This document shows, one piece after another, positions 1-64,000 of a DNA stretch of 64,000 nucleotides. The notes below the pieces were generated by a model, which made no database searches, had not been told where the DNA came from, and was given only the letters and a program-made list of their open reading frames with translations. Each line of letters starts with the position of its first letter. Within the stretch, counting starts at the first letter, position 1. The translations under genes were made by a program, and so were the position numbers. Source of the DNA: Myxococcota bacterium (GTDB taxonomy: Bacteria > Myxococcota_A > Polyangia > JAAYKL01); the NCBI GenBank assembly GCA_028278265.1, contig JANQET010000013.1, positions 10,681 through 74,680 of the forward strand, given 5' to 3'.

Positions 1-2071
1 GGGCCAACCGCCGCAGCTCGATCAAATCGTCCCCAAAGATCTTGACCGCGATATTGGCCCGGGTACCGGACAACATGTGATCGATGCGATGGGAGATCGG
101 TTGGCCGATGATGATCGTCATTCCAGGCACGATCTCCAACGACTTTCGCAAACCGGCGAGAAACTCCGCCTTGGTGCGAAGGCCCATTTTGAGATCCACG
201 TCGATCTCCGCCGAGTTGGTGGCCAGGCCGTGCTCGTCGAGATCGTCCCGCCCGGTACGTCGGGCAGTGGAGACCACCTCCGGATGTTGCAGCAGCACCT
301 CTTCGACCATCCGGCCCAGGCGATCCGACTCCTCGAGGGAGGTGCCCGGCAGGGTGACGATGCTGATCGTCAGCGTACCTTCGTTGAAATCGGGTAAAAA
401 GGCCTGGCCCACAAAGGCGAGCCAGCCCAGCGCCGCAATCATCCCGGCCGCCGCTCCGGTCACCACCAGCTTCCAGTGGTTCAGCGCGATGCGCAGGATC
501 GGCTCGTATAGCTTCTTGAGCCAAATCGAAATCTTGGTCTCTTTTCCGGCAGAGACCATTTTGGACCGGGGAATCAGCAACATCGACAGGGCCGGCGTCA
601 CCGTCAGCGCGACCACCAGGGAGGCAAACAGAGAAATGATGTACGCCTCGCCCAGCGGCCGCAGCAGGCGTCCCTCCACACCGGTTAAGAAGAACAGCGG
701 CAAAAAGACGAGCATGATGATCAACGTGGCAAAGGTGATCGAACCGCGAATCTCGCGAATCGCTTCGTAGACTTCGACAAACACCGGCCGGCGCTCGGCC
801 TCCGGCTGATCCCGCCGCAGACGCAGGCGGCGAACCACGTTCTCCACATCGATAATCGCGTCATCCACCAGCGCCCCAACGGCAATCGCCATCCCGCCCA
901 GGGTCATCGTGTTGACCGTCGCTCCCATCGCTTTCATCACCAGAATCGCGGTCACCAGGGAGAGGGGAATCGCCATCGCGGTGATCGCCGTGGCCCGCAA
1001 ACTCATGACGAAGATCAAGATGATCGCCACGACCAGGATCGCCCCGTCCCGCACCGCGCCGCGCACGTTGTCCAGCGCCACCCCGATGAAATCGGCCTGG
1101 CGAAACACATTGCGGTGAATCGCGATCCCCGGGGGCAAGGCCGCTTGAATCTCGTCGAGGGTCTCATCGAGTCGCTTCGTCAATTCCAGGGTGTTGATTT
1201 GCGGCTGCTTGTGAATGCTCATCACCACCGCGGGGTTGGCCATGTACGACCCGGCGCCCCGCTTGATCGCCGCACCGATCCTCACCTGAGCCAAATCGCG
1301 AATGAGCACGGGTTGATCCTCATTGAGCGCGACCACCGCTTCACCGATGTCCTCGACGGTGTTGACCCGGCCGAGCCCGTGGATGACGTATTCCTGGCCC
1401 CCTTCTTTGTAAAAGCCGGCTGACGAGTTCTCATTGGTCGCTTCCAAAGCCGCGGCGACCTGGTCGGTGGTGACCCCATAGGCCAGCATGCGCTGGGGAT
1501 CCAGGATCACCTGGTACTGCTTCACGTCGCCGCCAAAGCAGATCGTCTGCGCCACCCCGGGCACGGCGAGCAATCGCCGCTTGACGAACCAATCCGCCTG
1601 GGTGCGCACCTCCATCGGGGTGAGGGTTTCGGAGGTCAGGGCGATGTACATCACCTCTCCCATCACCGAGGTGATCGGCGCCATGATCGGTGGCGGAAGA
1701 TGGGGGGGCAGCTGCTCGCGGACCAGCCCCATCTTTTCGGCGACCATCTGCCGGGCGCGATAGATATCGGTGCCCCAATCGAACTCGACCCAGATCACGG
1801 CGCTGCCCACATCGCTGGTCGAGCGCACCCGCCGCACACCGGACACACCGTTGAGCGCGGCTTCCAGGGGGAAGGTGACCAGGCTCTCCACCTCCTGGGG
1901 AGCCATTCCGTGGACATCTGCCAGAATCGTCACCGTCGGCGCGGTGAGCTCGGGAAACACATCCACCGGCATGCGGTAGAATTCGAAGGCCCCCCAGGCG
2001 ATCAGCAGCACTGCGGCAATGGCCGTGAGGTAGCGGTTTTGCAGGGACCATTTTATCAGTTTGTCGATCAT
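1..2071 (-). CDS. CzcA/CusA-family heavy-metal efflux RND permease (3' part runs off the window)
   Basis: Not in the ORF track because it has no stop in the window. Manual translation from ATG 2071 gives MIDKLIKWSLQNRYLTAIAAVLLIAWGAFEFYRMPVDVFPELTAPTVTILADVHGMAPQEVESLVTFPLEAALNGVSGVRRVRST, a typical HME-RND N-terminus. The TM4 motif AIAVGALVDDAIIDVENV is read at about 840-890. Confidence 0.93.
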   Translation of the reverse strand, partial: MIDKLIKWSLQNRYLTAIAAVLLIAWGAFEFYRMPVDVFPELTAPTVTILADVHGMAPQEVESLVTFPLEAALNGVSGVRRVRSTSDVGSAVIWVEFDWGTDIYRARQMVAEKMGLVREQLPPHLPPPIMAPITSVMGEVMYIALTSETLTPMEVRTQADWFVKRRLLAVPGVAQTICFGGDVKQYQVILDPQRMLAYGVTTDQVAAALEATNENSSAGFYKEGGQEYVIHGLGRVNTVEDIGEAVVALNEDQPVLIRDLAQVRIGAAIKRGAGSYMANPAVVMSIHKQPQINTLELTKRLDETLDEIQAALPPGIAIHRNVFRQADFIGVALDNVRGAVRDGAILVVAIILIFVMSLRATAITAMAIPLSLVTAILVMKAMGATVNTMTLGGMAIAVGALVDDAIIDVENVVRRLRLRRDQPEAERRPVFVEVYEAIREIRGSITFATLIIMLVFLPLFFLTGVEGRLLRPLGEAYIISLFASLVVALTVTPALSMLLIPRSKMVSAGKETKISIWLKKLYEPILRIALNHWKLVVTGAAAGMIAALGWLAFVGQAFLPDFNEGTLTISIVTLPGTSLEESDRLGRMVEEVLLQHPEVVSTARRTGRDDLDEHGLATNSAEIDVDLKMGLRTKAEFLAGLRKSLEIVPGMTIIIGQPISHRIDHMLSGTRANIAVKIFGDDLIELRRLA

Positions 2072-2078
2072 GGGTCCC

Positions 2079-3737
2079 TCAGTGCGCGTGGCCGTGTGCC
2101 GGAATTTGCGAGGCCGAGCCGGCCAATTTGACCGCATAGGCCCCCTTGACCACCACCCATTCCCCCAGCTCGAGCCCGCGGGTGACCTGCACCTGCCCCG
2201 CGTCCCGCGCGCCCAGCATGATATTGCGCCGCTCGAAGTGTTCCGCGCCGCGCTGCACCATCACCAGATCCTGCCCCCCTTCTCGCAGGATCGCCGACTT
2301 GGGAATACTCAGCGCCTTTATCGGCTGACCCACGTGGAGGTGAACCTTGGCCGCCATCCCGATGCGCAGGCGTCGCTGAGGATTTTCGAGCTCGAAAATG
2401 ACCGGCGTGGTTCGAGTCCGCGGATCGATCAGCCCCCCCACGGCGACCAGCTGTCCCTGGGGAATGCGAAACGGTTTTTCAAATCCATCCACCTCGAACC
2501 AGGCCCCGGTGGGCTGTCCCAAACGCCCCACATTGGCCTCGCTGACCCGCGCTTCGAGCCACAACCGATCGAGATCGGCGATGTGAAACAACTCCTGCCC
2601 TTCGTTGATGAAGGTGCCCGGGGCGACGTCGACGGCGTTGAGCGTACCGGCAATCGGGCTGCGGATCTGAATCCCGCTCTTCTCGCCGGACCGGGTCGAG
2701 CGGGACATCCGGCGCAACTGCTCCAGTCGGCGACGGGCGGTGGAGAGCTCCGCCTGGGAGGTGGCCACGTCGTTCTTGGCCGCAATCAGCCGGCGTTCGG
2801 CAACAGCGCCCTGGTCGAACAACGGCTTGAGCCGATCGTATTCAATCTTCGCGTGATTGAGCGCCAACCGGGCGCGCTCCACCCCCAGCTCGAGGGACGC
2901 CTGATCCGCGGACTCCTCCAACCGGGGGGCCAGACGAACCAGCAGCTGGCCCTCTTTGACCTGGTCACCGATCTTGGGAAACGATTTCCCCGCGGTAATC
3001 ACCCGGCCGGCCAGCGGTGCGGCGACGATGGCCTCCCCATCCGATCGGGCCTTGAGCGAGCCGAACGCCGGAATCGACGGGTTGAGCTCGTGCTCGGCGA
3101 CCCGGGCGATGGCGAAATCACTCTTCCACTGTTGCTCTTTGGAAAAGGCGATCAATTCATGATTGTCGGGGTGGGCCGCCGCCTGTTCATTGGCCTGATC
3201 GAGGTTGGCATAGATGTCGACCGGACCGATTCGGTGCGACGCGCTCAGCTCCGGGGTCTCCAGCCTCACGGTCAGCGTTCGTTTGCTCGCCGGCCCGGGC
3301 GTAACGATGATGCGAAAAATGCCCGGTTGTTCCGGTGTTTCCGCGGTAAACATCTCCGCGATGCCATCGCCGGTCAACGCAATCGTCAGCTTTCCCTGAT
3401 CGACCGCTGCGTACGCCTCGAGTTGCGTCAGGTGCGCCATGAAGACCGAGGGCTGATGCTCGATCAACACCGGAAACTCCACAAAGAGCTCAGTGGTCTC
3501 GGTAAAATGGGTCACCGATCGGGTCGGCCGGTTGCAGATTTCGTGATCGTGGGGACCGAGGCCATCGTGATCCACGGCGTCACCGTGCCCGTGATCGTGC
3601 CCTACGGCCCCTGGCGCACCGTGTCCGTGGTTGTGGTTGTGACCGCGATGGTGACCGTGATCGGTCCGGTTCTGCACCGAGCACCCGGCCATGGTGTAGC
3701 TGCCGATCAACGACAGAATCAAAACAATAAATTTCAT
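2079..3737 (-). CDS. RND periplasmic adaptor (CzcB/CusB-like) lipoprotein with His-rich N-terminal extension
   Basis: Lipobox MAGC, His-rich tract, MFP motifs (IRSPIAG, LFHIADLDRLWLEARVSE, IDPRTRT, LRIGM) and C-terminal HGHAH. Lies between tolC-like and czcA-like genes. Confidence 0.92.
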   Translation of the reverse strand: MKFIVLILSLIGSYTMAGCSVQNRTDHGHHRGHNHNHGHGAPGAVGHDHGHGDAVDHDGLGPHDHEICNRPTRSVTHFTETTELFVEFPVLIEHQPSVFMAHLTQLEAYAAVDQGKLTIALTGDGIAEMFTAETPEQPGIFRIIVTPGPASKRTLTVRLETPELSASHRIGPVDIYANLDQANEQAAAHPDNHELIAFSKEQQWKSDFAIARVAEHELNPSIPAFGSLKARSDGEAIVAAPLAGRVITAGKSFPKIGDQVKEGQLLVRLAPRLEESADQASLELGVERARLALNHAKIEYDRLKPLFDQGAVAERRLIAAKNDVATSQAELSTARRRLEQLRRMSRSTRSGEKSGIQIRSPIAGTLNAVDVAPGTFINEGQELFHIADLDRLWLEARVSEANVGRLGQPTGAWFEVDGFEKPFRIPQGQLVAVGGLIDPRTRTTPVIFELENPQRRLRIGMAAKVHLHVGQPIKALSIPKSAILREGGQDLVMVQRGAEHFERRNIMLGARDAGQVQVTRGLELGEWVVVKGAYAVKLAGSASQIPAHGHAH

Positions 3738-5032
3738 CGAATGCGTCCTCCAATCAGACGTTCTAAATCCAGCTGGGTTTCCCGGGCCTTGAGCTCCAGC
3801 TCGAGGGCTTGCAGCTCGGCTTCCAGGTGCGCTCCGTGGGCATCGATCAACTCGACCACGCTCAGCTCACCACCGCGATAGGCCGCCTTGGCGGTTTCCA
3901 ACAGGGTCGTCGAGGTGCGGGCCACCTCTTCGCGCAGCACACGGGCCGCTGACAACAGGGTCTCCCCCTCGGCGGCGAGCCCGTTGATTCGGCCGCGGAT
4001 CCGTCGAGAGATCAGGGTTCGCCGGGCCTCGGCAATCCGGGCGCTGGCCCGGTGTGCGGCGCGCTCCCCTTGTCCCCGGTCGAACAACGGCAGGGGGATC
4101 GATAAACCGACGACAAAGCCGTGGGCCCGTTCGGCCGCCGCCCCCGCGGTTTTGTAACCCGCGCTCAAGTTGAGCTCAGGAACCCAAAGCCGATCGGCCG
4201 CCTCCACCTCCAGACGGGTCGCCGCAATCTGCGATGTAAGGGCCCTCAAATCGGGATTGTCCGCCAGTCCCTCCTGCAGCCGCGCGCCACCACCAGGGGC
4301 GGTCCGGGGCACGAGTTGGCCGCTGACGCGCGGCCAAGGGTGAGCAGCGGCAGACGAGATACCGATGCAGGCGGCGAGAATCTCCCACCACCGGTTGCGT
4401 TCCGCGTCCACCCGAGCCAGTTCGGCGCGGGCCAGGGAGAGCTCTCGGCGCAGGCGCAGCAGATCGTAGCCAGAGGTGTCCCCGGCTTTGAACCGCAGCT
4501 CCACCTCGCGGACCGTACCATCGAGTCGTTCAATCCAAGCCCCGGTGGTCGACGCCGCTTGCTGGGCGTAAAGCACGCGGTAGAACAACAGGCGGGTGTC
4601 CTGTTCCAGCTCGAAGCGCCACTTGTCGCGCTGTACCTTCGATGCGGCGCCGCGGTGTTCGGCAGCGCTGATCTGAAGGCGGCGACGGCCGGAGATATCG
4701 AACGATTTCGACACGGTGGCCACGTCTTCGCTCTCTGTCGCGTCAGCGCCGAACAACTGCTCCCGTTCGTAAGCGAGCTCGGGATTGCTCAACAGTCCGG
4801 CGCCGATCACCTCCGCCTGTGCAGCCCGTTCCTCACCGACCAGAATCGCTTGGATGTCGGCTCGGGCGCGCAGCCGATCGAGCACCTGGGATTCGGTGAG
4901 CGCTCCGGGATCGCCGGACAAATCATCGGCGCCGGCGGTGCTCGTCCCCCAACCGGTGCCGACCGCGAACAGCAACATGATCATCGCCCGAGCGTGCCGG
5001 ACGCGGTTGTTTCCTATCGAAAAAGCCTTCAT
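3734..5032 (-). CDS. TolC/CzcC-family outer-membrane efflux protein
   Basis: Signal peptide; NPEL, GLSIPLPLFDRGQG and AYRGGELSVVELIDA motifs; 4-bp overlap with the adaptor gene. Confidence 0.92.
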   Translation of the reverse strand: MKAFSIGNNRVRHARAMIMLLFAVGTGWGTSTAGADDLSGDPGALTESQVLDRLRARADIQAILVGEERAAQAEVIGAGLLSNPELAYEREQLFGADATESEDVATVSKSFDISGRRRLQISAAEHRGAASKVQRDKWRFELEQDTRLLFYRVLYAQQAASTTGAWIERLDGTVREVELRFKAGDTSGYDLLRLRRELSLARAELARVDAERNRWWEILAACIGISSAAAHPWPRVSGQLVPRTAPGGGARLQEGLADNPDLRALTSQIAATRLEVEAADRLWVPELNLSAGYKTAGAAAERAHGFVVGLSIPLPLFDRGQGERAAHRASARIAEARRTLISRRIRGRINGLAAEGETLLSAARVLREEVARTSTTLLETAKAAYRGGELSVVELIDAHGAHLEAELQALELELKARETQLDLERLIGGRIR

Positions 5033-5127
5033 ACATCATCCTCCAATAGCCCGTCAGCACGCGGCACGGCGCACCCGGCGAGCTCACCTCATCATTTATT
5101 CAGTTGTTGAAGTGGATGGGTGAAGGC

Positions 5128-5556
5128 TCAGCAAAGCCAGCGTTCGGTGTGCAGAAACAACTTACCCGCGGGGGCGCCGAATCGGCAATCGCAGGATGTC
5201 CTCCGGAGGGCGCGGTTGCCCGTGATCAGGGCTGCCCCTGCCGGCATCGACGCGATGGAATGAGCCGTCAGCTGACGCGCGCCGGCGGTGGGCAGCTTTT
5301 TCACCGACGACGGGGAGTTGGCCAACAACGTGAACCCGGACTTCAAGGGTACGTGATCGGTGTGCTCGGAGTGGTCGTCGGGGATCGGATGGGAATGTTG
5401 GCACGGTCCGTGGTGATGGGGGTGATGGGACACTTCATGCTGCTGGGCCACGGCGGCCATGAAGATCGAGTGTCCGCAAGTCCACGTCGAGCTCAGGTTG
5501 ACGAACGCCGCTGCTGCCAGCAACATGACGCCCTGTTTGAACGGACAACCCTTCAT
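5128..5556 (-). CDS. His-rich putative leader/regulatory protein of the efflux operon (CzcI/DUF2946-like position)
   Basis: ATG 5556 is in frame with track ORF 5128..5679. Hydrophobic N-terminal segment, HEVSHHPHHHGPCQHSH metal-binding tract, and position directly upstream of czcC. Confidence 0.6.
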   Translation of the reverse strand: MKGCPFKQGVMLLAAAAFVNLSSTWTCGHSIFMAAVAQQHEVSHHPHHHGPCQHSHPIPDDHSEHTDHVPLKSGFTLLANSPSSVKKLPTAGARQLTAHSIASMPAGAALITGNRALRRTSCDCRFGAPAGKLFLHTERWLC

Positions 5557-5563
5557 AATGACA

Positions 5564-5591
5564 ATAGTATAAGGGATGGTTGCAGTGTCAA
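5564..5591 (-). promoter_or_regulatory. sigma70-like promoter for the leader-czcCBA operon
   Basis: TTGACA (5591-5586), 16 nt, TACTAT (5569-5564), then 7 nt to ATG 5556. Confidence 0.55.
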
Positions 5592-5660
5592 GTCGTACCC
5601 CGCGGGACAAAACAAGGCCCGATTCTGCCGATCCCGGGCGCCGCCGATCAGGGGGTGTTG

Positions 5661-6386
5661 TCATTTCAACTCCGTCCACTTGCGGTGTCGCTCCAACACG
5701 GCGTCAACGGCTATTCCAAACAGCTTTTCGCCGATTTTCGGATCGGCCAGATGCTGGTTCGCTCCGATGCGCCCGTCGGGGTAACAGCGGCGGAAATCCG
5801 CAGCTGAATAGAGTTGATCGTCCACGAGGGGCGAATCGTCGAGGGGCTGTGTCTCACGCCGCTGTTCGGGATAGAGGAAGAAGCTCACCGACAGTTCGCT
5901 CGGCGTGCCGTGATACCCTTCCCCATCACCAAAATACTGAGCGGTGGCCGCCTGCAACGGGGGAAGTTCGTACCAACTGGTGGTGAGGCAGCGCACGTTC
6001 GGATGTTTCAGGTACACCTCGGAGAAGGCCGCCCCCAAGGTGGCGATGTTCCCCCCGTGTCCGTTGACGAAATGAAACTGATTGAAGCCGTGCGCCGCCA
6101 GGCTGTCGACCCACTCCAGGGTCAGCCCGATCAGCGATTGTGGGGTCAGGGACATCGATCCGGGAAATTTCATGTGGTGGAGCGACATCCCCACTTGAAT
6201 CGACGGAGCGACCAACACTCCGTCCCGCTCCCCCACGGCGGTAGCGATCCCCTCCGCACAAATGGCGTCGGTGCCGATCAAGCCGAACGGCCCGTGTTGT
6301 TCGGTCGCTCCGATGGGAATAAACACGTCCTGGCGTTTGCCGAGATAGGTTTCGATTTCTGACCAGGTGCTAAACTTCAGCAGCAT
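5661..6386 (-). CDS. Creatininase/creatinine amidohydrolase family protein
   Basis: PIGATEQHG, GTD, HHMKFPGS, NGHGGN and HG..E.S motifs. Confidence 0.9.
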   Translation of the reverse strand: MLLKFSTWSEIETYLGKRQDVFIPIGATEQHGPFGLIGTDAICAEGIATAVGERDGVLVAPSIQVGMSLHHMKFPGSMSLTPQSLIGLTLEWVDSLAAHGFNQFHFVNGHGGNIATLGAAFSEVYLKHPNVRCLTTSWYELPPLQAATAQYFGDGEGYHGTPSELSVSFFLYPEQRRETQPLDDSPLVDDQLYSAADFRRCYPDGRIGANQHLADPKIGEKLFGIAVDAVLERHRKWTELK

Positions 6387-6529
6387 TCATCGGCTCCTTC
6401 GCGCGGGGTGTTGTCTCAACGAAATTCCCATCATACACGGAAGACCATTTTTTTCAGAGTTTATCTTTTCTGTACTTTTACTTTTAAGCTAAACTACTAG
6501 AGGCTAGTCGTGAAAAGGACGCGATGTGA

Positions 6530-7657
6530 ATGGATAGCTCACAATACAAAATCCCCACTCAAATCGACTTCGGCCCGGGGAGCATCAAAAACCTCGCCAA
6601 CCACATCTCCCCCGATGAGCATCGAATACTACTGGTCGCCGACGAGCCCGCCCTGCGGCAGAGTGGCGCTCGTGCGGCCTTGATCGATCAGCTCCTGCGC
6701 AAGGTGATCTCCATCTTTGCCGACGTCGTCGAAAACCCACCGATCGAGAGTTTGGAAGAGGGACGGCAGATGGCCTTGGCCCGCGATGCGCAACTGGTGA
6801 TCGGTGTGGGCGGCGGCTCGGCGATGGACACCGCCAAGGGCATCGCCACGTTGAAAACCAACGATCGCCATTTGTCCGCGTACCTTGACGGCCGGCCGTT
6901 GGACGCGAATCCGCTCCCCGTGATCTGCATTCCCACCACTTCGGGCACGGGCAGCGAGGTGACGCCCTATGCGGTATTCACCGGTGCGAAGAACAAACAG
7001 GCGTTGAGCGCACCGCAGCTGTACCCTCGGGTGGCAATCGTCGATCCCGAGCTGACCTATTCCATGCCCCGAGGGCTGGTCGCGGACACCGGGCTGGACG
7101 CCCTGACCCACGCCATCGAAGCGTTTCTGTCGACCGAGGCGGGACCCGCGAGCGACCGGGTGGCCCTCGAAGCGATCCAGCTGGTCGTGGCCAACCTCAA
7201 AGCCGCGATGGATCACGACCTCGATGCAATGGGTCGCATGGCCCGCGCCTCGACGCTGGCGGGAGTTGCCATCGCCCATGCGAGCACGATTCTGTTGCAT
7301 GTGATGGGGTACCCGTTGACCTTCTTTCACGGGATTCCCCACGGGCGGGCCAACGGGATCCTATTGCCCGCCTTCCTCGACTACCTGAGAGCTCACAGCA
7401 CGGATCAGCAAAAGGTCACGGTGTTGGAGGCATTGTTCGCCGATGTTGGAGGAGTCTCATCCTTTATCCATGGCCTGGGGGTGTCGACCAACTTGGCGGA
7501 CTACAACGTGCAGAGCGCTGAGCTGGACGAATTTGTCGATCGCACAATCTCCAAAGATGATGTGAAGATCACCCCGACACGGGTTACTCGTGGAGACATC
7601 CGAGAGATCTACAAGCGGTCGATCGTCGAAGCGCCTGAAGCAGAATCTGAGGGGTAG
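6530..7657 (+). CDS. Iron-containing alcohol dehydrogenase
   Basis: GGGSAMDTAK, IPTTSGTGSE, GLDALTHAIE and PHG metal-ligand motifs. Confidence 0.92.
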   Translation: MDSSQYKIPTQIDFGPGSIKNLANHISPDEHRILLVADEPALRQSGARAALIDQLLRKVISIFADVVENPPIESLEEGRQMALARDAQLVIGVGGGSAMDTAKGIATLKTNDRHLSAYLDGRPLDANPLPVICIPTTSGTGSEVTPYAVFTGAKNKQALSAPQLYPRVAIVDPELTYSMPRGLVADTGLDALTHAIEAFLSTEAGPASDRVALEAIQLVVANLKAAMDHDLDAMGRMARASTLAGVAIAHASTILLHVMGYPLTFFHGIPHGRANGILLPAFLDYLRAHSTDQQKVTVLEALFADVGGVSSFIHGLGVSTNLADYNVQSAELDEFVDRTISKDDVKITPTRVTRGDIREIYKRSIVEAPEAESEG

Positions 7658-8321
7658 TGTAGAACGGATTGTGCATAATCTGTCCGTTGACGATGATCAC
7701 GGGATGCGCTTTTAGCACCTCGGAAATGGTCTGTGCGTCGAATCGACGCAAATCGTATTGGCAAATCGCCGTGACCTGATGCTGGGCCAGGACGTCGGTG
7801 ATCTTCGCTTCGTACTCGAGCACCCGTTCCGCACCGGGAACTTCCCGCAACGACCAGGACATCTCACCGGAGACGCGCACACCGGCGTACCCCTGCTGGC
7901 GGGCACTGGTGTCGAACTCGGCGATGGCACTGAGCTGATCTTGCGGATCGAACCTCCCCTGGGGATAGAACGCGGTCTTGGCATCGGCCACTTTGAATGC
8001 GCTGGTGGGCAAAGTCGGTTCAAATGCGTTCATCTCGTTGAACAACGCGTAAACTTGGGCCACCGATCGGGTGTCGGTGACGTAAGCGACCTGCTCTCCG
8101 CAATCCCAACCCGCTCGAAACAGATCGGTGATCATTCGATTGCGTTGCGCGTCGTTGTCGTAAAACAGACAGAGATGGGTGCCAGGTAAAATGCGATCGC
8201 CGACCGTTTTCCAACTGCCATTTTGGGCGCGCGACCACATCGTTTCCCCCCTTGCCGGGTCAACGGGCAACTCGGTCACCCCATCAGCAGATACTACCGA
8301 TGATAAAATAATTAATTCCAT
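7584..8321 (-). CDS. Stand-alone MEDS (DcmR-like sensory) domain protein; start uncertain, possibly about 8240
   Basis: HLCLFY, GEQVAYV, GVRVSGEMSW, EYEA, AICQYDLRRF, HP and NPFY motifs characteristic of MEDS. Confidence 0.85.
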   Translation of the reverse strand: MELIILSSVVSADGVTELPVDPARGETMWSRAQNGSWKTVGDRILPGTHLCLFYDNDAQRNRMITDLFRAGWDCGEQVAYVTDTRSVAQVYALFNEMNAFEPTLPTSAFKVADAKTAFYPQGRFDPQDQLSAIAEFDTSARQQGYAGVRVSGEMSWSLREVPGAERVLEYEAKITDVLAQHQVTAICQYDLRRFDAQTISEVLKAHPVIIVNGQIMHNPFYTTPQILLQALRRSTACRSLGCLHE

Positions 8322-8603
8322 ATGATTCAGAGTTTCGTCAAGTGGATAGTCGCTGACAACCGCTCTGATTTTTGCCGCACTTCAAAATTCTGTTGTGTGT
8401 GTGTGATGTTAGGGCTTCCAATCGGTAATAAATTTTTCGCTATCGGAAAACCCGATTTTAATAGTCGTTTTGTATAAAAATTGCATCGCTCTTCAAACAT
8501 AACCCCCAGCCGGTAGCTATTTGTTAGGGTATTGTCCTGAAACGCATTTGCGGATACATTGCATATTTAGTGGCGCATGTGAAATTCGATTACGGAGGCG
8601 TGG

Positions 8604-9233
8604 ATGAGGTTTTCTGACCATCGTATTGAAACCATGGAGGGCCTGAGTGACGTTCTGGTAGCCACGCCTAAAACCGATTTGATTGTCGGACGGACCCAAC
8701 TCGAAAAGCTGCGCAAAGCCACTGTACCGCGCCGCATTGATGAAGAGATCCACCGCCAACTGTTGATTCGAGGGGGCCGTGTCCGCGCGCTCATCCTGCG
8801 GGGACGCGATGACGAGGGGAATGTTCGCTGGCGGTTCGACAAAGATTTGAGCCCGGCCGAGATTGCCGAATTGGGGTATCTGCTCGTCAAATCACAGGTG
8901 GTGCTCTACCGCTGTTTTGCCGAGGTCGGTGTGCGGGTGCATTTCATTGTCGAAGTGGACGAACAGGTCACCCACGCGCTCAACAAAGGCAAAGATCGCT
9001 TGCTCAACGAGCTCAAGCGGGAGCTCGAGGTTCTCGACGAAGAATCTCCCAAGAACAATCTGTTCTCGTTTCGCGTGTGGCTGCTCGAGAACTTCATGTA
9101 CTTTCCCTACGTCACTGCTGACGAAGCGATCGAAGGGTTGCTGCCCGAAACCTTGCCCATATTAGAAGGGGGCCAGCGAGTGGTGCAAAAAATGCTCGAC
9201 TACCTCCCACCCCACGAACGAGCCCACGTATAG
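8604..9233 (+). CDS. Hypothetical protein
   Basis: 209-aa ORF with GGAGG RBS at about 8594; no recognisable motif. Confidence 0.75.
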   Translation: MRFSDHRIETMEGLSDVLVATPKTDLIVGRTQLEKLRKATVPRRIDEEIHRQLLIRGGRVRALILRGRDDEGNVRWRFDKDLSPAEIAELGYLLVKSQVVLYRCFAEVGVRVHFIVEVDEQVTHALNKGKDRLLNELKRELEVLDEESPKNNLFSFRVWLLENFMYFPYVTADEAIEGLLPETLPILEGGQRVVQKMLDYLPPHERAHV

Positions 9234-9256
9234 ACCACAACAACACCGAACATGTA

Positions 9257-9282
9257 GTAGGGGCAGGTCTCCGTGCCTGCCC
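9257..9282 (+). repeat. GTAG-family REP-like palindrome
   Basis: GTAG followed by GGGCAGG-tctccgtg-CCTGCCC, between convergent genes. Confidence 0.65.
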
Positions 9283-9311
9283 TCCCCGTTGAGGGAAACC
9301 GACATTCTTCT

Positions 9312-9349
9312 AAAGCCATCAGCGAAAGCCATCAGCAAAAGCATCAGCA
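9312..9349. repeat. Short tandem repeat, 3 copies of about 13 bp
   Basis: aaagccatcagcg / aaagccatcagca / aaagcatcagca. Confidence 0.7.
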
Positions 9350-9355
9350 CTTTCG

Positions 9356-10084
9356 TTATCGTTTGATCCCGGTGTAAAGAGTGACCACCCCTCCGCTGAG
9401 CGGCGTATCGGTCACATCGGCAAATCCGGCCGCCGTCATTTTGGCAATAATCGCCGCCGGCCGGGGAAACGCTTCGATGGAATTGACCAGGTAGCGGTAG
9501 GCCTCCCCCCTGGATAGCAGGTAGCCCAGCAGGGGGATGACCGTGCGATTGTATATCCGGTGGAGCGCGCCGAACAAAGTGTTGGCCGGCTTGGACAGCT
9601 CGAGGATCACCGCCCGGCTCCCCGGTTTGAGCACTCGGTACAGCTCGCGAAAGGCCCGGGCCTGGTCATCGATGTTGCGCCAGCAAAAACCGGAAATCGC
9701 CCCGTCGAATTCCCCATCTCCAAAGTGCAGATCCGTGGCGTTCTCGTCGGCGAACAAAATTGACGGTTCCAACCCCCGCCTGGCTACCTTGGCCGCGGCA
9801 AAGACCCGCATTTCGTCCGCCGGATCAATCCCGACAACCCTAGCGCCGGGGGCCCGAACCACCAGCGCCGCCGAGAGATCCCCGGTACCGCTACCCACGT
9901 CCAGGTAGCGCTGACCGTCCTGAGGGGCGAGCGCATCGATCGCCTTGTTGCGCCAAGAGCGATCGAGCCCGAGGGAGAGCAGGCGATTGAGCAGATCGTA
10001 CCGCCGGGCGATCTGATTGAACATCTGCTGATTCTGCTCGGCAGAGATCAGGCTGTCCCGGTTCTGGGGCGGGCTAGCCGGCAT
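9356..10084 (-). CDS. menG: UbiE/MenG (demethylmenaquinone) methyltransferase
   Basis: MFNQIARRYDLLNRLLSLGLDRSWR, LDVGSGTGD, RVLKPG and AYRYLVNSIEAFP motifs. ATG 10084 overlaps the end of the upstream gene. Confidence 0.9.
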   Translation of the reverse strand: MPASPPQNRDSLISAEQNQQMFNQIARRYDLLNRLLSLGLDRSWRNKAIDALAPQDGQRYLDVGSGTGDLSAALVVRAPGARVVGIDPADEMRVFAAAKVARRGLEPSILFADENATDLHFGDGEFDGAISGFCWRNIDDQARAFRELYRVLKPGSRAVILELSKPANTLFGALHRIYNRTVIPLLGYLLSRGEAYRYLVNSIEAFPRPAAIIAKMTAAGFADVTDTPLSGGVVTLYTGIKR

Positions 10085-12221
10085 CGCTGGTAATTTCGAC
10101 GGTGAGAATGCGATCCCCTTGCTCCAGCTGATCGGCGACCGCCATGCCGGAGATGACCCGTCCGAACACCGTGTAGTTCCCATCGAGATGGGGTTGCCTG
10201 GAGAGGGTGATGAAAAACTGCGACCCCCCTGTGTCCCTACCGGCGAGCGCCATGCCCACTGTCCCTCGACGGTACGGTACCGAGCTCACCTCGCAGCGCA
10301 GGGCATACCCCGGATCCCCCAGCCCCGTGCCCGTCTGATCCCCCGCTTGAACCACGAAGTTGGGCACCACGCGGTGAATTTCGGTGTCGTCGAAGTGCTG
10401 CGCGCGGGCCAATTCGACAAAGCTGCCCACCGTCCCCGGTGCCAGTCGGCCGTCGAGGGCGATGACCACCTCGCCCTGGGTTGTGGTCACCCGGGCGAAC
10501 AGGGATTGGTTGCGCCAGTGGGTTTTGTCTTCGGGAGAGACCGGCCGGGTCGGTGTCGGGGCGTCGGTGCCGGGTTCGATTGCTTCTTTCCACTGCTTGA
10601 GGGCTGTTCGTGCGGCTCGGCGCACCGAGGGGCGTCCGTCTCGCGCCAACTTCAACAGCGTGGGTTTGGCCGCTTCGTCTTTCAGCGCGGCCAGCGCGCC
10701 GGCAGCGGAGATCAACGGGGTCACGGCGTGGTCAAACGGGGTGAAGCGCTCGACCACCCGATCGATCCCCGAGAGCACCTCCGGGCGGATGTTTCGCTTA
10801 CCGGGCGGACCGGAAGCGAAGCTGCTAGGGACGGTGCTGATCCCGTCCAACGCGGCGCTGACCACCGTCGCCCGGGAATCGGCAAGTGCGGTCACCACAG
10901 CGGTGACGGCGCGTGGTGTGGCCACCCGGGCCAAGGCGAACAGCGCAGCAACGGCGACTCTCAAATCGGCATCGCCGATGAAATCGATCATCATTTGAAC
11001 ATCATCGCTCGTGACGTCCTTTTTGGCGGCGAGTCGGGCGATCACCCGTTGCTTGCCCCGATAGGGCCGTTGCGGATCACAGGCGACAAGCCTCACGTCG
11101 TCGGTTCCAGCGATCTGGTAGACCAGACAGCGCACCAGGGACGCGCCCGCGGAATCGGGCCACCCCTGTCGGGCCAGCTGGTCGAGCAACCCTCGAGCTG
11201 TCGTTTGGATCGCCGGGTCGTCTGCACAGCGAATCGCCGCTTCGAAGGCGGCGCGAACCGTGTGAAGATAGGGGGAGGTGAGACGCTCGGGAGACGCGGT
11301 GAGCGATTGACCCACTATCTGTAGTAGATGGCTCGCCAGCGGGCATTTCTCCGTCGCTGAGGCAAAGGCCAATACCCCCGGCGCCGTGGCACTGACCCGA
11401 TCGTCCGTGTCCTCGAGTGCCCGGGTGAGCAACTCCCGGCTCAACCCACCGCGGCGGGCCAGGGCCCGCAGTGCGTAGGCGCGGACTTCCGCCGATTTGT
11501 CAGCGGACGCGACGTTGCTCAGATCCGCAAGCACGGATCCGGGAGTGGGGCTGGAACCGGCACAGCGGTAGAGGGCAAAGGCGCTGAACAGGCGCACCTC
11601 ATCAGCATCGTGACTGAGCCCGCTCGCGATACGAGTGATCACCTCCTCAGGCAGGGGCACGCCCCGCAAGCCCGCCAATCCCAGGGCCTGCAACGCCCCG
11701 GCGCGAACCTGATCCCGCTTGTCCTGCACCAGGGCGATCGCCGGTCGGAGATCCACCGCACCGCCGATTCGGCCGAGGGTGAGGAGCAGGGTGACGATGC
11801 CTTCGGGACGGGCCTCTCGACCGAGTCGCTCGGTCACCGCCTCGCTGAGATCCCGGTGGGCTTGCTCATCCAAAAGTCCGCAGGCAAATGCCGCATTGTC
11901 GCGCACCTGTGCTTGTTCGTCTTCCAGCAGGGCGATCAGGGTTCCCGCCGCCGCCGGATCGCCGATGCGGCCCAAGGCCAGGGCCAGGTGCGAGCGAATC
12001 GCCGGATCGGCTGTCGAACCGAGGGCCAGTTGTGCAGGGCTCACCGTTCGCCGATCCTCCGCTTCATCGATCACGGCCAGCGCTTGATGCCAGGGGAGCT
12101 GATCAGCCACTGGTGTGGCGCGAGGCGTGCGCTTGGGGTCTGTGGTCGCCGGACCGCAACCATTGGACAGCAGCAGTCCGATGACAATGATCGCAGCGGG
12201 TTGAAATCGGTGTTCAATCAT
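10074..12221 (-). CDS. HEAT-repeat lipoprotein with C-terminal cyclophilin-type peptidyl-prolyl isomerase
   Basis: Lipobox-like SNGC; repeated LALGRIGD/VR..AAFA HEAT units; C-terminal IHRVVPNFVVQAGD, GTVGMALAGRDTGGSQFFIT and PHLDGNYTVFGRV. Confidence 0.9.
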   Translation of the reverse strand: MIEHRFQPAAIIVIGLLLSNGCGPATTDPKRTPRATPVADQLPWHQALAVIDEAEDRRTVSPAQLALGSTADPAIRSHLALALGRIGDPAAAGTLIALLEDEQAQVRDNAAFACGLLDEQAHRDLSEAVTERLGREARPEGIVTLLLTLGRIGGAVDLRPAIALVQDKRDQVRAGALQALGLAGLRGVPLPEEVITRIASGLSHDADEVRLFSAFALYRCAGSSPTPGSVLADLSNVASADKSAEVRAYALRALARRGGLSRELLTRALEDTDDRVSATAPGVLAFASATEKCPLASHLLQIVGQSLTASPERLTSPYLHTVRAAFEAAIRCADDPAIQTTARGLLDQLARQGWPDSAGASLVRCLVYQIAGTDDVRLVACDPQRPYRGKQRVIARLAAKKDVTSDDVQMMIDFIGDADLRVAVAALFALARVATPRAVTAVVTALADSRATVVSAALDGISTVPSSFASGPPGKRNIRPEVLSGIDRVVERFTPFDHAVTPLISAAGALAALKDEAAKPTLLKLARDGRPSVRRAARTALKQWKEAIEPGTDAPTPTRPVSPEDKTHWRNQSLFARVTTTQGEVVIALDGRLAPGTVGSFVELARAQHFDDTEIHRVVPNFVVQAGDQTGTGLGDPGYALRCEVSSVPYRRGTVGMALAGRDTGGSQFFITLSRQPHLDGNYTVFGRVISGMAVADQLEQGDRILTVEITSDAG

Positions 12222-12284
12222 GGGCCGCAGTATAGCCAGCTCGAGCATTCGCGCAAAACAAAGTTCACCGGTCAGCCCGTCGGT

Positions 12285-13196
12285 TTACGCGATCAGACCG
12301 CTGAGCACCGGTAGAATGTGCTGATCGACCTCTTCGTCGGTGCTCGGTGTGGGAATCCCGTCTCGCAGGATCCACCGTTCCCGATGGGTGACGCAAGCGC
12401 CGGGTTCGACAGGGGACATGGGACCCAGGGTCTCCAACTCGAGCATCTGCCCATCGGTGAACACCTCCAGGTTGCAGTCCCGGTCCGGATAGGTTCCCGC
12501 TGCCAGGTGGGGGGCACTTTTGGCGAACAGGAGGCCGTTGCGGACGTACGCGAGCCACCCTTCCGGTGTCCGGAGGCCGATTTTTTGCGGGGTGGTGGCG
12601 GCCGAATCCTGGCGCATCAAGATGTACTTGCGGCCCCAGGTGTAGCGGCGATCGGCCAGATCCGTGTATGCCCAGAGCGCCAATGAGCTGGTGGGCAGCA
12701 GGTTTTCCCCATGGCTCCCTCGAGGGGGCAAAGGAATCACCGCGATGCCGCCGGGGGCCATCACCGACAAGGCCCAGGGGGCCAGCGCGACCGGCCACAG
12801 ACCCCGGTTGTGCAACCGGTGGGTAATCGTTGCGGTGTTTTGCCCCGGCAGCAGTTGGATTTCCAGTTCCTTTTGAATCCCGGTTGACGACTCCAGAGGC
12901 TGGACCAGGCAAACCCGGTCATCGAGCAGCTCAATCTCAACCCGCCCATTGTCCGGGCAGTAGGTGCGAGGTTGAGCTTCCGGCGCGTGCCACAAACGAT
13001 GTCCCCCGTAGTTGACCCACTCCCGATCCCCAGTGCGTCCCACCAATTCCTCGTACACCTTGAAGGCATTTTCCCCATCAGCCAAACCGAACCAGATCAC
13101 TCGAGGACCTACATCGGTCGTCACGATCAACTTCAGCCGCTCATTGGACAGGCAATAGCAGTTGGGCCAACCACCGTATTCGATTTGTTTCGCCAT
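12285..13196 (-). CDS. DUF4380-like protein, probable galactose-mutarotase-like fold
   Basis: Real start is MAKQIEYGGW at ATG 13196 with a GGAG RBS; the track ORF is over-extended. Motifs VTTDVGPRVI, YGGHRLWHAPE, YPD, LELETLGP and HRERW. Divergent from the xylan operon. Confidence 0.7.
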   Translation of the reverse strand: MAKQIEYGGWPNCYCLSNERLKLIVTTDVGPRVIWFGLADGENAFKVYEELVGRTGDREWVNYGGHRLWHAPEAQPRTYCPDNGRVEIELLDDRVCLVQPLESSTGIQKELEIQLLPGQNTATITHRLHNRGLWPVALAPWALSVMAPGGIAVIPLPPRGSHGENLLPTSSLALWAYTDLADRRYTWGRKYILMRQDSAATTPQKIGLRTPEGWLAYVRNGLLFAKSAPHLAAGTYPDRDCNLEVFTDGQMLELETLGPMSPVEPGACVTHRERWILRDGIPTPSTDEEVDQHILPVLSGLIA

Positions 13197-13403
13197 AATT
13201 TCTCCTATTTTTTCACTGTCACTTTTGCGATACATTTTCAAAGTTAAATCGAGTTTCAGCGGGCCTCCGTCCCCCTTCCGAGGCTTCTCTTTTCTTTTGC
13301 AGACCGCCGGACTAAATTGCAACCCCGCTTTGGTTGGCCGTGTTGCCGGTGGTGATACGAGATACGGCTTGACAGGAATGGTCGAATTGAGGTCTACTGG
13401 TAT

Positions 13404-13432
13404 ATAGTTTGTTAGTACGGCATCCAAACAAT
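13404..13432. promoter_or_regulatory. Putative ROK/XylR-type operator upstream of the GH26-xyl operon
   Basis: ataGTTTGTT-agtacggca-TCCAAACaat, overlapping an extended -10-like TGgTATATA (13398-13406). Confidence 0.6.
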
Positions 13433-13553
13433 GGTTGTCGATCGAAAACTGATTGAACTGGAGACAACTTGCATGCTTTAATTTGCCGACATCAACGAAC
13501 CGGGCAATGGGGGTGCTTTCGTCCGGATGATTCGGCAAATGAGTGAAGGTGGT

Positions 13554-14789
13554 ATGGCAATGAACACGAAACAAAAGGGTGTAACAGCTGGCCTGGCATT
13601 GGGATTGACCGTGGCGTTCGCCGCAGTGACGTGGGGGTGTGGGGCGGCAGCTCCGGCCGAGCCCACTACACCGGTCGAGTTGGGGCCACCCAAGGCGGTC
13701 GAGCCGAAATTTGTTCCCCCGGACAATAAAATTTTGTTCATCATCGGGCAGGACGTGGAGTCGGTGCGCGAATATACCAAAGCGCTGCCCGATCCCCAAC
13801 CCGGGGGAGTGACGATGTACACCAACATGGTGGTTCACGAGCTCTCCCCCTTTCCTCCGCTCGCCGGGTTGACCCGCGGCGAAGACGAGGATGCGATGGT
13901 CACCGGCACGGCCAATTCTCAAAGCTCCCAAGTCATGGTGCGAGAAAATCCCAACTCAACGCTGGTGATTGGCCTGTACCTGGCCCACGCGGAAAAACAC
14001 GGGTGCTCAACTATGTACCTCGATAAAATCAATAAAGGTGAATATGACGAGTACATCGATGAGATGGCCAACTACCTCAAGTCGCTCAACCGGCCGGTCT
14101 ACCTGCGCATCGGCTACGAGTTTGACGGGTACTGGAACTGCTACAAGCCGGAGCCGCACAAAAAGGCGTTTATCCGCATGGTCAAACGGCTGCGCGAGCT
14201 GGGGGCGGACAACGTCGCTTCAGTCTGGCAGTCAGCCACCTGGCCCTTCGACAACACCGAGTGGGCCCAATGGTACCCGGGGGACGAATACGTAGACTGG
14301 ATCGGCTTTTCCTACTTCCTCGCCGACACCGGTTATCTGGAGAACCTTCCGCCGAATCCGGACCTGGCGCGGGAAAGCCTGTTGGCTTTTGCCCGATCCC
14401 GCAACAAGCCGGTAATGATCGCCGAAGCGTCGGATCAGGGGTACGACAACGAGGACCTGACCCGCAGCGTGATCAACAAAAACGCGATTAAACCACTGAC
14501 CCAGGAGCAAATCTGGGACGGCTGGTACCAGCCGTTCTTCGACTATATTCACGCCAACGCCGACGTCATCAAGGCGGTGGCCTACATCAACTCGGACTGG
14601 GACAGCCAGCCCATGTGGCAGTGCCGCCCGGGAATCCCCGGTGGGCAAGCCGGTTGTACGGACGGATACTGGGGCGACTCCCGGGTGCACGTCAATGAGC
14701 ACATCAAGACGAAGTGGGTCGAGGAGCTGAGCAAAGAGGTTTGGCTCCACGGCAGCCCGGAACTGTTCGGCATACTGGGACTGCGCTAA
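13554..14789 (+). CDS. GH26 endo-beta-1,3-xylanase-like lipoprotein
   Basis: Lipobox TWGC; IGQDVESV, RPVYLRIGYEFDG (acid/base E), WYPGDEYVDWIGFSYF, KPVMIAE (nucleophile), YINSDWDSQ and GYWGDSRV. These motifs match my recollection of marine Vibrio GH26 beta-1,3-xylanases. Confidence 0.85.
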   Translation: MAMNTKQKGVTAGLALGLTVAFAAVTWGCGAAAPAEPTTPVELGPPKAVEPKFVPPDNKILFIIGQDVESVREYTKALPDPQPGGVTMYTNMVVHELSPFPPLAGLTRGEDEDAMVTGTANSQSSQVMVRENPNSTLVIGLYLAHAEKHGCSTMYLDKINKGEYDEYIDEMANYLKSLNRPVYLRIGYEFDGYWNCYKPEPHKKAFIRMVKRLRELGADNVASVWQSATWPFDNTEWAQWYPGDEYVDWIGFSYFLADTGYLENLPPNPDLARESLLAFARSRNKPVMIAEASDQGYDNEDLTRSVINKNAIKPLTQEQIWDGWYQPFFDYIHANADVIKAVAYINSDWDSQPMWQCRPGIPGGQAGCTDGYWGDSRVHVNEHIKTKWVEELSKEVWLHGSPELFGILGLR

Positions 14790-14827
14790 CCCGGGGCACC
14801 CCCACAAATCAAAGAGAGGGCTTTAAG

Positions 14828-16321
14828 ATGGCATTGGTTGCGGGCATCGATTTGGGTACACAGAGCACAAAGGTCGTGGTCTACGATGCGGACAAGAAGG
14901 AAATCGCCTGTCGCGCACAGGCCCCTCACGACATCATCGCCGCTCCGGACGGCACGCGGGAACAGAAGGCGAGCTGGTGGATCGATGCGGTCACTCAGTG
15001 TTTTGCCCAGCTGCCGGAATCCGTCAAGAAGGATATCAAGGCGTTGGGGGTCTCGGGACAGCAGCACGGGTTCGTTCCCCTCTCCGACGGGGGCCAGGTG
15101 CTCTACAACGTCAAGCTGTGGAACGACACCTCCACGGCCAAGGAGTGCGATGAGATTCACCGGGCACTAGGCGGGGACGAGGAGGCGATGCGACTGGCCG
15201 GCAATCCGGTTCTACCCGGTTACACCGCCTCCAAAGTGCTCTGGCTGAAAAAGAACCATCCCAGCATTTTCAAACAAATTGCCACCATCTTGCTGCCCCA
15301 CGACTACCTCAATTTCTACCTCACCGGCGAGCGGGTGATGGAGTACGGCGATGCCTCGGGCACCGGCCTGTTCGACGTGCGCCGACGAACCTGGTGCGAG
15401 CCCCTCTGTCGCGCCATCGATCGGGAAAAGGGCCTCGAGGCCCTATTGCCCCCCTTTGTCGAACCGACCCAACCGGCGGGCCAGGTCAGCGCCAAAGCTG
15501 CCGCTGCACTCGGGATCCCTGCCGGGGCGCTGGTCTCCTGCGGCGGCGGGGACAACATGATGGGCGCGTTCGGTACCGGTGCGGTTAAAAACGGCGTGCT
15601 CGTGCTCAGCCTGGGCACCTCCGGAACGATGTACGGCTTCGCCGATAAACCGATCGTCCCGCCGGGCGGTGAGTTTGCCGCGTTCTGTTCGTCCAGCGGA
15701 GGCTGGCTGCCCCTGGTCTGCACGCTCAACTGCGCCGGTGCGGTGGCCAACGTGCGCGAGATGGTCGGGGTCGAGCTCGACGATTTCGACGGATTGCTCA
15801 CCGGCTCCGAGCCCGGTGCCGACGGTATGATCTGTCTGCCCTATTTCGACGGGGAGCGCACCCCCAATCTGCCGGCGGCCACCGCATCGCTGATGGGCAT
15901 GACGACCAGCAACTTCTGCAAGGAAAACGTGGTCCGGGCCGCGGTCGAAGCGACCGTGTTCGGGCTGAAGATCGGCTACGACGAAATGCGCCGAGCCGGT
16001 ATCCGGGCCAACGAGATTCGCGTGATCGGCGGCGGATCCAACAGCAAGCCCTGGTTACAGATCATCGCCGATATTTTCGAGATGAACGCAGTGGTACCGG
16101 TCGAGCAAGAGGCATGTGCCTTTGGCGCAGCCCTGCAGGCGCTCTTCTGCCGCCAAAATGCCACAGGTGAGCGGATCGCCGTTGAAGACCTGGTCGCCGA
16201 TCACTTACCCTTTGATCCGGACAAGTCGGTCGCCCCGATCGGCGAGAACACCGGTCGCTACGCAGAGATATTCGGTCGCTACGGTGAGCATCTGACCGCC
16301 GTGACACCGCTTTTTCGCTAA
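14828..16321 (+). CDS. xylB: Xylulokinase
   Basis: [40 protein letters not shown] and GGGS (FGGY kinase) motifs; adjacent to xylA. Confidence 0.95.
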
Positions 16322-16341
16322 GGCCAAGAAAGGAAATCAAG

Positions 16342-17679
16342 ATGAGCCCATCCAGCACTGACGCGTACTTTCCCAGCGTCCCCAAAATCGCCTATGAAGG
16401 CCCCAAGTCGGACAACCCGCTGGCTTTCAAATTCTACGATGAGAACCGCGTCATCGGTCAAAAGACCCTCAAAGAGCACCTGCGCTTTGCGGTCTGTTAT
16501 TGGCACACCTTCTGCGGTGACGGTTCGGATCCCTTTGGCATGGGCACCTGGCAGCGACCGTGGGCCGAGCACGCCGATCCGATGGATCGGGCCAAGGCCA
16601 AGATGGACGCCGCCTTCGAGCTTTTCGTCAAGCTGGGCGCGCCGTTCTACGTGTTTCACGACCGGGATATGTCCCCTGAGGGATCCTCGGTGGCCGAATC
16701 GGAGCGCAATCTCAGAACGCTGGTCGAACTGGCCAAGATCAAACAACAGGAGACCGGTATCAAATTGATGTGGGGCACCTGCAACCTGTTTTCCCACCCC
16801 CGTTACATGAACGGGGCGGCGACCAATCCAGATGTCAATGTCATCGCCCACGCCGCAGCCCAGGTCAAAGCCGGCCTGGAGGTGACAGTGGAGCTCGGTG
16901 GGGGTTGTTTTGTCTTCTGGGGCGGACGGGAGGGCTACTCCACCCTGCTCAACACCCAAATGAAGCGCGAGATCGAGCACGTGGGCCGGTTCTTCGAAAT
17001 GGCCCGGGATTACGGCCGGCGGATCGGCTTTACCGGCGATTTCCTGATCGAGCCCAAGCCGATGGAGCCCTCCAAGCACCAGTACGATTTCGACGCGGCG
17101 ACCGCCATCGGATTCTTGCGCCGGTTCGATCTGCACCGGGATTTCAAACTGAACATCGAAGCCAATCACGCCACCCTGGCCAACCACACCTTTGCCCATG
17201 AGCTGCAGACCGCGGCGGACGCGGGCATGTTGGGCAGCGTCGACGCCAACCGGGGAGACTATCAAAACGGTTGGGACACCGACCAGTTCCCCACTGATCT
17301 CTATCAAATCGTCGAAGCGATGATGATTATCTTGGAAAACGGGGGCTTCACCCGCGGTGGCTTGAACTTCGACGCCAAATTGCGACGCAACTCCACCGAT
17401 CTCGAGGATCTGTTCATCGCTCACATCGGCGCAATGGACGCCTTTGCCAAGGGCTTGGAGATTGCCCATCGCGTCATCGAGGACGGCCGCATCCCCCGTC
17501 TCCGCGAGGAGCGCTATCGCTCGTTCGACAGCGGTGTGGGCAAACAGTTCGAAGACGGCGAGCTGACCCTGGAGCAGCTGGCCGACCACGCGGCCAAGAG
17601 CGGGGAGCCGGCCCGCACCAGCGGCAAGCAGGAGTTGATCGAAAACATCATCAACCAAATCTGTTTCAGCGGCGAGTAG
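16342..17679 (+). CDS. xylA: Xylose isomerase (class II)
   Basis: [43 protein letters not shown] and GWDTDQF motifs. Confidence 0.98.
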
Positions 17680-17685
17680 GCCACG

Positions 17686-19299
17686 ATGAACGATAAAGCG
17701 GCCCTGATCCACAATCCGGTTCTCCCCGGATTTCACCCGGATCCATCGATCATTCGCGTGGGTGAGGACTACTACATGGCCACCTCCACCTTCGAGTGGT
17801 TCCCCGGCGTCAAGCTCCATCACTCGCGGGATTTGGCCCACTGGCGCTGTATCGGCTATGCCCTGACGCGAAAGAGTCAACTCGACATGTTGGGCAACAG
17901 CGTCTCCGGAGGCATCTGGGCGCCCTGCTTGTCCCATTGCGACGGGCGGTTCTACCTGGCGTTCACCGATGTGAAAAACCATCTCGGTGGGCCGGACAAG
18001 TCGGTACACACCTTCAAGGACACACACAACTACCTGGTGACCGCCCCGTCGATCACCGGACCCTGGTCCGAGCCCACCTATCTCAACAGCAGCGGATTCG
18101 ATCCCTCCCTATTCCACGACGATGACGGTCGCAAATGGCTGGTCAACATGGTCTGGGACCACCGGCCGGGACGCAACAAATTCGGCGGCATTCTGTTACA
18201 ACAATTCGACGAAGAGCAAGGCCGGCTGGTCGGTCCGATAGAAAAGATCTTCAGCGGAACCGATTTGGGCTGCACGGAGGGGCCCCACCTGTTCAAGCGA
18301 AACGGCTACTACTACCTCATCACGGCCGAAGGGGGCACCGGACTCGACCACGCGGCCACCCTGGCCCGGTCCGAGCAACTCACCGGTCCCTACGAAGTGT
18401 CGCCGATCCATCCGCTGCTGACTTCCAAGGGGAGTGATGATAACACCCTGCAAAAAGCCGGTCACGCCAGTTTGGTCCAATCCCAGTTCGATACCTGGTA
18501 CTTGGCCCATCTCTGCGGACGGCCTCTGGGGCCAAACCGGAGGTGCATCCTGGGCCGGGAATCCGCTCTACAGCGCGTGGTCTGGAATGAGCAGGACTGG
18601 CTCGAGCTGGAGCACGGTGGCAACCACCCCCGTCTCACCGTCGTTGGGCTCCCGGCAACGCCCCAAGCAGTCGAGACGACTGCTGAAATCGAGCACTTCG
18701 ACGGACCCGAGCTGCCGTCGGAGCTCAACAGTTTGCGTGTCCCGATCGACGATAGCTGGGCCAGCCTCACGGACTACCCGGGCCATCTGCGCCTCTACGG
18801 TCGCGAATCGCTACTCTCCAAGCACCGCCAATCGCTGATCGCCCGTCGCTTCGACGCCCTCGAGTTCGAAGCGAGTTGTTCGGTCGAGTTCGAACCGGAC
18901 AGCTTTTTGCAGATGGCCGGGCTGATCTGTTTCTACGACAATGAAAACTTCGTCTACCTGCAGCTGACCCACGACGAGGAACAGGGCAAGGTGCTGGTAC
19001 TGTCCCACAACGACAATGGGCAGTACGATGAACAGCTGATCGCACCCGCATCCGCGTTGGGGTCCGATCCGGTGGAGCTGAGGGTGCGGTTCAAGACAAC
19101 TGAGTTGTCATTTGCCTACCGCGTTGACCAACAGGACTGGCGTTCGGCAGGCCGCCCGTACGACGCGACCAAATTGAGCGACGAATACTGTCGGGAAGGC
19201 TGGTTTACCGGCGCGTTCGTCGGCATCTGTGCGCAAGATCTGAGTGGCCGGCGCCGACCGGCAGACTTCGACTGGTTCGCCTACCGCCGTCAACCGTGA
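17686..19299 (+). CDS. GH43 beta-xylosidase (cytoplasmic) with C-terminal beta-sandwich
   Basis: NPVLPGFHPDPSI, STFEWFPG, WAP, GFDPSLFHDDDG, EGPHL, AEGGT and FTGAFVG motifs; no signal peptide. Confidence 0.93.
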   Translation: MNDKAALIHNPVLPGFHPDPSIIRVGEDYYMATSTFEWFPGVKLHHSRDLAHWRCIGYALTRKSQLDMLGNSVSGGIWAPCLSHCDGRFYLAFTDVKNHLGGPDKSVHTFKDTHNYLVTAPSITGPWSEPTYLNSSGFDPSLFHDDDGRKWLVNMVWDHRPGRNKFGGILLQQFDEEQGRLVGPIEKIFSGTDLGCTEGPHLFKRNGYYYLITAEGGTGLDHAATLARSEQLTGPYEVSPIHPLLTSKGSDDNTLQKAGHASLVQSQFDTWYLAHLCGRPLGPNRRCILGRESALQRVVWNEQDWLELEHGGNHPRLTVVGLPATPQAVETTAEIEHFDGPELPSELNSLRVPIDDSWASLTDYPGHLRLYGRESLLSKHRQSLIARRFDALEFEASCSVEFEPDSFLQMAGLICFYDNENFVYLQLTHDEEQGKVLVLSHNDNGQYDEQLIAPASALGSDPVELRVRFKTTELSFAYRVDQQDWRSAGRPYDATKLSDEYCREGWFTGAFVGICAQDLSGRRRPADFDWFAYRRQP

Positions 19300-19396
19300 G
19301 CGCTGGATGATTCGCTGAGCACCGGATGGTCCGCTGCCATTTATTACGGCTTGCTCCCTCCTTTATTGCACTGTGCACAAATCAGCAGTTTTCTCC

Positions 19397-19455
19397 TTGA
19401 CAAGGATCAAAAAATTGCCTATACAATTAATATGTACGGAGAACAAACAAACTTT
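19397..19455 (+). promoter_or_regulatory. sigma70 promoter plus downstream ROK/XylR-type operator of the GH1 gene
   Basis: TTGACA (19397-19402), 17 nt, TATACA (19420-19425). It is followed by TTAATATGTACGGAGAACAAACAAACTTT (19427-19455), which is 22/29 identical to the reverse complement of the 52011 site. Confidence 0.72.
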
Positions 19456-19537
19456 CGACATAACAGGCAACTTAGCTCGATAAACACTTCCTTAATACTT
19501 TTGAATTTGAAACCGCCAGGAGGACGAGGGACAGAAG

Positions 19538-20938
19538 ATGGAATCAAAGCAGTTTGATCGCCAATTTATCTGGGGTTGCGCAACGTCGGCTTTTCAAATC
19601 GAAGGGGGAGCGAGCGCAGATGGTCGAGGAGAGTCGATCTGGGATCGTTTTTCAAAGAAACCGGGCAACGTTGCCGAAGGGCATGACGGAGACGTGGCCT
19701 GTGATCACTACAATCGATATCGCGGCGATGTCGATTTGATGAAAGAGCTGGGGATGAAGGCCTACCGGTTTTCAATCTCCTGGCCGCGAATTTTGCCGGA
19801 CGGTCGTGGCGCGGTCAATGAAAAGGGACTCAGTTTCTACGACGAGCTGGTCGACGCGCTGCTAGAACGCGAGATCACGCCCTGGGTCACCTTGTATCAC
19901 TGGGATCTGCCCCAAATACTGGAAGACGAGGGCGGTTGGCCCAATCGCAAGACCGCCTATGCCTTTGCCGAGTACACCGAAGCGGTCAGCCGCCGGTTGG
20001 GAGATCGGGTGAAACACTGGATCACCCACAACGAACCTTGGTGCGCGAGCATCCTCGGCTACCAGACCGGCGAGCACGCGCCGGGGATCAAGGATTGGCC
20101 CAAGGCCTTGGCGGCCAGTCATCACCTCATGCTGTCCCACGGATTGAGCGTGGGTATTCTACGCCGCAATTCCCCCGATTCGCTCATCGGCATCACCAAT
20201 GCCCTGATGCACGTCCAGCCCGCTTCGGGAAGTTACGAGGATCGGGAGGCCTACCGGCATCTCGACGGCACGGTCAATCGCTGGTTCATGGATCCCCTGT
20301 ACCGCCGATGCTATCCCGCTGACATCGTGGCCGATCACCGGGAATCGGGATACATCTCCCGTGAGGGATTGTCGTTCGTCTATCCCGGGGACATGGATTT
20401 AATTGCCGCACCGATCGATTTTCTCGGGGTCAACTACTACTCGCGGCAAATCGCCCGCAGCACGGCGATTCCCGAATCGAAGAACGCGCCGCGCGATATT
20501 TTCGCCCTGCCGCCGGATCAGCGGACGGACATGGGTTGGGAGGTCTATCCCGACGGGTTGACCCGCGTGCTCGAGCGGGTTCATCGGGAGTACCGGCCCG
20601 GTCAAATCTACGTCACCGAAAACGGCGCTGCGTACGGAGAAAAGCCCGGTGCGGACGGGCGAGTACCCGATTCCCGCCGCTGTGTGTACCTGCGCGATCA
20701 CCTGCTCGCCGCCCATTCGGCCACCGAATCCGGGGTGCCCTTGCTCGGCTATTTCGTCTGGTCTTTACTGGACAATTTCGAGTGGGCGTTCGGCTATACC
20801 AAGCGGTTCGGCATTGTCTGGGTCGACTTCGAAACCCAACAGCGAACGATCAAAGACAGCGCCTACTGGTATCGCGAAGTCATCCGCAACAACGCAGTCT
20901 CCCTCAACGGCGCGTTCAACAACCCCAACCGGTACTAA
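19538..20938 (+). CDS. GH1 beta-glucosidase
   Basis: WGCATSAFQIEG, YRFSISWPRI, THNEPW (acid/base), VNYY, YVTENG (nucleophile) and WSLLDNFEWAFGY motifs. Confidence 0.96.
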   Translation: MESKQFDRQFIWGCATSAFQIEGGASADGRGESIWDRFSKKPGNVAEGHDGDVACDHYNRYRGDVDLMKELGMKAYRFSISWPRILPDGRGAVNEKGLSFYDELVDALLEREITPWVTLYHWDLPQILEDEGGWPNRKTAYAFAEYTEAVSRRLGDRVKHWITHNEPWCASILGYQTGEHAPGIKDWPKALAASHHLMLSHGLSVGILRRNSPDSLIGITNALMHVQPASGSYEDREAYRHLDGTVNRWFMDPLYRRCYPADIVADHRESGYISREGLSFVYPGDMDLIAAPIDFLGVNYYSRQIARSTAIPESKNAPRDIFALPPDQRTDMGWEVYPDGLTRVLERVHREYRPGQIYVTENGAAYGEKPGADGRVPDSRRCVYLRDHLLAAHSATESGVPLLGYFVWSLLDNFEWAFGYTKRFGIVWVDFETQQRTIKDSAYWYREVIRNNAVSLNGAFNNPNRY

Positions 20939-20939
20939 G

Positions 20940-21509
20940 TTACTCCTCAAAAAGCCAGGCCTCGACAGCACCGAGATCAACGGGGCCTGAACCGATCGTT
21001 TTTGCTTCGGTCGTCATGTAGATGTAGTCCACACCGGGGACCGGTTGGTATTGTCCTCCCCCTTCGACCATCAACGAAATGAGAATGTAGTAGTCTCCCG
21101 GATCGAGTTTGTCGACCGGGGGAACGGCCATTTTCATCGCCGCCATCGTTACCGAAAGCGGCTTGTCCACACCGATGTCCGGCGTTTCCACCGCCGGTGC
21201 GCCGATGCCGGCGGGCATCTGATCGGTGGTCATCTCCGTTAAAAACGCCATGTTGATCGTTGCCGGCGTAGCATCGAATGTGGCGGGCACACTGAGCAAC
21301 ACGGTGACGTCATGGCTATCGGCCGGGCTGGTATCGCTATCCGTATCGGTGTCGGTATCGGTGTCACTGTCCGTATCCGTATCCGTATCTGCATCAGCCC
21401 CCGAGTCGGGCTCCACGTCATCGTCATCGCCGCAGCCCATGGCCGATAGGCCGAAGAGCAACACCAGTACGAGTAATCCGTTGAGATTATTGGTCGTTAG
21501 TGGGCCCAT
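20940..21509 (-). CDS. Lipoprotein with Asp-Thr repeat linker and small beta-sandwich domain
   Basis: Lipobox AMGC followed by DDDD and (DT/DS)n; GGAGG-like RBS. Confidence 0.8.
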   Translation of the reverse strand: MGPLTTNNLNGLLVLVLLFGLSAMGCGDDDDVEPDSGADADTDTDTDSDTDTDTDTDSDTSPADSHDVTVLLSVPATFDATPATINMAFLTEMTTDQMPAGIGAPAVETPDIGVDKPLSVTMAAMKMAVPPVDKLDPGDYYILISLMVEGGGQYQPVPGVDYIYMTTEAKTIGSGPVDLGAVEAWLFEE

Positions 21510-21737
21510 TTCCCCCTCCTTTTTTAGCGGTGAACCCCGTTCTATTTTAGAATTACTGAAATTTATAGCAGAGATTCCCGCACGGGCCAGGCAGGGGGAT
21601 CGTTTTGTCGAATCGCCGGGGGAAATCGTCCATATTGCCCTCTCTTCACATTAATTAAAAAGCGGATCGGTCGTTATTAGTCAGCAGGTGGTGGGAATCC
21701 GGCTCGCGTCTATTGGGGATTGTCGTTGAGCAGAAAA

Positions 21738-22214
21738 ATGAACACAAACCGTCCGATTTCGTGGAGCACCTATGTGTTGCCCTGGATCGCTCTGTTGGCT
21801 CTCAGCTGCCAACCCGGAACCGCGGATCGGTGCGGCAGCGGCTTCGAGTGGTCCAAGGCGGACAACACCTGTTGGCCGATCGGCGACGACGAGGGTGGAG
21901 ATTCGGACACCCAGGAGATCGGGGACGGTGGTGTGGACACCGATGAGGGGGACGGTGGGGCGATTCCCGAGGGGATGGGGGAGAGCTGTTTCAACCACGA
22001 CGACTGCGATAAACCACCGGCAACCTATTGTCTCAAGGATATGGGCGCGGCCGAAGGCTACTGCACGATCGAGGACTGTACGACCGCTCCGGACAACTGT
22101 CCGGCAGACTACGCTTGTTGTGATTTCGTGATCGACGGCATTCCCAATTTCTGCGCCGACCCGGAGACCCTCGCCACCCTAAATGAAAACGGAATGTGTG
22201 AAAATGGCAGCTAG
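21738..22214 (+). CDS. Cys-rich acidic lipoprotein
   Basis: Lipobox ALSC and a multi-Cys domain (GESC..HDDC..YC..GYCTIEDC..CPADYACC..FC), typical of myxobacterial surface proteins. Confidence 0.8.
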   Translation: MNTNRPISWSTYVLPWIALLALSCQPGTADRCGSGFEWSKADNTCWPIGDDEGGDSDTQEIGDGGVDTDEGDGGAIPEGMGESCFNHDDCDKPPATYCLKDMGAAEGYCTIEDCTTAPDNCPADYACCDFVIDGIPNFCADPETLATLNENGMCENGS

Positions 22215-23694
22215 GTTCTGTCTCGGGTGTTTGTTGATCGTTTTGGGGGCGGCGCCGGCCGCAGCTCAGGATCAGTCCGACCCGGATCCGCCGCTGTCTG
22301 CCGCCACCGAGCCGAGCGGTCAATCGGACAACGAGCAACCACTGAGCGAGATCGAAGCACTGCGCCAAGAAATCCAAGCCCTGCGCGAGGAAAACAAAAA
22401 AGAGATCGAAGCGCTGCGCGAAGAGCACCAGCAAAAGCTCGATGCCTTTGCCGAGGAAAACGAGCTGCGGCACATGGAAATGGAAATGGAGTTGCTCTCG
22501 GGACTGGACGAGGAGATCGAAGAAAAATTTACGATTTACGGTTTTCTCGATTTTGTCTTTATGTGGACCTGGTTCCGCGAAGATAGCATTATCAACGGGC
22601 TGGCCTGGGATTCGCTCACGTTCGCCCTACCCCATGCCAATCTCTATTTTCGCAGCCAACTGACGTCGGATCTCTTCGTGCTAATGGAGCTGCGCTACAG
22701 CTTTCTCCCCCACGGCAATGAAGAGGAGTTCGAGATTGGCGGCATCCCCTATCGACGAACTGACAGTGAGGTCGAAATGCCGTTGCCCCACGAAAAATTT
22801 CGTCTGGGGGGCGTGGCCATTGAACGGGCGCATCTCACCTACCAACCCCTCGACTACCTGGGTTTTACCGCTGGGTATTTTTTGACCCCCTACGGCATTT
22901 GGAACGAAGATCACGCCAGCCCGATTCTCATTCCGATTCGCTATCCCTACATGCAGACCAAAGGCATCGTGCCGATGGCGCAACTGGGTGTTCAGATCTT
23001 CGGTCGGTTGCAGCCGCTCAAGCGCCACTATCTGGACTACGCCATCACCATCTCCAACGGTCGCGGACCGCTGGATACAGTCCACGATTTGGACAACAAC
23101 AAGGCCATCGGTTTGAAACTGAAGCTGTCCCATGAGGGGCAGTACGTCAGTGCTGCTTGGGGGGTGTACGGCTACTACGGGGAATACCGGGACCGCAAGA
23201 AACGGATCGTTTCGTTCAGCCCCCGGTTTGTCGTCGAGCAGGAGACCACTGAACACTATAGGGAGTATGTGGGTTCGGCAGACCTGCTGATCGAGGCGTT
23301 CGGCTTTCGCCTGCAAGGGGAGTATGTTCGCCGGTTGACCCAGTACATCGAACGCCCCTTGAGGGCGATGGAATACGGCGTGGGGTATCAACCGGACTAT
23401 GTCATCTGGGCTTGGTACGGTATCATCTATTGGGATTTGCCCCTGCGGGATCTATTGGGCACGGTGCGTCTGGGACCATTTTACGAACTGGAGTACAGCC
23501 ATTCGGATGTCACGGTTCCGGGGATGAAATCGACAACCCAGACCTGGGGTATCAACTTGCGCCCGTCCCCCTATGTCACGATCAAGTTGGAGGCGGCGTA
23601 CTTGCGTTCCACCGATATCGAAGAGCTGAGGGAAACAAACCGGGATTTCTTCGAGGCGCTGTTCATCGGTTCTCAATTGGCAGTGTCCTTTTGA
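22204..23694 (+). CDS. Outer-membrane porin-like beta-barrel with N-terminal coiled coil
   Basis: Signal peptide AAA-Q, EIEALRQEIQALREE coiled coil, GYFLTPYGIWN, DLDNNKAIG and C-terminal beta-signal QLAVSF. Confidence 0.8.
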   Translation: MAARFCLGCLLIVLGAAPAAAQDQSDPDPPLSAATEPSGQSDNEQPLSEIEALRQEIQALREENKKEIEALREEHQQKLDAFAEENELRHMEMEMELLSGLDEEIEEKFTIYGFLDFVFMWTWFREDSIINGLAWDSLTFALPHANLYFRSQLTSDLFVLMELRYSFLPHGNEEEFEIGGIPYRRTDSEVEMPLPHEKFRLGGVAIERAHLTYQPLDYLGFTAGYFLTPYGIWNEDHASPILIPIRYPYMQTKGIVPMAQLGVQIFGRLQPLKRHYLDYAITISNGRGPLDTVHDLDNNKAIGLKLKLSHEGQYVSAAWGVYGYYGEYRDRKKRIVSFSPRFVVEQETTEHYREYVGSADLLIEAFGFRLQGEYVRRLTQYIERPLRAMEYGVGYQPDYVIWAWYGIIYWDLPLRDLLGTVRLGPFYELEYSHSDVTVPGMKSTTQTWGINLRPSPYVTIKLEAAYLRSTDIEELRETNRDFFEALFIGSQLAVSF

Positions 23695-23742
23695 ACAACG
23701 ACGAGCAGAAATCGTCTCACATAGTAGGGTGTTGAGCAGTTA

Positions 23743-24210
23743 ATGGGATTCAATGACAAAAGACCGCGCTTCGGACGACTCGTTCCATTGGGTCTTTTTG
23801 TCGCAGTAGCGCTGAATCACCATCCGGCCCGTGCGGACAATCCCAACGACATTCTGATTGTCGTCAACACCAATGTCGGAGAAAATCAGATACCGATCGA
23901 CGTCGTGCGCGATATCTTTCTCAAACGGGTCCGACAATGGAAGGACACGGGCCGGCTAATCCCGATCAATCCAAAGAACGATTCACCCCTGCGCCGGGCC
24001 TTTCAGGCCGCGGTGCTCGAAATGGATCCGGCGCAGGAGACCCGGTACTGGCAGGAGCGAAAAATGCGTGCCGGTGACGTGCCGCCACCGTCATTGGGGT
24101 ACAACTTCAAAGCGGTGTTCAGAATCAAAGGAGCGATCTCCTATGTCTTCCGGCAGGACTACATCAAGGGGGTCTCCAAAATCGTGCTCGTCATTCCGGC
24201 GAAGCGGTAG
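23743..24210 (+). CDS. Small periplasmic PstS-like substrate-binding-fold protein
   Basis: Signal peptide ARA-D; ILIVVN..VRDIFL..W..F...VL..YW..GAISYV pattern of the single-lobe PBP family that usually follows such porins. Confidence 0.7.
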   Translation: MGFNDKRPRFGRLVPLGLFVAVALNHHPARADNPNDILIVVNTNVGENQIPIDVVRDIFLKRVRQWKDTGRLIPINPKNDSPLRRAFQAAVLEMDPAQETRYWQERKMRAGDVPPPSLGYNFKAVFRIKGAISYVFRQDYIKGVSKIVLVIPAKR

Positions 24211-24886
24211 CCGAACCGACCGAAAGCCAATCGGGAAACGCCGTTACCAACTCCACCTCAAAGATGTCGATAAAATGGGACTTGAGGTGCTCAATCGCGC
24301 GGGGCATCGAAATCGACGCACTCTGTTCTTGTTCCAGTGAGGTGACCCCCACCCCGTTGAGCCCACAGGGATTGATCCAGGAGAACGGTTGAAGATCCGT
24401 ATTCACATTGAACGAGAAACCGTGAAATGAAATTCCGCGGGTCACCGCGATACCGATGCTGCCCAGTTTGTTGTTGCCCACCCAAACACCGCGGTTTCGC
24501 TCGTCCCGCAGCGCCCTGACGTGAAAATCCCGCGCCGTGCGGAGCATCACCTCTTCGAGCCGGTCGACGAAATCGACCACCCTCAGGTGTCGCTCCTTGA
24601 GGCTGACAATGGGATAACCCACCAACTGGCCCGGCCCGTGGTAAGTGATGTTGCCCCCCCGTTCCACGTGCACGATGGGGATGCTCTTCTCGCGCAGAAA
24701 TGATTCGCTGACCACCAGGTTCTCCCGACCACCCCGGCGGCCGAGGGTGTAGACCGGTCTGTGCTCGAGCAGCAACAGAACGTCGTCGAGGGAGGGGTCT
24801 CTTTTTTTCTGTTCCACGATGCGTTTTTGCAGGTCGAGGGCTGCGGTGTATTCGACGGTGCTCAATTCGAGACAGTAAAACGTCAT
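24191..24886 (-). CDS. lipB: Octanoyltransferase LipB
   Basis: LLLLEHRPVYTLG, RGGNITYHGPGQLVGYPI, KLGSIG, HGF and INPCG motifs. TGATG coupling to the upstream gene. Confidence 0.96.
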   Translation of the reverse strand: MTFYCLELSTVEYTAALDLQKRIVEQKKRDPSLDDVLLLLEHRPVYTLGRRGGRENLVVSESFLREKSIPIVHVERGGNITYHGPGQLVGYPIVSLKERHLRVVDFVDRLEEVMLRTARDFHVRALRDERNRGVWVGNNKLGSIGIAVTRGISFHGFSFNVNTDLQPFSWINPCGLNGVGVTSLEQEQSASISMPRAIEHLKSHFIDIFEVELVTAFPDWLSVGSATASPE

Positions 24887-25716
24887 CAGGGCGAATCCTC
24901 GACGCCGGTCGGCGCTGGCACCCCATTGAGGAAATCGATCATGATTTGACAAAACAAGGAGGGATCCTCGGCGAGCAACGCATGTCCGTACCCCTCCAGG
25001 TGGCGATGCTTCCCCCCGAGCAGCAGGGCCAGTGCCGCGGCATCCCCTTTGTCGACCAGGGGGTCCTCATCGGTGGAGACGACCATCACCGGCACCCCTG
25101 CCCGGCGGGCTACTTCGGACAGGGGCTGGTAGGCCAGCATGGCGGTAAAATGGGCCTGCAGATAGCGGCCCACATTACGCTTGGCCGCTGCTTGTATCAT
25201 GCCTTCGAGCAGAGGGGCGTTGGTCTCCAGAAATCGCCGACCGAACACCACCGGGATGAACGCGCGAATCATTGCTTCGAGTCCCTTTTCTTCGATGATC
25301 GTCAGCCAGCGCCGCAGTTGGGTCCGAACCCTTGGGGGCAAAGCCGCGCCCATGCCGAACAGCAGCATCCCCCGCACCCGATCGCCGGCTATTGCAGCCA
25401 GCTGGACGGCCACGCCGGAGCCATGGCTGATGCCCACCAGGGAAACCCCGTCAAGGGAAAGGTGATCGAGGAGACCGACCAAATCATCCACATGGCGCCG
25501 CAAGGTCAGCTCGTCCCGTCCCAGGGTTGATTGTCCCTGTCCCCGAGCATCATAGGTCAACACCCGGTATTCGTCGGCCAGGCAATCGACCACGGGTTTC
25601 CAGTTGATCGTGGTTTGGGTGGTGCCGTTGAGCAGGACCACCGTTTTGGTGGAGGCCGATGGTCCATGGCATTTGTAGTAGATTCGACAGTCGTCGGTGG
25701 TGGTGAAAATTGCCAT
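24886..25716 (-). CDS. Alpha/beta-fold hydrolase
   Basis: YDARGQGQS, GISHG nucleophile elbow, EDP acid and GH catalytic His. Confidence 0.88.
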   Translation of the reverse strand: MAIFTTTDDCRIYYKCHGPSASTKTVVLLNGTTQTTINWKPVVDCLADEYRVLTYDARGQGQSTLGRDELTLRRHVDDLVGLLDHLSLDGVSLVGISHGSGVAVQLAAIAGDRVRGMLLFGMGAALPPRVRTQLRRWLTIIEEKGLEAMIRAFIPVVFGRRFLETNAPLLEGMIQAAAKRNVGRYLQAHFTAMLAYQPLSEVARRAGVPVMVVSTDEDPLVDKGDAAALALLLGGKHRHLEGYGHALLAEDPSLFCQIMIDFLNGVPAPTGVEDSP

Positions 25717-25730
25717 TGGCGGTCGCGATT

Positions 25731-27161
25731 CTAACCCCGCGGCCCGGCCCATTGGCCGCGCTCGATCGCGTCGAACACCTCGGTGCATTCCCGGTGGCCC
25801 AGCTTGAGCCGCTTGATCGCCACATCGATCAACTGGGCCAGGGGATCGTACATCTGTGACGTGCGCGGATAATAGGCCAACTCCGCGTCGGCCAGATCGT
25901 GCAGGGTCATCCCCCCCTGAATCGCCAGGGCGAGAAAGTTGATCCGCCAGGCCGCGCCGTCCGCACCAATCGCTTGAGCGCCGAGGAGTTTGTGGGTCTC
26001 CGTGTCCACCACCAATCGCAGGTGCACGTCCTCGGCATCGGGCATGTAATGGGGTTTGACCTCGCGGGTGGTGGAAATCGCCTTGGCCTTGTAGCCCAGC
26101 TCCTGGGCCACCTCGAGGGTGTAGCCCGTGGCCGCCACATCCAGCCGGCCCACGCCGGTGAGAAAGGTGTTCTGTACCCCCGGATAGGTCGTGTTCCCTC
26201 CGGCAGCGTTGACACCGGCGGTGCTCCCCTGCCGATAGGCCGAGGTGGCCAGCTGCATCGTCGCCGCCGTGCGGTCGATCCGCGAGTAGGATTGAATCAG
26301 ATCACCCACCGCGTAAACATCTTTGACAGAAGTTTCCATCCGATTGTTGACCACCACCAGATGGTTGTTCACCCGAGCGCCGATCTGCTCGGCCAGGGCA
26401 CTGTTGCCCCGCATCCCTACTGCCATTACCGCCAAATCACAGGGGATCTCCTCCCCGGCAATGGTCACCGATTCGACCTGTTCCGTGCCGTTGATGCTGT
26501 CGATCCCCTTGCCGAACAGCACGCGAATACCCAATCGCTCGAGCTCGCCGATGATGTGCTTGCCCATTTGGGGATCGAGGGTCTTGGGCAGGGGCGGTTC
26601 GGTGCGCTTGGTGATCGCCACGTCGAGCCCCCGCTCGCGCAACGCCACGGCGACCTCGAGCCCGATAGCCCCGCCGCCGACAACCACGGCGCTCTTCTTT
26701 TTCGAGGCCAGCGCCGCATCGAGCAGGGCCTGACTGTCATCGATATTCGAACAGAAGTGGACCCCCTTGCCCGTAAGCTCTCTGGCACCGGGTACCGGCA
26801 GATTGATCGGCGACGCCCCGTGGGACAAAATCAACGCGTCGTAGGGAAAGACCCGCTCGGTGTTGGTTTCGAGATTCATCGCGGTCACCGTTTTCTGGGT
26901 GGCGTCGATGGCGACCGCTTCGTGGCGCAAGCACTTGATCTGCCGGTCGCGCATGTCGGGAACCTCGTGCTTGAGCGCGTCGAAATTCTCCACGATGCCC
27001 TCGAGCACGAAGGGCAGCCCACAGGGAGAGAATTGGGCGTGGTCCCGTCTTTCGATAAAGGTGATGTGGCACTTGCGGTTGAAGCTCAGCGCTGCCTTGG
27101 AGGCGTACAGCCCTCCGGCACCCAGGCCGACGATGACGATTTTATGGGGTTGGTCTGACAT
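25731..27161 (-). CDS. FAD-dependent pyridine nucleotide-disulfide oxidoreductase, Nox/CoA-disulfide reductase type (single redox Cys)
   Basis: GLGAGG FAD motif, FSPCGLP redox Cys, GGGAIGLE NAD(P) motif, TSVKDVYAVGD and LLGAQAIG dimerisation domain. Lacks the CxxxxC of LpdA. Confidence 0.88.
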   Translation of the reverse strand: MSDQPHKIVIVGLGAGGLYASKAALSFNRKCHITFIERRDHAQFSPCGLPFVLEGIVENFDALKHEVPDMRDRQIKCLRHEAVAIDATQKTVTAMNLETNTERVFPYDALILSHGASPINLPVPGARELTGKGVHFCSNIDDSQALLDAALASKKKSAVVVGGGAIGLEVAVALRERGLDVAITKRTEPPLPKTLDPQMGKHIIGELERLGIRVLFGKGIDSINGTEQVESVTIAGEEIPCDLAVMAVGMRGNSALAEQIGARVNNHLVVVNNRMETSVKDVYAVGDLIQSYSRIDRTAATMQLATSAYRQGSTAGVNAAGGNTTYPGVQNTFLTGVGRLDVAATGYTLEVAQELGYKAKAISTTREVKPHYMPDAEDVHLRLVVDTETHKLLGAQAIGADGAAWRINFLALAIQGGMTLHDLADAELAYYPRTSQMYDPLAQLIDVAIKRLKLGHRECTEVFDAIERGQWAGPRG

Positions 27162-27179
27162 TTGGTTGGTTCCTTGTGT

Positions 27180-28637
27180 TTATCCGGCGAGGCACGGCTT
27201 TCTAGCGGCGGTAGTTTCGTCAAGACGGCGAACTACAGTGGCCTTCGGCGCTTGATGCAAGGCGTCGGGGTTCTCAGTTGCTTCTTGGGCCACCGCCTTG
27301 AACGCCGCGATGTACTGATCGAGCTCGTCCTTGGATTCGGACTCGGTCGGCTCGAACATGATCGCCCCTTCGACGACCAGGGGAAAGTACACCGTCGGCG
27401 GATGGTAGCCGTGGTCGATCAGGCGCTTGGCCATGTCCATCGTGGTGATGTGGTGCGGCTTTTGGTTTTTATCCGAAAAGATGCACTCGTGCATGCAGGG
27501 TCGATCGTAGGCTAGGTGCAGGGTGTCCCTGAGCTGCTCCTTGACGTAGTTGGCATTGAGCACCGCCAACTGACTGGTTTTCTTCAGGCCCGCCGCCCCC
27601 ATCATCCGCAGGTAGGCATAGGCCCGCAGCATCACGCCGAAGTGGCCGTAAAACGCGCCCAGCTTGCCGATCGAATCGGGCCTGTTCCAATCGAGGTCGA
27701 AGAGGTCGCCGGTTTTGGTGACCCGTGGGACGGGCAAATAAGGCTCGAGTTCCCGGGTCACACACACCGGCCCGGAGCCGGGACCGCCGCCCCCGTGGGG
27801 AGTGGAGAAGGTTTTGTGCAGATTGAGGTGCATCACGTCGATGCCCACCTTGCCCATCTGCACGATGCCCATCACTGCATTGAGATTGGCCCCGTCCCCG
27901 TAAACCAAGCCCCCCTTGGCGTGAATCAGCGCGGCGATTTGCTTGAGGTTCTCCTCGTACAGTCCGAGGGTGTTGGGATTGGTGACCATGATGCCGGCCA
28001 CGTCCTCATCCATCACCGCGGCGACCGATTCCACCGAGAGGATGCCGTTCTCGTCAGAAACCACCGGTATCGGCTCGTAGCCGCACAGCGCCACGCTGGC
28101 CGGATTGGTGCCGTGGGCGGTGTCCGGAATGAGGACCTTGGTGCGCTGACGTCCCTGCTTTTTGTGGTAGGCGTGGATCACCAGCATGCCGGTCATCTCG
28201 CCGTGGGCACCGGCCGCCGGCTGCAGGGTTACTGCATCTAGCCCGGTAATCTCGGCAAAGGCCTGCTCCAGAGTGTGCATGATCTCGAGCGCCCCTTGGG
28301 CCTTCTCGGTGGGGAGCAGGGGATGGGCCCCGGCAAAACCGGGCAGGGCCGCCTGTCGCTCGTTGGTCTTGGGATTGTACTTCATCGTGCACGAGCCCAA
28401 CGGATAGGTCCCCGTGTCCACCCCGTAGTTCCAGGTGGAAAGGCGCGTGTAGTGGCGGATTACATCGATTTCGCTCAACTCCGGTAGCTCGGGTCCCTCG
28501 CCGGTCAAGCTGTCGTCGAGGGGAGATTCCTCCACGTCGCGCTTGGGAATCGACATGCCGCATCGCCCGGGGCGGGATTTCTCCCAGAGCAGCTTCTCAC
28601 TGAGCACGAGCCCGGTGGTTCCCACTTTTTCTGTCAT
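27180..28637 (-). CDS. gcvPB: Glycine decarboxylase subunit 2
   Basis: YPLGSCTMKYNP, QPAAGAHGE, AHGTNPAS and HLNLHKTFSTPHGGGGPG (PLP lysine). Confidence 0.97.
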   Translation of the reverse strand: MTEKVGTTGLVLSEKLLWEKSRPGRCGMSIPKRDVEESPLDDSLTGEGPELPELSEIDVIRHYTRLSTWNYGVDTGTYPLGSCTMKYNPKTNERQAALPGFAGAHPLLPTEKAQGALEIMHTLEQAFAEITGLDAVTLQPAAGAHGEMTGMLVIHAYHKKQGRQRTKVLIPDTAHGTNPASVALCGYEPIPVVSDENGILSVESVAAVMDEDVAGIMVTNPNTLGLYEENLKQIAALIHAKGGLVYGDGANLNAVMGIVQMGKVGIDVMHLNLHKTFSTPHGGGGPGSGPVCVTRELEPYLPVPRVTKTGDLFDLDWNRPDSIGKLGAFYGHFGVMLRAYAYLRMMGAAGLKKTSQLAVLNANYVKEQLRDTLHLAYDRPCMHECIFSDKNQKPHHITTMDMAKRLIDHGYHPPTVYFPLVVEGAIMFEPTESESKDELDQYIAAFKAVAQEATENPDALHQAPKATVVRRLDETTAARKPCLAG

Positions 28638-29965
28638 GACAAAAGCTCCTTTGTAAGCGCGTCCAGGTCGTCCTTGGTCTTGGTCTCGGTGACGCAGACG
28701 AGGTAGCACCGGCTGAGCTCGGGATAGAATTTTTCCAGCGGTAGGCCGAGGACGATATTCTTGTCGAGCAGGCGCTGGTAAGCCGCCTCCTTGCCCGAAG
28801 GCAATTGGACCACGAACTCGTTGAAGGTGGGGCTGGAAAAGGGCACGGCGGCGCCGGCAGTGGTCAGCTTCCGTTTGAGGTATTCGGCCTTGTCGTGGTT
28901 GAGCCGGGCCAACTCTTTGATGCCCGCCTTTCCGATCGACGCCATGTACATCGCCGCCTGCACCGCACAGAGTCCCACGTTGGTGCAGATGTTGGAGGTC
29001 GCTTTCTCCCGGCGGATGTGCTGTTCCCGAGCGGAGAGGGTCAGCACGAAGCCGTCCTTGCCGTCCATGTCCTTGGCCCGGCCGACCAGGCGTCCCGGCA
29101 GGATGCGCATCAACTTTTTGGTCGCCCCGAGCATCCCCAGGTAGGGCCCGCCGAACGAGCGGGACACGCCGAGGCTCTGGCCTTCACCGGCCACCAGGTC
29201 CGCCCCCTGACTGCCCGGACTTTTCAACAGCCCGTATGCCAGCGCCTCACTGAACCCGGCGACGAAAAACGCCTTTTTGTCATGGGTCGCCTCGGCCGCC
29301 GCACCGAGATCCTCGATGCAACCGAAGAAGTTGGGGGACTGCACCCCGACCGCACCCAGGTCCTCGATCCCGGCCAACCCGGTCAGATCGGTGCGACCGT
29401 CCGGCAAATAAGGCAATTCCACGAGCTCGAACCCGGTGGGCTCGAAATAGGTGTGGATCACCTGGCGATAAAACGGGTGAATCGCCGCGCTGATCGCCAC
29501 CTTGTTCTTGCGCGATTTGCGCACCGCGATCAGCAACCCTTCGGCCATCGCAGTGGCCCCGTCATAGTGGGAGGCGGTGGAGACATCGGTGCCCATCAGC
29601 GCACAGGACATGGTCTGGTATTCGTAGATCGCCTGCAGGGTGCCCTGGCTCATCTCCGGTTGGTACGGGGTGTAGGAAGTGACGAACTCCGAGCGACTCA
29701 GGACAAAAGGCACCGAAGCGGGCACGTAGTGATCGTAGCTGCCCGCGCCGAGATAGGTTTTGACCCCCGGCCCGGTGGCCATCTTGGCGGCCAGTTGATC
29801 CATGTGATCGTTGAGCTCCCATTCGGTCAAGGCCTCGGGCAGGTCGAGCTCCTGGTTGATTTTCGAATCGTCGGGAATGGTCGGAAACAGATCATCGAGG
29901 CTCTTGACCCCAATCACCTCGAGCATCCGGGCGATCTCCTCATCGGTATGCGGTAGATATTGCAC
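28634..29965 (-). CDS. gcvPA: Glycine decarboxylase subunit 1
   Basis: YLPHT, SYTPYQPEMSQG and REQHIRREKATSNICTN motifs. Confidence 0.97.
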   Translation of the reverse strand: MQYLPHTDEEIARMLEVIGVKSLDDLFPTIPDDSKINQELDLPEALTEWELNDHMDQLAAKMATGPGVKTYLGAGSYDHYVPASVPFVLSRSEFVTSYTPYQPEMSQGTLQAIYEYQTMSCALMGTDVSTASHYDGATAMAEGLLIAVRKSRKNKVAISAAIHPFYRQVIHTYFEPTGFELVELPYLPDGRTDLTGLAGIEDLGAVGVQSPNFFGCIEDLGAAAEATHDKKAFFVAGFSEALAYGLLKSPGSQGADLVAGEGQSLGVSRSFGGPYLGMLGATKKLMRILPGRLVGRAKDMDGKDGFVLTLSAREQHIRREKATSNICTNVGLCAVQAAMYMASIGKAGIKELARLNHDKAEYLKRKLTTAGAAVPFSSPTFNEFVVQLPSGKEAAYQRLLDKNIVLGLPLEKFYPELSRCYLVCVTETKTKDDLDALTKELLS

Positions 29966-29968
29966 CGA

Positions 29969-30373
29969 CTACTCTCCTTTGACGCTCGCGCGACATTTCT
30001 CGTGGTCCATCAAGCTGTCCATTTCGGCCAGATTGGTGGCCTTGATTTTGACGAACCAGCCGTCCCCATAACAATCATTGTTGACCAGCTCCGGTTCATC
30101 TTCGAGCCGCTCATTGATCTCGACGATCTCCCCGCTCACCGGCGAATAGCACTCAGAGACCGCTTTGACAGATTCCACGTTGGCAAAGACGCTGTCCTTG
30201 TCGAAGGTTTCTCCCACTTCGGGCATCTCGACAAAAACGATATCGCCCAACTGGTCTTGGGCATAGTCGTCCAGACCCACGATCACGATCTCCCCGTCGA
30301 CGCGCGCCCACTCGTGGGCTTTGGCGTACTTGATGTCAGCTGGCAAATTGAGTTCGTGCGCTTCTTTGGTCAT
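29969..30373 (-). CDS. gcvH: Glycine cleavage system H protein
   Basis: HEWA, YAQDQLGDIVFVE, lipoyl-lysine motif VESVKAVS and PELVN..YGDGW. Confidence 0.97.
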   Translation of the reverse strand: MTKEAHELNLPADIKYAKAHEWARVDGEIVIVGLDDYAQDQLGDIVFVEMPEVGETFDKDSVFANVESVKAVSECYSPVSGEIVEINERLEDEPELVNNDCYGDGWFVKIKATNLAEMDSLMDHEKCRASVKGE

Positions 30374-30419
30374 TTTGGCTCTCCTTTGCAAATAAAAGAA
30401 TCACTTGATTCTCGATTGA

Positions 30420-31694
30420 TCATTTCAAAAAAGTTCTCAACGGCTTTCGGGCCGTGCGGGCCGGCCGGACATTGGTTTCGATAGAGACCTTGAGCTTGCG
30501 CTTCTGGTCCTGCAACGTGACGACATCGCCCGGGGCCAAGCCCTTGTTGACTTTGATGAACCCGCAACACAGGCCCTTGATTTTAACTCCCTCCGGTTTG
30601 TCGGCTGAAGCCAAGCTGTAGATTTTTCCCTCGTGGCGGCCGATAGCCATATCCGTGGCGCAGGTGAGCACGGTGCCGATATCGGTGCCGTCGGCGTCGA
30701 TTACCCGGGCCCCGTGGGCGTCGACCTTGCGCAGGTCATGACCCACGTAGGTCAAGGTGCGCTCGTCCGGTCCGGCGGCCTGCAGCACCTCGGCACCGAG
30801 AAATGATTTGGTGAATCGGCTTCCCGATACATCGAACGGCAGAGCAAAAGGCCAGGGATGATTGGCGTAGGTCCAGTTGCCGATATCCTGATGGGACAAA
30901 GGCAACACCGCGCCGGTGCGCAGAGAATCCCGCGAGGCCAGTCCACAGGCGACTAGACCGAAGGGCTGACCCGCGGCGACGATCGTCTCCCACACGTTGA
31001 CCGCGTGTTTTCGTTGGGTGAAGATCTCGAAGCCCACCTCACCGGTGTAGCCGGAGCGGGAGAGCAGAAACGGCGTTCCATCGAGGAGCTGCACTTGCTC
31101 GGCAGTCGGCGCCCGATCGTCGAAGTGGCCCTTGAAGGAGAAGTAGAGCAACTTCTTGAACACCTGTTCCGGGTTCTTGAGCACGGCCTGCATCGTCTTC
31201 ACCGCGGCCGGCCCCTGGATGTCTATTTTGCCCAGTTGGTCGGTCAGATCGGTGATCTCGGCCTGACGGCCGCCCAGATTGGAATTGAGATGTGCGGCAA
31301 TCACCCCGCCCATGCCGGCGTTGACCACGATGATGTAATCGGTGTCGTTGACCTGGTAGACGATGCCGTCGTCGATGGCGTGGCCCTGCTCGCTGAGAAA
31401 CGCGCCATACACACACCTGCCCGGTTTGATCGGTTTGTTGTCCTTGCCGATACAGGCATCGAGATCCCGGGTGAAGCAGAATTGGATCAGCTCGTAGGCG
31501 CCCGGCCCGTCGACCAACACCGCGGCCATGTGACTGGTGTCGAACAGCCCGGCGTCGGTGATCACCGATAGATGCTCCTTCTTGGTTCCCGATGCATACC
31601 AGAGGGGCATGATGTAATCGCCGAATTCGACCATGTTGCCGCCGTGTTCCTGGTGCCAATCAAATAAGGGGGTCTTTTTCTTTGCCGTGCTCAT
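30420..31694 (-). CDS. gcvT: Aminomethyltransferase (glycine cleavage T protein)
   Basis: KTPLFDWH, GLFDTSHM, IDD, IQGP, SRSGYTGE.GFEI and GLASRDSLR motifs. Confidence 0.95.
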   Translation of the reverse strand: MSTAKKKTPLFDWHQEHGGNMVEFGDYIMPLWYASGTKKEHLSVITDAGLFDTSHMAAVLVDGPGAYELIQFCFTRDLDACIGKDNKPIKPGRCVYGAFLSEQGHAIDDGIVYQVNDTDYIIVVNAGMGGVIAAHLNSNLGGRQAEITDLTDQLGKIDIQGPAAVKTMQAVLKNPEQVFKKLLYFSFKGHFDDRAPTAEQVQLLDGTPFLLSRSGYTGEVGFEIFTQRKHAVNVWETIVAAGQPFGLVACGLASRDSLRTGAVLPLSHQDIGNWTYANHPWPFALPFDVSGSRFTKSFLGAEVLQAAGPDERTLTYVGHDLRKVDAHGARVIDADGTDIGTVLTCATDMAIGRHEGKIYSLASADKPEGVKIKGLCCGFIKVNKGLAPGDVVTLQDQKRKLKVSIETNVRPARTARKPLRTFLK

Positions 31695-31763
31695 CTCGCC
31701 TTCCTTTGCTCGCTAGTTTTCAAACCCAAAATTTCGGCCGGGCGTACAAAGCCCTGTCCTCTC

Positions 31764-32207
31764 TCACAGGATGTACGGCACCCTGAAGTTGTATCCCTTG
31801 TAAACCACGAATGTCTCGACCGAGCGGATATCGGCCACGCGATTCATCTCTTCGGTGTAGAAGTCCAGCAGTGTGTAATCGTTGTTGAGCAGCACAGTGA
31901 CCAACAAATCGTAGCGCCCGGTGACCACCTGAACCGAAACCACCCCGCCCAGCTTGCTCAACTCCTCCCCTTTCTTGACGAGGTCCATCGACTGCAAGTT
32001 GACGCCGATGATCGCCACCATGTGCCCGGGGAGGGCCTCCGCGTCGACCACACCGGCGATTTCGAGCACCCCTTCCTCAATCAGTTTGGTCACCCGGGTA
32101 CGGATGGTGTTCTCGGACAGGGAGAGGTCGCGAGCGATTTGCTTGAACGATTTCCTGCCGTTTTTGAGGTGTTTGATGATCTCGATGCTCGTGGTGTCGA
32201 TCTTCAT
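31764..32207 (-). CDS. Lrp/AsnC family transcriptional regulator
   Basis: MKID..II..L..GRKSFKQIARDLSLSENTIRTRV HTH and VTGRYDLL RAM domain; directly upstream of gcvT. Confidence 0.92.
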   Translation of the reverse strand: MKIDTTSIEIIKHLKNGRKSFKQIARDLSLSENTIRTRVTKLIEEGVLEIAGVVDAEALPGHMVAIIGVNLQSMDLVKKGEELSKLGGVVSVQVVTGRYDLLVTVLLNNDYTLLDFYTEEMNRVADIRSVETFVVYKGYNFRVPYIL

Positions 32208-32474
32208 CGATTGCGCGATCCGGTTATCGTCATTTGTATTCCTTATAAATAGGGATACAGTTGGCTGACCGATAGCCATAACTTGACCTACCAAAATTGA
32301 GGATTTTGTCAATAATCGCTTTTGTAATTTATGTTTTCGGTAATTGACAGGCCCGTATTGTGAAAAAAGTAAAATTATTGCCCAATCTCTGGATAAAGCT
32401 AGCAGATAGACGGCGGATCGGCCCACCCAGGTACAAAAACGTACCGGCGTTCGGTTATTCCCTAACCGGATCGT

Positions 32475-33365
32475 CTATCGGATAGAAGGGGATTTGTTGT
32501 GCTGTCGAGCAAACGCTTCGGCCGCTCGATACGAGGTGCGCACCATCGGTCCGGCGGCGACGAAACCGAATCCCAGCGCCCTGCCCCGCTCGGCCAGCTC
32601 GTCGAATCGTTGAGGAGATACGTACTCGACAACGTCGGCGTGATCCTTGGTCGGTCGGAGGTATTGACCGAGCACCAGGATATCCGTGCCCACCCGGCGG
32701 AGATCGGCCATCGAAGCCTCGATCTCAGCCTCGCTTTCACCGAGGCCGAGCATAATGGAGGACTTGGTCAGCAGCGCGGGATTGAGCGCCTTGGTCTGCT
32801 GCAACACCTTGAGCGACCGGCGGTACGAGAACCGCGGGTGTCTGAAAACCGGCGTGAGCCGTTCGACGACCTCGATATTGTGGGCCAGTACGTCGGGACT
32901 GGCGTCAATCACCGTGCGCAGAGCCGCACCGCGTAAGTCCGGGATCAGCAACTCCACCTGGGGGGCCGGATCGAGGCGCTTGATCGCACGGACTGTTTGG
33001 GCGAACACCGCCGCCCCGCCGTCTTCGAGGTCATCGCGGGTCACCGAGGTGATCACCACGTAATCGAGGCCCATCTCTTCTGCGACATGAGCCACTCGTG
33101 CCGCCTCGTCGCTATCCGCCCTACCGCCAGGATCCCCGCGGCCCACTGCGCAAAAGCGGCATCCCCGGGTGCAGGTGTCCCCGAGAATCATAAACGTCGC
33201 CGTGCCTTGCTCCCAGCATTCACCCACATTGGGGCAGTGCGCTTCCCTGCAGACGGTGTGCAACCGGCCTTGGATCAGGGCGCGGTTGACCCGTTCATAT
33301 CGTGCACCCGATGGAATCTTCATTTTGATCCATTTGGGCTTGCGCAACGGGGTTTTCTGTGTCAA
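32475..33365 (-). CDS. lipA: Lipoyl synthase
   Basis: KPKW, CREAHCPNVGECW, CTRGCRFC radical-SAM motif and VRTSY. Confidence 0.97.
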   Translation of the reverse strand: MTQKTPLRKPKWIKMKIPSGARYERVNRALIQGRLHTVCREAHCPNVGECWEQGTATFMILGDTCTRGCRFCAVGRGDPGGRADSDEAARVAHVAEEMGLDYVVITSVTRDDLEDGGAAVFAQTVRAIKRLDPAPQVELLIPDLRGAALRTVIDASPDVLAHNIEVVERLTPVFRHPRFSYRRSLKVLQQTKALNPALLTKSSIMLGLGESEAEIEASMADLRRVGTDILVLGQYLRPTKDHADVVEYVSPQRFDELAERGRALGFGFVAAGPMVRTSYRAAEAFARQHNKSPSIR

Positions 33366-33550
33366 GTGTCACCTCGTTCCTCAACCGACGATATAAATCC
33401 CCCGTCGCGTCGGTCAAGGAAAAGCGCATTAACCGGCCAGAATTATTTTATATTTGAAATTTTGGCTTTTATGGATTAGGTTTTGTGATTCGTGGTGTTG
33501 AGGTTGAATGGGGGCTATGGTATCTAGCCCTCGACACTTCGGGATGTACA

Positions 33551-33586
33551 GGAGGTGGACCCAAGGTCGGGCCCGCCTTTTTTTTA
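33551..33586 (+). promoter_or_regulatory. rimP leader attenuator hairpin with U-tract
   Basis: AGGTGGACCC-aaggtc-GGGCCCGCCT followed by a T run, just before the rimP ATG. Position and shape match the conserved rimP-nusA-infB leader. Confidence 0.7.
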
Positions 33587-33595
33587 GGGTGAAAC

Positions 33596-34099
33596 ATGCA
33601 GATCCCGGCAAAAATCGAGCAGGTCGTCACACCGATTCTCAAGCGGCATGGGTGCGATCTGGTGCTGGGGACGTTTCGCCGAGAACGGGCCGGCTGGGTG
33701 CTCCGGCTGCTCATCGAACGTCACGGCGCCGACCCGAATAGCGGTAGCGGTGTGGATCACCGTCTCTGTATGTCCATCAGCCGCGAGGTGGGAACAACCC
33801 TAGAAGTCGAAGAGACCATCGCACAGTCGTACACCCTCGAAGTCTCCTCCCCGGGCATCGAACGCCCGTTGGTCCGCCCTGAGGACTTCAAGCGATTCAC
33901 CGGTCGAAGAGTCTCGGCCAAAGTACGACAATCCATCAATGGGCAACGCCGATTCAAAGGCACGTTGGGTGGGATCACCGACGGAGAGATTTTGTTGGAC
34001 TTGGGGGAGGGAAAAACGGTGAATATCCCAGTCGAAACGATTGAAAAGGCCAACCTCGTTTACGATCCGCGAGCTGACTTGGCCGCTACGGGAGATTGA
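33596..34099 (+). CDS. rimP: Ribosome maturation factor RimP
   Basis: [14 protein letters not shown] and KANL motifs; first gene of the nusA-infB operon. Confidence 0.96.
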
Positions 34100-34101
34100 C
34101 G

Positions 34102-35883
34102 ATGTCATCAGATGAGGCGCTACCGCTAAACATGATTTTGGATCAGGTCAGCCGCGACAAAGGGATCGAGAAGGCTGTGCTCATCGAAGCGATTGAGGCT
34201 TCGATTTTGACGGCGGCCAAGCGCGCCTTCGGTCAGAGCCGCGATCTCGAAGCGCGGTTCAATGAATCGACCGGTGCGATCGACCTGTTTCAGTACATGA
34301 CCGTGGTCGAAGAGGTCGACTCCAGTGAACGCGAGATCGATGTGGAGACCCTCCACAAACTCAAGCTAAAAGCGAACATCGGCGAAGAGCTGGGATTTCA
34401 GATTTTTTACCGCGACGAAGACGAGAAAGCCGCCAAGAAACAGGACAAGGATTTCGGTGACATTCTCGAACTGAGAACCCACGGCCGCGGATTCGGCCGC
34501 ATCGCCGCCCAGACCGCCAAACAGGTGATCATCCAGCGCGTGCGGGACGCCGAGCGGGAAAACATCTACAACGAATACAAAGACCGCAAGGGCGAAGTGA
34601 TCGCCGGTATCGTCCGTCGATTCGAGAGGAATAATGACATCATCGTTGATCTGGGGCGCGCCGAGGGAGTGATTCCCTCTCGGGAACAGGCCCCGCGGGA
34701 GTCCTACCGTCCCGGCGACCGGGTGATGGCCTATGTGAAGGATATCGATCGCGAAGCCCGCGGCCCACAGATCATCCTCTCTCGAACAGATGTGGGGCTG
34801 TTGCGGAAATTGTTCGAAATGGAGGTGCCCGAGATTTACGAGGGCATCGTCAATATCGTCGAAGCGGCCCGCGAACCGGGCGCCCGGTCAAAGATCGCCG
34901 TGACCTCCCGGGATCTCGATGTCGATCCCGTGGGGGCCTGCGTGGGAATGCGCGGTTCTCGCGTACAGGCGGTGGTGCAGGAGCTCCGCGGTGAGAAGAT
35001 AGACATCGTTCCCTGGGATCGGGATCCGGCGCGATTCGTCTGCAACGCGATTCAACCGGCCGAGGTATCCCGGGTGATCATCGACGACGCGAACGGCTCG
35101 ATGGAACTGGTCGTCCCGGATGACAAGCTCTCCTTGGCGATCGGTCGGCGGGGACAAAACGTGCGTCTGGCCTCGATGATCACCGGCTGGAAACTCGACG
35201 TGATCAGCGAGACCAAGTTCCACGAGCACGAACAGAACGCCATTTCGTCGTTGGCGATGATCAAGAATGTCGACGATGCGATGGCCCGCTCGATGTACAA
35301 GTTGGGGTTCAGAACGGTGGAAGAAGTGGCCGAGGCCGATCCCTCCGAAATAGCGGGTATTCCCGGAATCGGCGGGCTCGAAGCAGTGGCCGATATCCAA
35401 GCCGGGGCAGAGGATACCTTAGAAGAGCTGCGCCAGGCGAGAATTCGCGAATTGGCAGTTCGCGCCGAGCCGATCACCGAGCGGGAGCGATTGCTGTCGG
35501 TCCACGGCGTCGGTGAGCGCACGATCGAGCTGCTGGCCGAGGCGGGCTACCACACCGTGGCGGATTTGGCCCAAGAAGAAGACGAAGATCGGTTGGCGAT
35601 CAAGACCGGCCTGGGTCTGCGCAAAGCGCGGCAGATCATTCAGGGAACCCACCAATTTTTAGATACCGAGGAACAGACGCTGGCCTCGATTCGGCAAAAC
35701 ATGCAATCGCAGGACAGTGATCCGGCGATCGACGCTAATGACGAGACTGCGGTTGAAGCGGAAAACGCTCCGCAAGAAGGGGAAGACCAATCCCCGGCGT
35801 CCGATGAGGAGCCGTCGGAGGCCCCCGCGACTGCCGCAGACGACGCGGAACAATCGACAGACGAAGCGGCAGGAGACAATTAA
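34102..35883 (+). CDS. nusA: Transcription factor NusA (long form with C-terminal HhH domains and acidic tail)
   Basis: [41 protein letters not shown] and [14 protein letters not shown] motifs. Confidence 0.98.
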
Positions 35884-35888
35884 CGGCC

Positions 35889-36494
35889 ATGCAACAATCC
35901 GCCCCCCGTGCAGCGCGATCCGAGCGGAGCACCAAGCTCATGCGCAAGTGTGTGGCTTGTGGCCAACACTCCCCTCGGGAGGAGTTGATCCGCATGGTTC
36001 GAACTCCGGCCGGCTCAATTGTCGCTGACTGGCGTCGAAACCTGAGCGGACGCGGAGCGCATGTGTGTTCCAAACGACCGTGCATCGAGCGCGCGGTGGA
36101 TCGGCGGATGTTCAATCGGGCCCTGCGAGACGGGCTGCAGTATCCCCCAAAAGAACAGCTGCTCGATTCGATGCGCACGGCGCTTGAGCGGCAGTGGGCG
36201 ACGATCGTTCGGTCGGGGCTCGCTGCGAAATTGATCGAACCGGGGGTGCAATTTGCAATGCAAGCGATCCACCACGGCAAAGCGCGTTATCTCGTCGTGG
36301 CTCAGGACTCGACCAGCCTGACGCGAATTACAACGTTGGCTGCCGATCGGGATATACCGGTGGGTGTCGTTGATAGCAAGGATCGACTCGGCGCGATTGC
36401 CGGAAGGACGACAACAGGGGTGTTGACCGTCCTCAGCGATCAGTTGGCAAAGAGGCTTTTACGTGCCCATATCCGAATGAACGATTTGGACTGA
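35889..36494 (+). CDS. YlxR (DUF448) domain fused to L7Ae/YlxQ-like domain
   Basis: RKCVACG...ELIRMV...GRGAHVC...C in the N-terminal half; VVAQD...KDRLGAIAGR L7Ae-like C-terminal half; lies between nusA and infB. Confidence 0.85.
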   Translation: MQQSAPRAARSERSTKLMRKCVACGQHSPREELIRMVRTPAGSIVADWRRNLSGRGAHVCSKRPCIERAVDRRMFNRALRDGLQYPPKEQLLDSMRTALERQWATIVRSGLAAKLIEPGVQFAMQAIHHGKARYLVVAQDSTSLTRITTLAADRDIPVGVVDSKDRLGAIAGRTTTGVLTVLSDQLAKRLLRAHIRMNDLD

Positions 36495-36560
36495 GGGCAT
36501 TGAGTTAGAAGAAAAATGACAGAAATCGCGAGTGTTCAGTTAACGCGACCCGGAGGAACG

Positions 36561-39404
36561 ATGGCGCAGAAAATTCGGGTGTTTAAGCTGGCTCAAGAAT
36601 TTGGCATCGAGAACGAAGTACTCGTCGATAAAATTAGGTACTTGGATATCGATGTGCGCAATTACATGAGCGCATTGAGTGCGGAAGAAGCGCAAAAGGT
36701 ACGGCGGATTTTGCAGAGCGAACGGGAGGAGAACACCGTGGAGGAGCAGATCGCTCCGACGGTTGTTCGTCGCCGCATGCGGGATGGCGCCCCGACCAAG
36801 CCGATGCGCAAACGACCGCCCAAGGCCGAGCTCGCCGAGGTGCGCGAGAGGCCGATCGCCAAACCGAAGAAAGCCAAGGCAGCCAAGGCTGCTGCGCCGA
36901 CCCCGAGCCCAGCGGCACCAAAAGCCAAGCCGGCGGCCGCGCGACCCAAGGCTGTTCCTGCGGCGCCACCGGAGGTTGCCGCCACGCCGCCAGCGGAGGT
37001 CGAGGTCCCGACAGCAAAAGTCGAAGAAGCCGCGCCAGCTGCGCCCGCGAAACCATCCCCAGCGGCTACACAGGCTACACCGACTCCGGCACCTGAGCCG
37101 GCGGCCGAAGAGGTCGCCGCAGTGCCTGAGAAACCGGTCAAACAAAAAGTCAGCAAAGCAAAACCGGCAGAGCCTGAGGAGGCTCCGGTGGTCGAAGAAA
37201 AGCAGGCAGCTGCCGCCAAGGACAAAAAAGCGATCAAGATCGAGACGGCCACCGGACCGGTCGTGCTGCGTCCCTCGTCGGAAGCGCCGATTGTCAAACG
37301 CCGTGTTATTACCCGTCCCAATGAACGCCCCCGGGCGCCGGCGGCTCAGCGAGGCGGAGGGGCAGGCCATCGGGCCAACGCTTCTTCGTCGCAGGCCCCT
37401 CCGGCAATGGACGACCCGCAAAAACTGATTCCGCTGCCCCCCTCGACCGGCAGACGGGGCAAGGCGCCCCAGCGCCGGCGAGAGATCGAAAGCCGGGACA
37501 TCGCACCCTCCGGCCGTTTCACCGGTGTCGGTCCTGCGCGGGGCAAATTCGGCGGTCCGAACACGCCGGGGCGCAAACGCCGGATGGCGCCGGGCAAGAA
37601 GGGCAAAAAGACCGAGATCACGACGCCCAAAGCCTCGAAGCGGGTCATCCGCATCGAAGAGCAGATCAGCCTGCAGGATTTGGCCCGCCGGATGGGGGTC
37701 AAGGCCACCGAGCTGCTGATGCAACTGATCGGTCTCGGCGTCGGCGGAGTGAACATCAACTCCACCCTCGATATCGACACCGCCCGGATCGTGGCTTCCG
37801 AATTCGACTACGAAGTCGAGAACGTCGCTGTGGCCGAAGACGACTTGCTCTCGTCGACCCGCGGGCAGGAAACGGACGAAGAAAAGAAAGACCGCTCGTC
37901 CCGGGCGCCGATCATCACCATGATGGGGCATGTCGATCACGGCAAGACATCGCTCCTCGACGCCATTCGCAAGGCCGATGTGGCCTCTGGCGAAGCCGGC
38001 GGCATTACCCAGCACATCGGCGCGTATCGCGTCAAGACCAAGACTGGAGTGTACGGCTTCATCGACACCCCGGGCCACGAAGCATTCACCGCGATGCGAG
38101 CTCGTGGGGCGAACGTGACCGATATTGTCGTGCTGGTCGTGGCCGCGGACGACGGGGTGATGCCCCAAACGATCGAAGCGATCAACCACGCTCGCGCGGC
38201 CGAAGTGCCGATCGTCGTGGCGATCAACAAGAGCGATCTACCGGGTGCGGATCCGGATCGAACCCGCCGCATGCTGATGGAGCACAACCTGGTTCCCGAG
38301 GATCTCGGCGGCGATGTGATCATGTGCGAGGTCTCCGCCAAAACGGGCAAGGGAATAGACAAGTTGCTCGAGATGCTCTCCCTACAAGGGGAGATGCTCG
38401 AAGTCGACGCCAACCCCAAAAAGAGCAGTCACGGCGTGGTCCTCGAGGCGTACCTCGACAAGGGCCGCGGGCCGGTGGCCCACATTCTGGTACAGGACGG
38501 CACCTTGAAGCTCGGCGATGCCCTGGTTGCCGGGACCGCTTATGGTAAAATCCGTGCGATCACCGATGACCGGGGTAACAAACTCAAAGAGGCCGGTCCT
38601 TCCACCCCGGTGGAGGTTCTCGGTCTCTCTCTGGTACCCCGGGCAGGGGATCCGTTCGACGTGGTCGCGGACATGAAGCTCGCCGAGAAGGTCGGTTCGT
38701 CGCGCACCGACAAACAAAAGGCCGTCTCAGGCGGCGTCACCCGGCCATCCCTCGAGACCCTCTATGAACAGATGCAGGGCAACGAGCAGGTCGAGTTGAA
38801 AGTGATCATCAAGGCAGACGTCCAAGGCTCTGTCGAGGCACTGACCGACGCCGTCCAGAAGCTTGGTACCGAAAAGGTCAAAGTGACGTTGATCCACGCC
38901 TCGGCCGGCGGAATTACCGAATCCGACGTGCTGCTCGCCTCCACCTCGGGTGCGATCGTGATCGGATTCAATGTACGACCGGCGGGCAAGGCCAAGAACA
39001 TGGCCTCCGAACAGGACGTGGAGATTCGTCTGTTCTCGGTTATCTACGAAGTCATCGATGAAATGAAAAAGGCGATGGTGGGGCTGCTCGGACCGACGAC
39101 CACCGAGGAAGTGCTCGGTCAGGTGGAGGTGCGCGACACCTTCAGCATTCCCAAGATCGGCACGGTTGCCGGTTCCTATGTCACCGAAGGCAAGGTCATC
39201 CGCAACGCCCGCGCCCGCCTGATTCGCGATTCGGTTCAAATATGGGAGGGACGCGTCGGGTCGCTTCGTCGCTTCAAGGACGATGTCAAAGAGGTCCAGA
39301 ACGGCTTTGAGTGCGGCATCAGTCTCGACGGTTACAATGACATCAAGATCAAGGATGTCATCGAAATCTACATGGAGAAAGAGGTCGAGGCGACCCTTTC
39401 CTAA
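36561..39404 (+). CDS. infB: Translation initiation factor IF-2
   Basis: [32 protein letters not shown] and GFECGI motifs; GGAGG RBS before ATG 36561. Confidence 0.98.
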
Positions 39405-39417
39405 CTGGGGATTTCGC

Positions 39418-39759
39418 ATGATCGTCGGTGTCATCCGGTTGTCGCTCCACCTGCACGACAACCGATCACTCAAGGGGAAGCGAAAGATCGTGCGCTCGCT
39501 GATCGACCGGACACGAGCCAAGTTCAACGCAGCGGTGGCTGAAGTGGGATCGAACGACAATCTAAAGCAGATTGTGATCGGGGTGACCGTCGTGGGCAAC
39601 GATTCGTCCCATGTGGATTCAATGCTGGGCAGTATTTGTCAGTTCGTCGACCACCTCAACCTCGCACCGGTGGTCGGGCAGAACACGGAGCTGATCCCGC
39701 TCGGCGATCAAATCGGCGCCTACGGCGACTTTCCCGCGAGTTACGAATTCGATCGCTAA
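39418..39759 (+). CDS. DUF503 (YlxP-like) protein
   Basis: MIVG..L.L....SLKGKRKIV.SL......FN..VAEV pattern; canonical position after infB. Confidence 0.9.
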   Translation: MIVGVIRLSLHLHDNRSLKGKRKIVRSLIDRTRAKFNAAVAEVGSNDNLKQIVIGVTVVGNDSSHVDSMLGSICQFVDHLNLAPVVGQNTELIPLGDQIGAYGDFPASYEFDR

Positions 39760-39771
39760 GGAGAACGAGAA

Positions 39772-41148
39772 GTGGCCAACTCAACGGGAAATAGACGGCT
39801 GGCCCGGGTGTCGGAAACCATCCGCTCGGAACTGGCTCGCCTGCTGCTCACCGGGGTCAACGATCCCCAACTGTACTGGGTGACCATCACCGAGGTGGAC
39901 ACCTCGCCCGATCTCCAGCACGCCCGCGTCTACTTCGTAGCGACCGGTGTTGCCGATCAGCAACCCGTGCTCAAACGGCTCAACAAAGCGGCGCCATTTC
40001 TTCAGCGGGAGCTGGGACAGACCCTCAAACTGCGCCAAACGCCAAAGCTCAAATTCGTTCACGACGACAGCTTTGAGAAAAGCGCGCGAATTGACCAACT
40101 GCTCGGCGAGATCAAGGATGAGGATATCATGCGCAAAACGAGTGAATCTCCGGTGGCCGAGATAGGCCGTCTGGTCGCCGAGGCACAGTCAATTCTCGTG
40201 GCGACCCACCGCAATCCGGACGGCGATGCCATTGGCTCGCTGCTGGGCATGTCAGCCATTTTGTCATTGCTGGGCAAGGACCACGTGACGTTTTGTCCCG
40301 ATGAGATTCCCCATGTGCTGACCTATCTACCCGGCCTGGACCAGCTGGTCAAAACCCTCGATCCCGAGGATCGTTTCGACATGACCATCCTGCTCGACAC
40401 GGCCGATGTGGGACTCTTGCCGGCGGGATTTCCCGAAGAAGCAGAGCAGCGCGGCACCTTCGTGGTGATCGACCATCACATGCGCCACGGGGAGATGGGC
40501 GACGTGGTGCTCCGGCGAGAATCCTCATCGGTGGGTCAGATGCTCTTCGAGTTGTCTCGGGAGTTGGTGTGGCCGATTGACGAGACCGTCGCCGAGTGTT
40601 TGTACACCTCGGTCGTGGCGGACACGGGCTCGTTCCGCTACGCCAGCACGACACCGGATACCCATCGGGTCGCCGCCGAATTGATCGCCGCCGGGGCGCA
40701 ACCGTGGAAGGTGGCCTCGGCCTTGTTCGAGTCATACCCGCTGGCCCGGCAGAAGATTATGGGGGAAGTGGCGACCACCCTCGAGCTCTCCGAGGACGGT
40801 CGATTCGCCTGTCTGCACAGCACCCCGCAGATGTTGGAAAAGAACAACGCGACCAAGGCCGATCTCGACGGGTTGATCAATTTGGGCCGTTCAGTGGAAG
40901 GGGTGGAAATAGCGGCGATGCTCCGCCTCGAACTGTCGGGGAATATCAAGGTCAGCTTTCGATCCCGGGGCCGCATCGACGTCAGTCTGATGGCCAGCCA
41001 ATTCGGCGGCGGCGGACACATCAACGCAGCGGGATGCACATTGAAAGACGTCGACTTGGCCGAAGGAAAACAGCTGATCACCGAGGCTGCCCGCCAGACA
41101 CTCGTTGATTATGATCAGTCCAAGGCCGCAGATGGCGGCGCCGCCTAA
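39772..41148 (+). CDS. rbfA: Fusion of ribosome-binding factor A and DHH/DHHA1 nanoRNase/pAp phosphatase (NrnA-like)
   Basis: aa 1-118 are RbfA (VTITEVDTSPDLQHARVYF, LRQTPKLKFVHDDS). They continue in frame into THRNPDGDAIGS, IDHH, DTGSFRY, KVSFRS and GGGGHINAAG. Confidence 0.9.
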   Translation: MANSTGNRRLARVSETIRSELARLLLTGVNDPQLYWVTITEVDTSPDLQHARVYFVATGVADQQPVLKRLNKAAPFLQRELGQTLKLRQTPKLKFVHDDSFEKSARIDQLLGEIKDEDIMRKTSESPVAEIGRLVAEAQSILVATHRNPDGDAIGSLLGMSAILSLLGKDHVTFCPDEIPHVLTYLPGLDQLVKTLDPEDRFDMTILLDTADVGLLPAGFPEEAEQRGTFVVIDHHMRHGEMGDVVLRRESSSVGQMLFELSRELVWPIDETVAECLYTSVVADTGSFRYASTTPDTHRVAAELIAAGAQPWKVASALFESYPLARQKIMGEVATTLELSEDGRFACLHSTPQMLEKNNATKADLDGLINLGRSVEGVEIAAMLRLELSGNIKVSFRSRGRIDVSLMASQFGGGGHINAAGCTLKDVDLAEGKQLITEAARQTLVDYDQSKAADGGAA

Positions 41149-41161
41149 CCGGCACTGAGCA

Positions 41162-42052
41162 GTGGACGGCATCCTGCTCATCGATAAACCCTCGGGCCCC
41201 AGCTCATTCGATGTGGTGCGGGCGGTCAAGCGAACCGCCAACCAGCGCAAAGTGGGCCACGCCGGCACGCTGGATCCGATGGCCTCGGGGCTGTTGGCGA
41301 TTTGTCTGGGACAGGGAACCAAGCTCTCCCCCTACCTGATGGAGATGAAAAAACGGTACCGGGCTCAGATCACCCTGGGATCCCAAACCGATACGGATGA
41401 CGCCCTCGGGACGCCAACGGCGCAGAGCGAGGTTCCCCGGCTCACCCGTTCTTCGGTCGAGGAGGCGTTGTTGAAATTTGTCGGCGACATCGACCAGGTC
41501 GCGCCGGCGTTTTCAGCGCTCAAATCCGGCGGAGAACCCCTCTATAAAAAGGCGCGGCGGGGGGAAGTGGTCCAGCCGAAGAAGCGAACCGTCACCATCG
41601 AGGCAATTCAGCTGCTCCGACTGGAAGGAGAGAGCATAGAACTCGATGTGCGCTGCGGCAAGGGGACCTACATTCGGTCGCTGGCCCGAGATGTGGGCCA
41701 AGCGCTGGGAACCCTTGGCCATTTGAGCGCCCTACGCCGCACCGAGGCATCGGGATTTGCCGTTGAAAGAGCCCTCTCGATGGCCGAGCTCCAAGGGATC
41801 GCACCCCCACCACACCTGGCCGACCATCTCATTTCCCTGGCCGATGCGCTGGTGGCGATGCCCAAATTGACCCTCTCGGCCTCCCAGGAGCAAGGCATCA
41901 AACAGGGACAACCGATCCCGCTTGCCGAAGTCGCCCGGGCAGCGGCGATCGAGCCTCAACAGCGGGTGGCCCTCATCGGTCCCGAGTACCGTCTGTGCGC
42001 CATCGCTGAATGTACGCTCCAACAGATTCGTCCGATTAGAGTATTCCCCTAG
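41162..42052 (+). CDS. truB: tRNA pseudouridine(55) synthase
   Basis: DKPSGPSS, KVGHAGTLDPMASG, FSALK and CGKGTYIRSLARD motifs. Confidence 0.97.
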   Translation: MDGILLIDKPSGPSSFDVVRAVKRTANQRKVGHAGTLDPMASGLLAICLGQGTKLSPYLMEMKKRYRAQITLGSQTDTDDALGTPTAQSEVPRLTRSSVEEALLKFVGDIDQVAPAFSALKSGGEPLYKKARRGEVVQPKKRTVTIEAIQLLRLEGESIELDVRCGKGTYIRSLARDVGQALGTLGHLSALRRTEASGFAVERALSMAELQGIAPPPHLADHLISLADALVAMPKLTLSASQEQGIKQGQPIPLAEVARAAAIEPQQRVALIGPEYRLCAIAECTLQQIRPIRVFP

Positions 42053-42129
42053 ACTCTATTAGGGCGAACTCGCTGTTTTGTGATATTGTGTGGCACCGAA
42101 TTAGTGATCATTGATCGGAGGAGGAAGAG

Positions 42130-43485
42130 ATGATGCGATTTCTGTTAGGAGCGGTGGTGGGGACGGTATTGTTCGCGGGGTGTTCGTCCGGGGTTCAGCA
42201 AACACCCAATCTGTTGCCCGACCCATCGATGGCGCCGGGAAGAGAGGTCGAGTCGGTGGTTCCCCAGACGGCCGAACCGGAGACGGGCACCGCGAGTACC
42301 CCGGTAGAGCAAGAGGAAGCGGAACCCTCTGCTCCGGCGCCCGATCAACCGAGCGAGGCGACGGTGGTGACCGGCAACACCGAGTTTGCCTTTGGTCTGT
42401 ACCGCCGGCTCGCAGGGCAGGAGGGAAATCTCGCGCTGTCGCCGTACAGTCTCTCGGTGGCACTGGCGATGACCTATGCTGGCGCGCGGGGCAAGACCGC
42501 CAAACAGCTCGCCTACGCCACCCACCTGGCCCATCCGCCGGGCCAGCTGCATCAGCGGTTCTCGACGCTGCAAGCCGACCTCAAGGGGGTCGATTCGGTG
42601 ACCCTGCACATTGCCAACGCCCTGTGGCCCAGCGACGCATACCCCTTCAAAGCGGACTACCTGAGCCTGCTCAAGGAGACCTACCAATCACCGATTACGC
42701 CCCTCGACTACGAGCAGGATTTTCGCCGGGGGCGGCGGGTCATCAACCGCTGGGTCGGTAAGCAGACCAAGGGCAAAATCACCAATCTCATCGAGCCGGG
42801 CGTCCTCGATACCCTGACCAAGTTGGTGCTGACCAACGCGATCTACTTTACCGGCAATTGGGCCGTGCCGTTCGACAAGAAACTGACCAAACGGTTGCCG
42901 TTCCATCTCTCCGAGCAACAGACCGTCAAAGTACCGATGATGGCCGACAAGCGCCGCCTCAAGTTTTACGAAGATCACGAGGTTCAGCTGGTGGAGTTAC
43001 CCTATGAAGGCGAGCGGCTGGCGATGGTGCTGATGCTGCCCAAGAAGGGCAATACCCTGGCCAAGCTCGAGCAATCGCTCAACGGCGACCTGTGGGCGAG
43101 TTGGGCCGGCAGCCTCAATCCCCTCCAGGTGCAGCTGATGTTGCCCCGATTCGAGATCTCCTCCGCATTCAAGCTCGAGGAGCAGCTGAAAAAAATGGGT
43201 GTGTTGGACGCGTTCGACCGCGCGCGGGCTGATTTCAGCGGGATGGCCGAACGGGCTGTGTTGGAGAAACAGGGCAACCTGTATATCTCCGCAGTGATCC
43301 ACAAAGCGTTCACCAAGGTCAACGAAAAGGGCACCACCGCGGCGGCGGCCTCTGCCGTGGTAATGGAGACCTATTCGGCCCCGGCTGAATTTCGCGCGGA
43401 TCGCCCCTTCCTGTTCGTCATTCGCGACACCAAGACCGGCACCGTGTTGTTCATCGGTCGAGTGTCGAATCCCAAAAACAAATAG
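42130..43485 (+). CDS. Serpin family lipoprotein
   Basis: Lipobox FAGC; SPYS, INRWV..QTKGKI, NAIYFTGNW, hinge EKGTTAAAAS and FRADRPFLFVIRD..TG..LFIGRV. Confidence 0.95.
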   Translation: MMRFLLGAVVGTVLFAGCSSGVQQTPNLLPDPSMAPGREVESVVPQTAEPETGTASTPVEQEEAEPSAPAPDQPSEATVVTGNTEFAFGLYRRLAGQEGNLALSPYSLSVALAMTYAGARGKTAKQLAYATHLAHPPGQLHQRFSTLQADLKGVDSVTLHIANALWPSDAYPFKADYLSLLKETYQSPITPLDYEQDFRRGRRVINRWVGKQTKGKITNLIEPGVLDTLTKLVLTNAIYFTGNWAVPFDKKLTKRLPFHLSEQQTVKVPMMADKRRLKFYEDHEVQLVELPYEGERLAMVLMLPKKGNTLAKLEQSLNGDLWASWAGSLNPLQVQLMLPRFEISSAFKLEEQLKKMGVLDAFDRARADFSGMAERAVLEKQGNLYISAVIHKAFTKVNEKGTTAAAASAVVMETYSAPAEFRADRPFLFVIRDTKTGTVLFIGRVSNPKNK

Positions 43486-43495
43486 CGCAAACAGC

Positions 43496-44416
43496 TCAGG
43501 GGAGGGGTTTGAGCGTCCTGGTGCCGTCGTCGGCCGTCTCCACTTGAAAGCCGAATAGCTTGACCTGGCTGGCCAGGCTGCGGCCAAAGACGAGGTCGAG
43601 AGTGTCTTCGGGCAGGTTGAGCTTTTCGGCGACAAATTGACGGTAGTGGTCATCGTAGCTCAACAGCTCGATGACCTCGTCGACCTCGGTGCCTTCGCTG
43701 GCCTTGAGCGTCTCGAACACCTCTTGCAGACGGCCGAACGAACAGCGGCGGTTGTGCTCCTCGAGCAGCTCCATCAGCACCTCGACGTTGGCGAAAATAT
43801 CGCTGCGGTTCAGATCGGCTTCGTCGCTCAACGCCACCGCCCGCTGAGGATTCCAGCACGCCTGGGCGCGACATTGCATCGGCCGTTCGGCATAGATACG
43901 GCAGGCCTGGTTTGCCTCGTCGTAGAAGACACACTGTTTGGTGCCGGGAACCTCGCGAATTTTGATCCGCTCGTTCGGCAGGTAAAACGCCTGTTGGGTG
44001 ATCGACGAATGGACCGCCTCGCCGGCGCGCAGGGTGATCAGTTGATCCCAGGGAATTTTCTCTTCCCGGAGGATCTCCAGGTCATCGAGCTTGAGCGTTG
44101 GGCTGCCCTGTTGGCAGCAGGCGCCGCACTGAACGCACATGGGCAACCGTTCCCGCTGCAGTCGGTCGCAGTTGGTGAGCAGGCGCTTCCAGCTCTCCAG
44201 ACGCGCCGGGCCGTCCAAGCCGGACCAGCTCTCGATGAGTTGGCGGCACTCCGGATCCATCTCCGCTTGCAGTTGCAGCCGCTTGAGGGGCAGCGGGGCG
44301 TCTTTTTCTTCGGCCAGGGTTTTGAGATGAAAGCGCCAGTTCTCAAGCAGTGTTTCCTCATCCCACAACGCCGGAGAGGTCTGTTTGTTTTTCGATGTTG
44401 ATTCGGTATCAGACAT
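43496..44416 (-). CDS. YkgJ-family cysteine-cluster (Fe-S/Zn) protein
   Basis: CVQCGACC, CVFYD...CRIYAERPMQCRAQAC; start placed at MSDTES (44416). Confidence 0.85.
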   Translation of the reverse strand: MSDTESTSKNKQTSPALWDEETLLENWRFHLKTLAEEKDAPLPLKRLQLQAEMDPECRQLIESWSGLDGPARLESWKRLLTNCDRLQRERLPMCVQCGACCQQGSPTLKLDDLEILREEKIPWDQLITLRAGEAVHSSITQQAFYLPNERIKIREVPGTKQCVFYDEANQACRIYAERPMQCRAQACWNPQRAVALSDEADLNRSDIFANVEVLMELLEEHNRRCSFGRLQEVFETLKASEGTEVDEVIELLSYDDHYRQFVAEKLNLPEDTLDLVFGRSLASQVKLFGFQVETADDGTRTLKPLP

Positions 44417-44455
44417 GGGCCGATCTTGCACAAGTTGACGGTTGTGTCCAGAGCC

Positions 44456-44619
44456 TAGTGCCTCGCCTCGCTGATAACGCCGGGTCACGAGCGAGGCATC
44501 GTCGGCGAGATCAAGGAACGACGACGAAGGACTGGCCGTCGCCAATTCAAGGAGGAGTGACACAGAGATCGTCGATGAGGGCCGCTCTGACCCGGTTTTA
44601 TCAGTGGGGCGCGGTGCTA
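44456..44619 (+). repeat. 164-bp long-hairpin palindromic element (MITE-like or structured RNA)
   Basis: About 37-nt terminal arms pair, with several G.U pairs and few mismatches. CTA occurs at both ends (44455-57 and 44617-19), and there is an inner purine-rich loop and hairpin. Confidence 0.7.
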
Positions 44620-45438
44620 ACGGTAGTTCGTGACCACCACTTCTCCCACATGACCGCGGCGTTCGGCGTTGCTGTTCACGTTTCGCCGGGCCTTGATCAC
44701 GCGAATAGCGTGGCGCCGGTACCGCTCGTGAATCCACGGCACGTCCGCGTTGGAGAGCATCGCCTGAATGCCCTGATCGGTCAGCTTGTCGAACACTTCG
44801 GCCAGTTTCTCCTGGTTGGCCATGCCGAAGCCGTTTTTCTGATAAGCTGTGAAATTGGCCGTTCCCGAGACCGGAATGTAGGGTGGGTCGAAGTAGACAA
44901 AATCTCCGGGCTTGGCGCGTCGGAGCACCGTTTCAAAGGACGCGCATTTGACATCGATCGGGGCCAGGGCCGCGGAGCAGGCCCGCAGATTCGCGGCATT
45001 ACAGATTCGCGGGTTCTTGTACCGTCCAAAAGGTACGTTGAACTGGCCCTTGCTGTTGACCCGGTACAGTCCGTTGAACCCGGCGCGATTGAGGTAGATC
45101 ATTCTCGCCGCGCGGGCCACAGGGGACAACTCGGTCGGATCCTGTGCCCGGATGCGGTAGAAGTACTCTTTGTCATAGATGTGCTTTTCGAGCTTCCCGA
45201 TGAGCGCCTCCACCTTGTTCTTGACCACGTTGTAGGTACCGATCAGCTCTTTGTTGGCATCGGAGAGCACTGCGGTGCGGGGCAACAGGTTGAAAAACAC
45301 CGCCCCGCCGCCGACAAATGGTTCGTGGAATTGTTCGAATTCCACTGGAAACGACTTGTGCAGCTCGGGCAGTATCTGCCGTTTTCCACCGGCCCATTTG
45401 AGGAACGGTTTGGCAAGGGCTGAGTCGGGTTCGGTCAT
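44617..45438 (-). CDS. Dam-like (D12 class) DNA adenine methyltransferase, orphan
   Basis: KPFLKWAGGK, EPFVGGGAVF, FNGLYRVN..G.FNVPFG, DFVYFDPPY and E...NY motifs; no adjacent endonuclease. Confidence 0.92.
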   Translation of the reverse strand: MTEPDSALAKPFLKWAGGKRQILPELHKSFPVEFEQFHEPFVGGGAVFFNLLPRTAVLSDANKELIGTYNVVKNKVEALIGKLEKHIYDKEYFYRIRAQDPTELSPVARAARMIYLNRAGFNGLYRVNSKGQFNVPFGRYKNPRICNAANLRACSAALAPIDVKCASFETVLRRAKPGDFVYFDPPYIPVSGTANFTAYQKNGFGMANQEKLAEVFDKLTDQGIQAMLSNADVPWIHERYRRHAIRVIKARRNVNSNAERRGHVGEVVVTNYR

Positions 45439-45542
45439 TTTCGCTACATCCTCCGCGATCGTGGGTGCCACCTATTCATCTGCACAGTAGAAAAATGGGG
45501 AAACTTGTCAAGTCGGCCCCCCGAATCCCCATTTGTTTAGAG

Positions 45543-46406
45543 CTATTTCTCAGATCTGCCGGTGTACTGTTCCAGCAGCTGGCGGTAGTCTGCCGCCGAT
45601 GCGGCACGGATGGCCGAGATGGTCAGCGCGCGGCACAGATCCCGCCCCTCGGCGGTCTCGCACAACCCCACCAACGCCTTTTTGAGCTTTTCGGTGCGCG
45701 ATTTATCACCGCCGATCACGACCACTGCCGGAGCGGGAATCGGCTTGGAGGTGTGGATGATTTTGAGGTCCTTGGCAAAATCGAGAGAGGGGAGGTGTTC
45801 GACGACCGCCCGGTCGACGATGGCCGCATCTGCCTTGCCGCTCAACACCTGTCGCAACGCCTTGAGGGGGCGTTTTTGGGTCTCCAGGATCACCGAATCC
45901 AGGGGGAGTCGGCCGTCGAGAAGAACCCGCACCACGAAGCGGGAATCGTTGACCACCGCGCCGATCAGCTTCTTCCCCTTGAGCTCGGACAACTCTTTCG
46001 GCCCGTCTAGGCGGGTGAGCACCGAGTAGGTCTCCTCACCGCGACCGTCGATGCTCACTTTGGCGACTACCTTCATCTTCAGTGCCTTGTGCTGTCCGGC
46101 ATAGATCGATGGGCCGACCAGGGCGAGCTCCGGCTTGGTCCGGGTGATCCGCTCGGTTCCCGCGGCACCATCGGGAATGTAGGTGCCCGAAATGCTCTGC
46201 GGGGGTTGTCCGAGCTTGGTTTCCAGGTAGCGCAGCATTTGGTCCACATAGGGTTGAGCCTGGGTGGTGGAGCCGGGAAATCCGGGCAAGCACAACACCA
46301 CGGTGTTGACCTGTCCGAGCGCCGGAAGGACCAGCGCGGTCATCAGGGCAACGGTCATCCAAAAGGGGTGCAACTTACGACTCAAATCGGCCTCCTCGTC
46401 AGGCAT
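45543..46406 (-). CDS. PhnD-like periplasmic substrate-binding protein
   Basis: Signal-like segment; LSELKGKKL, ALRQVLSGKADAAIVD and IIHTSKPIP motifs of the phosphonate-binding fold. Confidence 0.75.
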   Translation of the reverse strand: MPDEEADLSRKLHPFWMTVALMTALVLPALGQVNTVVLCLPGFPGSTTQAQPYVDQMLRYLETKLGQPPQSISGTYIPDGAAGTERITRTKPELALVGPSIYAGQHKALKMKVVAKVSIDGRGEETYSVLTRLDGPKELSELKGKKLIGAVVNDSRFVVRVLLDGRLPLDSVILETQKRPLKALRQVLSGKADAAIVDRAVVEHLPSLDFAKDLKIIHTSKPIPAPAVVVIGGDKSRTEKLKKALVGLCETAEGRDLCRALTISAIRAASAADYRQLLEQYTGRSEK

Positions 46407-46410
46407 CGGC

Positions 46411-47160
46411 TCATCGCGCTCTCATCAGGGCCCGCTTGGTGAAGACGCGGTCGGTGAGCCCGGTGTTGACGCGACAGTCCTTGAATTCCATGATCGTCTG
46501 GGAGCCGGTTCGCTCGTCCACCACGCGGAAATGGGTCGGTACGGTAATCGGTCCGAACGACTTCCAGTTCTTGCGCACTTGGGTCTTGACGTGTTTGTTG
46601 TCGCTACCGAAATATTCGATTCGGGAGACCCCTTCGGTCTTCTTGAGCACTGTCACCCTCAACCGTTTGTACATGGAATCATTATCGGGCGTCGGGAGGA
46701 GATCTAAAATCCACTGCTTCTCGTCCTGGTTGACCACGTTGGCCTTCCAGCCGATGGTCAGCGCCGATCCGCCGATATCATCCGGTGAGAAATCGGTCCC
46801 CATGAATCCCTGATTGCGCACATGTGCGGCAATCCGGCGGACCCGTTGGTAACTGGGTAAATACACGTACATATTGCCGTTTTCAGTGGTCAGGACCGCC
46901 ATTCCCCGCACGTCTCCCGGCGCGGTGAACTTGACCAGCTTCATCTTCAGTCCCTTTAATTTGGCGGTGAAGGCCATCGATTTGATGATCTTGCCGTCGC
47001 GAATGACGTTGAGGGTCGCGTCGTAGGTCTGGTCACGTACCTTGGTCAGGTTGGCGTCTACTTTGGCCATCACATCGGCGGCCTCGTCAGCGCCGGAGAC
47101 CCGCGTGGCGATCAGCACCAGGGCGGCGCAGGCAAATCGGAGCAAGGGGTATTTCTTCAT
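46411..47160 (-). CDS. Outer-membrane lipoprotein-sorting (LolA-like) protein
   Basis: Signal peptide; F.APGDVRGMA.L, YLPSYQRVRRIA, FMGTDFSPDD and NTGLTDRVFT motifs. Confidence 0.85.
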   Translation of the reverse strand: MKKYPLLRFACAALVLIATRVSGADEAADVMAKVDANLTKVRDQTYDATLNVIRDGKIIKSMAFTAKLKGLKMKLVKFTAPGDVRGMAVLTTENGNMYVYLPSYQRVRRIAAHVRNQGFMGTDFSPDDIGGSALTIGWKANVVNQDEKQWILDLLPTPDNDSMYKRLRVTVLKKTEGVSRIEYFGSDNKHVKTQVRKNWKSFGPITVPTHFRVVDERTGSQTIMEFKDCRVNTGLTDRVFTKRALMRAR

Positions 47161-47356
47161 CGGGCGGTGTCCTCCTCACTATTCGGTGGGCAACGGCGTT
47201 AATACACCGTTGCGCCACGGGTAATCAAGGAGCCAAGTTGGAACAACTACCAGTACGTCGTCAATAGATGTTCCGCCGCGACTGCTCTTTTTGACGGGGT
47301 GTGGACCGAAAAATTCAAGGGTTTTCGGTGGATGGCCGGGATGGGGTTGCCGCCGG

Positions 47357-48043
47357 CTACATGTAGAAGAGGTTGTCGATGTAGAGGATGGCTCCCTCTT
47401 CCCCGCCGGCACCGGTCATGGAGAACGGCACGTTGAGCGCGCCGAAATCCACCTCATCTCCGGAGTAGTCATCGATCGGAATTTTCAGGTCATGCCATTC
47501 GCCGTCGTTGGTATACCCATACGATCCGGCCTGAACACTGACCGCATCACCGTCATCCTCGTCATCATAGTCGTCGTCATAGGCAAATTTGAGCTGGACG
47601 TCGGCAAATGCATCGTCTGACGATTTGAGACTGACGTAGAGATGATCGTAGTCGAGCAGGGAGACGGTCGACCCGTTGACCAAGTGCACGCCGCCACCCC
47701 ACCAGCTCAGCCCGGCGTGAATGATTTTATGAGATCTTTTGCCCTCATGGACATCTTCGGTGTCGTTCGCCGACGTGTAGGTCGCATCGTTCCGGTCGTA
47801 AATCCAATACGCTGCCTCGATGTTGTTGACCTGTAGCTTGGTCACTTCGCCCGCGTCCGGGCAACCGTCGAAATAGATCCCCACGGAGAACCGCTTTTGG
47901 CCCTCTTCGCAGGGGACAGGACCTTCGACCCATTCGGGTTCGTCCGGGGGAACGTCGTATTCGGGTTGGCCTCCCGGGTCGGGCCGACAGGCGACAAGGG
48001 CCACACAGATGGCCAAGGGAATAATCCTGTTCGATAAATACAT
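47357..48043 (-). CDS. Lipoprotein with carbohydrate-binding (galactose-binding-like/ExoP_C-like) domain
   Basis: Lipobox LVAC; WWGGG, L.VSLKS, DGEWHDLKIPIDDY..VDFGALNVPF and YIDNLF, resembling CBM-like modules of beta-glucanases. Confidence 0.7.
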   Translation of the reverse strand: MYLSNRIIPLAICVALVACRPDPGGQPEYDVPPDEPEWVEGPVPCEEGQKRFSVGIYFDGCPDAGEVTKLQVNNIEAAYWIYDRNDATYTSANDTEDVHEGKRSHKIIHAGLSWWGGGVHLVNGSTVSLLDYDHLYVSLKSSDDAFADVQLKFAYDDDYDDEDDGDAVSVQAGSYGYTNDGEWHDLKIPIDDYSGDEVDFGALNVPFSMTGAGGEEGAILYIDNLFYM

Positions 48044-48058
48044 GACGTCGATACTCCT

Positions 48059-48625
48059 TTAAAACAGATCCGGGTTGCCACCGAGCTGTTCGATGTGATG
48101 CTTGGCCCATTCGGAGAGCTTGAACGCGGTGGTGCCGGTCTCATCATAGGTCACGCTGTCGGGAAAGTGCTCGAGCACCGCGTAGAAGCCGTTGAGCGCC
48201 ATCTGCTTGACCGTCGGCAGGGTCGCCTCATCGACCAACTCGTTCTCATAGATCGCCTTGAGTCGCGTCGCCGCGTAGAATTGAGCCTCTCCGGTCTTCT
48301 CCTTGACCAGCACGGTGGCCCAGCAGTAGAAGGCCAGAATATGCGCCTGGGGTTCCTCCAGACCGTTGTCGTCCGCATAGATCAGCGAGCGCCAGCGAAA
48401 GCCCGGGTCATCGCCCAAGGCGATAAAAATCGGGTCCTCGACAAACATATTGTTGGGATCGGTCATCACCGATTCGTCGGGATAGATGCCCATTTTGACC
48501 GAGTGGAGCTCGAACGTCAGTGTGGAGAGGTCGATTGGGACGATGTACTCGGCCTCGTCCATATCGCAACTGCACAGGGCCATTTGCAGAACACACACCA
48601 GAAAAATTGTTAGATAGTGCCTCAT
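48059..48625 (-). CDS. Helical lipoprotein of unknown function in the GH-barrel operon
   Basis: Lipobox LCSC; GGAGG RBS; 9 nt after the GH-barrel gene stop. Confidence 0.8.
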   Translation of the reverse strand: MRHYLTIFLVCVLQMALCSCDMDEAEYIVPIDLSTLTFELHSVKMGIYPDESVMTDPNNMFVEDPIFIALGDDPGFRWRSLIYADDNGLEEPQAHILAFYCWATVLVKEKTGEAQFYAATRLKAIYENELVDEATLPTVKQMALNGFYAVLEHFPDSVTYDETGTTAFKLSEWAKHHIEQLGGNPDLF

Positions 48626-48634
48626 GGCAGCCTC

Positions 48635-51600
48635 CTAAAAGCTCACATTCATGTACATCACAAACTCGTATTCATTGCCCAAGCGATCCTCCCCTTGAGC
48701 GACCGTGCATTGGGGGATTGTATCGATGCAATGGGGATATCGCTCGGAGTGCTGATCGAGCCAGCGCATCTGATATCGGGCGCCCAAGCGGGTGTAGGGA
48801 ATGAACAGCTTGGGCAGGCTCATCCCATAGGAGAGATCGCCCATCACCTGCATCGGGAAGGTGAGGTCGAAATCCCGATGGTAGTCGTAGGGGCCGAAAT
48901 CGTTGAATTTGACAAAGGCGTGCAGCTGCAGCTTGTCCCACATCAGCCGGGCCTCGGCGCCGTAACGGGTGAGCAGCCGGGATTCGGGCCGGTAGCCCTG
49001 GATTTGCCCGACGTAGAGATCGCTGACGATGTGCAGATTCCAGGCGGGATTGAAGAACAGCTTGGCCCGCCCGTCCCATTCGTTTTTGGCCGGCGGCGCG
49101 CCATCAAAGGCGAAGATGTAGTATTCCGCACTGATCGCGGTGGTGGCATCCCGCTGAGTGGGCTGGATTTTGTAGACGAAGTCCAGGGCAGCGGCAAACG
49201 GCGCATCTTCTTTCTCGTCATTGTCCCAATCCCAGAACCAGGTTTTGGGAGTGGGATCGTACATCAGCACCAGCTCGAAGCCGTAGGTTTCCCGGTTGCC
49301 CAACACGGCGAACGGATCGTCCAGAATGTTTCGCGGCTTGATCCCGGGATAGTAGACGCCGTTGTACAGCCGGCCGCGCAACCGCTCGTCCGTGGGCAGG
49401 GCCCCCTCCAGCGGTCGCTGGAACAGCACGTTGGGCGCGATGAAGAACTTGTTCAGCTGGTAGCGCAGACCGGTCAACGCGTTGAACTGGTTACCCCGTC
49501 CGTCGGCCTTGAGCGTCCAGGGCACCATCGCCGCGGCGTTGTCCGGTCCCCCGTCGGCGACCAGCCCCTGGTAGGCCCCCTGCACGTACCAGTGAATCGG
49601 TCCTACATCCAGGGTCAACCGGGCCTTGGCCCCCAGGGTGTCGAGGAGGTAGATCTCATCGGTCAAAAAGGCGTAGTCGGTGCCCATGTAGCCTGTGCCC
49701 TTGGCGTCGCGCACAGCGACGAATTTCTCGCCCAGCTTGTCCGAACCGGCGAAGATGCCGCCCAGAGACAACCCCAGGGCGCCCTTGCGGTACCCCAAAA
49801 AGAGCGTGGTCTTGCGGGTCTTGGGTTCGGGGATAATGCGCGCCGTGGCACTGGCCTCCTGTTTGGTGAGATCCTCCTGGTGCATCAGGGCAAAGGAGAA
49901 CGGGCCGAACTGCCGGTGGTACTTGGCCAGCACCATCGGGTTGGCGCTCCAGTAGAGCTGCGGTCCAAAGGCGACCTTGAGCCCCTTGAGGGCCTTTTTG
50001 GCATCCAGCACCATGCCGAACGGGGCGCTGGCGTTGTAGATGTCGATGTTCTCGCCGTAAAAGGCTTCCCGGTAGAGTCCGAAGAAGTCCCCTTCGGCGC
50101 CCCAGTGATAGTGGCCGGTGCGGTAGTACCCGTCCAGTTTGAAATAGTCGTTGTCCCAGCTCAGCTCTGATTGGTAGACTTTGATCCGCTCGTTGTCGGT
50201 GAGCATGACCGGGTTACCGTCAGCGTCCTCGATTTCGATGGGGGTGCCTCGGCTCTCGTAGAACAGCTTGTCGATTTTGTTGGTCGGCACGTTGCCCAGG
50301 ACATTCAGCGACACACGCCCTTCGAGTTGGGGAGACGGATTGACCTCGAAATCGAGGAAGAACGATTCCATGTGATCGAACTTGGGCGGCTCGGGTGTGT
50401 CTTCACCCATCGATCGGTCCCCATCGGCGTAGATCATTTCGAACTTCATCTGCGCGCCGACGCCGAACATCTGGGACAATCGGTTCACTCCCACGTTGGC
50501 CATCGCCGCCTCGTACTTGATCCCCTTCTCTTTAGGGTCGAGTTTGGCGAAGTGCTGGCGGATGGCGGTCACATCGACTCCCTCGGCATAGGGATCCAGG
50601 GCAAAGGCCTCCTGCAGCACGTAGTAAGCGGTGCGGGGATAGAGCTCGTACTTGCCTTGCTCATCGGACGGTCCCTTGGCGCAGATCCCCATCCACTCCT
50701 CGTTCATGTTGTTGGTCCCGTCCTTCCAGTCGAACTGGTAACCGGCAGCGGCCCAGGAGGCGGCCGGATCGTGTTTGTCCAGGTTGAGAATCTGGCGGTA
50801 CTTCCACCATCCATCAGACCACTCGAAGACAAATCCACCCAGTGCGATGCCGTGGTTTCCCTTGCCGTGGGTCTGCTCGAGCACGTCCGCCCATTGCCAC
50901 CGCAGGTAGTTGGCCTGAGACAGGTGATCCTCTTTTTTGTCCTGCGCGTGAAACGCGTCTGCACCAAATTCGGTCAACAGTACCGGCAGACCCAGCTTTT
51001 TTTGCGCTCGGAGCCACAGATCCCCGAAGGAAACCCCGCGGTAGGTGTTGGTGCCCAGAATTTCGAGATTCGGACAGTGCTTCTTGATCAGGTCGATGTA
51101 CAACAGATCCCCGTTGGCGATCACTGCCGGATGGTTGGTGTCCCGCTTTTTTATCTCGCCGATAATCTCGTTGTACATGGTGTACAGGTGCACCGCGGCG
51201 GCGCGGGTCGCTTCGTCCTGGGGACCTTTGCTGACGTTGGGGGGCAGCAGGTGGTAGTTGTTCTCGTTGCCCAGCAGCCAGAACAGCAGACCCGGCGTGT
51301 TCTTGTATTTTTCCACCATCGCGATCACGTCCGCCTTGATCGCTTCGCGGGTCGCCGGATCGGAGTAGTCCACCTGGAACCGGGTCGACCCGTTGACCAG
51401 AAAGCCGTAGCGACCGGCGAGGTGGTTGACCGAGGTGAAAATGCCCCAGTTCTGATAGATGAAGGTGATCCATTTGGCCGGGATTCCCACCTCAACGCGA
51501 ATCGCGTTGACCCCCATCTCCTTGAGCATCGTCATGTCGCGACCGAGCACCTCGGCGATGAAGGCGTCCGGTTTGCTCCACAGATCGTAGCGATAGTTCT

Positions 51601-51916
51601 CACCGATGGGGACATAGCCCCAATTCATCCCTTTGACGATGAAATCCCGGCCGTTGACCTGCAGCTTGTAACCGCTTTGATCGTGAACCACGGCAACGGT
51701 TTTGGCGCTACCGGGAGGTGGGGGGGGAGCCTGCTCCTGTGCCTCTTCGGCTGTGGGTTCGGCGGCTTCGGTGTCACCCGCGGCGTCCGGGGGTTGTTCC
51801 GCAGTTTTTTCCGCAGGTTGTTCTGCAGGCTGTTGGGGGTTGTTTTGTGCGTCGGCCAGAGAGACTGCCGGACAGATCAACAAAACAGCGATGAATGGTC
51901 GTAAAAATCGGGGCAT
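48635..51916 (-). CDS. Clan GH-A (GH2/GH158-like) TIM-barrel glycoside hydrolase fused to a predicted outer-membrane beta-barrel
   Basis: Signal peptide and Pro/Gln/Ala/Glu linker. GH motifs MGVNAIR, WLLGNENNY (acid/base), GTNTYRG, LTEFGAD (nucleophile), GGFVFEWSDGWWK and NEEW.G. About 600 C-terminal aa of aromatic amphipathic strands ending in the beta-signal YMNVSF. Confidence 0.82.
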   Translation of the reverse strand: MPRFLRPFIAVLLICPAVSLADAQNNPQQPAEQPAEKTAEQPPDAAGDTEAAEPTAEEAQEQAPPPPPGSAKTVAVVHDQSGYKLQVNGRDFIVKGMNWGYVPIGENYRYDLWSKPDAFIAEVLGRDMTMLKEMGVNAIRVEVGIPAKWITFIYQNWGIFTSVNHLAGRYGFLVNGSTRFQVDYSDPATREAIKADVIAMVEKYKNTPGLLFWLLGNENNYHLLPPNVSKGPQDEATRAAAVHLYTMYNEIIGEIKKRDTNHPAVIANGDLLYIDLIKKHCPNLEILGTNTYRGVSFGDLWLRAQKKLGLPVLLTEFGADAFHAQDKKEDHLSQANYLRWQWADVLEQTHGKGNHGIALGGFVFEWSDGWWKYRQILNLDKHDPAASWAAAGYQFDWKDGTNNMNEEWMGICAKGPSDEQGKYELYPRTAYYVLQEAFALDPYAEGVDVTAIRQHFAKLDPKEKGIKYEAAMANVGVNRLSQMFGVGAQMKFEMIYADGDRSMGEDTPEPPKFDHMESFFLDFEVNPSPQLEGRVSLNVLGNVPTNKIDKLFYESRGTPIEIEDADGNPVMLTDNERIKVYQSELSWDNDYFKLDGYYRTGHYHWGAEGDFFGLYREAFYGENIDIYNASAPFGMVLDAKKALKGLKVAFGPQLYWSANPMVLAKYHRQFGPFSFALMHQEDLTKQEASATARIIPEPKTRKTTLFLGYRKGALGLSLGGIFAGSDKLGEKFVAVRDAKGTGYMGTDYAFLTDEIYLLDTLGAKARLTLDVGPIHWYVQGAYQGLVADGGPDNAAAMVPWTLKADGRGNQFNALTGLRYQLNKFFIAPNVLFQRPLEGALPTDERLRGRLYNGVYYPGIKPRNILDDPFAVLGNRETYGFELVLMYDPTPKTWFWDWDNDEKEDAPFAAALDFVYKIQPTQRDATTAISAEYYIFAFDGAPPAKNEWDGRAKLFFNPAWNLHIVSDLYVGQIQGYRPESRLLTRYGAEARLMWDKLQLHAFVKFNDFGPYDYHRDFDLTFPMQVMGDLSYGMSLPKLFIPYTRLGARYQMRWLDQHSERYPHCIDTIPQCTVAQGEDRLGNEYEFVMYMNVSF

Positions 51917-52010
51917 GATCACACCTGTTGCGGGGTCCATTTTGATTCAACGGGTTAAAGGATTAAAAACGACATGTTACCAGATTTTCAAAAATTGGGA
52001 CTGGGCCCAT

Positions 52011-52058
52011 TTAGTTTGTTCGTTCATCGAACATACTAATTTCGATCACTATTGTCAA
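52011..52058 (-). promoter_or_regulatory. sigma70 promoter overlapped by ROK/XylR-type palindromic operator
   Basis: TTGACA (52058-52053), 17 nt, TATGTT (52035-52030). Palindrome TTAGTTTGTTCG-ttcat-CGAACATACTAA at 52011-52039. Confidence 0.8.
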
Positions 52059-52153
52059 GAGACGAAAGGTCTCGTTGCCGATTCACCTTGAACAGACAAA
52101 AAGGCAGTATACCCAGACCGAAATCCCGGGGCAAGTAACAGGGAGGGGAAGTA

Positions 52154-52723
52154 CTAATACAGGGCGAATGCCACATCCCAAAAGATATCGACGAGTGTTC
52201 CCAAATGGTACCACTGGGTACCGCTGTGGAACCAGGCGTCACCGTCGTCATACACATCCGCGTTGGTGCCGATAACGCCCAGCTTGGTACTTCCGGTGAT
52301 CGACCCATTTGGCCGTATCTCGATCCAGTAGCGATCGAAAGGAGAAACAGCCGTATCGTCGAGCGGAAAACAGAGCAAGTAGTAGAGATTGTCCGCCGGA
52401 AGACTCACGGTCCACGTTTGGAGTGGCAGACCGGTCTCCTCGTGAATCAGCGACACTGTGTGGGGGCCGACCTCCTGTCCCTTTTCACCGATGAAAAACT
52501 GGACGGCCCGCAAGGTGGAGAGGGGAAGGACGAACGTCTGGCCGATTCGTTCATTGCTCCCGCTGATACTGAACATCGCGTTGAGGGTTTGCAGATTGTC
52601 CAACACGGGAACTCCCTCACAGGGATCTGCGTCAGTGTCGGTGTCGGGATCTGTATCCGTATCCGTGTCCGAATCAGTATCGGCGTCCGCGTCGGTTGTC
52701 TTTGTTTTTATAATTGACTTCAT
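52154..52723 (-). CDS. Asp-Thr repeat protein with beta-sandwich domain; lacks a signal peptide (possibly 5'-truncated)
   Basis: MKSIIKTKTT directly followed by (DA/DT/DS)n; IGQTF...YWIEI pattern. Confidence 0.55.
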   Translation of the reverse strand: MKSIIKTKTTDADADTDSDTDTDTDPDTDTDADPCEGVPVLDNLQTLNAMFSISGSNERIGQTFVLPLSTLRAVQFFIGEKGQEVGPHTVSLIHEETGLPLQTWTVSLPADNLYYLLCFPLDDTAVSPFDRYWIEIRPNGSITGSTKLGVIGTNADVYDDGDAWFHSGTQWYHLGTLVDIFWDVAFALY

Positions 52724-52751
52724 TCGAAGATTGGTGGTTTAAACGTAGTGG

Positions 52752-52780
52752 GTATGTTTGTTAAATGGCCGAATAAACGA
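52752..52780. promoter_or_regulatory. Putative autoregulatory operator of the ROK gene
   Basis: GTTTGTT-aaatggccg-AATAAAC (52756-52778), about 20 nt before the ROK start codon. Confidence 0.65.
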
Positions 52781-52797
52781 GAGAAAAGGGGTTAGCT

Positions 52798-54024
52798 TTG
52801 CGAACTGCTGATTCAACTCACATGCGCGCGCTGAACGCCAATTTAATTCTCAAATTGATTTGGAAAGAGAAGAGCATTTCAAGGGCGGAAATCGCACGAC
52901 TCACCGGTTTGGCCCGCTCGACCGTGTCGGAAATTGTCGGTCAGCTGCTCGACCACGGCTTGATCCTCGAGATCGGCACGGCCAAATCGGAGATCGGGCG
53001 TCGGCCGATCATGCTCGTTTTCAACTACGATGCGTTCGGTATCATCGGCATCGACATGGGCGTTACCCATGTGGGGGTGTCAATGGTCAATCTCGGGGGA
53101 GAGGTCAAGTGCTGGCGACAAGTCGAGCACCAGGTTCGGCCGGACCCGCAGGGAACCATCGAGCGCATGAAATCACTGGTTGACGAATGCATCACCGAGA
53201 CCAATTTCAGCCCGGAGCGGCTGGTCGGTATCGGTATCTCCGTACCCAGCCCGGTAGATCCCGGCGATCCGGCGCAATGCCTTTCACCGCTGATTCTGCC
53301 CCATTGGAAGGATTACGATCTGCGGCAGATCTTCGGCCACGCCTACAACACCTCCATTTACGTGGACAACGACGCCAATCTCGGTGCATTGGCAGAGCAT
53401 TGGTGGGGGGCGGGCAAAGGGGGCGAGCACTTGGCGTTCGTCAAAATCGGCTCGGGTATCGGCGCCGGACTGGTCTTCAACGGGGAGATCTATCGCGGCG
53501 CGCGGGGTATGGCGGGCGAGATCGGTCACATGATCATCGATTCCACCGCCTCGCAAACCCTGTTCGGCCACAAGGGCGGACTGGTCACCCTCATCGGATC
53601 CGAAGCCATCGTGGAGAATGTTCAGGCGAGACTGCCCGAGTTTCCCAAGAGCGTGCTCAAGAGCAATGGCGTGAGTGTTCGGGCGGTGGCCGATGCGGCG
53701 CTCGCCGATGATCCCCTGGCCCGCCAGGTCGTTCGCGACGTGGGGTATCACCTGGGTATCGCGGTCGCCAACCTGCTCAATCTGTTCAACCCGTCGATCG
53801 TCGTTCTCGGTGGGGCGATCACCCAAGCCGGTGAGACGCTCATTGAGGACATGAGCGAGGTGGTCAAGGAGCGAACCCTCTGGGAATCGATCTCCGACTC
53901 AAAGCTTCTGATCAGCACCCTCGGCGAGCAGAGCATCTCGGTAGGCGCAGCGACCCAAGTGCTGCACGCCGCCCTGGATGACATGTCGCTCTTCCCACTC
54001 AGCCGCCAAGCCACGCGGCGTTAA
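52798..54024 (+). CDS. ROK family (XylR/NagC-like) transcriptional repressor
   Basis: N-terminal HTH SRAEIARLTGLARSTVSEIV and GRRP; ROK motifs DNDANLGALAE, GSGIGAG and GMAGEIGH. Confidence 0.94.
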   Translation: MRTADSTHMRALNANLILKLIWKEKSISRAEIARLTGLARSTVSEIVGQLLDHGLILEIGTAKSEIGRRPIMLVFNYDAFGIIGIDMGVTHVGVSMVNLGGEVKCWRQVEHQVRPDPQGTIERMKSLVDECITETNFSPERLVGIGISVPSPVDPGDPAQCLSPLILPHWKDYDLRQIFGHAYNTSIYVDNDANLGALAEHWWGAGKGGEHLAFVKIGSGIGAGLVFNGEIYRGARGMAGEIGHMIIDSTASQTLFGHKGGLVTLIGSEAIVENVQARLPEFPKSVLKSNGVSVRAVADAALADDPLARQVVRDVGYHLGIAVANLLNLFNPSIVVLGGAITQAGETLIEDMSEVVKERTLWESISDSKLLISTLGEQSISVGAATQVLHAALDDMSLFPLSRQATRR

Positions 54025-54073
54025 CCATCGGCTATTTCATCGGCTGTTGAGCTTTGTATTTCCTGATTTGACA

Positions 54074-54100
54074 GGGCAACCGCGGGGGGATTGCCCCTAC
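54074..54100 (-). repeat. GTAG-family REP-like palindrome overlapping the GH16 stop codon
   Basis: Minus strand reads GTAG-GGGCAATCCCCCCGCGGTTGCCC. Confidence 0.7.
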
Positions 54101-55089
54101 AGACGTTTTAATACGCGGATGTAGTCGACTTCCATCACCTGGGGAAACTCGGTGCTCGAATCCGGATCACCCACGTAGTTGCCGCCCACGCTGACGTTGA
54201 TATTGATGTAGAAATCGTGGTCGAAGACCCAGTTGCCCTGGGCCGAGATGTTGTTCTCGGTGAAGGTGGAGTACTTGGTACCGTCGACGTACCACATCAC
54301 GCGATCCGCTTCCCATTCAATCGCGAACACGGAAAAACGCTCGGCAAACGTATCGTTGCCCGGCAGGGCGTAGTTGCGTGAGAAGCAGTTCCCACCACTG
54401 TAGCCCGGACCGTGCATGCTGCCGTAGATTCGCCCCGGATCGTTCCCCTTGCACTCCATGATATCGATCTCACCGCAGCCCGGCCAGACCGTGGGGTCCT
54501 GTTGGTACTCGGCGCCAATCATCCAAAACGCGGGCCAGATGCCCTGCCCTTGTGGGAGCTTGATGCGGGCCTCGATGCGACCGTAAGTTGTGGCAAAGGT
54601 CTCTCGGGTGGTCAGGCGGGCCGAGGTGTACTGGCGGCCGCCGAAGTCCTCCCGTCGGGCGATGATCTTGAGTTTGCCGTCCTCGACCTTTACGTTGTAA
54701 CCGCGGCTGGTGTAGAACTGCAGCTCCTGGTTGCCCCAACCGCCGTCGAATCCGGTACCGGTGTCAAAGGACCATTTGTCTTCATCAACTGCTGAGCTAT
54801 TGAATTCATCGTGCCAGGCCAGTTCCCAGCCGTCGGGGATCTCATCGGTGTCGAAATCGTCGTCATCGTCATCCCCGGAAGTATCGTCGTCATCGTCATC
54901 GCCGGTGTCGTTGTCGTCATCGTCGTCGTCTGCGGAATCATCATCATCGTCGGTGCCGGCGTCTTCGTAGGTAAAGTCGCCCTGGCAGCCGAGCGCCCAA
55001 AGAGTGAAGACGAGAAGGAGAAAGCATTGGGCGACTCGGCGCACAGGGGGGAGACTTATAAGCGTGCTAAGATCAGCCATTAAGTTCAT
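54097..55089 (-). CDS. GH16 laminarinase-like (beta-1,3-glucanase) lipoprotein with poly-Asp linker
   Basis: Lipobox ALGC; WHDEF, GWGNQELQFY, YTSARL, GIWPAFWM, WP.CGEIDIME catalytic motif and MEVDYIRV. Confidence 0.93.
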   Translation of the reverse strand: MNLMADLSTLISLPPVRRVAQCFLLLVFTLWALGCQGDFTYEDAGTDDDDDSADDDDDDNDTGDDDDDDTSGDDDDDDFDTDEIPDGWELAWHDEFNSSAVDEDKWSFDTGTGFDGGWGNQELQFYTSRGYNVKVEDGKLKIIARREDFGGRQYTSARLTTRETFATTYGRIEARIKLPQGQGIWPAFWMIGAEYQQDPTVWPGCGEIDIMECKGNDPGRIYGSMHGPGYSGGNCFSRNYALPGNDTFAERFSVFAIEWEADRVMWYVDGTKYSTFTENNISAQGNWVFDHDFYININVSVGGNYVGDPDSSTEFPQVMEVDYIRVLKRL

Positions 55090-55137
55090 TATAACAGACT
55101 AAGTATGACCAATAACTACGAGGGAAGTGCCTCATAA

Positions 55138-55902
55138 CTACTTTTTCCACTGAACATCTTTAATATAGACAATAACCTCGCGTTTTTCCTCGATCTCGGG
55201 TACGGACCAGGCGAAGGCGCCGACAATCGATTCGTACGTCTCTTCAGAGATATCAATCGAGTATTCTTTGGGGGAATCGGTCAGGGTTACCTCATCGTAG
55301 ACCTCGAACGGATCCTCGTGAGGGGGATCCTCAGTGGGATGCTGCATCCCCACGATCAACCGAGCCTCCTGCGGGGCGGTCTCGGCCCAGGCGGTAACGA
55401 CCACTTCAGTGGCGCCCGGTTCAATTTTCATGCCCGGTTCGAGCCCCCAGTTCCCGTTACCAAAGAGCCAGAACACACCGCCCCATTCATCGCCCGTCCA
55501 AGTGAACATGTGGCAGCGGGCGTCATCCGGATCTTCGGGACACTCGTCTGCGCTCATATCGTTTGGACTGCCTCCGGACATAAAGCCCCCATTGTCATAG
55601 TAGTCGCTGACGTAAAACGGCAGCTTGACCACTTCGTCTCCGTCGCTATCGGAATCGCTGTCCGAGTCGGAATCGGAATCGGAGTCGGTATCACCGTCAC
55701 CGTCTGAATCGGCGTCGCTGTCACCGTCGCCGCCGGAGTCCTCACACTCCCCATCGGCGTTGCAGATCTGGCCATCGGCACAATCGGAGTTGTTGTCACA
55801 CCCCTCGCCTGTATCATCTCCGCCGCTGCATCCCAGCGATAGGGCAAACAGCCCCAATATAAAACTGAATAATACGACCAACTGATTTGCCGATTTTTTC
55901 AT
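55138..55902 (-). CDS. Lipoprotein with small Cys-rich module, Asp-Ser linker and CBM-like domain
   Basis: Lipobox SLGC, CDNNSDCADGQICNADGEC, (DS)n, then WGGVFW..NWG..PG and GAFAW aromatic beta-sandwich. Confidence 0.78.
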   Translation of the reverse strand: MKKSANQLVVLFSFILGLFALSLGCSGGDDTGEGCDNNSDCADGQICNADGECEDSGGDGDSDADSDGDGDTDSDSDSDSDSDSDSDGDEVVKLPFYVSDYYDNGGFMSGGSPNDMSADECPEDPDDARCHMFTWTGDEWGGVFWLFGNGNWGLEPGMKIEPGATEVVVTAWAETAPQEARLIVGMQHPTEDPPHEDPFEVYDEVTLTDSPKEYSIDISEETYESIVGAFAWSVPEIEEKREVIVYIKDVQWKK

Positions 55903-56038
55903 GATGTCACCTCTTTTTTATTGGCCCACGTGAGTCTGGCTCAGATGCAATTTTACACTACAACAGCGTTTTGCGCGATACTCGCAGCCATTTGCGCGGT
56001 CATCTGTGCCAATCAATTTGCTCAGCCCGTGCTCAGCA

Positions 56039-56096
56039 TAGTTCGTTTCACAAACGAACTAAATTCATGGTAGGGTATTTTGCCAAAAGTTGTCAA
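56039..56096 (-). promoter_or_regulatory. sigma70 promoter plus downstream ROK/XylR-type operator for the lipoprotein-GH16 pair
   Basis: TTGACA (56096-56091), 18 nt, TACCAT (56072-56067). Perfect-arm palindrome TAGTTCGTTT-cac-AAACGAACTA at 56039-56061. Confidence 0.75.
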
Positions 56097-56394
56097 GTGG
56101 ATTGTAAAAATAAAATACGACACCGTCCGGGCAAAGGGGAGGAAACCTGATCGGTTTTCCCGGACGGTGCCGCTGCCTGATTGGCAGTAGAGACATTCAA
56201 TGAGATAATATGGAAAATAGGGATATAAATCAAGTGGCTTTCGTTAAATTGTTCGCAGTACCAACTAAACCGGTTAATCCACCTTAGCCCCCAAATAAAT
56301 GGTTTGGTTCTCAAACAGATGAATTGGTCCCGATAAAATCCATCGCGACTTCATTGGGACCGACTAGAAACAAATACGGTATTTCTCGATGGGG

Positions 56395-58716
56395 CTAGAA
56401 AACCGATATTAGAACTGCAAGTAGGGACGACTGGCTCAACGGGTCGTGGGACCCGGGGGTCTGGATGCTGCATCCGCCGTCATCGCTGTCTCCATCGTCG
56501 TTATCGTCGTCGTCGTCATCGGCGTCCCCGTCCGCGTCTCCATCGCTGTCCCCGTCACCATCCCCATCACCATCTCCGTCCCCATCACTATCGCTGTCGC
56601 TGTCGCTATCGCTGTCACTGTCGCTATCCGAGTCCGCATCGCTGTCGCTGTCACTGTCACTGTCGCTATCCGAGTCCGCATCACTATCCGCATCGCTGTC
56701 GCTGTCGCTGTCACTATCGCTGTCGCTGTCACTGTCCGAATCGGTGTCCGAATCGGCATCTGCATCCCCCTCGCCCACAATCGGAATCGCCGGATCGCCG
56801 AACAGGTTGGTTTGGTAATAGACCCAGCGCATCACATCCTCGTTGATCCGCGCGATGAAGTCCTCTTTGTGATCGGCGTGCACTTGACCCATGATAGTCA
56901 TTCCCTCACCGAACACCGCATCCCAGAACTGCCGGTGGTACCGGTTGGACGGGCCGTCGATCGACTCGGAGAGGCCAAATCCGTAGCGGGCGTTGAATAC
57001 TACGGCAAAGGCCCCCGCTTCGGCGTGGGTGGTGAAGTACTCGGCCATGCAGTTGCTGGAGTCGAAAGAACCGGGATAGCACCCTTGGGAATAGGCGAAA
57101 AACGGTTTGGAATTGGTCAGGCCGGTCACATCGGAGCCGTTCATCTTCATCACGCCCGAGGTGTTGGCGTGGCCCAAATGGTTGATCCAGGCAAAGGTGT
57201 CTGAGTTCATCTGCTGTTTTAAGGCACTCTTACTCCAGGTTGAATCTTCATCGTACATTGTTTCAGTTGTAAACGAGGGATCAGAATCGAATCCGACTGT
57301 GGTGTAGCCGCACTCGTCCGACCCGTGCACGATTTGCTCCAGCTGACCTTTGGCGTACTCGGCGACCCCACCGAATCCCAAGTGCTCGCCCAGCATCAGG
57401 TGGCCGTGCTTGAACGCCCCGTCCGGGTCCTCGTTTTCAAAAGCGATCGATTTGTTGACCCAATTGGCCACCTGGCCCGCGTCGTCCGCCGCCACTCGGC
57501 CCACATAGACGTCAAACGTCAGATCCACGTCATCCCCATCCGGACCGTCGGTGGGTTCCCCCCATTTGTCGTCTTCGTCCTCGTTGTACGATCCATCGAG
57601 ACAGCCGAAGTAGATATCCGCGGGCATGTTATCGATATACGGGGTAGGTGAATCCGGGTCATTGGCCACCACATAGAGCTGCCGCGCCGGCACGATGTTC
57701 GTATCGCCGACCAACAGCACGTATTCGATGCCCCACGAATTGTATTTGTCGATGATGTAGTTTCTCAGCTTCTCGGCATCGTCCTGCCCGTCGTAGTCGG
57801 ATTTGATCGTCTCCATCGTTTCGATCACGGCCTCAAGGCCGTTGGCGATTTTGTGGTCCTTGAAGTCGGAGATGCTGTTGGCGCCGCTGTTGTTGGCCAA
57901 CGCCTCTGAAGTGACGATGACGTAGCGGGGATCCCCGTCCTGGCGATTGGCGACCAGCGTCCGGTAACTGGCGAGCGTTTGCGGATTTTCCACCCAATCG
58001 GCAACGGGGAACACCGCGCTGGGGTGATGGGCCAGAGCAGTGGGGGCGTCTGCCGCTGCCAACTCCACCTCAAGGGTGAACGAGGTGGTGTAGGAGATCT
58101 GTTGTCTCGCCCCGTTGTACCTCACCGGATACATGTTGACGATCAACAGCGACACACCACGGCGTTTGGGCTTGCCGACCACCTCTACATTGCGTCGGGG
58201 AAACAGGGAGTTGGATTGATAGATCTCCCCCGGAACGGTTTTCGGCGGTGAAAATCCCAACGACAGGGGAACCGGCTCCTGCGCCGGCGCGAGGAGATGC
58301 TGTCCCGGCAGCCGCTTCATCCCCTGGGGAATCATCCTGACCCGCTTGACCGCGCGGCCCGCGGGGATCACCAGGTTGGCTGTGACAAAAGGTATCATCG
58401 GTTGGCCGGCCTTCATTCTCACCGGGGCGTTGCCGACCCCCACCTCTGCCCAAGACTGGTCCCGATGGACAAAGTCGGAGGCGCGCACCTGTGGCGCCGG
58501 AACCGAGTATTGCAGGACCATTTTGCTACGGGTCAGCTGTTGGGTCCGCACCAGAATCGGCCCGGCATTGGCGTTCTGTTCGGCTTGGGTCAGTGACGTC
58601 AACGAACGGACCGGTCGCCAGTCGTCGGCCGAGGCGGCCCGCACGACGGAAACGCTCAGTCCGAGCACGACGAGCATAGACACCAAAAATCGATAATTAT
58701 GCGATTTGCAGGTCAT
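56395..58716 (-). CDS. C25 (gingipain-family) cysteine peptidase with propeptide, Asp-Ser stalk and Cys-containing C-terminal sorting signal
   Basis: Signal peptide, G.P.IP propeptide, YVLLVGD, DIYF..LDG, YVGR, catalytic NHLGH and SQGC, NLFGDPA, (DS)n and GGCS+hydrophobic tail. Confidence 0.9.
56478..56766 (-). repeat. Coding low-complexity Asp-Ser/Asp-Gly/Asp-Ala dipeptide repeat
   Basis: Hexamer repeats (gacagc/gacagt/gatagc) inside the C25 gene. Confidence 0.9.
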
Positions 58717-58939
58717 GGTTACCCCTCACTTTGTCAGGAGATGGTTGAATGTAGTGTGGTACATGATCATTACATCATACCGCTTTGTAATAAGACCATC
58801 TTTTCAATTTAGTGTCAAACGAACGTTTTTTTATTCAATCAATCTGATTTGTAAAATGGTACTTCCATCATAAAATTCCGGTGATTTGTTCAATGTCTGT
58901 CAGGGTGACAAAAACCGCCCATCTTGTTATGGAATCGAC

Positions 58940-61255
58940 ATGAAAAAGACATCCATCATTTATGTATTCCTGCTCGCAACGGCGTGCGGGGGGGTTGAAA
59001 CGAAAGTCACCACCATCGCTGCGGTCGACGAGACCGCGGCCCAACCCGAGGAGGTCAAGCCCACAGCACCACCGCCGGCGCGTCCCCTTACTCCTGAGGA
59101 GCGATTCCGCCTCGGCTTCACCAATCCCGGTGGCATGTGGATGCCGTCACAAATGACGCTGCCCCAACACCGGGAGAACTTCGAAAAGATGGGGGTGGCG
59201 ATTCCGGCGGAGAAACTCTCCGATCCCCTGACCCATCCCCTGGGGGCGATTGTCTTTTTGGGAGGTTGTTCCGCCTCCTTCGTATCTCCGGACGGACTGG
59301 TGGTCACCAATCACCACTGCGTCCAGGGGGCCTTGCGACACAATTCCACGCCGGAGAAAAATCTCGTCGAAGATGGTTTCTTGGCCCAAAACCGGTCAGA
59401 GGAAGTGAGCGCCGGTCCGGCAAACCGGGTCCTGGTGGCCCAGGCATTCAAGGATGTGACCGGGGAGATGCGGGATGGACTCGAAAAAATTCGCAATCCG
59501 ATCATGCGCAAAAAAGAGAAGGACAAGCGGTACAAATCCCTGTTGGCCGCCTGCGAGAAGGACCGGCCGGAGTTGCGGTGCACCCTCTCCTCATTTTTCA
59601 ACGGCAATCATTACGTGATGATCGAGTACCTGCAGATTCGCGACGTGCGATTGGTCTACGTGCCCAAACGATCGGTGGGCAACTACGGCGGTGAAATCGA
59701 CAACTGGGCCTGGCCGCGGCACACCGGCGACTTTTCGTTCTACCGGGCCTACGTGGGGCCCGACGGCAAGCCCGCGGACTATTCAACAGACAACGTGCCC
59801 TTCAAACCCAAGCACCATCTCAAGGTGTCCACCGAGGGGGTCAGGCGGGGCGATTTCGTGATGATCGCCGGCTATCCCGGACACACCGAACGGGCCGCCA
59901 CCGCGGCCGCGATTCACCACGACGTCAACTGGTACTACCCCTATGCCATCGAATATGCCAAGCAACGCTACAAAGTGGTCGAGAACCTGCTCGCCTCCCC
60001 CAAGCCGGACAAAGCCGCCAAGATCAAAATCGGCGTGGCCAAGCAGTGGGTGCAAAACGGGCTGGAGCGCAATCAAGGGGTCCTCGCCGGGCTGACCCGA
60101 GGGGATCTGTTGGTGCGCAAGGACAAGCTGGACGCCCAGATCAAAGCCTGGGCCGCCGAGAAGGGCCGGGAATCCTTCAACGCCGACATCGAAAAGCTCG
60201 AGGCAATCGAAGCCAAAAAGCGCCAGACGACCCGGGCCGATTACGATCGCCGTTCGGCTTACCGCAGCTCCCGCCTGCTGCGCACCGCGTTCGAGCTGGT
60301 GCGCATGGCCGAGGAACGGACCAAGAAGGACGCGAACCGCAAGCCCGGGTACCAGGAGCGGGATCTGCGCCTGCGGGTGGCACGGCAAAAAGGGTTTGCC
60401 CGGGCCTACGATCAAACACTGGATCACGCGTTTTTTCGACTCGCCTTGATTCGCGCAGCTGAGTTGCCCGAGAAGGAGCGGCCCTGGTTGCGTCGACTCC
60501 TCGGACTGAAGAAAAAGGTCAAGGTCGGCCCCAGTGCAATCGATGAAGCGTTGACCAAAATGTACGCCGAGACCAAGCTCACCGACGATGCGGTGAGGAT
60601 CGAGATGCTCAAAAACGGCACCAAGGCCAAGCTCAAGAAGCTCAAAGATCCGTTCATCAAAGCGGCCTACGCGGTCTGGCCCCAAGTCAAAGCCGAAGAG
60701 AAAAAGGAGGACGCCCGCAAGGGGGAAATGCTGCTCGTCAAACCGGCCTATGCCCACGCCATGCGGGAGGTGCTCGGTGGATTCCTCGCCCCGGATGCCA
60801 ACGCCACCGCGCGGATCACCTACGGCACGGTGCGCAGCTTCACTCCCCAGTTGACCGATGAACCGAACTGGCCGTTCACCACTGCCAAGCAAATCCTCAA
60901 AAAAGACAAAGGCGAAAAACCGTTCGACGCCCCCAAGGCGCTGATCGAAGCGGTCAAAGCAAGGCAGTACGGCCCCTACGCCCGGCCCGAGCTCGGCGAC
61001 GAGCTGCCGGTGGATTTTCTCAGCGATCTGGACATCACAGGGGGCAACTCGGGCTCGGCCACGCTCAACCACAAAGGAGAATTGGTGGGCCTGGCCTTTG
61101 ACGGCACCATCGCCGGCGTGGCCTCGGACGTGGTGTTCAACGCCACCTCCAGCCGCACCATCTCCGCCGACGTGCGCTACATGCTGTGGGTGATGGACAA
61201 ATTGGACGGGGCAGACCACCTGCTGGAGGAGATGGGGGTTACTCCGGCGTTGTAG
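58940..61255 (+). CDS. S46 family dipeptidyl peptidase lipoprotein (DPP7-like)
   Basis: Lipobox ATAC; GGMW.P, GCSASFVSPDGLVVTNHHC, NWAWPRHTGDF, PDAN.T.R.TYG, DITGGNSGS and GLAFDG motifs. Confidence 0.95.
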   Translation: MKKTSIIYVFLLATACGGVETKVTTIAAVDETAAQPEEVKPTAPPPARPLTPEERFRLGFTNPGGMWMPSQMTLPQHRENFEKMGVAIPAEKLSDPLTHPLGAIVFLGGCSASFVSPDGLVVTNHHCVQGALRHNSTPEKNLVEDGFLAQNRSEEVSAGPANRVLVAQAFKDVTGEMRDGLEKIRNPIMRKKEKDKRYKSLLAACEKDRPELRCTLSSFFNGNHYVMIEYLQIRDVRLVYVPKRSVGNYGGEIDNWAWPRHTGDFSFYRAYVGPDGKPADYSTDNVPFKPKHHLKVSTEGVRRGDFVMIAGYPGHTERAATAAAIHHDVNWYYPYAIEYAKQRYKVVENLLASPKPDKAAKIKIGVAKQWVQNGLERNQGVLAGLTRGDLLVRKDKLDAQIKAWAAEKGRESFNADIEKLEAIEAKKRQTTRADYDRRSAYRSSRLLRTAFELVRMAEERTKKDANRKPGYQERDLRLRVARQKGFARAYDQTLDHAFFRLALIRAAELPEKERPWLRRLLGLKKKVKVGPSAIDEALTKMYAETKLTDDAVRIEMLKNGTKAKLKKLKDPFIKAAYAVWPQVKAEEKKEDARKGEMLLVKPAYAHAMREVLGGFLAPDANATARITYGTVRSFTPQLTDEPNWPFTTAKQILKKDKGEKPFDAPKALIEAVKARQYGPYARPELGDELPVDFLSDLDITGGNSGSATLNHKGELVGLAFDGTIAGVASDVVFNATSSRTISADVRYMLWVMDKLDGADHLLEEMGVTPAL

Positions 61256-61377
61256 GTGATTTTCCTCACATAGATTTTCAATCCATATTCAACGGCCAAT
61301 CACCAATCACGGCAGCGGTACCTCTAGCCTGGGCTGTTCAGGCTAGCCTCAACAACGCACGAAAAGGAGCGGATTGT

Positions 61378-62199
61378 TTATTCCCGATATCCACGACAGA
61401 TCTGTCGACCCTGTTTAGAAAGGATCAGGATGGAGTGGCTGACAGAGATTCGGCGTCCGACACCATCACAATACCCCTCAGCGGATAGTTGTGACCACTT
61501 CCCTTCGGAGTCGCTCCACCGGTGGACGTGTCCCTCGTGTCCCTTCTCTCTCCCCACGACATAGACGTCGGAACCGGAGTAGTGAAAATCGATAGCGATA
61601 TCGTTGGCCCGCATATTCTGCTCGGGTCCGTTCATCAGGCTCCAGTACCAACCGCTCCATCTAAAGACGAGACCCGCTTGGGTTACGACCCAAGGGAACC
61701 CATTGTCATCCACAGCGATCCGTACCGCCGGATCAGAGGCGTCCGGAGCCGGACGGGCCTCCCATTCGTTGCCGCCGAGATAGACGTATACCTTACCGTC
61801 ATTGCCGATGATCCATACCGTATCATCGCCCCCGATACCGATGTCGGTGGCCAAAACATCGCCCGTGCGGAAATGCCATCCACCACTGCCGTTCGACTCG
61901 AACACATCGCCCCAGGAGTTGACCACCCAAGTGACCCCCCAGGGGCTCACCGCCACCGAGGTGGCCCAACCGTTCCACACATCCCAGCGCCATCTGTCCT
62001 CATCCCAACTAAAAATCCGGCCATTGATCCCGGCGAACCACGGACCGATAATGCTCGTTTGCATATCAGGAGTAAACGTCCCACCAGCACCCACATCGGT
62101 TGCCTCACCGGGTAGATAATGCCACCAGATGGCGAAGCTCGGATGTGCAAAACAGCTCACGACCAGAACAACCAAGGCCATCATTTTTAATTTTTTCAT
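61378..62199 (-). CDS. Secreted tectonin-repeat (beta-propeller lectin-like) protein
   Basis: Signal peptide; repeated ATDIGIG/AVRIAVD..G.PWVV...G.VFRW....W blades. Confidence 0.75.
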   Translation of the reverse strand: MKKLKMMALVVLVVSCFAHPSFAIWWHYLPGEATDVGAGGTFTPDMQTSIIGPWFAGINGRIFSWDEDRWRWDVWNGWATSVAVSPWGVTWVVNSWGDVFESNGSGGWHFRTGDVLATDIGIGGDDTVWIIGNDGKVYVYLGGNEWEARPAPDASDPAVRIAVDDNGFPWVVTQAGLVFRWSGWYWSLMNGPEQNMRANDIAIDFHYSGSDVYVVGREKGHEGHVHRWSDSEGKWSQLSAEGYCDGVGRRISVSHSILILSKQGRQICRGYRE

Positions 62200-62337
62200 C
62201 AGAAGACTCCTTTTGTACCTTCAATACTTGAACCCATTCAGTTCGGCCATTGTTGACCGAAAAGACGAAAACCGTCAGAAATCAAATGAAAACGCGTTCA
62301 ATAAATCACGTCCATCCGGCGCAATCCAAAAGCCAGA

Positions 62338-62720
62338 TTAATTGAAATCATTTTTATAGATATACCCTTCAAAATTGATGACATAGGCAATTTGCTCATC
62401 CACATCGACAGCATAGAAGTAGGTGTACTTCGATGATTGCATTCTATCCCAATAGCTGCCCTCAATGAGGAACCACGGTTTCCCCGCATGATTTAACGAT
62501 ACCGGCAAATTCCACCCCCCTGGACTGCGGGAGTTATCGATGCCGATGTCAATTGCTGTGTAGTCGTACCGAGAAGTTCCGTTATCATAATAGAAATTCA
62601 AGTGATCCCAGCCACCGTAGCCGTCACCTCTAAATACATCGCCGAGATCGTTAATCACATATGGCCTGTTTTCCGTATCCACCCACGGGCCGGCCCCTTG
62701 CATATCGCACCGACGTGCAT
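62338..62720 (-). pseudogene. Degraded tectonin-like paralogue fragment
   Basis: PYVINDLGDVFRGDGYGGW..AIDIGID resembles WVVNSWGDVFESNGSGGW..ATDIGIG of the neighbouring gene. The upstream part of track ORF 62338..63060 does not look protein-like and has no signal peptide. Confidence 0.45.
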
Positions 62721-63213
62721 TGAAAGTTCTGTGCCAATGCCACCCCAAATGGCCCTGGTTTTCCCTTGATGAGCGGGATTCTCTTTCAGGCTCTACCACT
62801 AATCGATTCAAGCCCGACGCAGACAGCATGGAACAAGCATTGAAAAACGATATAAATCGCACCCAATTCAGCGCATAATGCAACTTCTTTGAGGAGATGT
62901 TACGTAACTTTTTGTGCCACTCGCATGGCACAAGCGTAAACCTCAGAACGCTGCCCCCAAGCGTCCTTGAAACTGCAGGGCTATTCGCCTTCAACCATCG
63001 ACTACTACTCGCGCTCGCTGCGCAGGATTGTCGAGTGATCACTTTTCGATCACTTTTCAATCACTCTATTCGCACTATTCGTGTGATGATCGTGGAAACA
63101 GGACGTATGAGAAGTCAGCAACTAGACTGTCGCCAATGATTTGGGATGAGTAGGATGGGCCACACAACAAAGGAAGCTGATGTTTGATTCGTGAGAAATA
63201 ACGCGAGATTCTG

Positions 63214-64000
63214 TCAATCTTTGTTCGAACGGGCAACCATAGGGTGTTGCCCCTGGTACTCGAAACAACCGATGTCGACGTAGTCGCACTCACCCGATCC
63301 GGTGTTTGCAACATCGGGATCATCGTATCTCGCCAACCCAAGCAGATCCAACTCAGGTGCAGTGTCACCGTTTGCCGCATCGATACAAGGCGAACCAGCC
63401 TGAAAATCGATATCAAGATCTAGATCAATGGCATTCTCACCCCAGATATCGACCCGAATACCCTCTGGCGCAGGCTCATCTAGTGCGGGGACAAAAGTGA
63501 TCTCGTCACCACTAACGACAGCTGTGACAGTCCTGGCGATGCCGTCGTCTCCTATTTCGATAATATAATCGGGGGATATAGTGGTGGTTTTATGACCGAG
63601 AACTAGTGTTGTTGTGGTTCCCGGACTGTTAGCGAAAGTCGTCTCCAAGGGGACATTGGTATAGAGCGGGTCGGCATCGATGACGCCGGAACCGTCGTAG
63701 GGGCGATCTTGAATGTTGCTGAAGGAAGCCGTAACAGTACCGCTCGACGTGAGTATTTGTTCCGGGAAATTTCCGTAGATCAGGCTGTTGTCGATATCAA
63801 GGGAACAACTCTCGGGACAGAAGACCGCGCCGCCAGTAGATGCAGCCGAGGAGTTGTGGCCAAATGTGCAGGCATTAATCGCAAGAAAATCTGTGCCTGT
63901 ATAACATAAAGCGCCTCCGCCTCTCTGACCAATATTTCCGGTGAACAGACAATTGGTCAATGAGACGGGTGCTCCCAAAATGGCCCCTCCGGAGTCAACC
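63214..64000 (-). CDS. C-terminal part of a Pmp-repeat/parallel beta-helix protein with choice-of-anchor-Q-like end (5' part outside the window)
   Basis: FTGN..GGGAL and FGHN..GGAV repeats, SNIQ, IDADPLY and GSPCIDA...DL.G.AR...DIGCFEYQ; frame open to the window edge. Confidence 0.8.
   Translation of the reverse strand, partial: VDSGGAILGAPVSLTNCLFTGNIGQRGGGALCYTGTDFLAINACTFGHNSSAASTGGAVFCPESCSLDIDNSLIYGNFPEQILTSSGTVTASFSNIQDRPYDGSGVIDADPLYTNVPLETTFANSPGTTTTLVLGHKTTTISPDYIIEIGDDGIARTVTAVVSGDEITFVPALDEPAPEGIRVDIWGENAIDLDLDIDFQAGSPCIDAANGDTAPELDLLGLARYDDPDVANTGSGECDYVDIGCFEYQGQHPMVARSNKD
63231..63254 (-). repeat. REP-like palindrome embedded in the 3' end of the CDS
   Basis: Plus strand GGGCAAC-catagggt-GTTGCCCCT, same family as 54074-54100. 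Confidence 0.55.

Follow-up and report, generated by a model that had tools for sequence, protein, structure and literature searches.

Five operator-like sites and a putative ROK-repressor regulon for beta-1,3-glucan, probably extended to xylose and beta-1,3-xylan genes, in a Myxococcota bacterium

The window, by which we mean the whole stretch of 64,000 nucleotides that was analysed, contains a xyl operon headed by a GH26 gene, a beta-1,3-glucan gene set that is split over ~37 kb, and the gene of a ROK-family regulator. The features that the reader should keep in mind are the following.

13527..14789, plus strand: GH26 beta-1,3-xylanase-like gene, first of the xyl operon (PDB 2ddx_A, XYL4, E 1.9e-50; Pfam GH26)
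14714..16321, plus strand: xylB, xylulokinase (TIGR01312, 516.9 bits, cut-off 380.25)
16342..17679, plus strand: xylA, xylose isomerase (TIGR02630, an NCBIfam equivalog, 688.1 bits, cut-off 533.25)
17686..19299, plus strand: GH43 beta-xylosidase-like gene (Pfam GH43, 325.2 bits, and GH43_C2, 210.4 bits)
19398..19426, plus strand: promoter-like TTGACA-17-TATACA of the GH1 gene, seen by direct reading
19538..20938, plus strand: GH1 beta-glucosidase-like gene (Pfam GH1, 546.9 bits)
47357..48625, minus strand: pair of small genes (228 and 188 aa) following the GH barrel gene, without a Pfam family
48635..51940, minus strand: 1101-aa GH158-like TIM-barrel glycosidase (PDB 9oro_A, GH158, E 1.3e-5)
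52154..52723, minus strand: 189-aa gene, divergent from the ROK gene, without a Pfam or NCBIfam family
52798..54024, plus strand: ROK-family regulator with an N-terminal winged HTH (Pfam ROK and HTH_24)
54097..55089, minus strand: GH16 laminarinase (PDB 3azx_A, laminarinase, E 1e-70)
55138..55902, minus strand: 254-aa lipoprotein-like gene, first of the GH16 operon, without a Pfam family

The enzyme calls that an earlier note on this DNA had made for the xylan arm are right, with GH26 matching XYL4 and both xylA and xylB scoring above their NCBIfam equivalog cut-offs. The GH26 start codon is fixed by a paralogue on contig C513, which shares 66.5% identity with the gene product along 418 of 420 residues; the true xylB start is probably near 14800, to judge from the TIGR01312 match, which begins at residue 44. 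The GH158-like barrel also has a weak Pfam GH2_C match, and the 228- and 188-aa genes probably belong to its operon. The 189-aa gene has one paralogue (on C428, 42% identity), and 72 nt separate the end of the GH16 gene from the stop codon of the ROK gene. For the 254-aa lipoprotein, Atlas matches to galactose-binding-like or CBM clusters score <0.9 and should be taken as leads only.

Five sites resembling GTTTGTT-N9-AACAAAC had been reported in front of these genes, and all five are present. They are listed here in the register that scores best.

13410..13434: s1, operator-like site upstream of the GH26-xylB-xylA-GH43 operon (earlier register 13407-13429)
19429..19453: s2, putative operator, beginning 3 nt past the -10-like hexamer of the GH1 gene
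52013..52037: s3, putative operator overlapping a -10 hexamer, upstream of the GH barrel gene
52755..52779: s4, putative operator within the 74-bp divergent region before the ROK gene
56036..56063: s5, putative operator (best matrix register 56036-60; earlier register 56041-63)

Mismatches to the two half-sites GTTTGTT and AACAAAC number 0+2 at 13407-13429, 3+0 at 19430-19452, 0+1 at both 52014-52036 and 52756-52778, and 1+2 at 56041-56063. A further claim, that the GH1 and GH-barrel sites are identical at 22 of 29 positions, is correct when 19427-19455 is aligned with the reverse complement of 52011-52039.

The sites were scored with a position weight matrix made solely from other organisms, the training set being 80 metagenomic loci with a gene orthologous to that of the ROK regulator (41-61% identity). 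The iterative palindromic matrix found 70 sites, 62 of which score at least 20 bits, in 49 of the 80 loci, and describes a sharp palindrome, CTTTGTTCG-N5-CGAACAAAG, whose spacing equals that of GTTTGTT-N9-AACAAAC. The native spacing gives 66 matches of at least 18 bits, the spacings +/-4 nt from it give 12 and 28, and other spacings give 0-2; every match of at least 14 bits at the +/-4 spacings overlaps a native-spacing site. Such echo registers arise because the half-site has a 4-nt periodicity. As an independent test set, 29 loci surrounding ROK orthologues were taken from genomes of this phylum, and 24 of them carry a site of at least 18 bits. At L119, the locus of the closest orthologue (61% identity), the upstream match is only 7 bits.

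Applied to the 3452 intergenic regions of this 7.67-Mb genome, the matrix places all five sites far above chance. s3 is the strongest site of the genome (25.7 bits, rank 1), followed within the window by s2 (17.9 bits and rank 4 in the intergenic scan, 17.8 bits in the per-site register scan), s5 (17.2 bits, rank 10), s1 (17.0 bits, rank 11) and s4 (16.8 bits, rank 12). For two sites the best register moved, by +4 nt at 13.4 kb (17.0 bits at centre 13422 versus 10.5 at the earlier centre, 13418) and by -4 nt at 56.0 kb (centre 56048, versus 12.3 bits at the earlier centre), and s5 includes a perfect 10+3+10 palindrome at 56039-61. By score only s3 is a strong match, s1, s2, s4 and s5 lying at 16.8-17.9 bits; most orthologue sites reach 20-43 bits, though the base-composition backgrounds of the two sets differ. 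An idealised pattern, AGTTTGTT-Nx-AACAAACT, allowing up to three mismatches, has 35 genome-wide matches with x=9, 23 with x=5 and between 7 and 23 with each of 19 other spacers; six of the 35 matches at x=9 fall in the window, namely s1-s5 and one inside a coding sequence.

The earlier note had also described three TTGACA-17/18-(-10) promoters on or just ahead of sites, and two of these are called by the promoter scan, both on the minus strand: TTGACA-17-TATGTT (52058 to 52030), whose -10 lies inside s3, and TTGACA-18-TACCAT (56096 to 56067), which ends 4 nt ahead of s5. The third, that of the GH1 gene at s2, is visible by reading alone and goes uncalled because its second hexamer ends in A, where the scan's rule asks for T at position 6. 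The scan calls no promoter at the 13.4-kb and 52.76-kb sites; a TTGACA is found at 13369-13374 near s1, with no -10 to accompany it.

The regulator has the domain order of its family. A winged HTH occupies residues 17-56 (HTH_24, 29.5 bits, cut-off 21.9), and residues 83-386 form the sugar-kinase-like ROK domain (Pfam ROK, 169.5 bits, cut-off 22.9). The regulator is encoded by the sole ROK+HTH gene of the assembly, the other ROK match being a 292-aa kinase-like ORF, and a six-frame search of the assembly (90.65% complete) found no second ROK regulator. Its best named family matches are Escherichia coli NagC and Mlc, which share the domain order; their regulon and motif differ from those seen here, and the scores of 218 bits for NCBIfam NagC and 166.7 bits for Mlc fall far below the equivalog cut-offs (650 and 530). 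Characteristic of ROK regulators, though no formal requirement for the family, is a zinc-binding CxCGxxGC cysteine cluster that follows the GEIGH segment and on which Mlc and NagC depend. In the window protein the three cysteine columns are filled by T, F and G, so that its activity is not assured.

Homologues in databases and metagenomes are 41-62% identical over the full length, and the recognition-helix segment RSTVSEIV/RSTVSAIV is kept across the 22 that were aligned. The regulator is a member of a widespread, so far unnamed orthologous group that travels with a beta-1,3-glucan gene set: full-length similarity is at least ~40%, the recognition helix is shared, a GH16 gene adjoins, and the operator is of the CTTTGTTCG-N5-CGAACAAAG type. 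Among the 80 ROK-orthologue loci, GH16 orthologues occur in 61, orthologues of the GH158-like barrel (44-48% identity) in 18, and GH1 orthologues (50-58% identity) and homologues of the 254-aa lipoprotein in six each, while homologues of the 228- and 188-aa genes adjoin ROK orthologues in three loci each. Two of the three GH1 orthologues whose 5' end is present have an upstream site, and four loci show the order operator, secreted protein, ROK, GH16, MFS_2 or ABC transporter (Pfam). Since the orthologues cluster with ROK orthologues and the same palindrome recurs elsewhere, the GH1, GH-barrel, ROK and lipoprotein-GH16 loci can be read as one regulon; and since ROK orthologues stand beside GH16, the GH158-like barrel, GH1 and sugar transporters, the glucan half of this predicted regulon is well supported. 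A genome-wide motif scan had been expected to reveal the missing sugar transporters, and it does yield a candidate, a GPH/MFS_2 symporter on another contig (C273), with a site at rank 9 among the 3452 regions. A site lies within 450 nt upstream of the ROK gene in 17 of 75 orthologue loci, and s4 predicts autoregulation of the ROK gene.

The case for the xylan arm comes from this genome, the only one in which the linkage is seen. Three of ten GH26-like upstream regions carry sites (17.0 bits in the window, 15.3 on C491 and 13.7 on C318), all three among the best 39 positions of the genome, and the best matches of the C491 and C318 proteins are the xylanases AlXyn26A and XYL4; the C513 paralogue (66% identical) has no site upstream. 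Neither xyl nor GH26 genes occur in any of the 80 orthologous ROK loci, 39 ROK-bearing genomes yielded no xylA, and seven GH26 loci, spread over five ROK-bearing genomes, lack a site (best 6.9 bits). The proposal that the ROK protein at 52798 co-regulates the use of both glycans has synteny and a conserved palindrome in its favour for the glucan loci, and only moderate support for the xylan arm.

One might object that only s3, perhaps with s4, is functional, and that the other sites are look-alikes from AT-rich promoter regions which pass a loose palindrome filter. s1, s2, s4 and s5 do fall in the score range of matches beside unrelated genes (equally high matches adjoin an ECF sigma factor, peptidases M28 and M14, and dihydroorotate dehydrogenase), and a matrix refined on this genome does no better than spacer-shifted controls, drifting equally readily to generic AT-rich palindromes with the wrong spacers. 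The motif is, however, more frequent than in shuffled sequence: 15 regions reach at least 16 bits, as against 1.9 +/- 1.3 in 20 dinucleotide shuffles (about two of the 15 are expected by chance), and five of the 12 best regions lie in this one window, which holds 32 of the 3452 (hypergeometric p 3.7e-8). Since the genes downstream of four of the five sites have orthologues in synteny with ROK orthologues elsewhere, and since s2 resembles s3, we regard the objection as improbable. It is still less probable that the regulator is decaying after loss of its zinc site and that its operators are relics without present function. All three cysteines are indeed replaced, yet the ORF is intact, and eight of the 22 aligned proteins (the window protein, P0002-P0006, P0013 and P0030; 48-61% identity) miss at least two cysteines while being full length with a conserved HTH, which points to a viable cysteine-less subclade; 14 of the 22 keep all three.

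Two further explanations concern the identity of the regulator. According to PMC12034463 and PMC12285236, the operators of Bacillus subtilis XylR and Anaerocellum bescii XylR share the half-site GTTTGTT/AACAAAC and have 10-bp arms around 5 central bp, against 9 bp between the 7-mers here. These operators, too, lie in a repressor position next to the promoter, and they control xylA/xylB. The likeness to the Bacillus XylR operator that the earlier note had pointed out is thus one of half-site, the native spacing being N9 and not N5, 4 bp wider than the reference in PMC12034463. The notion of a Bacillus-type, xylose-responsive XylR, with xylAB as its primary target and the glucan genes as secondary ones, could also appeal to the perfect palindrome at 56039-56061, which is N5-spaced, but in orthologue loci all 43 of 43 N5-type matches are echoes of N9 sites. 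A likeness of the protein to XylR finds no support either: its gene adjoins GH16 and lies ~35 kb from xylA, it is ~30% identical to, and not orthologous with, the xylR-like genes of relatives, and among PDB entries 4ija (XylR, E 1.5e-21) matches worse than 1z05 (E 5.8e-43) and Mlc (E ~1e-34). We consider this identity very improbable. Two separate regulons make a stronger, though still unlikely, alternative, in which the window's ROK protein would serve s2-s5 and the C273 transporter, while s1 and the C491 and C318 sites would answer to an unassembled xylR-type ROK paralogue or another factor. In the relatives G016, G019 and G011, of the same family, such a xylR-like ROK gene heads an orthologous xylB-xylA-GH43 operon (three of six xylA loci; xylA 63-66% identical), and G006 has the same operator type before xylB, with its only ROK matches on other contigs. 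These regulators belong to the same protein family as the window's, and their operators share its spacing and outer half-site, differing in the inner bases (TAAGT... versus TTCGG...); because they score 10.4-16.5 bits with the glucan-ROK matrix, the matrix is unable to tell whose operator s1 is. The incompleteness of the assembly (90.65% complete) and the lack of any tie between orthologous ROK loci and xyl or GH26 genes favour two regulons too. What speaks against them is that the six-frame search yielded neither a second ROK regulator nor a xylR orthologue in this assembly, that the GH26 gene occupies the relatives' xylR position, and that s1 in its best register has the inner CGG/CCA bases typical of a glucan-type site. 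Moreover, no homologue of the GH26 catalytic domain was found in the seven relatives searched, so the GH26 operators did not descend together with a common xylR regulon.

We therefore lean, with some confidence, toward s1-s5 being operators of a single ROK repressor that governs a beta-1,3-glucan regulon, probably extended to the genes for xylose and beta-1,3-xylan use. RNA polymerase would be blocked by a repressor dimer or tetramer bound at the -10 hexamer or immediately downstream of it, and a sugar freed from the polymer, of the glucose or laminaribiose type, would release the repressor, which would also control its own gene. The glucan set would comprise the GH16 laminarinase, the GH158-like barrel, GH1, the surface lipoprotein and a GPH/MFS_2 or ABC transporter, and the regulon would probably extend to GH26-xylB-xylA-GH43 and to the GH26 xylanase-like genes on C491 and C318.

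One of the nearest described systems is BglR of Thermotoga maritima (TM0032), a ROK repressor of a laminarin/beta-glucoside operon (PMC3553997). As set out in that paper, BglR is an autoregulated ROK repressor of beta-glucan degradation genes that acts at a ~23-bp palindrome close to the promoter, with glucose or a beta-linked disaccharide as the releasing ligand, the same traits being predicted here from the DNA. There are also differences: the validated BglR operator (its Table 1) is unlike the present motif, and BglR controls one operon rather than dispersed loci, with a regulon that, as given there, contains no xylan genes. The paper further states that the Thermotoga ROK regulators XylR and BglR respond to glucose plus their own sugar (PMC3553997).

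How a glucan-locus repressor might have come to serve xylose genes can be answered tentatively. Because both paralogous repressors have half-site and spacing in common, a capture of the regulon is possible: the xylR-type ROK gene may have been lost and a beta-1,3-xylanase gene put in its place, with a horizontally spread, cysteine-less ROK repressor from the glucan locus taking over the xylose and GH26 promoters, a joint history that we think somewhat doubtful. If it is true, one repressor would respond to products of both the glucose and the xylose type and jointly turn on utilisation of the two algal beta-1,3-glycans.

The earlier note proposed that five near-copies of GTTTGTT-N9-AACAAAC place the beta-1,3-xylan, GH1 and beta-glucan loci under one ROK regulator. 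Reading of the sequence finds all five candidate operators (s1 to s5) at the positions it gave, and matches to Pfam, NCBIfam and PDB agree with its description of the flanking genes. These features are given below, with the mismatches to the motif in brackets.

13407-13429: s1, xyl operon (0+2)
GH26 gene of the xyl operon: closest solved relative is the beta-1,3-xylanase XYL4, E 1.9e-50
xylB and xylA: both exceed the NCBIfam equivalog cut-offs
GH43 gene and GH1 gene: family assigned for both
19430-19452: s2, GH1 gene (3+0)
52014-52036: s3, GH barrel (0+1)
TIM-barrel protein, 1101 aa: distant likeness to a GH158 endo-beta-1,3-glucanase, E 1.3e-5
52756-52778: s4, ROK gene (0+1)
52798-54024 (+): ROK regulator, carrying a winged HTH
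56041-56063: s5, lipoprotein-GH16 (1+2)
GH16 laminarinase: matches 3azx at E 1e-70; the gene ahead of it is lipoprotein-like (254 aa)

When both are taken in gene orientation, the GH1 site agrees with the GH-barrel site at 22 of 29 positions, as had been claimed. The longest minus-strand ORF around s1 (12285-13931, 548 aa) crosses that site and enters the GH26 gene by 400 nt. Because the GH26 start is fixed by alignment with a paralogue (66.5% identity, 418/420 residues aligned), the ORF is spurious in its upstream part, and s1 is therefore intergenic. Only the downstream part can be real, its DUF4380 match (residues 261-320) being weak, and gene callers may assign it a wrong start.

Two peptidase genes adjoin the glycan locus, one of type C25 (gingipain-type; 56395-58716, minus strand) and one of type S46 (58886-61255, plus strand), and neither has a ROK-type site. 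The sole public run containing the stretch 51000-56200, X1, is labelled coral metagenome and may be where the assembly came from; no RNA runs are listed.

The position of the sites relative to promoters is that of a classical repressor target. Site s3 overlies the -10 hexamer of TTGACA-17-TATGTT, s5 begins 4 nt past TTGACA-18-TACCAT, and s2, by reading, begins 3 nt past TTGACA-17-TATACA; a promoter scan called none at s1, s2 or s4. A repressor bound on or just after the -10 hexamer would block RNA polymerase. As s4 falls within the 74 bp between two divergent genes, about 20 nt ahead of the ROK start, the regulator may also control its own gene. The enzymes point to glucose or laminaribiose as the likely effector, and binding, repression and inducer are all predictions from sequence.

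An idealised 8+8 palindrome with up to three mismatches was counted across the genome (7.67 Mb, 516 contigs, 58.5% G+C; the window is positions 10681-74680 of contig C503), with spacer length as an internal control. It occurs 35 times at N9, six of them inside the window, 23 times at N5, and 7 to 23 times at the other 19 spacers. Since this pattern was derived from the very sites under discussion, a source for the motif was sought outside the organism's own genome. A matrix refined on its own intergenic regions was rejected: its information content of 21.6 was no better than that of eight spacer-shifted controls (16.1-21.7), and the refinement had slid towards AT-rich palindromes of a generic kind.

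The top database homologues of the ROK regulator are 62% and 61% identical to it, followed by a large set at about 50%, some of which carry the source labels Myxococcota, Anaeromyxobacter, Bacteroidetes or Longimicrobiales. Same-family genomes hold no ROK homologue above 31% identity, and a single-protein search of genome contigs for related loci returned relatives at 35% identity or less only. An alignment of 22 homologues, used as the query, yielded 80 metagenomic loci, whose ROK orthologues are 41-61% identical to the window protein. Within 300 nt ahead of these orthologue genes, spacers 9 and 5 alone are enriched.

A palindromic matrix, seeded with eight sites upstream of orthologues and iterated, converged on 70 sites across 49 loci, 62 of which score at least 20 bits. 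Its core, CTTTGTTCG-N5-CGAACAAAG, has the same geometry as the N9 pattern that the earlier note read from the window. In the orthologue loci the operator spacing is strict: the native spacing has 66 matches of at least 18 bits, whereas other spacings have 0-2, save for shifts of 4 nt either way, with 12 and 28. Every such shifted match of at least 14 bits overlaps a native site, because the half-site has a 4-nt repeat period. In a test set of 29 same-phylum loci around ROK orthologues (37-49% identity), 24 have a site of at least 18 bits. At the closest orthologue locus (61% identity), the upstream match reaches 7 bits only. The recognition-helix segment is kept across the aligned homologues, and transfer of the matrix to the window's genome is therefore justified.

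This orthologue-derived matrix was used to scan 3452 intergenic regions of the assembly, 32 of them in the window. The best site of the whole genome is s3 (52013-52037, 25.7 bits); the GH1 site ranks 4th, the lipoprotein-GH16 site 10th, the xyl-operon site 11th and the ROK site 12th, an enrichment of the five in the window with a hypergeometric p of 3.7e-8. At s1 and s5 the matrix scores highest in registers shifted by +4 and -4 nt, respectively. Fifteen regions score at least 16 bits, where 20 shuffles that preserve dinucleotides give 1.9 +/- 1.3. Had the motif been just as common in unrelated AT-rich intergenic DNA, this would have told against the regulon; by these two results it is not.

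The earlier note also expected a genome-wide scan to reveal the missing sugar transporters, and here the yield is one candidate. The rank 9 site, on another contig (C273), is flanked on one side by a TATAAT hexamer and on the other by the ribosome-binding site of the gene for a GPH/MFS_2 symporter; MFS_2 genes adjoin GH16 in orthologous loci, and the symporter protein has partial matches in 26 of these. Other high-ranking sites adjoin genes that are unrelated or without known function, and some of these sites are probably false. On contig C24, a 17.6-bit ROK-type site precedes the gene of a 339-aa Asp/Ser-repeat protein. A gene 2.4 kb from that site, in a separate operon (415-2529 of locus L102, minus strand), encodes a 704-aa protein with two CBM31 modules and a peptidase M64 domain; CBM31 is known to occur in a beta-1,3-xylanase.

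When the window proteins were compared with the 80 orthologue loci by tblastn, homologues of GH16 were found in 61, of the GH158-like barrel in 18, and of GH1 and the lipoprotein in 6 each; the two small proteins encoded after the barrel gene each recur in 3. These loci usually run operator, secreted protein, ROK, GH16, and an MFS_2 or ABC transporter, and GH1-barrel operons have the site upstream where they lead. Because GH16, barrel, GH1 and lipoprotein genes recur in ROK loci, comparative genomics supports the glucan half of the proposed regulon, including the GH1 gene 32 kb away. Control of the glucan genes by the ROK protein, acting at the predicted sites, is in our view very probable.

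The xylan half requires more caution, as GH26, xylB, xylA and GH43 have homologues in none of the 80 loci by tblastn. Six same-family relatives have a xylA 63-66% identical to that of the window, and three of the six show the operon order ROK(xylR-like)-xylB-xylA-GH43, with the GH26 gene of the window occupying the xylR position. Their xylR-like protein is about 30% identical to the window regulator, which is its top match in the assembly. One might propose that a second, xylR-type ROK regulator, encoded in an unassembled part of the genome, owns s1; at 90.65% completeness, the assembly may lack a tenth of the genome. In spacing and outer half-site the xylR-type operators of the relatives equal the window sites, and the glucan-ROK matrix gives them 10.4-16.5 bits, so the matrix cannot assign s1 to either paralogue. 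Such an operator is conserved ahead of ROK(xylR-like)-xylB-xylA-GH43 at four relatives' loci (L249 in G016, L250 in G019, L251 in G011 and L252 in G006), with inner bases that differ from the window sites; in G006 it stands directly before xylB.

Control of both halves by a single regulator is favoured by the assembly, which holds one ROK+HTH gene only and no second ROK regulator. It is also favoured by the GH26-like genes, three of ten of which (in the window and on C491 and C318) have sites among the genome's best 39 positions; the C491 and C318 proteins best match the xylanases AlXyn26A and XYL4, and seven relatives have no GH26 catalytic domain at E 1e-15 or better. Against a single regulator, xylA is absent from all 39 ROK-bearing genomes at E 1e-50 or better, no ROK-type site is present at seven GH26 loci in five such genomes, and the C513 gene, which is the nearest GH26 paralogue, lacks one too. 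On balance, we put control of the xyl and GH26 genes by the window's ROK protein at even or slightly better than even; merging the xylan arm into its regulon is an interesting reading that is unproven.

The GH26-like family itself is unusually large for one genome, with nine further paralogues at 25-66% identity (C513, C390, C43, C491, C318, C212, C204, C190 and C57). The full-length C491 protein (L113, 6414-8309) gives 2 to 118 matches per genome in the seven relatives to its N-terminal part; residues about 30-190 match 46-118 ORFs per genome in six of them and 2 in G011. This part would seem to be a secreted-protein module or an acidic linker of very wide occurrence.

In the xyl operator of B. 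subtilis, two palindromic arms of ten bp enclose five central bp (PMC12034463), and validated A. bescii XylR sites have an equal form (PMC12285236); the half-site word is common to these and the window sites, which are 4 bp wider. The window protein is nearer to NagC/Mlc-type structures than to solved XylR and scores under every NCBIfam equivalog cut-off. For these reasons it is, judged by sequence, a putative ROK repressor that would work like BglR or XylR and belongs to neither group. According to PMC3553997, glucose and cellobiose are effectors of BglR (laminarin/beta-glucosides) in Thermotoga, and xylose and glucose are effectors of XylR there, so dual glucose/xylose-type sensing by one ROK protein has precedent.

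The Bacillus-like N5 spacing was considered as the mark of a separate regulon and set aside. Its sites show a genome-wide excess (23 against about 12) with miscellaneous neighbours (a holin-like gene, ferredoxin, unknowns), and N5 matches in the orthologue loci are echoes. At 56039-56061, upstream of the 254-aa lipoprotein gene, lies a 10+3+10 palindrome that is perfect and has the N5 spacing of Bacillus XylR operators. Paralogues of this lipoprotein (33% identity) at L115 (C223, near 17570) and L109 (C359, near 19581) each have a near-identical N5-type element of about 27 nt that directly follows a TTGACG-17-TATnnT promoter; the ROK matrix gives these two elements low scores of 10.6 and 2.2 bits. 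An Atlas look-up of the lipoprotein gave scores of at most 0.86, which serve as leads only.

In the ROK zinc-site segment (residues about 240-262), three cysteines are replaced by T, F and G in the window protein. The CxCGxxGC cysteines are kept in 14 of 22 aligned homologues, and at least two are absent from the window protein and 7 of the 21 others, its two closest relatives among them, which suggests a cysteine-less subclade of ROK regulators. A literature search, with most subscription journals and databases like RegPrecise outside its range, found no ROK regulator tied to GH16, GH158 or laminarin loci; the motif string returned unrelated papers only.

The reconstruction of the regulon itself is sound. 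It gives a group of ROK proteins, present in Myxococcota-type, Gemmatimonadota-type and other uncultured bacteria, a testable operator, a regulon and a probable effector class, and it connects the use of beta-1,3-glucan with the GH158-like barrel, a lipoprotein family and two small proteins of unknown function. With the motif, transporters and enzymes of laminarin use can be predicted in metagenome-assembled genomes. If the two regulons have merged, this organism may offer a natural case of paralogous ROK regulons joined after the loss of one regulator.

What the first reader, a model, noticed from the sequence alone, without database searches (positions are those of the whole stretch)
47357..52058. 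Glycoside hydrolase fused to an outer-membrane beta-barrel, with two lipoproteins: candidate TonB/SusCD-independent glycan capture and import machine
Seen: one 1093-aa ORF has a Sec signal, a flexible linker and an intact clan GH-A TIM barrel (NE acid/base in GNENNY, nucleophile in LTEFG). About 600 aa of aromatic amphipathic strands follow, ending in a BAM-type beta-signal (YMNVSF). Two closely spaced lipoproteins come next, one helical and one CBM-like. No TonB-dependent receptor, SusD or ABC transporter is encoded in the locus. Known: Bacteroidota use separate SusC, SusD and GH proteins, and GH2/GH158-like enzymes occur in beta-1,3-glucan loci. Inference: the barrel is either an oligosaccharide pore with a tethered periplasmic hydrolase or an autotransporter-like anchor displaying the enzyme outside. 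The lipoproteins would be functional analogues of SusD/SusE. Homologues may already exist in databases annotated only as GH2.
Basis: partly seen in the sequence, partly recalled or inferred. Interest (0 to 1): 0.85.

Follow-up and report, generated by a model that had tools for sequence, protein, structure and literature searches.

The report
Beta-glucanase fused to outer-membrane barrel
One long secreted protein joins a laminarin-type sugar-cutting enzyme to a very large outer-membrane barrel of an undescribed family, and it sits in beta-glucan feeding gene clusters of many bacterial phyla where the usual SusC/SusD importer is missing.

Summary
ORF 48635-51940 (-) encodes a signal peptide, a clan GH-A domain closest to GH158/GH157 endo-beta-1,3-glucanases, and about 610 residues that AlphaFold2 models confidently (pLDDT 92.6) as a beta-barrel of about 26 strands. 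Every structural match to that part is a membrane barrel, and no Pfam or NCBIfam family covers it. Two conserved-lipobox lipoproteins follow. LP2 is a CBM-like module; LP1 is helical and of no known family.

The fusion is widespread: at least 592 species genomes across Myxococcota, Gemmatimonadota, Bacteroidota, Ignavibacteriota, Calditrichota and others. Sources name it GH2, GH5, glycosidase or hypothetical.

In 50 related loci with at least 5 kb on both sides:
- GH16 is present in 49.
- LP2-like lipoproteins are present in 46.
- An MFS_2 transporter is present in 38.
- GH149 is present in 27.
- A TonB-dependent receptor is present in 3.

My best reading is that this is the outer-membrane part of a SusCD-less beta-1,3-glucan utilisation locus: probably a TonB-independent oligosaccharide channel with a tethered glucanase. 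Membrane location, transport, the side the enzyme faces and lipoprotein binding are all inferred, not shown. I found no paper describing the barrel. One published Muricauda laminarin locus with the same gene order calls the gene in that position a GH2 glycosidase.

The parts
48635..51940 (-). Whole ORF of the GH158-like glucanase fused to the outer-membrane barrel (1101 aa; alternative start at 51916 gives 1093 aa)
   Evidence: Full-length homologues at 44-51% identity and 88-100% coverage. Full-length AF2 model: pLDDT 84.7, pTM 0.79.
51848..51940 (-). N-terminal Sec (SPase I type) signal peptide, residues 1-31
   Evidence: Read from the translation. Model helix 13-21. No lipobox at the cleavage site; this is my reading of the sequence.
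51701..51847 (-). Pro/Glu/Ala-rich disordered linker, residues 32-80. Not conserved, and absent in Bacteroidota homologues.
   Evidence: pLDDT below 50 for residues 23-70. No conservation in the A1 consensus. Bacteroidota N-termini run straight into the GH domain.
50546..51700 (-). Clan GH-A (beta/alpha)8 domain, GH158-like, residues 81-465. Acid/base E226 is at 51263-51265 and nucleophile E324 at 50969-50971. A family-specific Trp-rich insertion spans residues 372-419 and contains NNMNEEW.
   Evidence: Pfam GH2_C E 5.1e-5. PDB profile hits 6pal E 3.7e-7 and 9oro E 3.4e-6, with NE/TE aligned. Foldseek best hits are GH158 (2.0e-13) and GH157 (3.6e-12). Invariant residues.
50471..50545 (-). Poorly conserved helical linker (helix 469-487) between enzyme and barrel
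   Evidence: DSSP of the model. Mean column conservation 0.49 for residues 466-492.
48638..50470 (-). C-terminal beta-barrel of about 26 strands, residues 491-1101. No Pfam or NCBIfam family.
50021..50122 (-). Most conserved long barrel loop, residues 607-640: R.GH.HW..EGDFFG.Y..A.YG...D.Y...AP. Aromatic and acidic; a candidate glycan path or constriction.
   Evidence: Mean conservation 0.87 in 80 sequences against 0.62 for the strands. The motif is kept in stand-alone barrels P0219 and P0230.
48638..48667 (-). C-terminal strand ending ...YMNVSF, a candidate BAM beta-signal
   Evidence: The last residue is hydrophobic in 72 of 74 homologues, with Leu in 55.
48059..48625 (-). Found only in Myxococcota-type loci.
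   Evidence: Cys20 invariant in 14 of 14. Present in 14 of 80 loci, always directly after the barrel gene. Atlas lead to TPR_6/YfiO at 0.87, below the 0.9 mark. Predicted complex with the barrel: weak support, 0.32 against 0.00.
47357..48043 (-). LP2: 228-aa lipoprotein (Cys19) with a CBM-like beta-sandwich module
   Evidence: Pfam Exop_C E 0.097. PDB CBM11 E 0.027. Atlas 0.94 Exop_C / CBM-cenC and 0.93 CBM30. The same module is repeated in the 460-1318-aa lipoproteins next to the barrel gene in other phyla. In L029 it follows what reads (my reading) as the end of a GH16 domain.
52798..54024 (+). Divergent ROK-family regulator with an N-terminal HTH
   Evidence: Pfam ROK E 1.5e-49 and HTH_24. 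A ROK homologue is present in 20 of 50 well-flanked related loci.
54097..55089 (-). GH16 lipoprotein (lipobox LGC, poly-Asp linker, EIDIME catalytic motif)
   Evidence: Pfam GH16 E 1.5e-24. Translation. GH16 is present in 49 of 50 well-flanked related loci.
55138..55902 (-). Lipoprotein with an Asp/Ser-rich linker and a roughly 165-aa C-terminal domain of unknown family, directly upstream of GH16. A possible further glycan-binding protein.
   Evidence: No Pfam hit. Weak homologues in 3 of 80 loci.

Best explanation
The 1101-aa protein is exported by Sec. Its C-terminal 610 residues are inserted into the outer membrane as a barrel of about 26 strands, belonging to a family that has not been described. 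Its N-terminal domain is an active GH158-like retaining endo-beta-1,3-glucanase.

It is the outer-membrane component of a beta-1,3-glucan (laminarin or fungal glucan) utilisation locus that has no SusC/SusD pair.

Proposed mechanism (inferred):
1. Surface lipoproteins bind and nick the glucan. These are the GH16 enzyme and the CBM-like LP2, or its multi-module relatives in other phyla.
2. Oligosaccharides pass through the barrel without TonB, along conserved aromatic and acidic loops.
3. The tethered glucanase cuts them. It most likely sits at the periplasmic mouth, because both barrel ends lie on the short-turn side. Cutting makes entry effectively one-way.
4. In most related loci an MFS_2 symporter and a cytoplasmic GH149 phosphorylase finish the job.
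5. LP1 may bind the barrel as a lid or plug.

Shown here: the sequence features, the fold prediction, the family breadth and the gene neighbourhoods. Inferred: membrane location, transport, orientation, substrate and lipoprotein contacts.
For: Barrel:
- The domain model has pLDDT 92.6 and pTM 0.89, with 26 long strands.
- Tight 2-3-residue turns fall at 8 of the 12 even-to-odd strand junctions and at none of the 13 odd-to-even ones (coordinates). This places both the N- and C-ends of the barrel on one side.
- All structural matches are membrane barrels.
- No Plug or TonB_dep_Rec hit at E<=1.

Enzyme:
- NE and nucleophile E are invariant and align to BuGH158.
- The Foldseek top hits are GH158 and GH157 laminarinases.

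Gene context (families identified):
- Of 50 loci with at least 5 kb on both sides: GH16 in 49, LP2-like lipoprotein in 46, MFS_2 in 38, GH149 in 27, GH17 in 25, GH30 in 14, GH3 in 14, and a TonB-dependent receptor in 3.
- All 50 have at least one beta-glucan CAZyme.
- The nearest listed SusC-family match is at least 21 kb away in 5 of 5 genomes.

The barrel looks like more than an anchor:
- Loops 607-640, 662-668 and 1016-1026 have conservation 0.87-0.96. The strands have 0.62 and the GH domain 0.69.
- The same motifs are kept in stand-alone barrels that have their own signal peptides.

Lipoproteins:
- In low-GC loci, 22 of 24 LP2-like lipoproteins with a lipobox carry at least 2 acidic residues just after the Cys. 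That is the Bacteroidota surface-export pattern as I recall it.
- LP1 with the barrel scored ipSAE 0.32 (runs 0.55, 0.32, 0.31) against a best control of 0.00. Partner pLDDT was at least 78 and the runs shared at least 51% of contacts.
- That mark was reached by 58 of 80 solved complexes and 2 of 110 mismatched pairs. At 0.60 or under it was reached by only 7 of the 80 and by both mismatches that passed. The tool's verdict is weak support.

Precedent: an inner-membrane MFS-GH17 'transporter-CAZyme fusion' in laminarin loci (passages of PMC6246565).
Against: General limits:
- Nothing experimental was available.
- I could not see model coordinates or PAE, so the side on which the enzyme docks and whether the lumen is open are unknown.

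Points against an open channel or a periplasmic enzyme:
- The conserved loops could occlude the barrel completely.
- GH158 in Bacteroides uniformis is, as I recall, a surface enzyme.
- One homologue (P0204) carries an N-terminal CBM_4_9. That fits an enzyme that meets polymer outside.

Points from the window genome and locus:
- The window locus has no MFS_2, GH149, GH17, GH30 or GH3 within it.
- GH149 was not found in the genome, which is 90.65% complete.
- The genome has a second LP1-LP2 pair with no barrel beside it, so the lipoproteins need not be obligate partners.

Other weaknesses:
- TonB-dependent receptors do occur in 3 of 50 loci, in L050 directly after the barrel gene.
- The complex score is weak.
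- The C-terminal residue is mostly Leu, not aromatic, and the amphipathicity measure is modest.
Confidence: 0.5

Rival explanations
1. Surface display. The barrel is mainly an anchor, and the N-terminal chain threads through it in an autotransporter-like way, so the glucanase works outside the cell. It would either feed products into the pore beneath it ('a utilisome in one polypeptide') or leave uptake to other porins.
For: - A helix (469-487) and about 45 poorly conserved linker residues come directly before strand 1, as in autotransporters.
- The long conserved loops are on the side opposite the chain ends and could be a docking surface.
- pTM 0.79 for the whole protein suggests a fixed domain arrangement.
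- Variants carry an N-terminal CBM_4_9 or a second, degenerate GH-like domain.
- BuGH158 is a cell-surface enzyme; this is recalled from the title and abstract of PMC7157763 as listed.
Against: - About 26 strands is far more than an anchor or a 12-strand autotransporter pore needs.
- The conserved loop motifs persist in stand-alone barrels that have no enzyme, so they are not just a docking surface.
- A folded 385-residue TIM barrel is a poor passenger.
- There is no autotransporter family hit.
- The loci offer no other outer-membrane route in 47 of 50 cases.
Confidence: 0.27
2. Export rather than import. The barrel secretes a beta-glucan or another exopolysaccharide, and the fused hydrolase trims it, as with PgaA/PgaB, BcsC/BcsZ, PelB/PelA or AlgE/AlgL.
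For: - Hydrolases accompany synthase-dependent exporters (established knowledge).
Against: - None of the gene families I identified in the related loci is a synthase, glycosyltransferase or co-polymerase.
- The conserved partners are catabolic: GH16, GH17, GH30, GH3, GH149 phosphorylase, an MFS_2 importer and sugar-responsive regulators.
- There is no TPR scaffold on the barrel protein.
Confidence: 0.05
3. The C-terminal half is not a membrane barrel but a soluble beta-rich domain (for example a binding or oligomerisation domain) of a periplasmic or secreted glycosidase.
For: - The face-hydrophobicity contrast of the strands (2.41) is only modestly above that of the soluble GH strands (1.84), and the C-terminal residue is rarely aromatic.
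- Structure prediction is not a measurement.
Against: - pLDDT is 92.6 for a single all-beta domain of 26 antiparallel strands with alternating short and long connections.
- All 50 best of 48,161 representative chains are membrane barrels, and no soluble fold appears among the listed Foldseek rows, one artificial metalloprotein apart.
- The terminal residue is hydrophobic in 72 of 74 homologues.
Confidence: 0.04

Closest known systems
SusC/SusD transporters and 'utilisomes' of Bacteroidota polysaccharide utilisation loci
   Same: - Same place in the pathway and the same gene company: a surface GH16, glycan-binding lipoproteins, a regulator, periplasmic GHs and an inner-membrane MFS.
- An enzyme is physically coupled to the outer-membrane channel.
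   Different: - No Plug, TonB box or TonB_dep_Rec signature, and no SusD.
- The barrel has about 26 strands rather than 22.
- The enzyme is covalently fused.
- It is found well outside Bacteroidota.
- SusC genes lie at least 21 kb away in the 5 genomes checked.
GH158 endo-beta-1,3-glucanases (BuGH158, PDB 6pal; GH158(Pro), 9oro) and GH157
   Same: - Best sequence-profile and fold matches for the N-domain.
- The catalytic NE and TE motifs align.
- GH158 is a member of canonical laminarin PULs (passages of 10.64898/2026.01.10.698779).
   Different: - Only 13-17% identity in the structural alignments.
- A family-specific Trp-rich insertion at 372-419.
- Fused to a barrel instead of being a lipoprotein.
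- CAZy assignment was not testable here, and sources call it GH2 or GH5.
TonB-independent sugar channels (maltoporin LamB, ScrY, chitoporin ChiP, CymA, OprB)
   Same: - The proposed mode of action is passive passage of oligosaccharides along aromatic residues.
   Different: - Those have 14-18 strands, are often trimers, and have no fused enzyme.
- No sequence relation was found.
LptD/LptE and MtrB/MtrA (26-strand barrels filled by a partner protein)
   Same: - An N-terminal soluble domain, plus a small lipoprotein encoded next door that may sit in or on the barrel (weak support).
   Different: - No sequence relation.
- LptD is not among the listed matches.
- Different cargo and direction of transport.
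- LP1 is present in only 14 of 80 loci.
Chaperone-usher pore FimD/PapC
   Different: - 24 strands, with a plug and periplasmic N and C domains.
- No Usher family hit.
- Unrelated function. The likeness is that of large barrels in general.
Enzyme-barrel fusions: autotransporter esterase EstA and patatin PlpD (recalled), and myxobacterial GluM, an outer-membrane beta-barrel beta-1,6-glucanase
   Same: - A hydrolase and an outer-membrane barrel in one polypeptide.
- GluM is likewise a glucanase of predatory myxobacteria (passage of review PMC10800785).
   Different: - 12-16-strand barrels in the autotransporters.
- GluM is, as I recall, an Oar/TonB-receptor-like protein without a recognisable GH domain. 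The original paper could not be read.
MFS-GH17 'transporter-CAZyme fusion' of Formosa laminarin loci
   Same: A transporter fused to a beta-1,3-glucanase in laminarin utilisation, with the argument that coupling hydrolysis and transport helps uptake (passages of PMC6246565).
   Different: An inner-membrane helical transporter and a GH17 enzyme, not an outer-membrane barrel and a GH158-like enzyme.
'GH2 beta-glycosidase' of the Muricauda lutaonensis laminarin PUL
   Same: The published gene order LuxR - GH2 - one or two GH16 - GH149 - GH17 - GH30_1 - MFS (section 5 of PMC13188888) matches my Bacteroidota loci: BguR-like - GH-barrel - lipoprotein - GH16 - GH149 - GH17 - GH30.
   Different: - I could not fetch the Muricauda protein, so identity with this family is inferred from synteny only.
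- The section I read and the term passages shown do not mention a barrel. A passage of its discussion treats the GH2 as a beta-1,6-glucosidase.

Membership tests
GH158 (CAZy) / clan GH-A | (beta/alpha)8 fold with the acid/base Glu in an NE motif after strand 4 and the nucleophile Glu after strand 7 | tested here: met
   The model shows alternating strand-helix units across 82-371. N225, E226 and E324 are invariant in 74 sequences. They align with GNE and TEWG of 6pal.
GH158 (CAZy) / clan GH-A | Significant sequence similarity to characterised GH158 members | tested here: inconclusive
   Profile against 6pal gives E 3.7e-7 over 198 positions, and against 9oro E 3.4e-6. Foldseek E is 2e-13 but identity is 13-17%. 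This is distant; it could be a new family or subfamily. dbCAN/CAZy was not available.
GH158 (CAZy) / clan GH-A | Endo-beta-1,3-glucanase activity | not testable with these tools
   Only gene context speaks for it.
GH2 | N-terminal sugar-binding and Ig-like domains preceding the TIM barrel (Pfam PF02837, PF00703) | tested here: not met
   Only PF02836 is hit, at 23 bits against a cut-off of 21. There are no PF02837 or PF00703 hits at E<=1. The NCBIfam beta-galactosidase models score 11-25 bits against cut-offs of 544-1284.
TonB-dependent transporter / SusC | Plug domain, TonB box and TonB_dep_Rec barrel signature | tested here: not met
   [not shown]
TonB-dependent transporter / SusC | Adjacent SusD-like lipoprotein | tested here: not met
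   LP1 and LP2 have no SusD family hit. No SusD-family protein turned up among the neighbour ORFs scanned.
Classical autotransporter (type Va) | 12-strand C-terminal barrel (PF03797) with a pore-spanning helix | tested here: not met
   About 26 strands and no PF03797 hit. A helix does precede the barrel, but its position could not be inspected.
Outer-membrane beta-barrel protein (general) | Signal peptide; an even number of antiparallel strands with short turns on one side and long loops on the other; a hydrophobic C-terminal strand | tested here: met
   (prediction only).
Outer-membrane beta-barrel protein (general) | Location in the outer membrane | not testable with these tools
   Needs fractionation, heat-modifiability tests or a solved structure.
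Bacterial lipoproteins (LP1, LP2, GH16) | Signal peptide ending in a lipobox with an invariant Cys | tested here: met
   LP1 has L-C-S-C20, invariant in 14 of 14. LP2 has L-V-A-C19, with 'GC/AC RPDP' in most homologues. GH16 has A-L-G-C.
Carbohydrate-binding module (LP2) | Similarity to a known CBM family at or above the curated threshold | tested here: inconclusive
   Exop_C E 0.097, 12.9 bits against a cut-off of 26.1. CBM11 of endoglucanase H E 0.027. Atlas 0.93-0.95 to Exop_C, CBM-cenC and CBM30 clusters. The module is appended to a GH16 end in L029. These are three weak pointers in one direction; none is decisive.
LptD/LptE-like plug-and-barrel | Small lipoprotein bound inside or on a 26-strand barrel | tested here: inconclusive
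   Predicted complex: weak support, 0.32 against a best control of 0.00. No interface was given.

The most novel reading that the evidence does not exclude
This is a third kind of outer-membrane glycan importer, beside TonB-driven SusCD and small sugar porins. It would be a giant barrel of about 26 strands from an unnamed family that passes laminarin-size oligosaccharides without TonB. A covalently tethered endo-glucanase at its periplasmic exit would act as a hydrolytic ratchet. CBM lipoproteins would serve it, and in Myxococcota an LptE-like partner, LP1, as well. It would be the ancestral or alternative 'selfish uptake' device for beta-1,3-glucan in at least ten phylum-level groups, including Bacteroidota that also own dozens of SusCD pairs.
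Probability: 0.35. Interest if true: 0.88.

Novelty: new variant of a known kind. Interest (0 to 1): 0.78.

Why it matters
Laminarin is among the most abundant marine glycans, and beta-1,3-glucan is the main wall polymer of fungal and oomycete prey of myxobacteria.

Glycan uptake across the outer membrane is currently explained almost entirely by SusCD-type TonB-dependent transporters, and SusC/D expression is used as a field proxy for glycan use. A widespread family that takes their place in beta-glucan loci would be missed by those proxies. It occurs in at least 592 species genomes and in 21 of 201 sampled genomes of the window's own phylum. Current annotation calls it GH2, GH5 or hypothetical.

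If the barrel is a channel, it offers a TonB-independent route for large oligosaccharides and a natural enzyme-channel fusion for structural and biophysical study. If it is only an anchor, it is still a new way to display a glycosidase on Gram-negative cells.

Either way there are two practical gains: the 'GH2' of published laminarin loci should be re-read, and the barrel domain deserves a family of its own.

Tried and rejected
Hypotheses and links I tested and dropped:
- **LolA_like and PhnD-like genes as part of the system.** Rejected: 0 of 80 related loci have them.
- **Relation of the barrel to DUF5916.** This is the large beta domain behind CBM9 that sits upstream of the gene in Gemmatimonadota loci. 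hhalign probability was 0.2. Only a single sequence was on one side, so this is not excluded.
- **A 'second barrel-only paralogue' in Bacteroidales loci L052/L064.** I withdrew this. These 547-579-aa ORFs begin like GH-A enzymes, and neither phmmer nor the A1 profile finds any barrel in them.
- **LP1 homology to the N-terminal part of the large lipoproteins of other phyla.** None was found after three profile rounds. The PDB profile search for LP1 gave only chance-level rows.
- **GH149 in the window's genome.** Not found with two queries. The genome is 90.65% complete.

Things that were unavailable:
- **Expression.** No RNA holder was listed for 47357-52058.
- **Orientation of the GH domain and openness of the lumen.** The tools return no coordinates or PAE, so I could not decide these.

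Literature. None of eight full-text searches turned up a paper that describes this fusion or the barrel family. The terms were:
- GH158 + outer membrane
- laminarin + GH149 + beta-barrel, 0 papers
- DUF5916, 0 papers
- GH149 + gene cluster + laminarin + transporter
- GluM + outer membrane + glucanase + myxobacteria
- GH158 + barrel + C-terminal domain, 1 unrelated paper
- laminarin + TonB-independent, 1 paper
- glycoside hydrolase + fused + outer membrane beta-barrel + polysaccharide utilization, 1 unrelated paper

The library lacks most subscription journals, and supplements are closed. Supplementary Figures S2-S5 of PMC6246565 (Formosa PUL maps) and Fig. 1 of PMC13188888 could show whether those loci hold this protein. 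I did not see them.

Full report
**What is there**

On the minus strand, ORF 48635-51940 gives a 1101-aa protein. It is 1093 aa from the second Met, which is the form held in the databases as P0004. It starts with a Sec signal peptide and a non-conserved Pro/Glu/Ala linker.

Residues 81-465 are a clan GH-A TIM barrel:
- Pfam sees only a borderline GH2_C match (E 5.1e-5, 23 bits against a cut-off of 21). None of the GH2 accessory domains is hit.
- A profile of 74 homologues finds BuGH158 (6pal, E 3.7e-7) and GH158(Pro) (9oro, E 3.4e-6) as its best solved relatives.
- The invariant N225-E226 and E324 align with the acid/base and nucleophile motifs of these enzymes.
- The full-length AlphaFold2 model (pLDDT 84.7, pTM 0.79) has GH158 (E 2.0e-13) and GH157 (E 3.6e-12) laminarinases as its top Foldseek hits.

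**The C-terminal half**

Residues 491-1101 have no Pfam or NCBIfam family, and neither do ten related barrel-only proteins or fragments.

Modelled alone with 69 sequences, this part gives pLDDT 92.6 and pTM 0.89, with 26 strands of 7-17 residues:
- Two- or three-residue turns fall at 8 of the 12 even-to-odd strand junctions and at none of the 13 odd-to-even ones. Most of the long connections, up to 42 residues, are on the other side.
- That is the pattern of an outer-membrane barrel whose two ends both face the periplasm (coordinates).

Structural matches:
- All but one of the 44 Foldseek rows listed are named membrane barrels: BtuB, MOMP, OmpF, Occ channels, AlgE, FimD, PapC and MtrB. The exception is an artificial metalloprotein.
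- No single family stands out, so I read it as a large barrel of a new family.

Other sequence evidence:
- The last residue is hydrophobic in 72 of 74 homologues. It is Leu in 55 and aromatic in only 4.
- My simple amphipathicity measure is only modestly above that of the soluble strands.

**The lipoproteins**

LP1 (48059-48625) and LP2 (47357-48043) follow at 9 and 15 nt, and both have conserved lipobox cysteines.

LP1:
- It has no family. The only lead is an Atlas score of 0.87 to small TPR_6/YfiO-like proteins, below the tool's 0.9 mark.
- It occurs in 14 of 80 related loci, always directly after the barrel gene.

LP2 looks like a CBM-type beta-sandwich, on three weak pointers:
- Exop_C at E 0.097.
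- CBM11 at E 0.027.
- Atlas 0.93-0.95 to Exop_C, CBM-cenC and CBM30 clusters.

A profile built from LP2's close homologues already finds, at round 1, the 460-1318-aa lipoproteins encoded next to the barrel gene in other phyla. These contain the module several times. In L029 the module follows what reads as the end of a GH16 domain and carries a C-terminal tail that looks like a secretion sorting domain; both are my reading of the alignment.

A predicted complex of the barrel with LP1 gave weak support:
- ipSAE was 0.32 (runs 0.55, 0.32, 0.31) against 0.00 for the best control. Partner pLDDT was at least 78 and the runs shared at least 51% of contacts.
- That mark was reached by 58 of 80 solved complexes and 2 of 110 mismatches. 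In the range of 0.60 or under it was reached by only 7 of the 80 and by both mismatches that passed.

**How widespread**

- 4973 proteins of 605-1927 aa match at E<=0.001 among the 8000 candidates scored. The best 120 have 44-51% identity over 88-100% of the query.
- The barrel domain alone matches 382 representative clusters.
- By record title, the best 80 come from Myxococcota/'Deltaproteobacteria', Gemmatimonadota, Bacteroidota (Flavobacterium, Saprospiraceae, Bacteroidales, Chitinophagales, Aureispira), Ignavibacteria, Calditrichota, Latescibacterota, Krumholzibacteriota, Eisenbacteria, Fibrobacteraceae, Delongbacteria and Rhodothermales.
- In a sample of the window's own phylum, 21 of 201 genomes (13 of 143 genera) have it. 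Nineteen of the 21 matches lie in open frames of 1036-1305 aa, which is the fused form. The other two (G121, G192) appear as two adjacent pieces.
- All 80 loci hold an ORF covering both domains.
- At least two stand-alone barrels with their own signal peptides exist, P0219 and P0230.
- Variants carry an N-terminal CBM_4_9 (P0204), or a second GH-like domain without the NE motif.
- Sources name these proteins hypothetical, beta-galactosidase, GH2 TIM-barrel protein, GH5 family protein or glycosidase.

**Gene company**

In the window, a ROK regulator is divergent (52798-54024). A GH16 lipoprotein (54097-55089) lies beyond it, with a further lipoprotein upstream.

Counts by tblastn with queries from several phyla:

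| Family | All 80 related loci | 50 loci with at least 5 kb on both sides |
|---|---|---|
| GH16 | 59 | 49 |
| LP2-like lipoprotein | 66 | 46 |
| MFS_2 | 46 | 38 |
| GH149 | 33 | 27 |
| GH17 | 31 | 25 |
| ROK | 25 | 20 |
| GH30 | 16 | 14 |
| GH3 | 17 | 14 |
| BguR-like regulator | 15 | 13 |
| LP1 | 14 | 7 |
| CBM9-DUF5916 | 5 | 5 |
| TonB-dependent receptor | 3 | 3 |

- All 50 well-flanked loci have at least one beta-glucan CAZyme. The 12 of 80 without any are short, or cut close to the gene on one side.
- The families were identified by Pfam. GH149 was identified by its match to 6hq6 (E 0).
- GH3 was recognised from its N-terminal motif, which is my reading, not from a Pfam call.
- My ORF calling in high-GC loci is crude and my receptor search used three seeds, so some receptors may have been missed.
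- In five genomes (four Bacteroidota, one Ignavibacteriales) that own 35-45 SusC-family matches each, the nearest listed match lies at least 21 kb from the barrel gene. For L078's genome, none is listed on that contig. 46 weak matches were not listed.

**Conservation inside the barrel**

In 80 sequences from all these phyla, several long loops are more conserved than the strands (0.62) and the enzyme domain (0.69):
- 607-640: 0.87
- 662-668: 0.96
- 1016-1026: 0.94
- 792-817: 0.77
- 895-914: 0.77

They are rich in aromatic and acidic residues, and the stand-alone barrels keep them. That is unusual for exposed loops of an outer-membrane protein. It argues that they line or gate the lumen, so the barrel does more than anchor.

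**Mechanism**

I think the protein is the outer-membrane component of a SusCD-less beta-1,3-glucan utilisation system:
- Surface lipoproteins (GH16, LP2-type) capture and nick the glucan.
- Oligosaccharides pass the barrel without TonB.
- The tethered GH158-like domain cuts them.
- An MFS_2 symporter and GH149 finish the pathway in most loci.

Both barrel ends lie on the short-turn side, and Bacteroidota homologues have a plain signal peptide with no lipid anchor or secretion tail. I therefore favour a periplasmic enzyme.

The autotransporter-like alternative, with the enzyme outside, remains quite possible. A helix precedes strand 1, GH158 of Bacteroides is a surface enzyme as I recall, and some variants have a CBM.

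Export of a polymer is unlikely given the catabolic company. A soluble C-terminal domain is unlikely given the fold evidence.

Against my reading for this particular genome:
- The window locus lacks MFS_2, GH149, GH17, GH30 and GH3.
- GH149 was not found in the 90.65%-complete genome.
- A second LP1-LP2 pair stands without a barrel on contig C364.

**Comparison with what is in print**

- The canonical Formosa agariphila laminarin PUL has SusCD plus GH16_3, GH17, GH30_1, GH149 and a separate GH158, under the regulator BguR (passages of preprint 10.64898/2026.01.10.698779).
- The GH149 paper noted that Bacteroidetes GH149 genes lie in PULs and also in 'CAZyme clusters lacking susCD-like gene pairs' (passages of PMC5827456).
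- The Muricauda lutaonensis laminarin locus is described as LuxR - GH2 beta-glycosidase - GH16 - GH149 - GH17 - GH30_1 - MFS (section 5 of PMC13188888). That is the gene order of my Bacteroidota loci, with the fusion protein in the 'GH2' position. The section I read and the passages shown for my search terms do not mention a barrel. I could not fetch that protein, so the identification rests on synteny.
- Formosa B has an inner-membrane MFS-GH17 fusion, called the first transporter-CAZyme fusion (passages of PMC6246565).
- Myxobacterial GluM is an outer-membrane barrel with beta-1,6-glucanase activity (passage of review PMC10800785). The original paper was not held.
- None of eight full-text searches turned up a description of this fusion or barrel family.

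**Verdict**

Function, topology and lipoprotein roles are untested, and the exact three-gene order is confined to Myxococcota-type loci.

I rate it a new variant of a known kind: a glycan utilisation locus with a new type of outer-membrane component. Interest is high because the family is large, conserved across phyla, confidently modelled, mis-annotated and directly testable.

Noticed in passing
window 55138-55902 (-): A 254-aa lipoprotein (P0274) with a long Asp/Ser-rich linker and a roughly 165-aa C-terminal domain without a Pfam family, directly upstream of the GH16 lipoprotein. Weak homologues lie near GH16 in 3 of 80 loci.
   Followed up: partly
window 52154-52723 (-): A 189-aa ORF (P0273) between the ROK gene and the fusion gene. 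It has Asp-Thr repeats at the N-terminus, no signal peptide, no Pfam hit and no homologue in 80 loci. It may be a remnant or a small unknown protein.
   Followed up: partly
window 45543-47160 (-): A LolA_like protein (PF17131, E 2.1e-40) and a PhnD-like periplasmic binding protein (E 4.6e-20) lie 196 nt downstream of LP2, followed by a Dam-type methyltransferase (44617-45471). None is conserved with the fusion gene.
   Followed up: partly
own genome contig C364:7158-8595 (-): A second LP1-LP2 pair (42% and 33% identity) with no barrel gene beside it, downstream of a 972-aa ORF whose C-terminal end looks like a histidine kinase (my reading).
   Followed up: partly
L031, L041, L050, L073 (Gemmatimonadota), e.g. 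L050:5522-7732: A CBM9_1 + DUF5916 protein, that is another carbohydrate-binding module in front of a large beta domain, lies directly upstream of the fusion gene. No profile relation to this barrel was detected.
   Followed up: partly
L006:1000-4362: The barrel gene and LP1 lie in one open frame of 1120 aa, which is either a real fusion or an assembly error.
   Followed up: no
P0007, P0037, P0053, P0091 (1340-1378 aa); P0204 (1218 aa): Longer homologues carry either an extra N-terminal GH-A-like domain that lacks the NE motif, followed by a Pro-rich linker, or an N-terminal CBM_4_9.
   Followed up: partly
window residues 372-419 of the fusion protein (about 50684-50827): A family-specific Trp-rich insertion in the GH domain. 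It includes the invariant NNMNEEW, has no regular secondary structure and has lower pLDDT (59-73). It is absent from the aligned part of BuGH158 and could be a substrate platform or the contact with the barrel.
   Followed up: no
window 42130-43485 (+), 56395-58716 (-), 58886-61255 (+): A bacterial serpin (E 5.3e-114), a C25 gingipain-type peptidase and an S46 dipeptidyl-peptidase flank the locus. The nusA-infB-rbfA-truB cluster lies at 34096-42052.
   Followed up: no
L037, L033, L034, L040, L050, L073 (Gemmatimonadota), e.g. L037:12984-15050: The MFS_2 transporters here are 688-705 aa, about 200 aa longer than the usual 476-490. The iterated LP2 profile also hit them at E 1e-25 to 1e-30, which may be profile drift or an appended domain. 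This recalls the MFS-GH17 fusion of Formosa.
   Followed up: no
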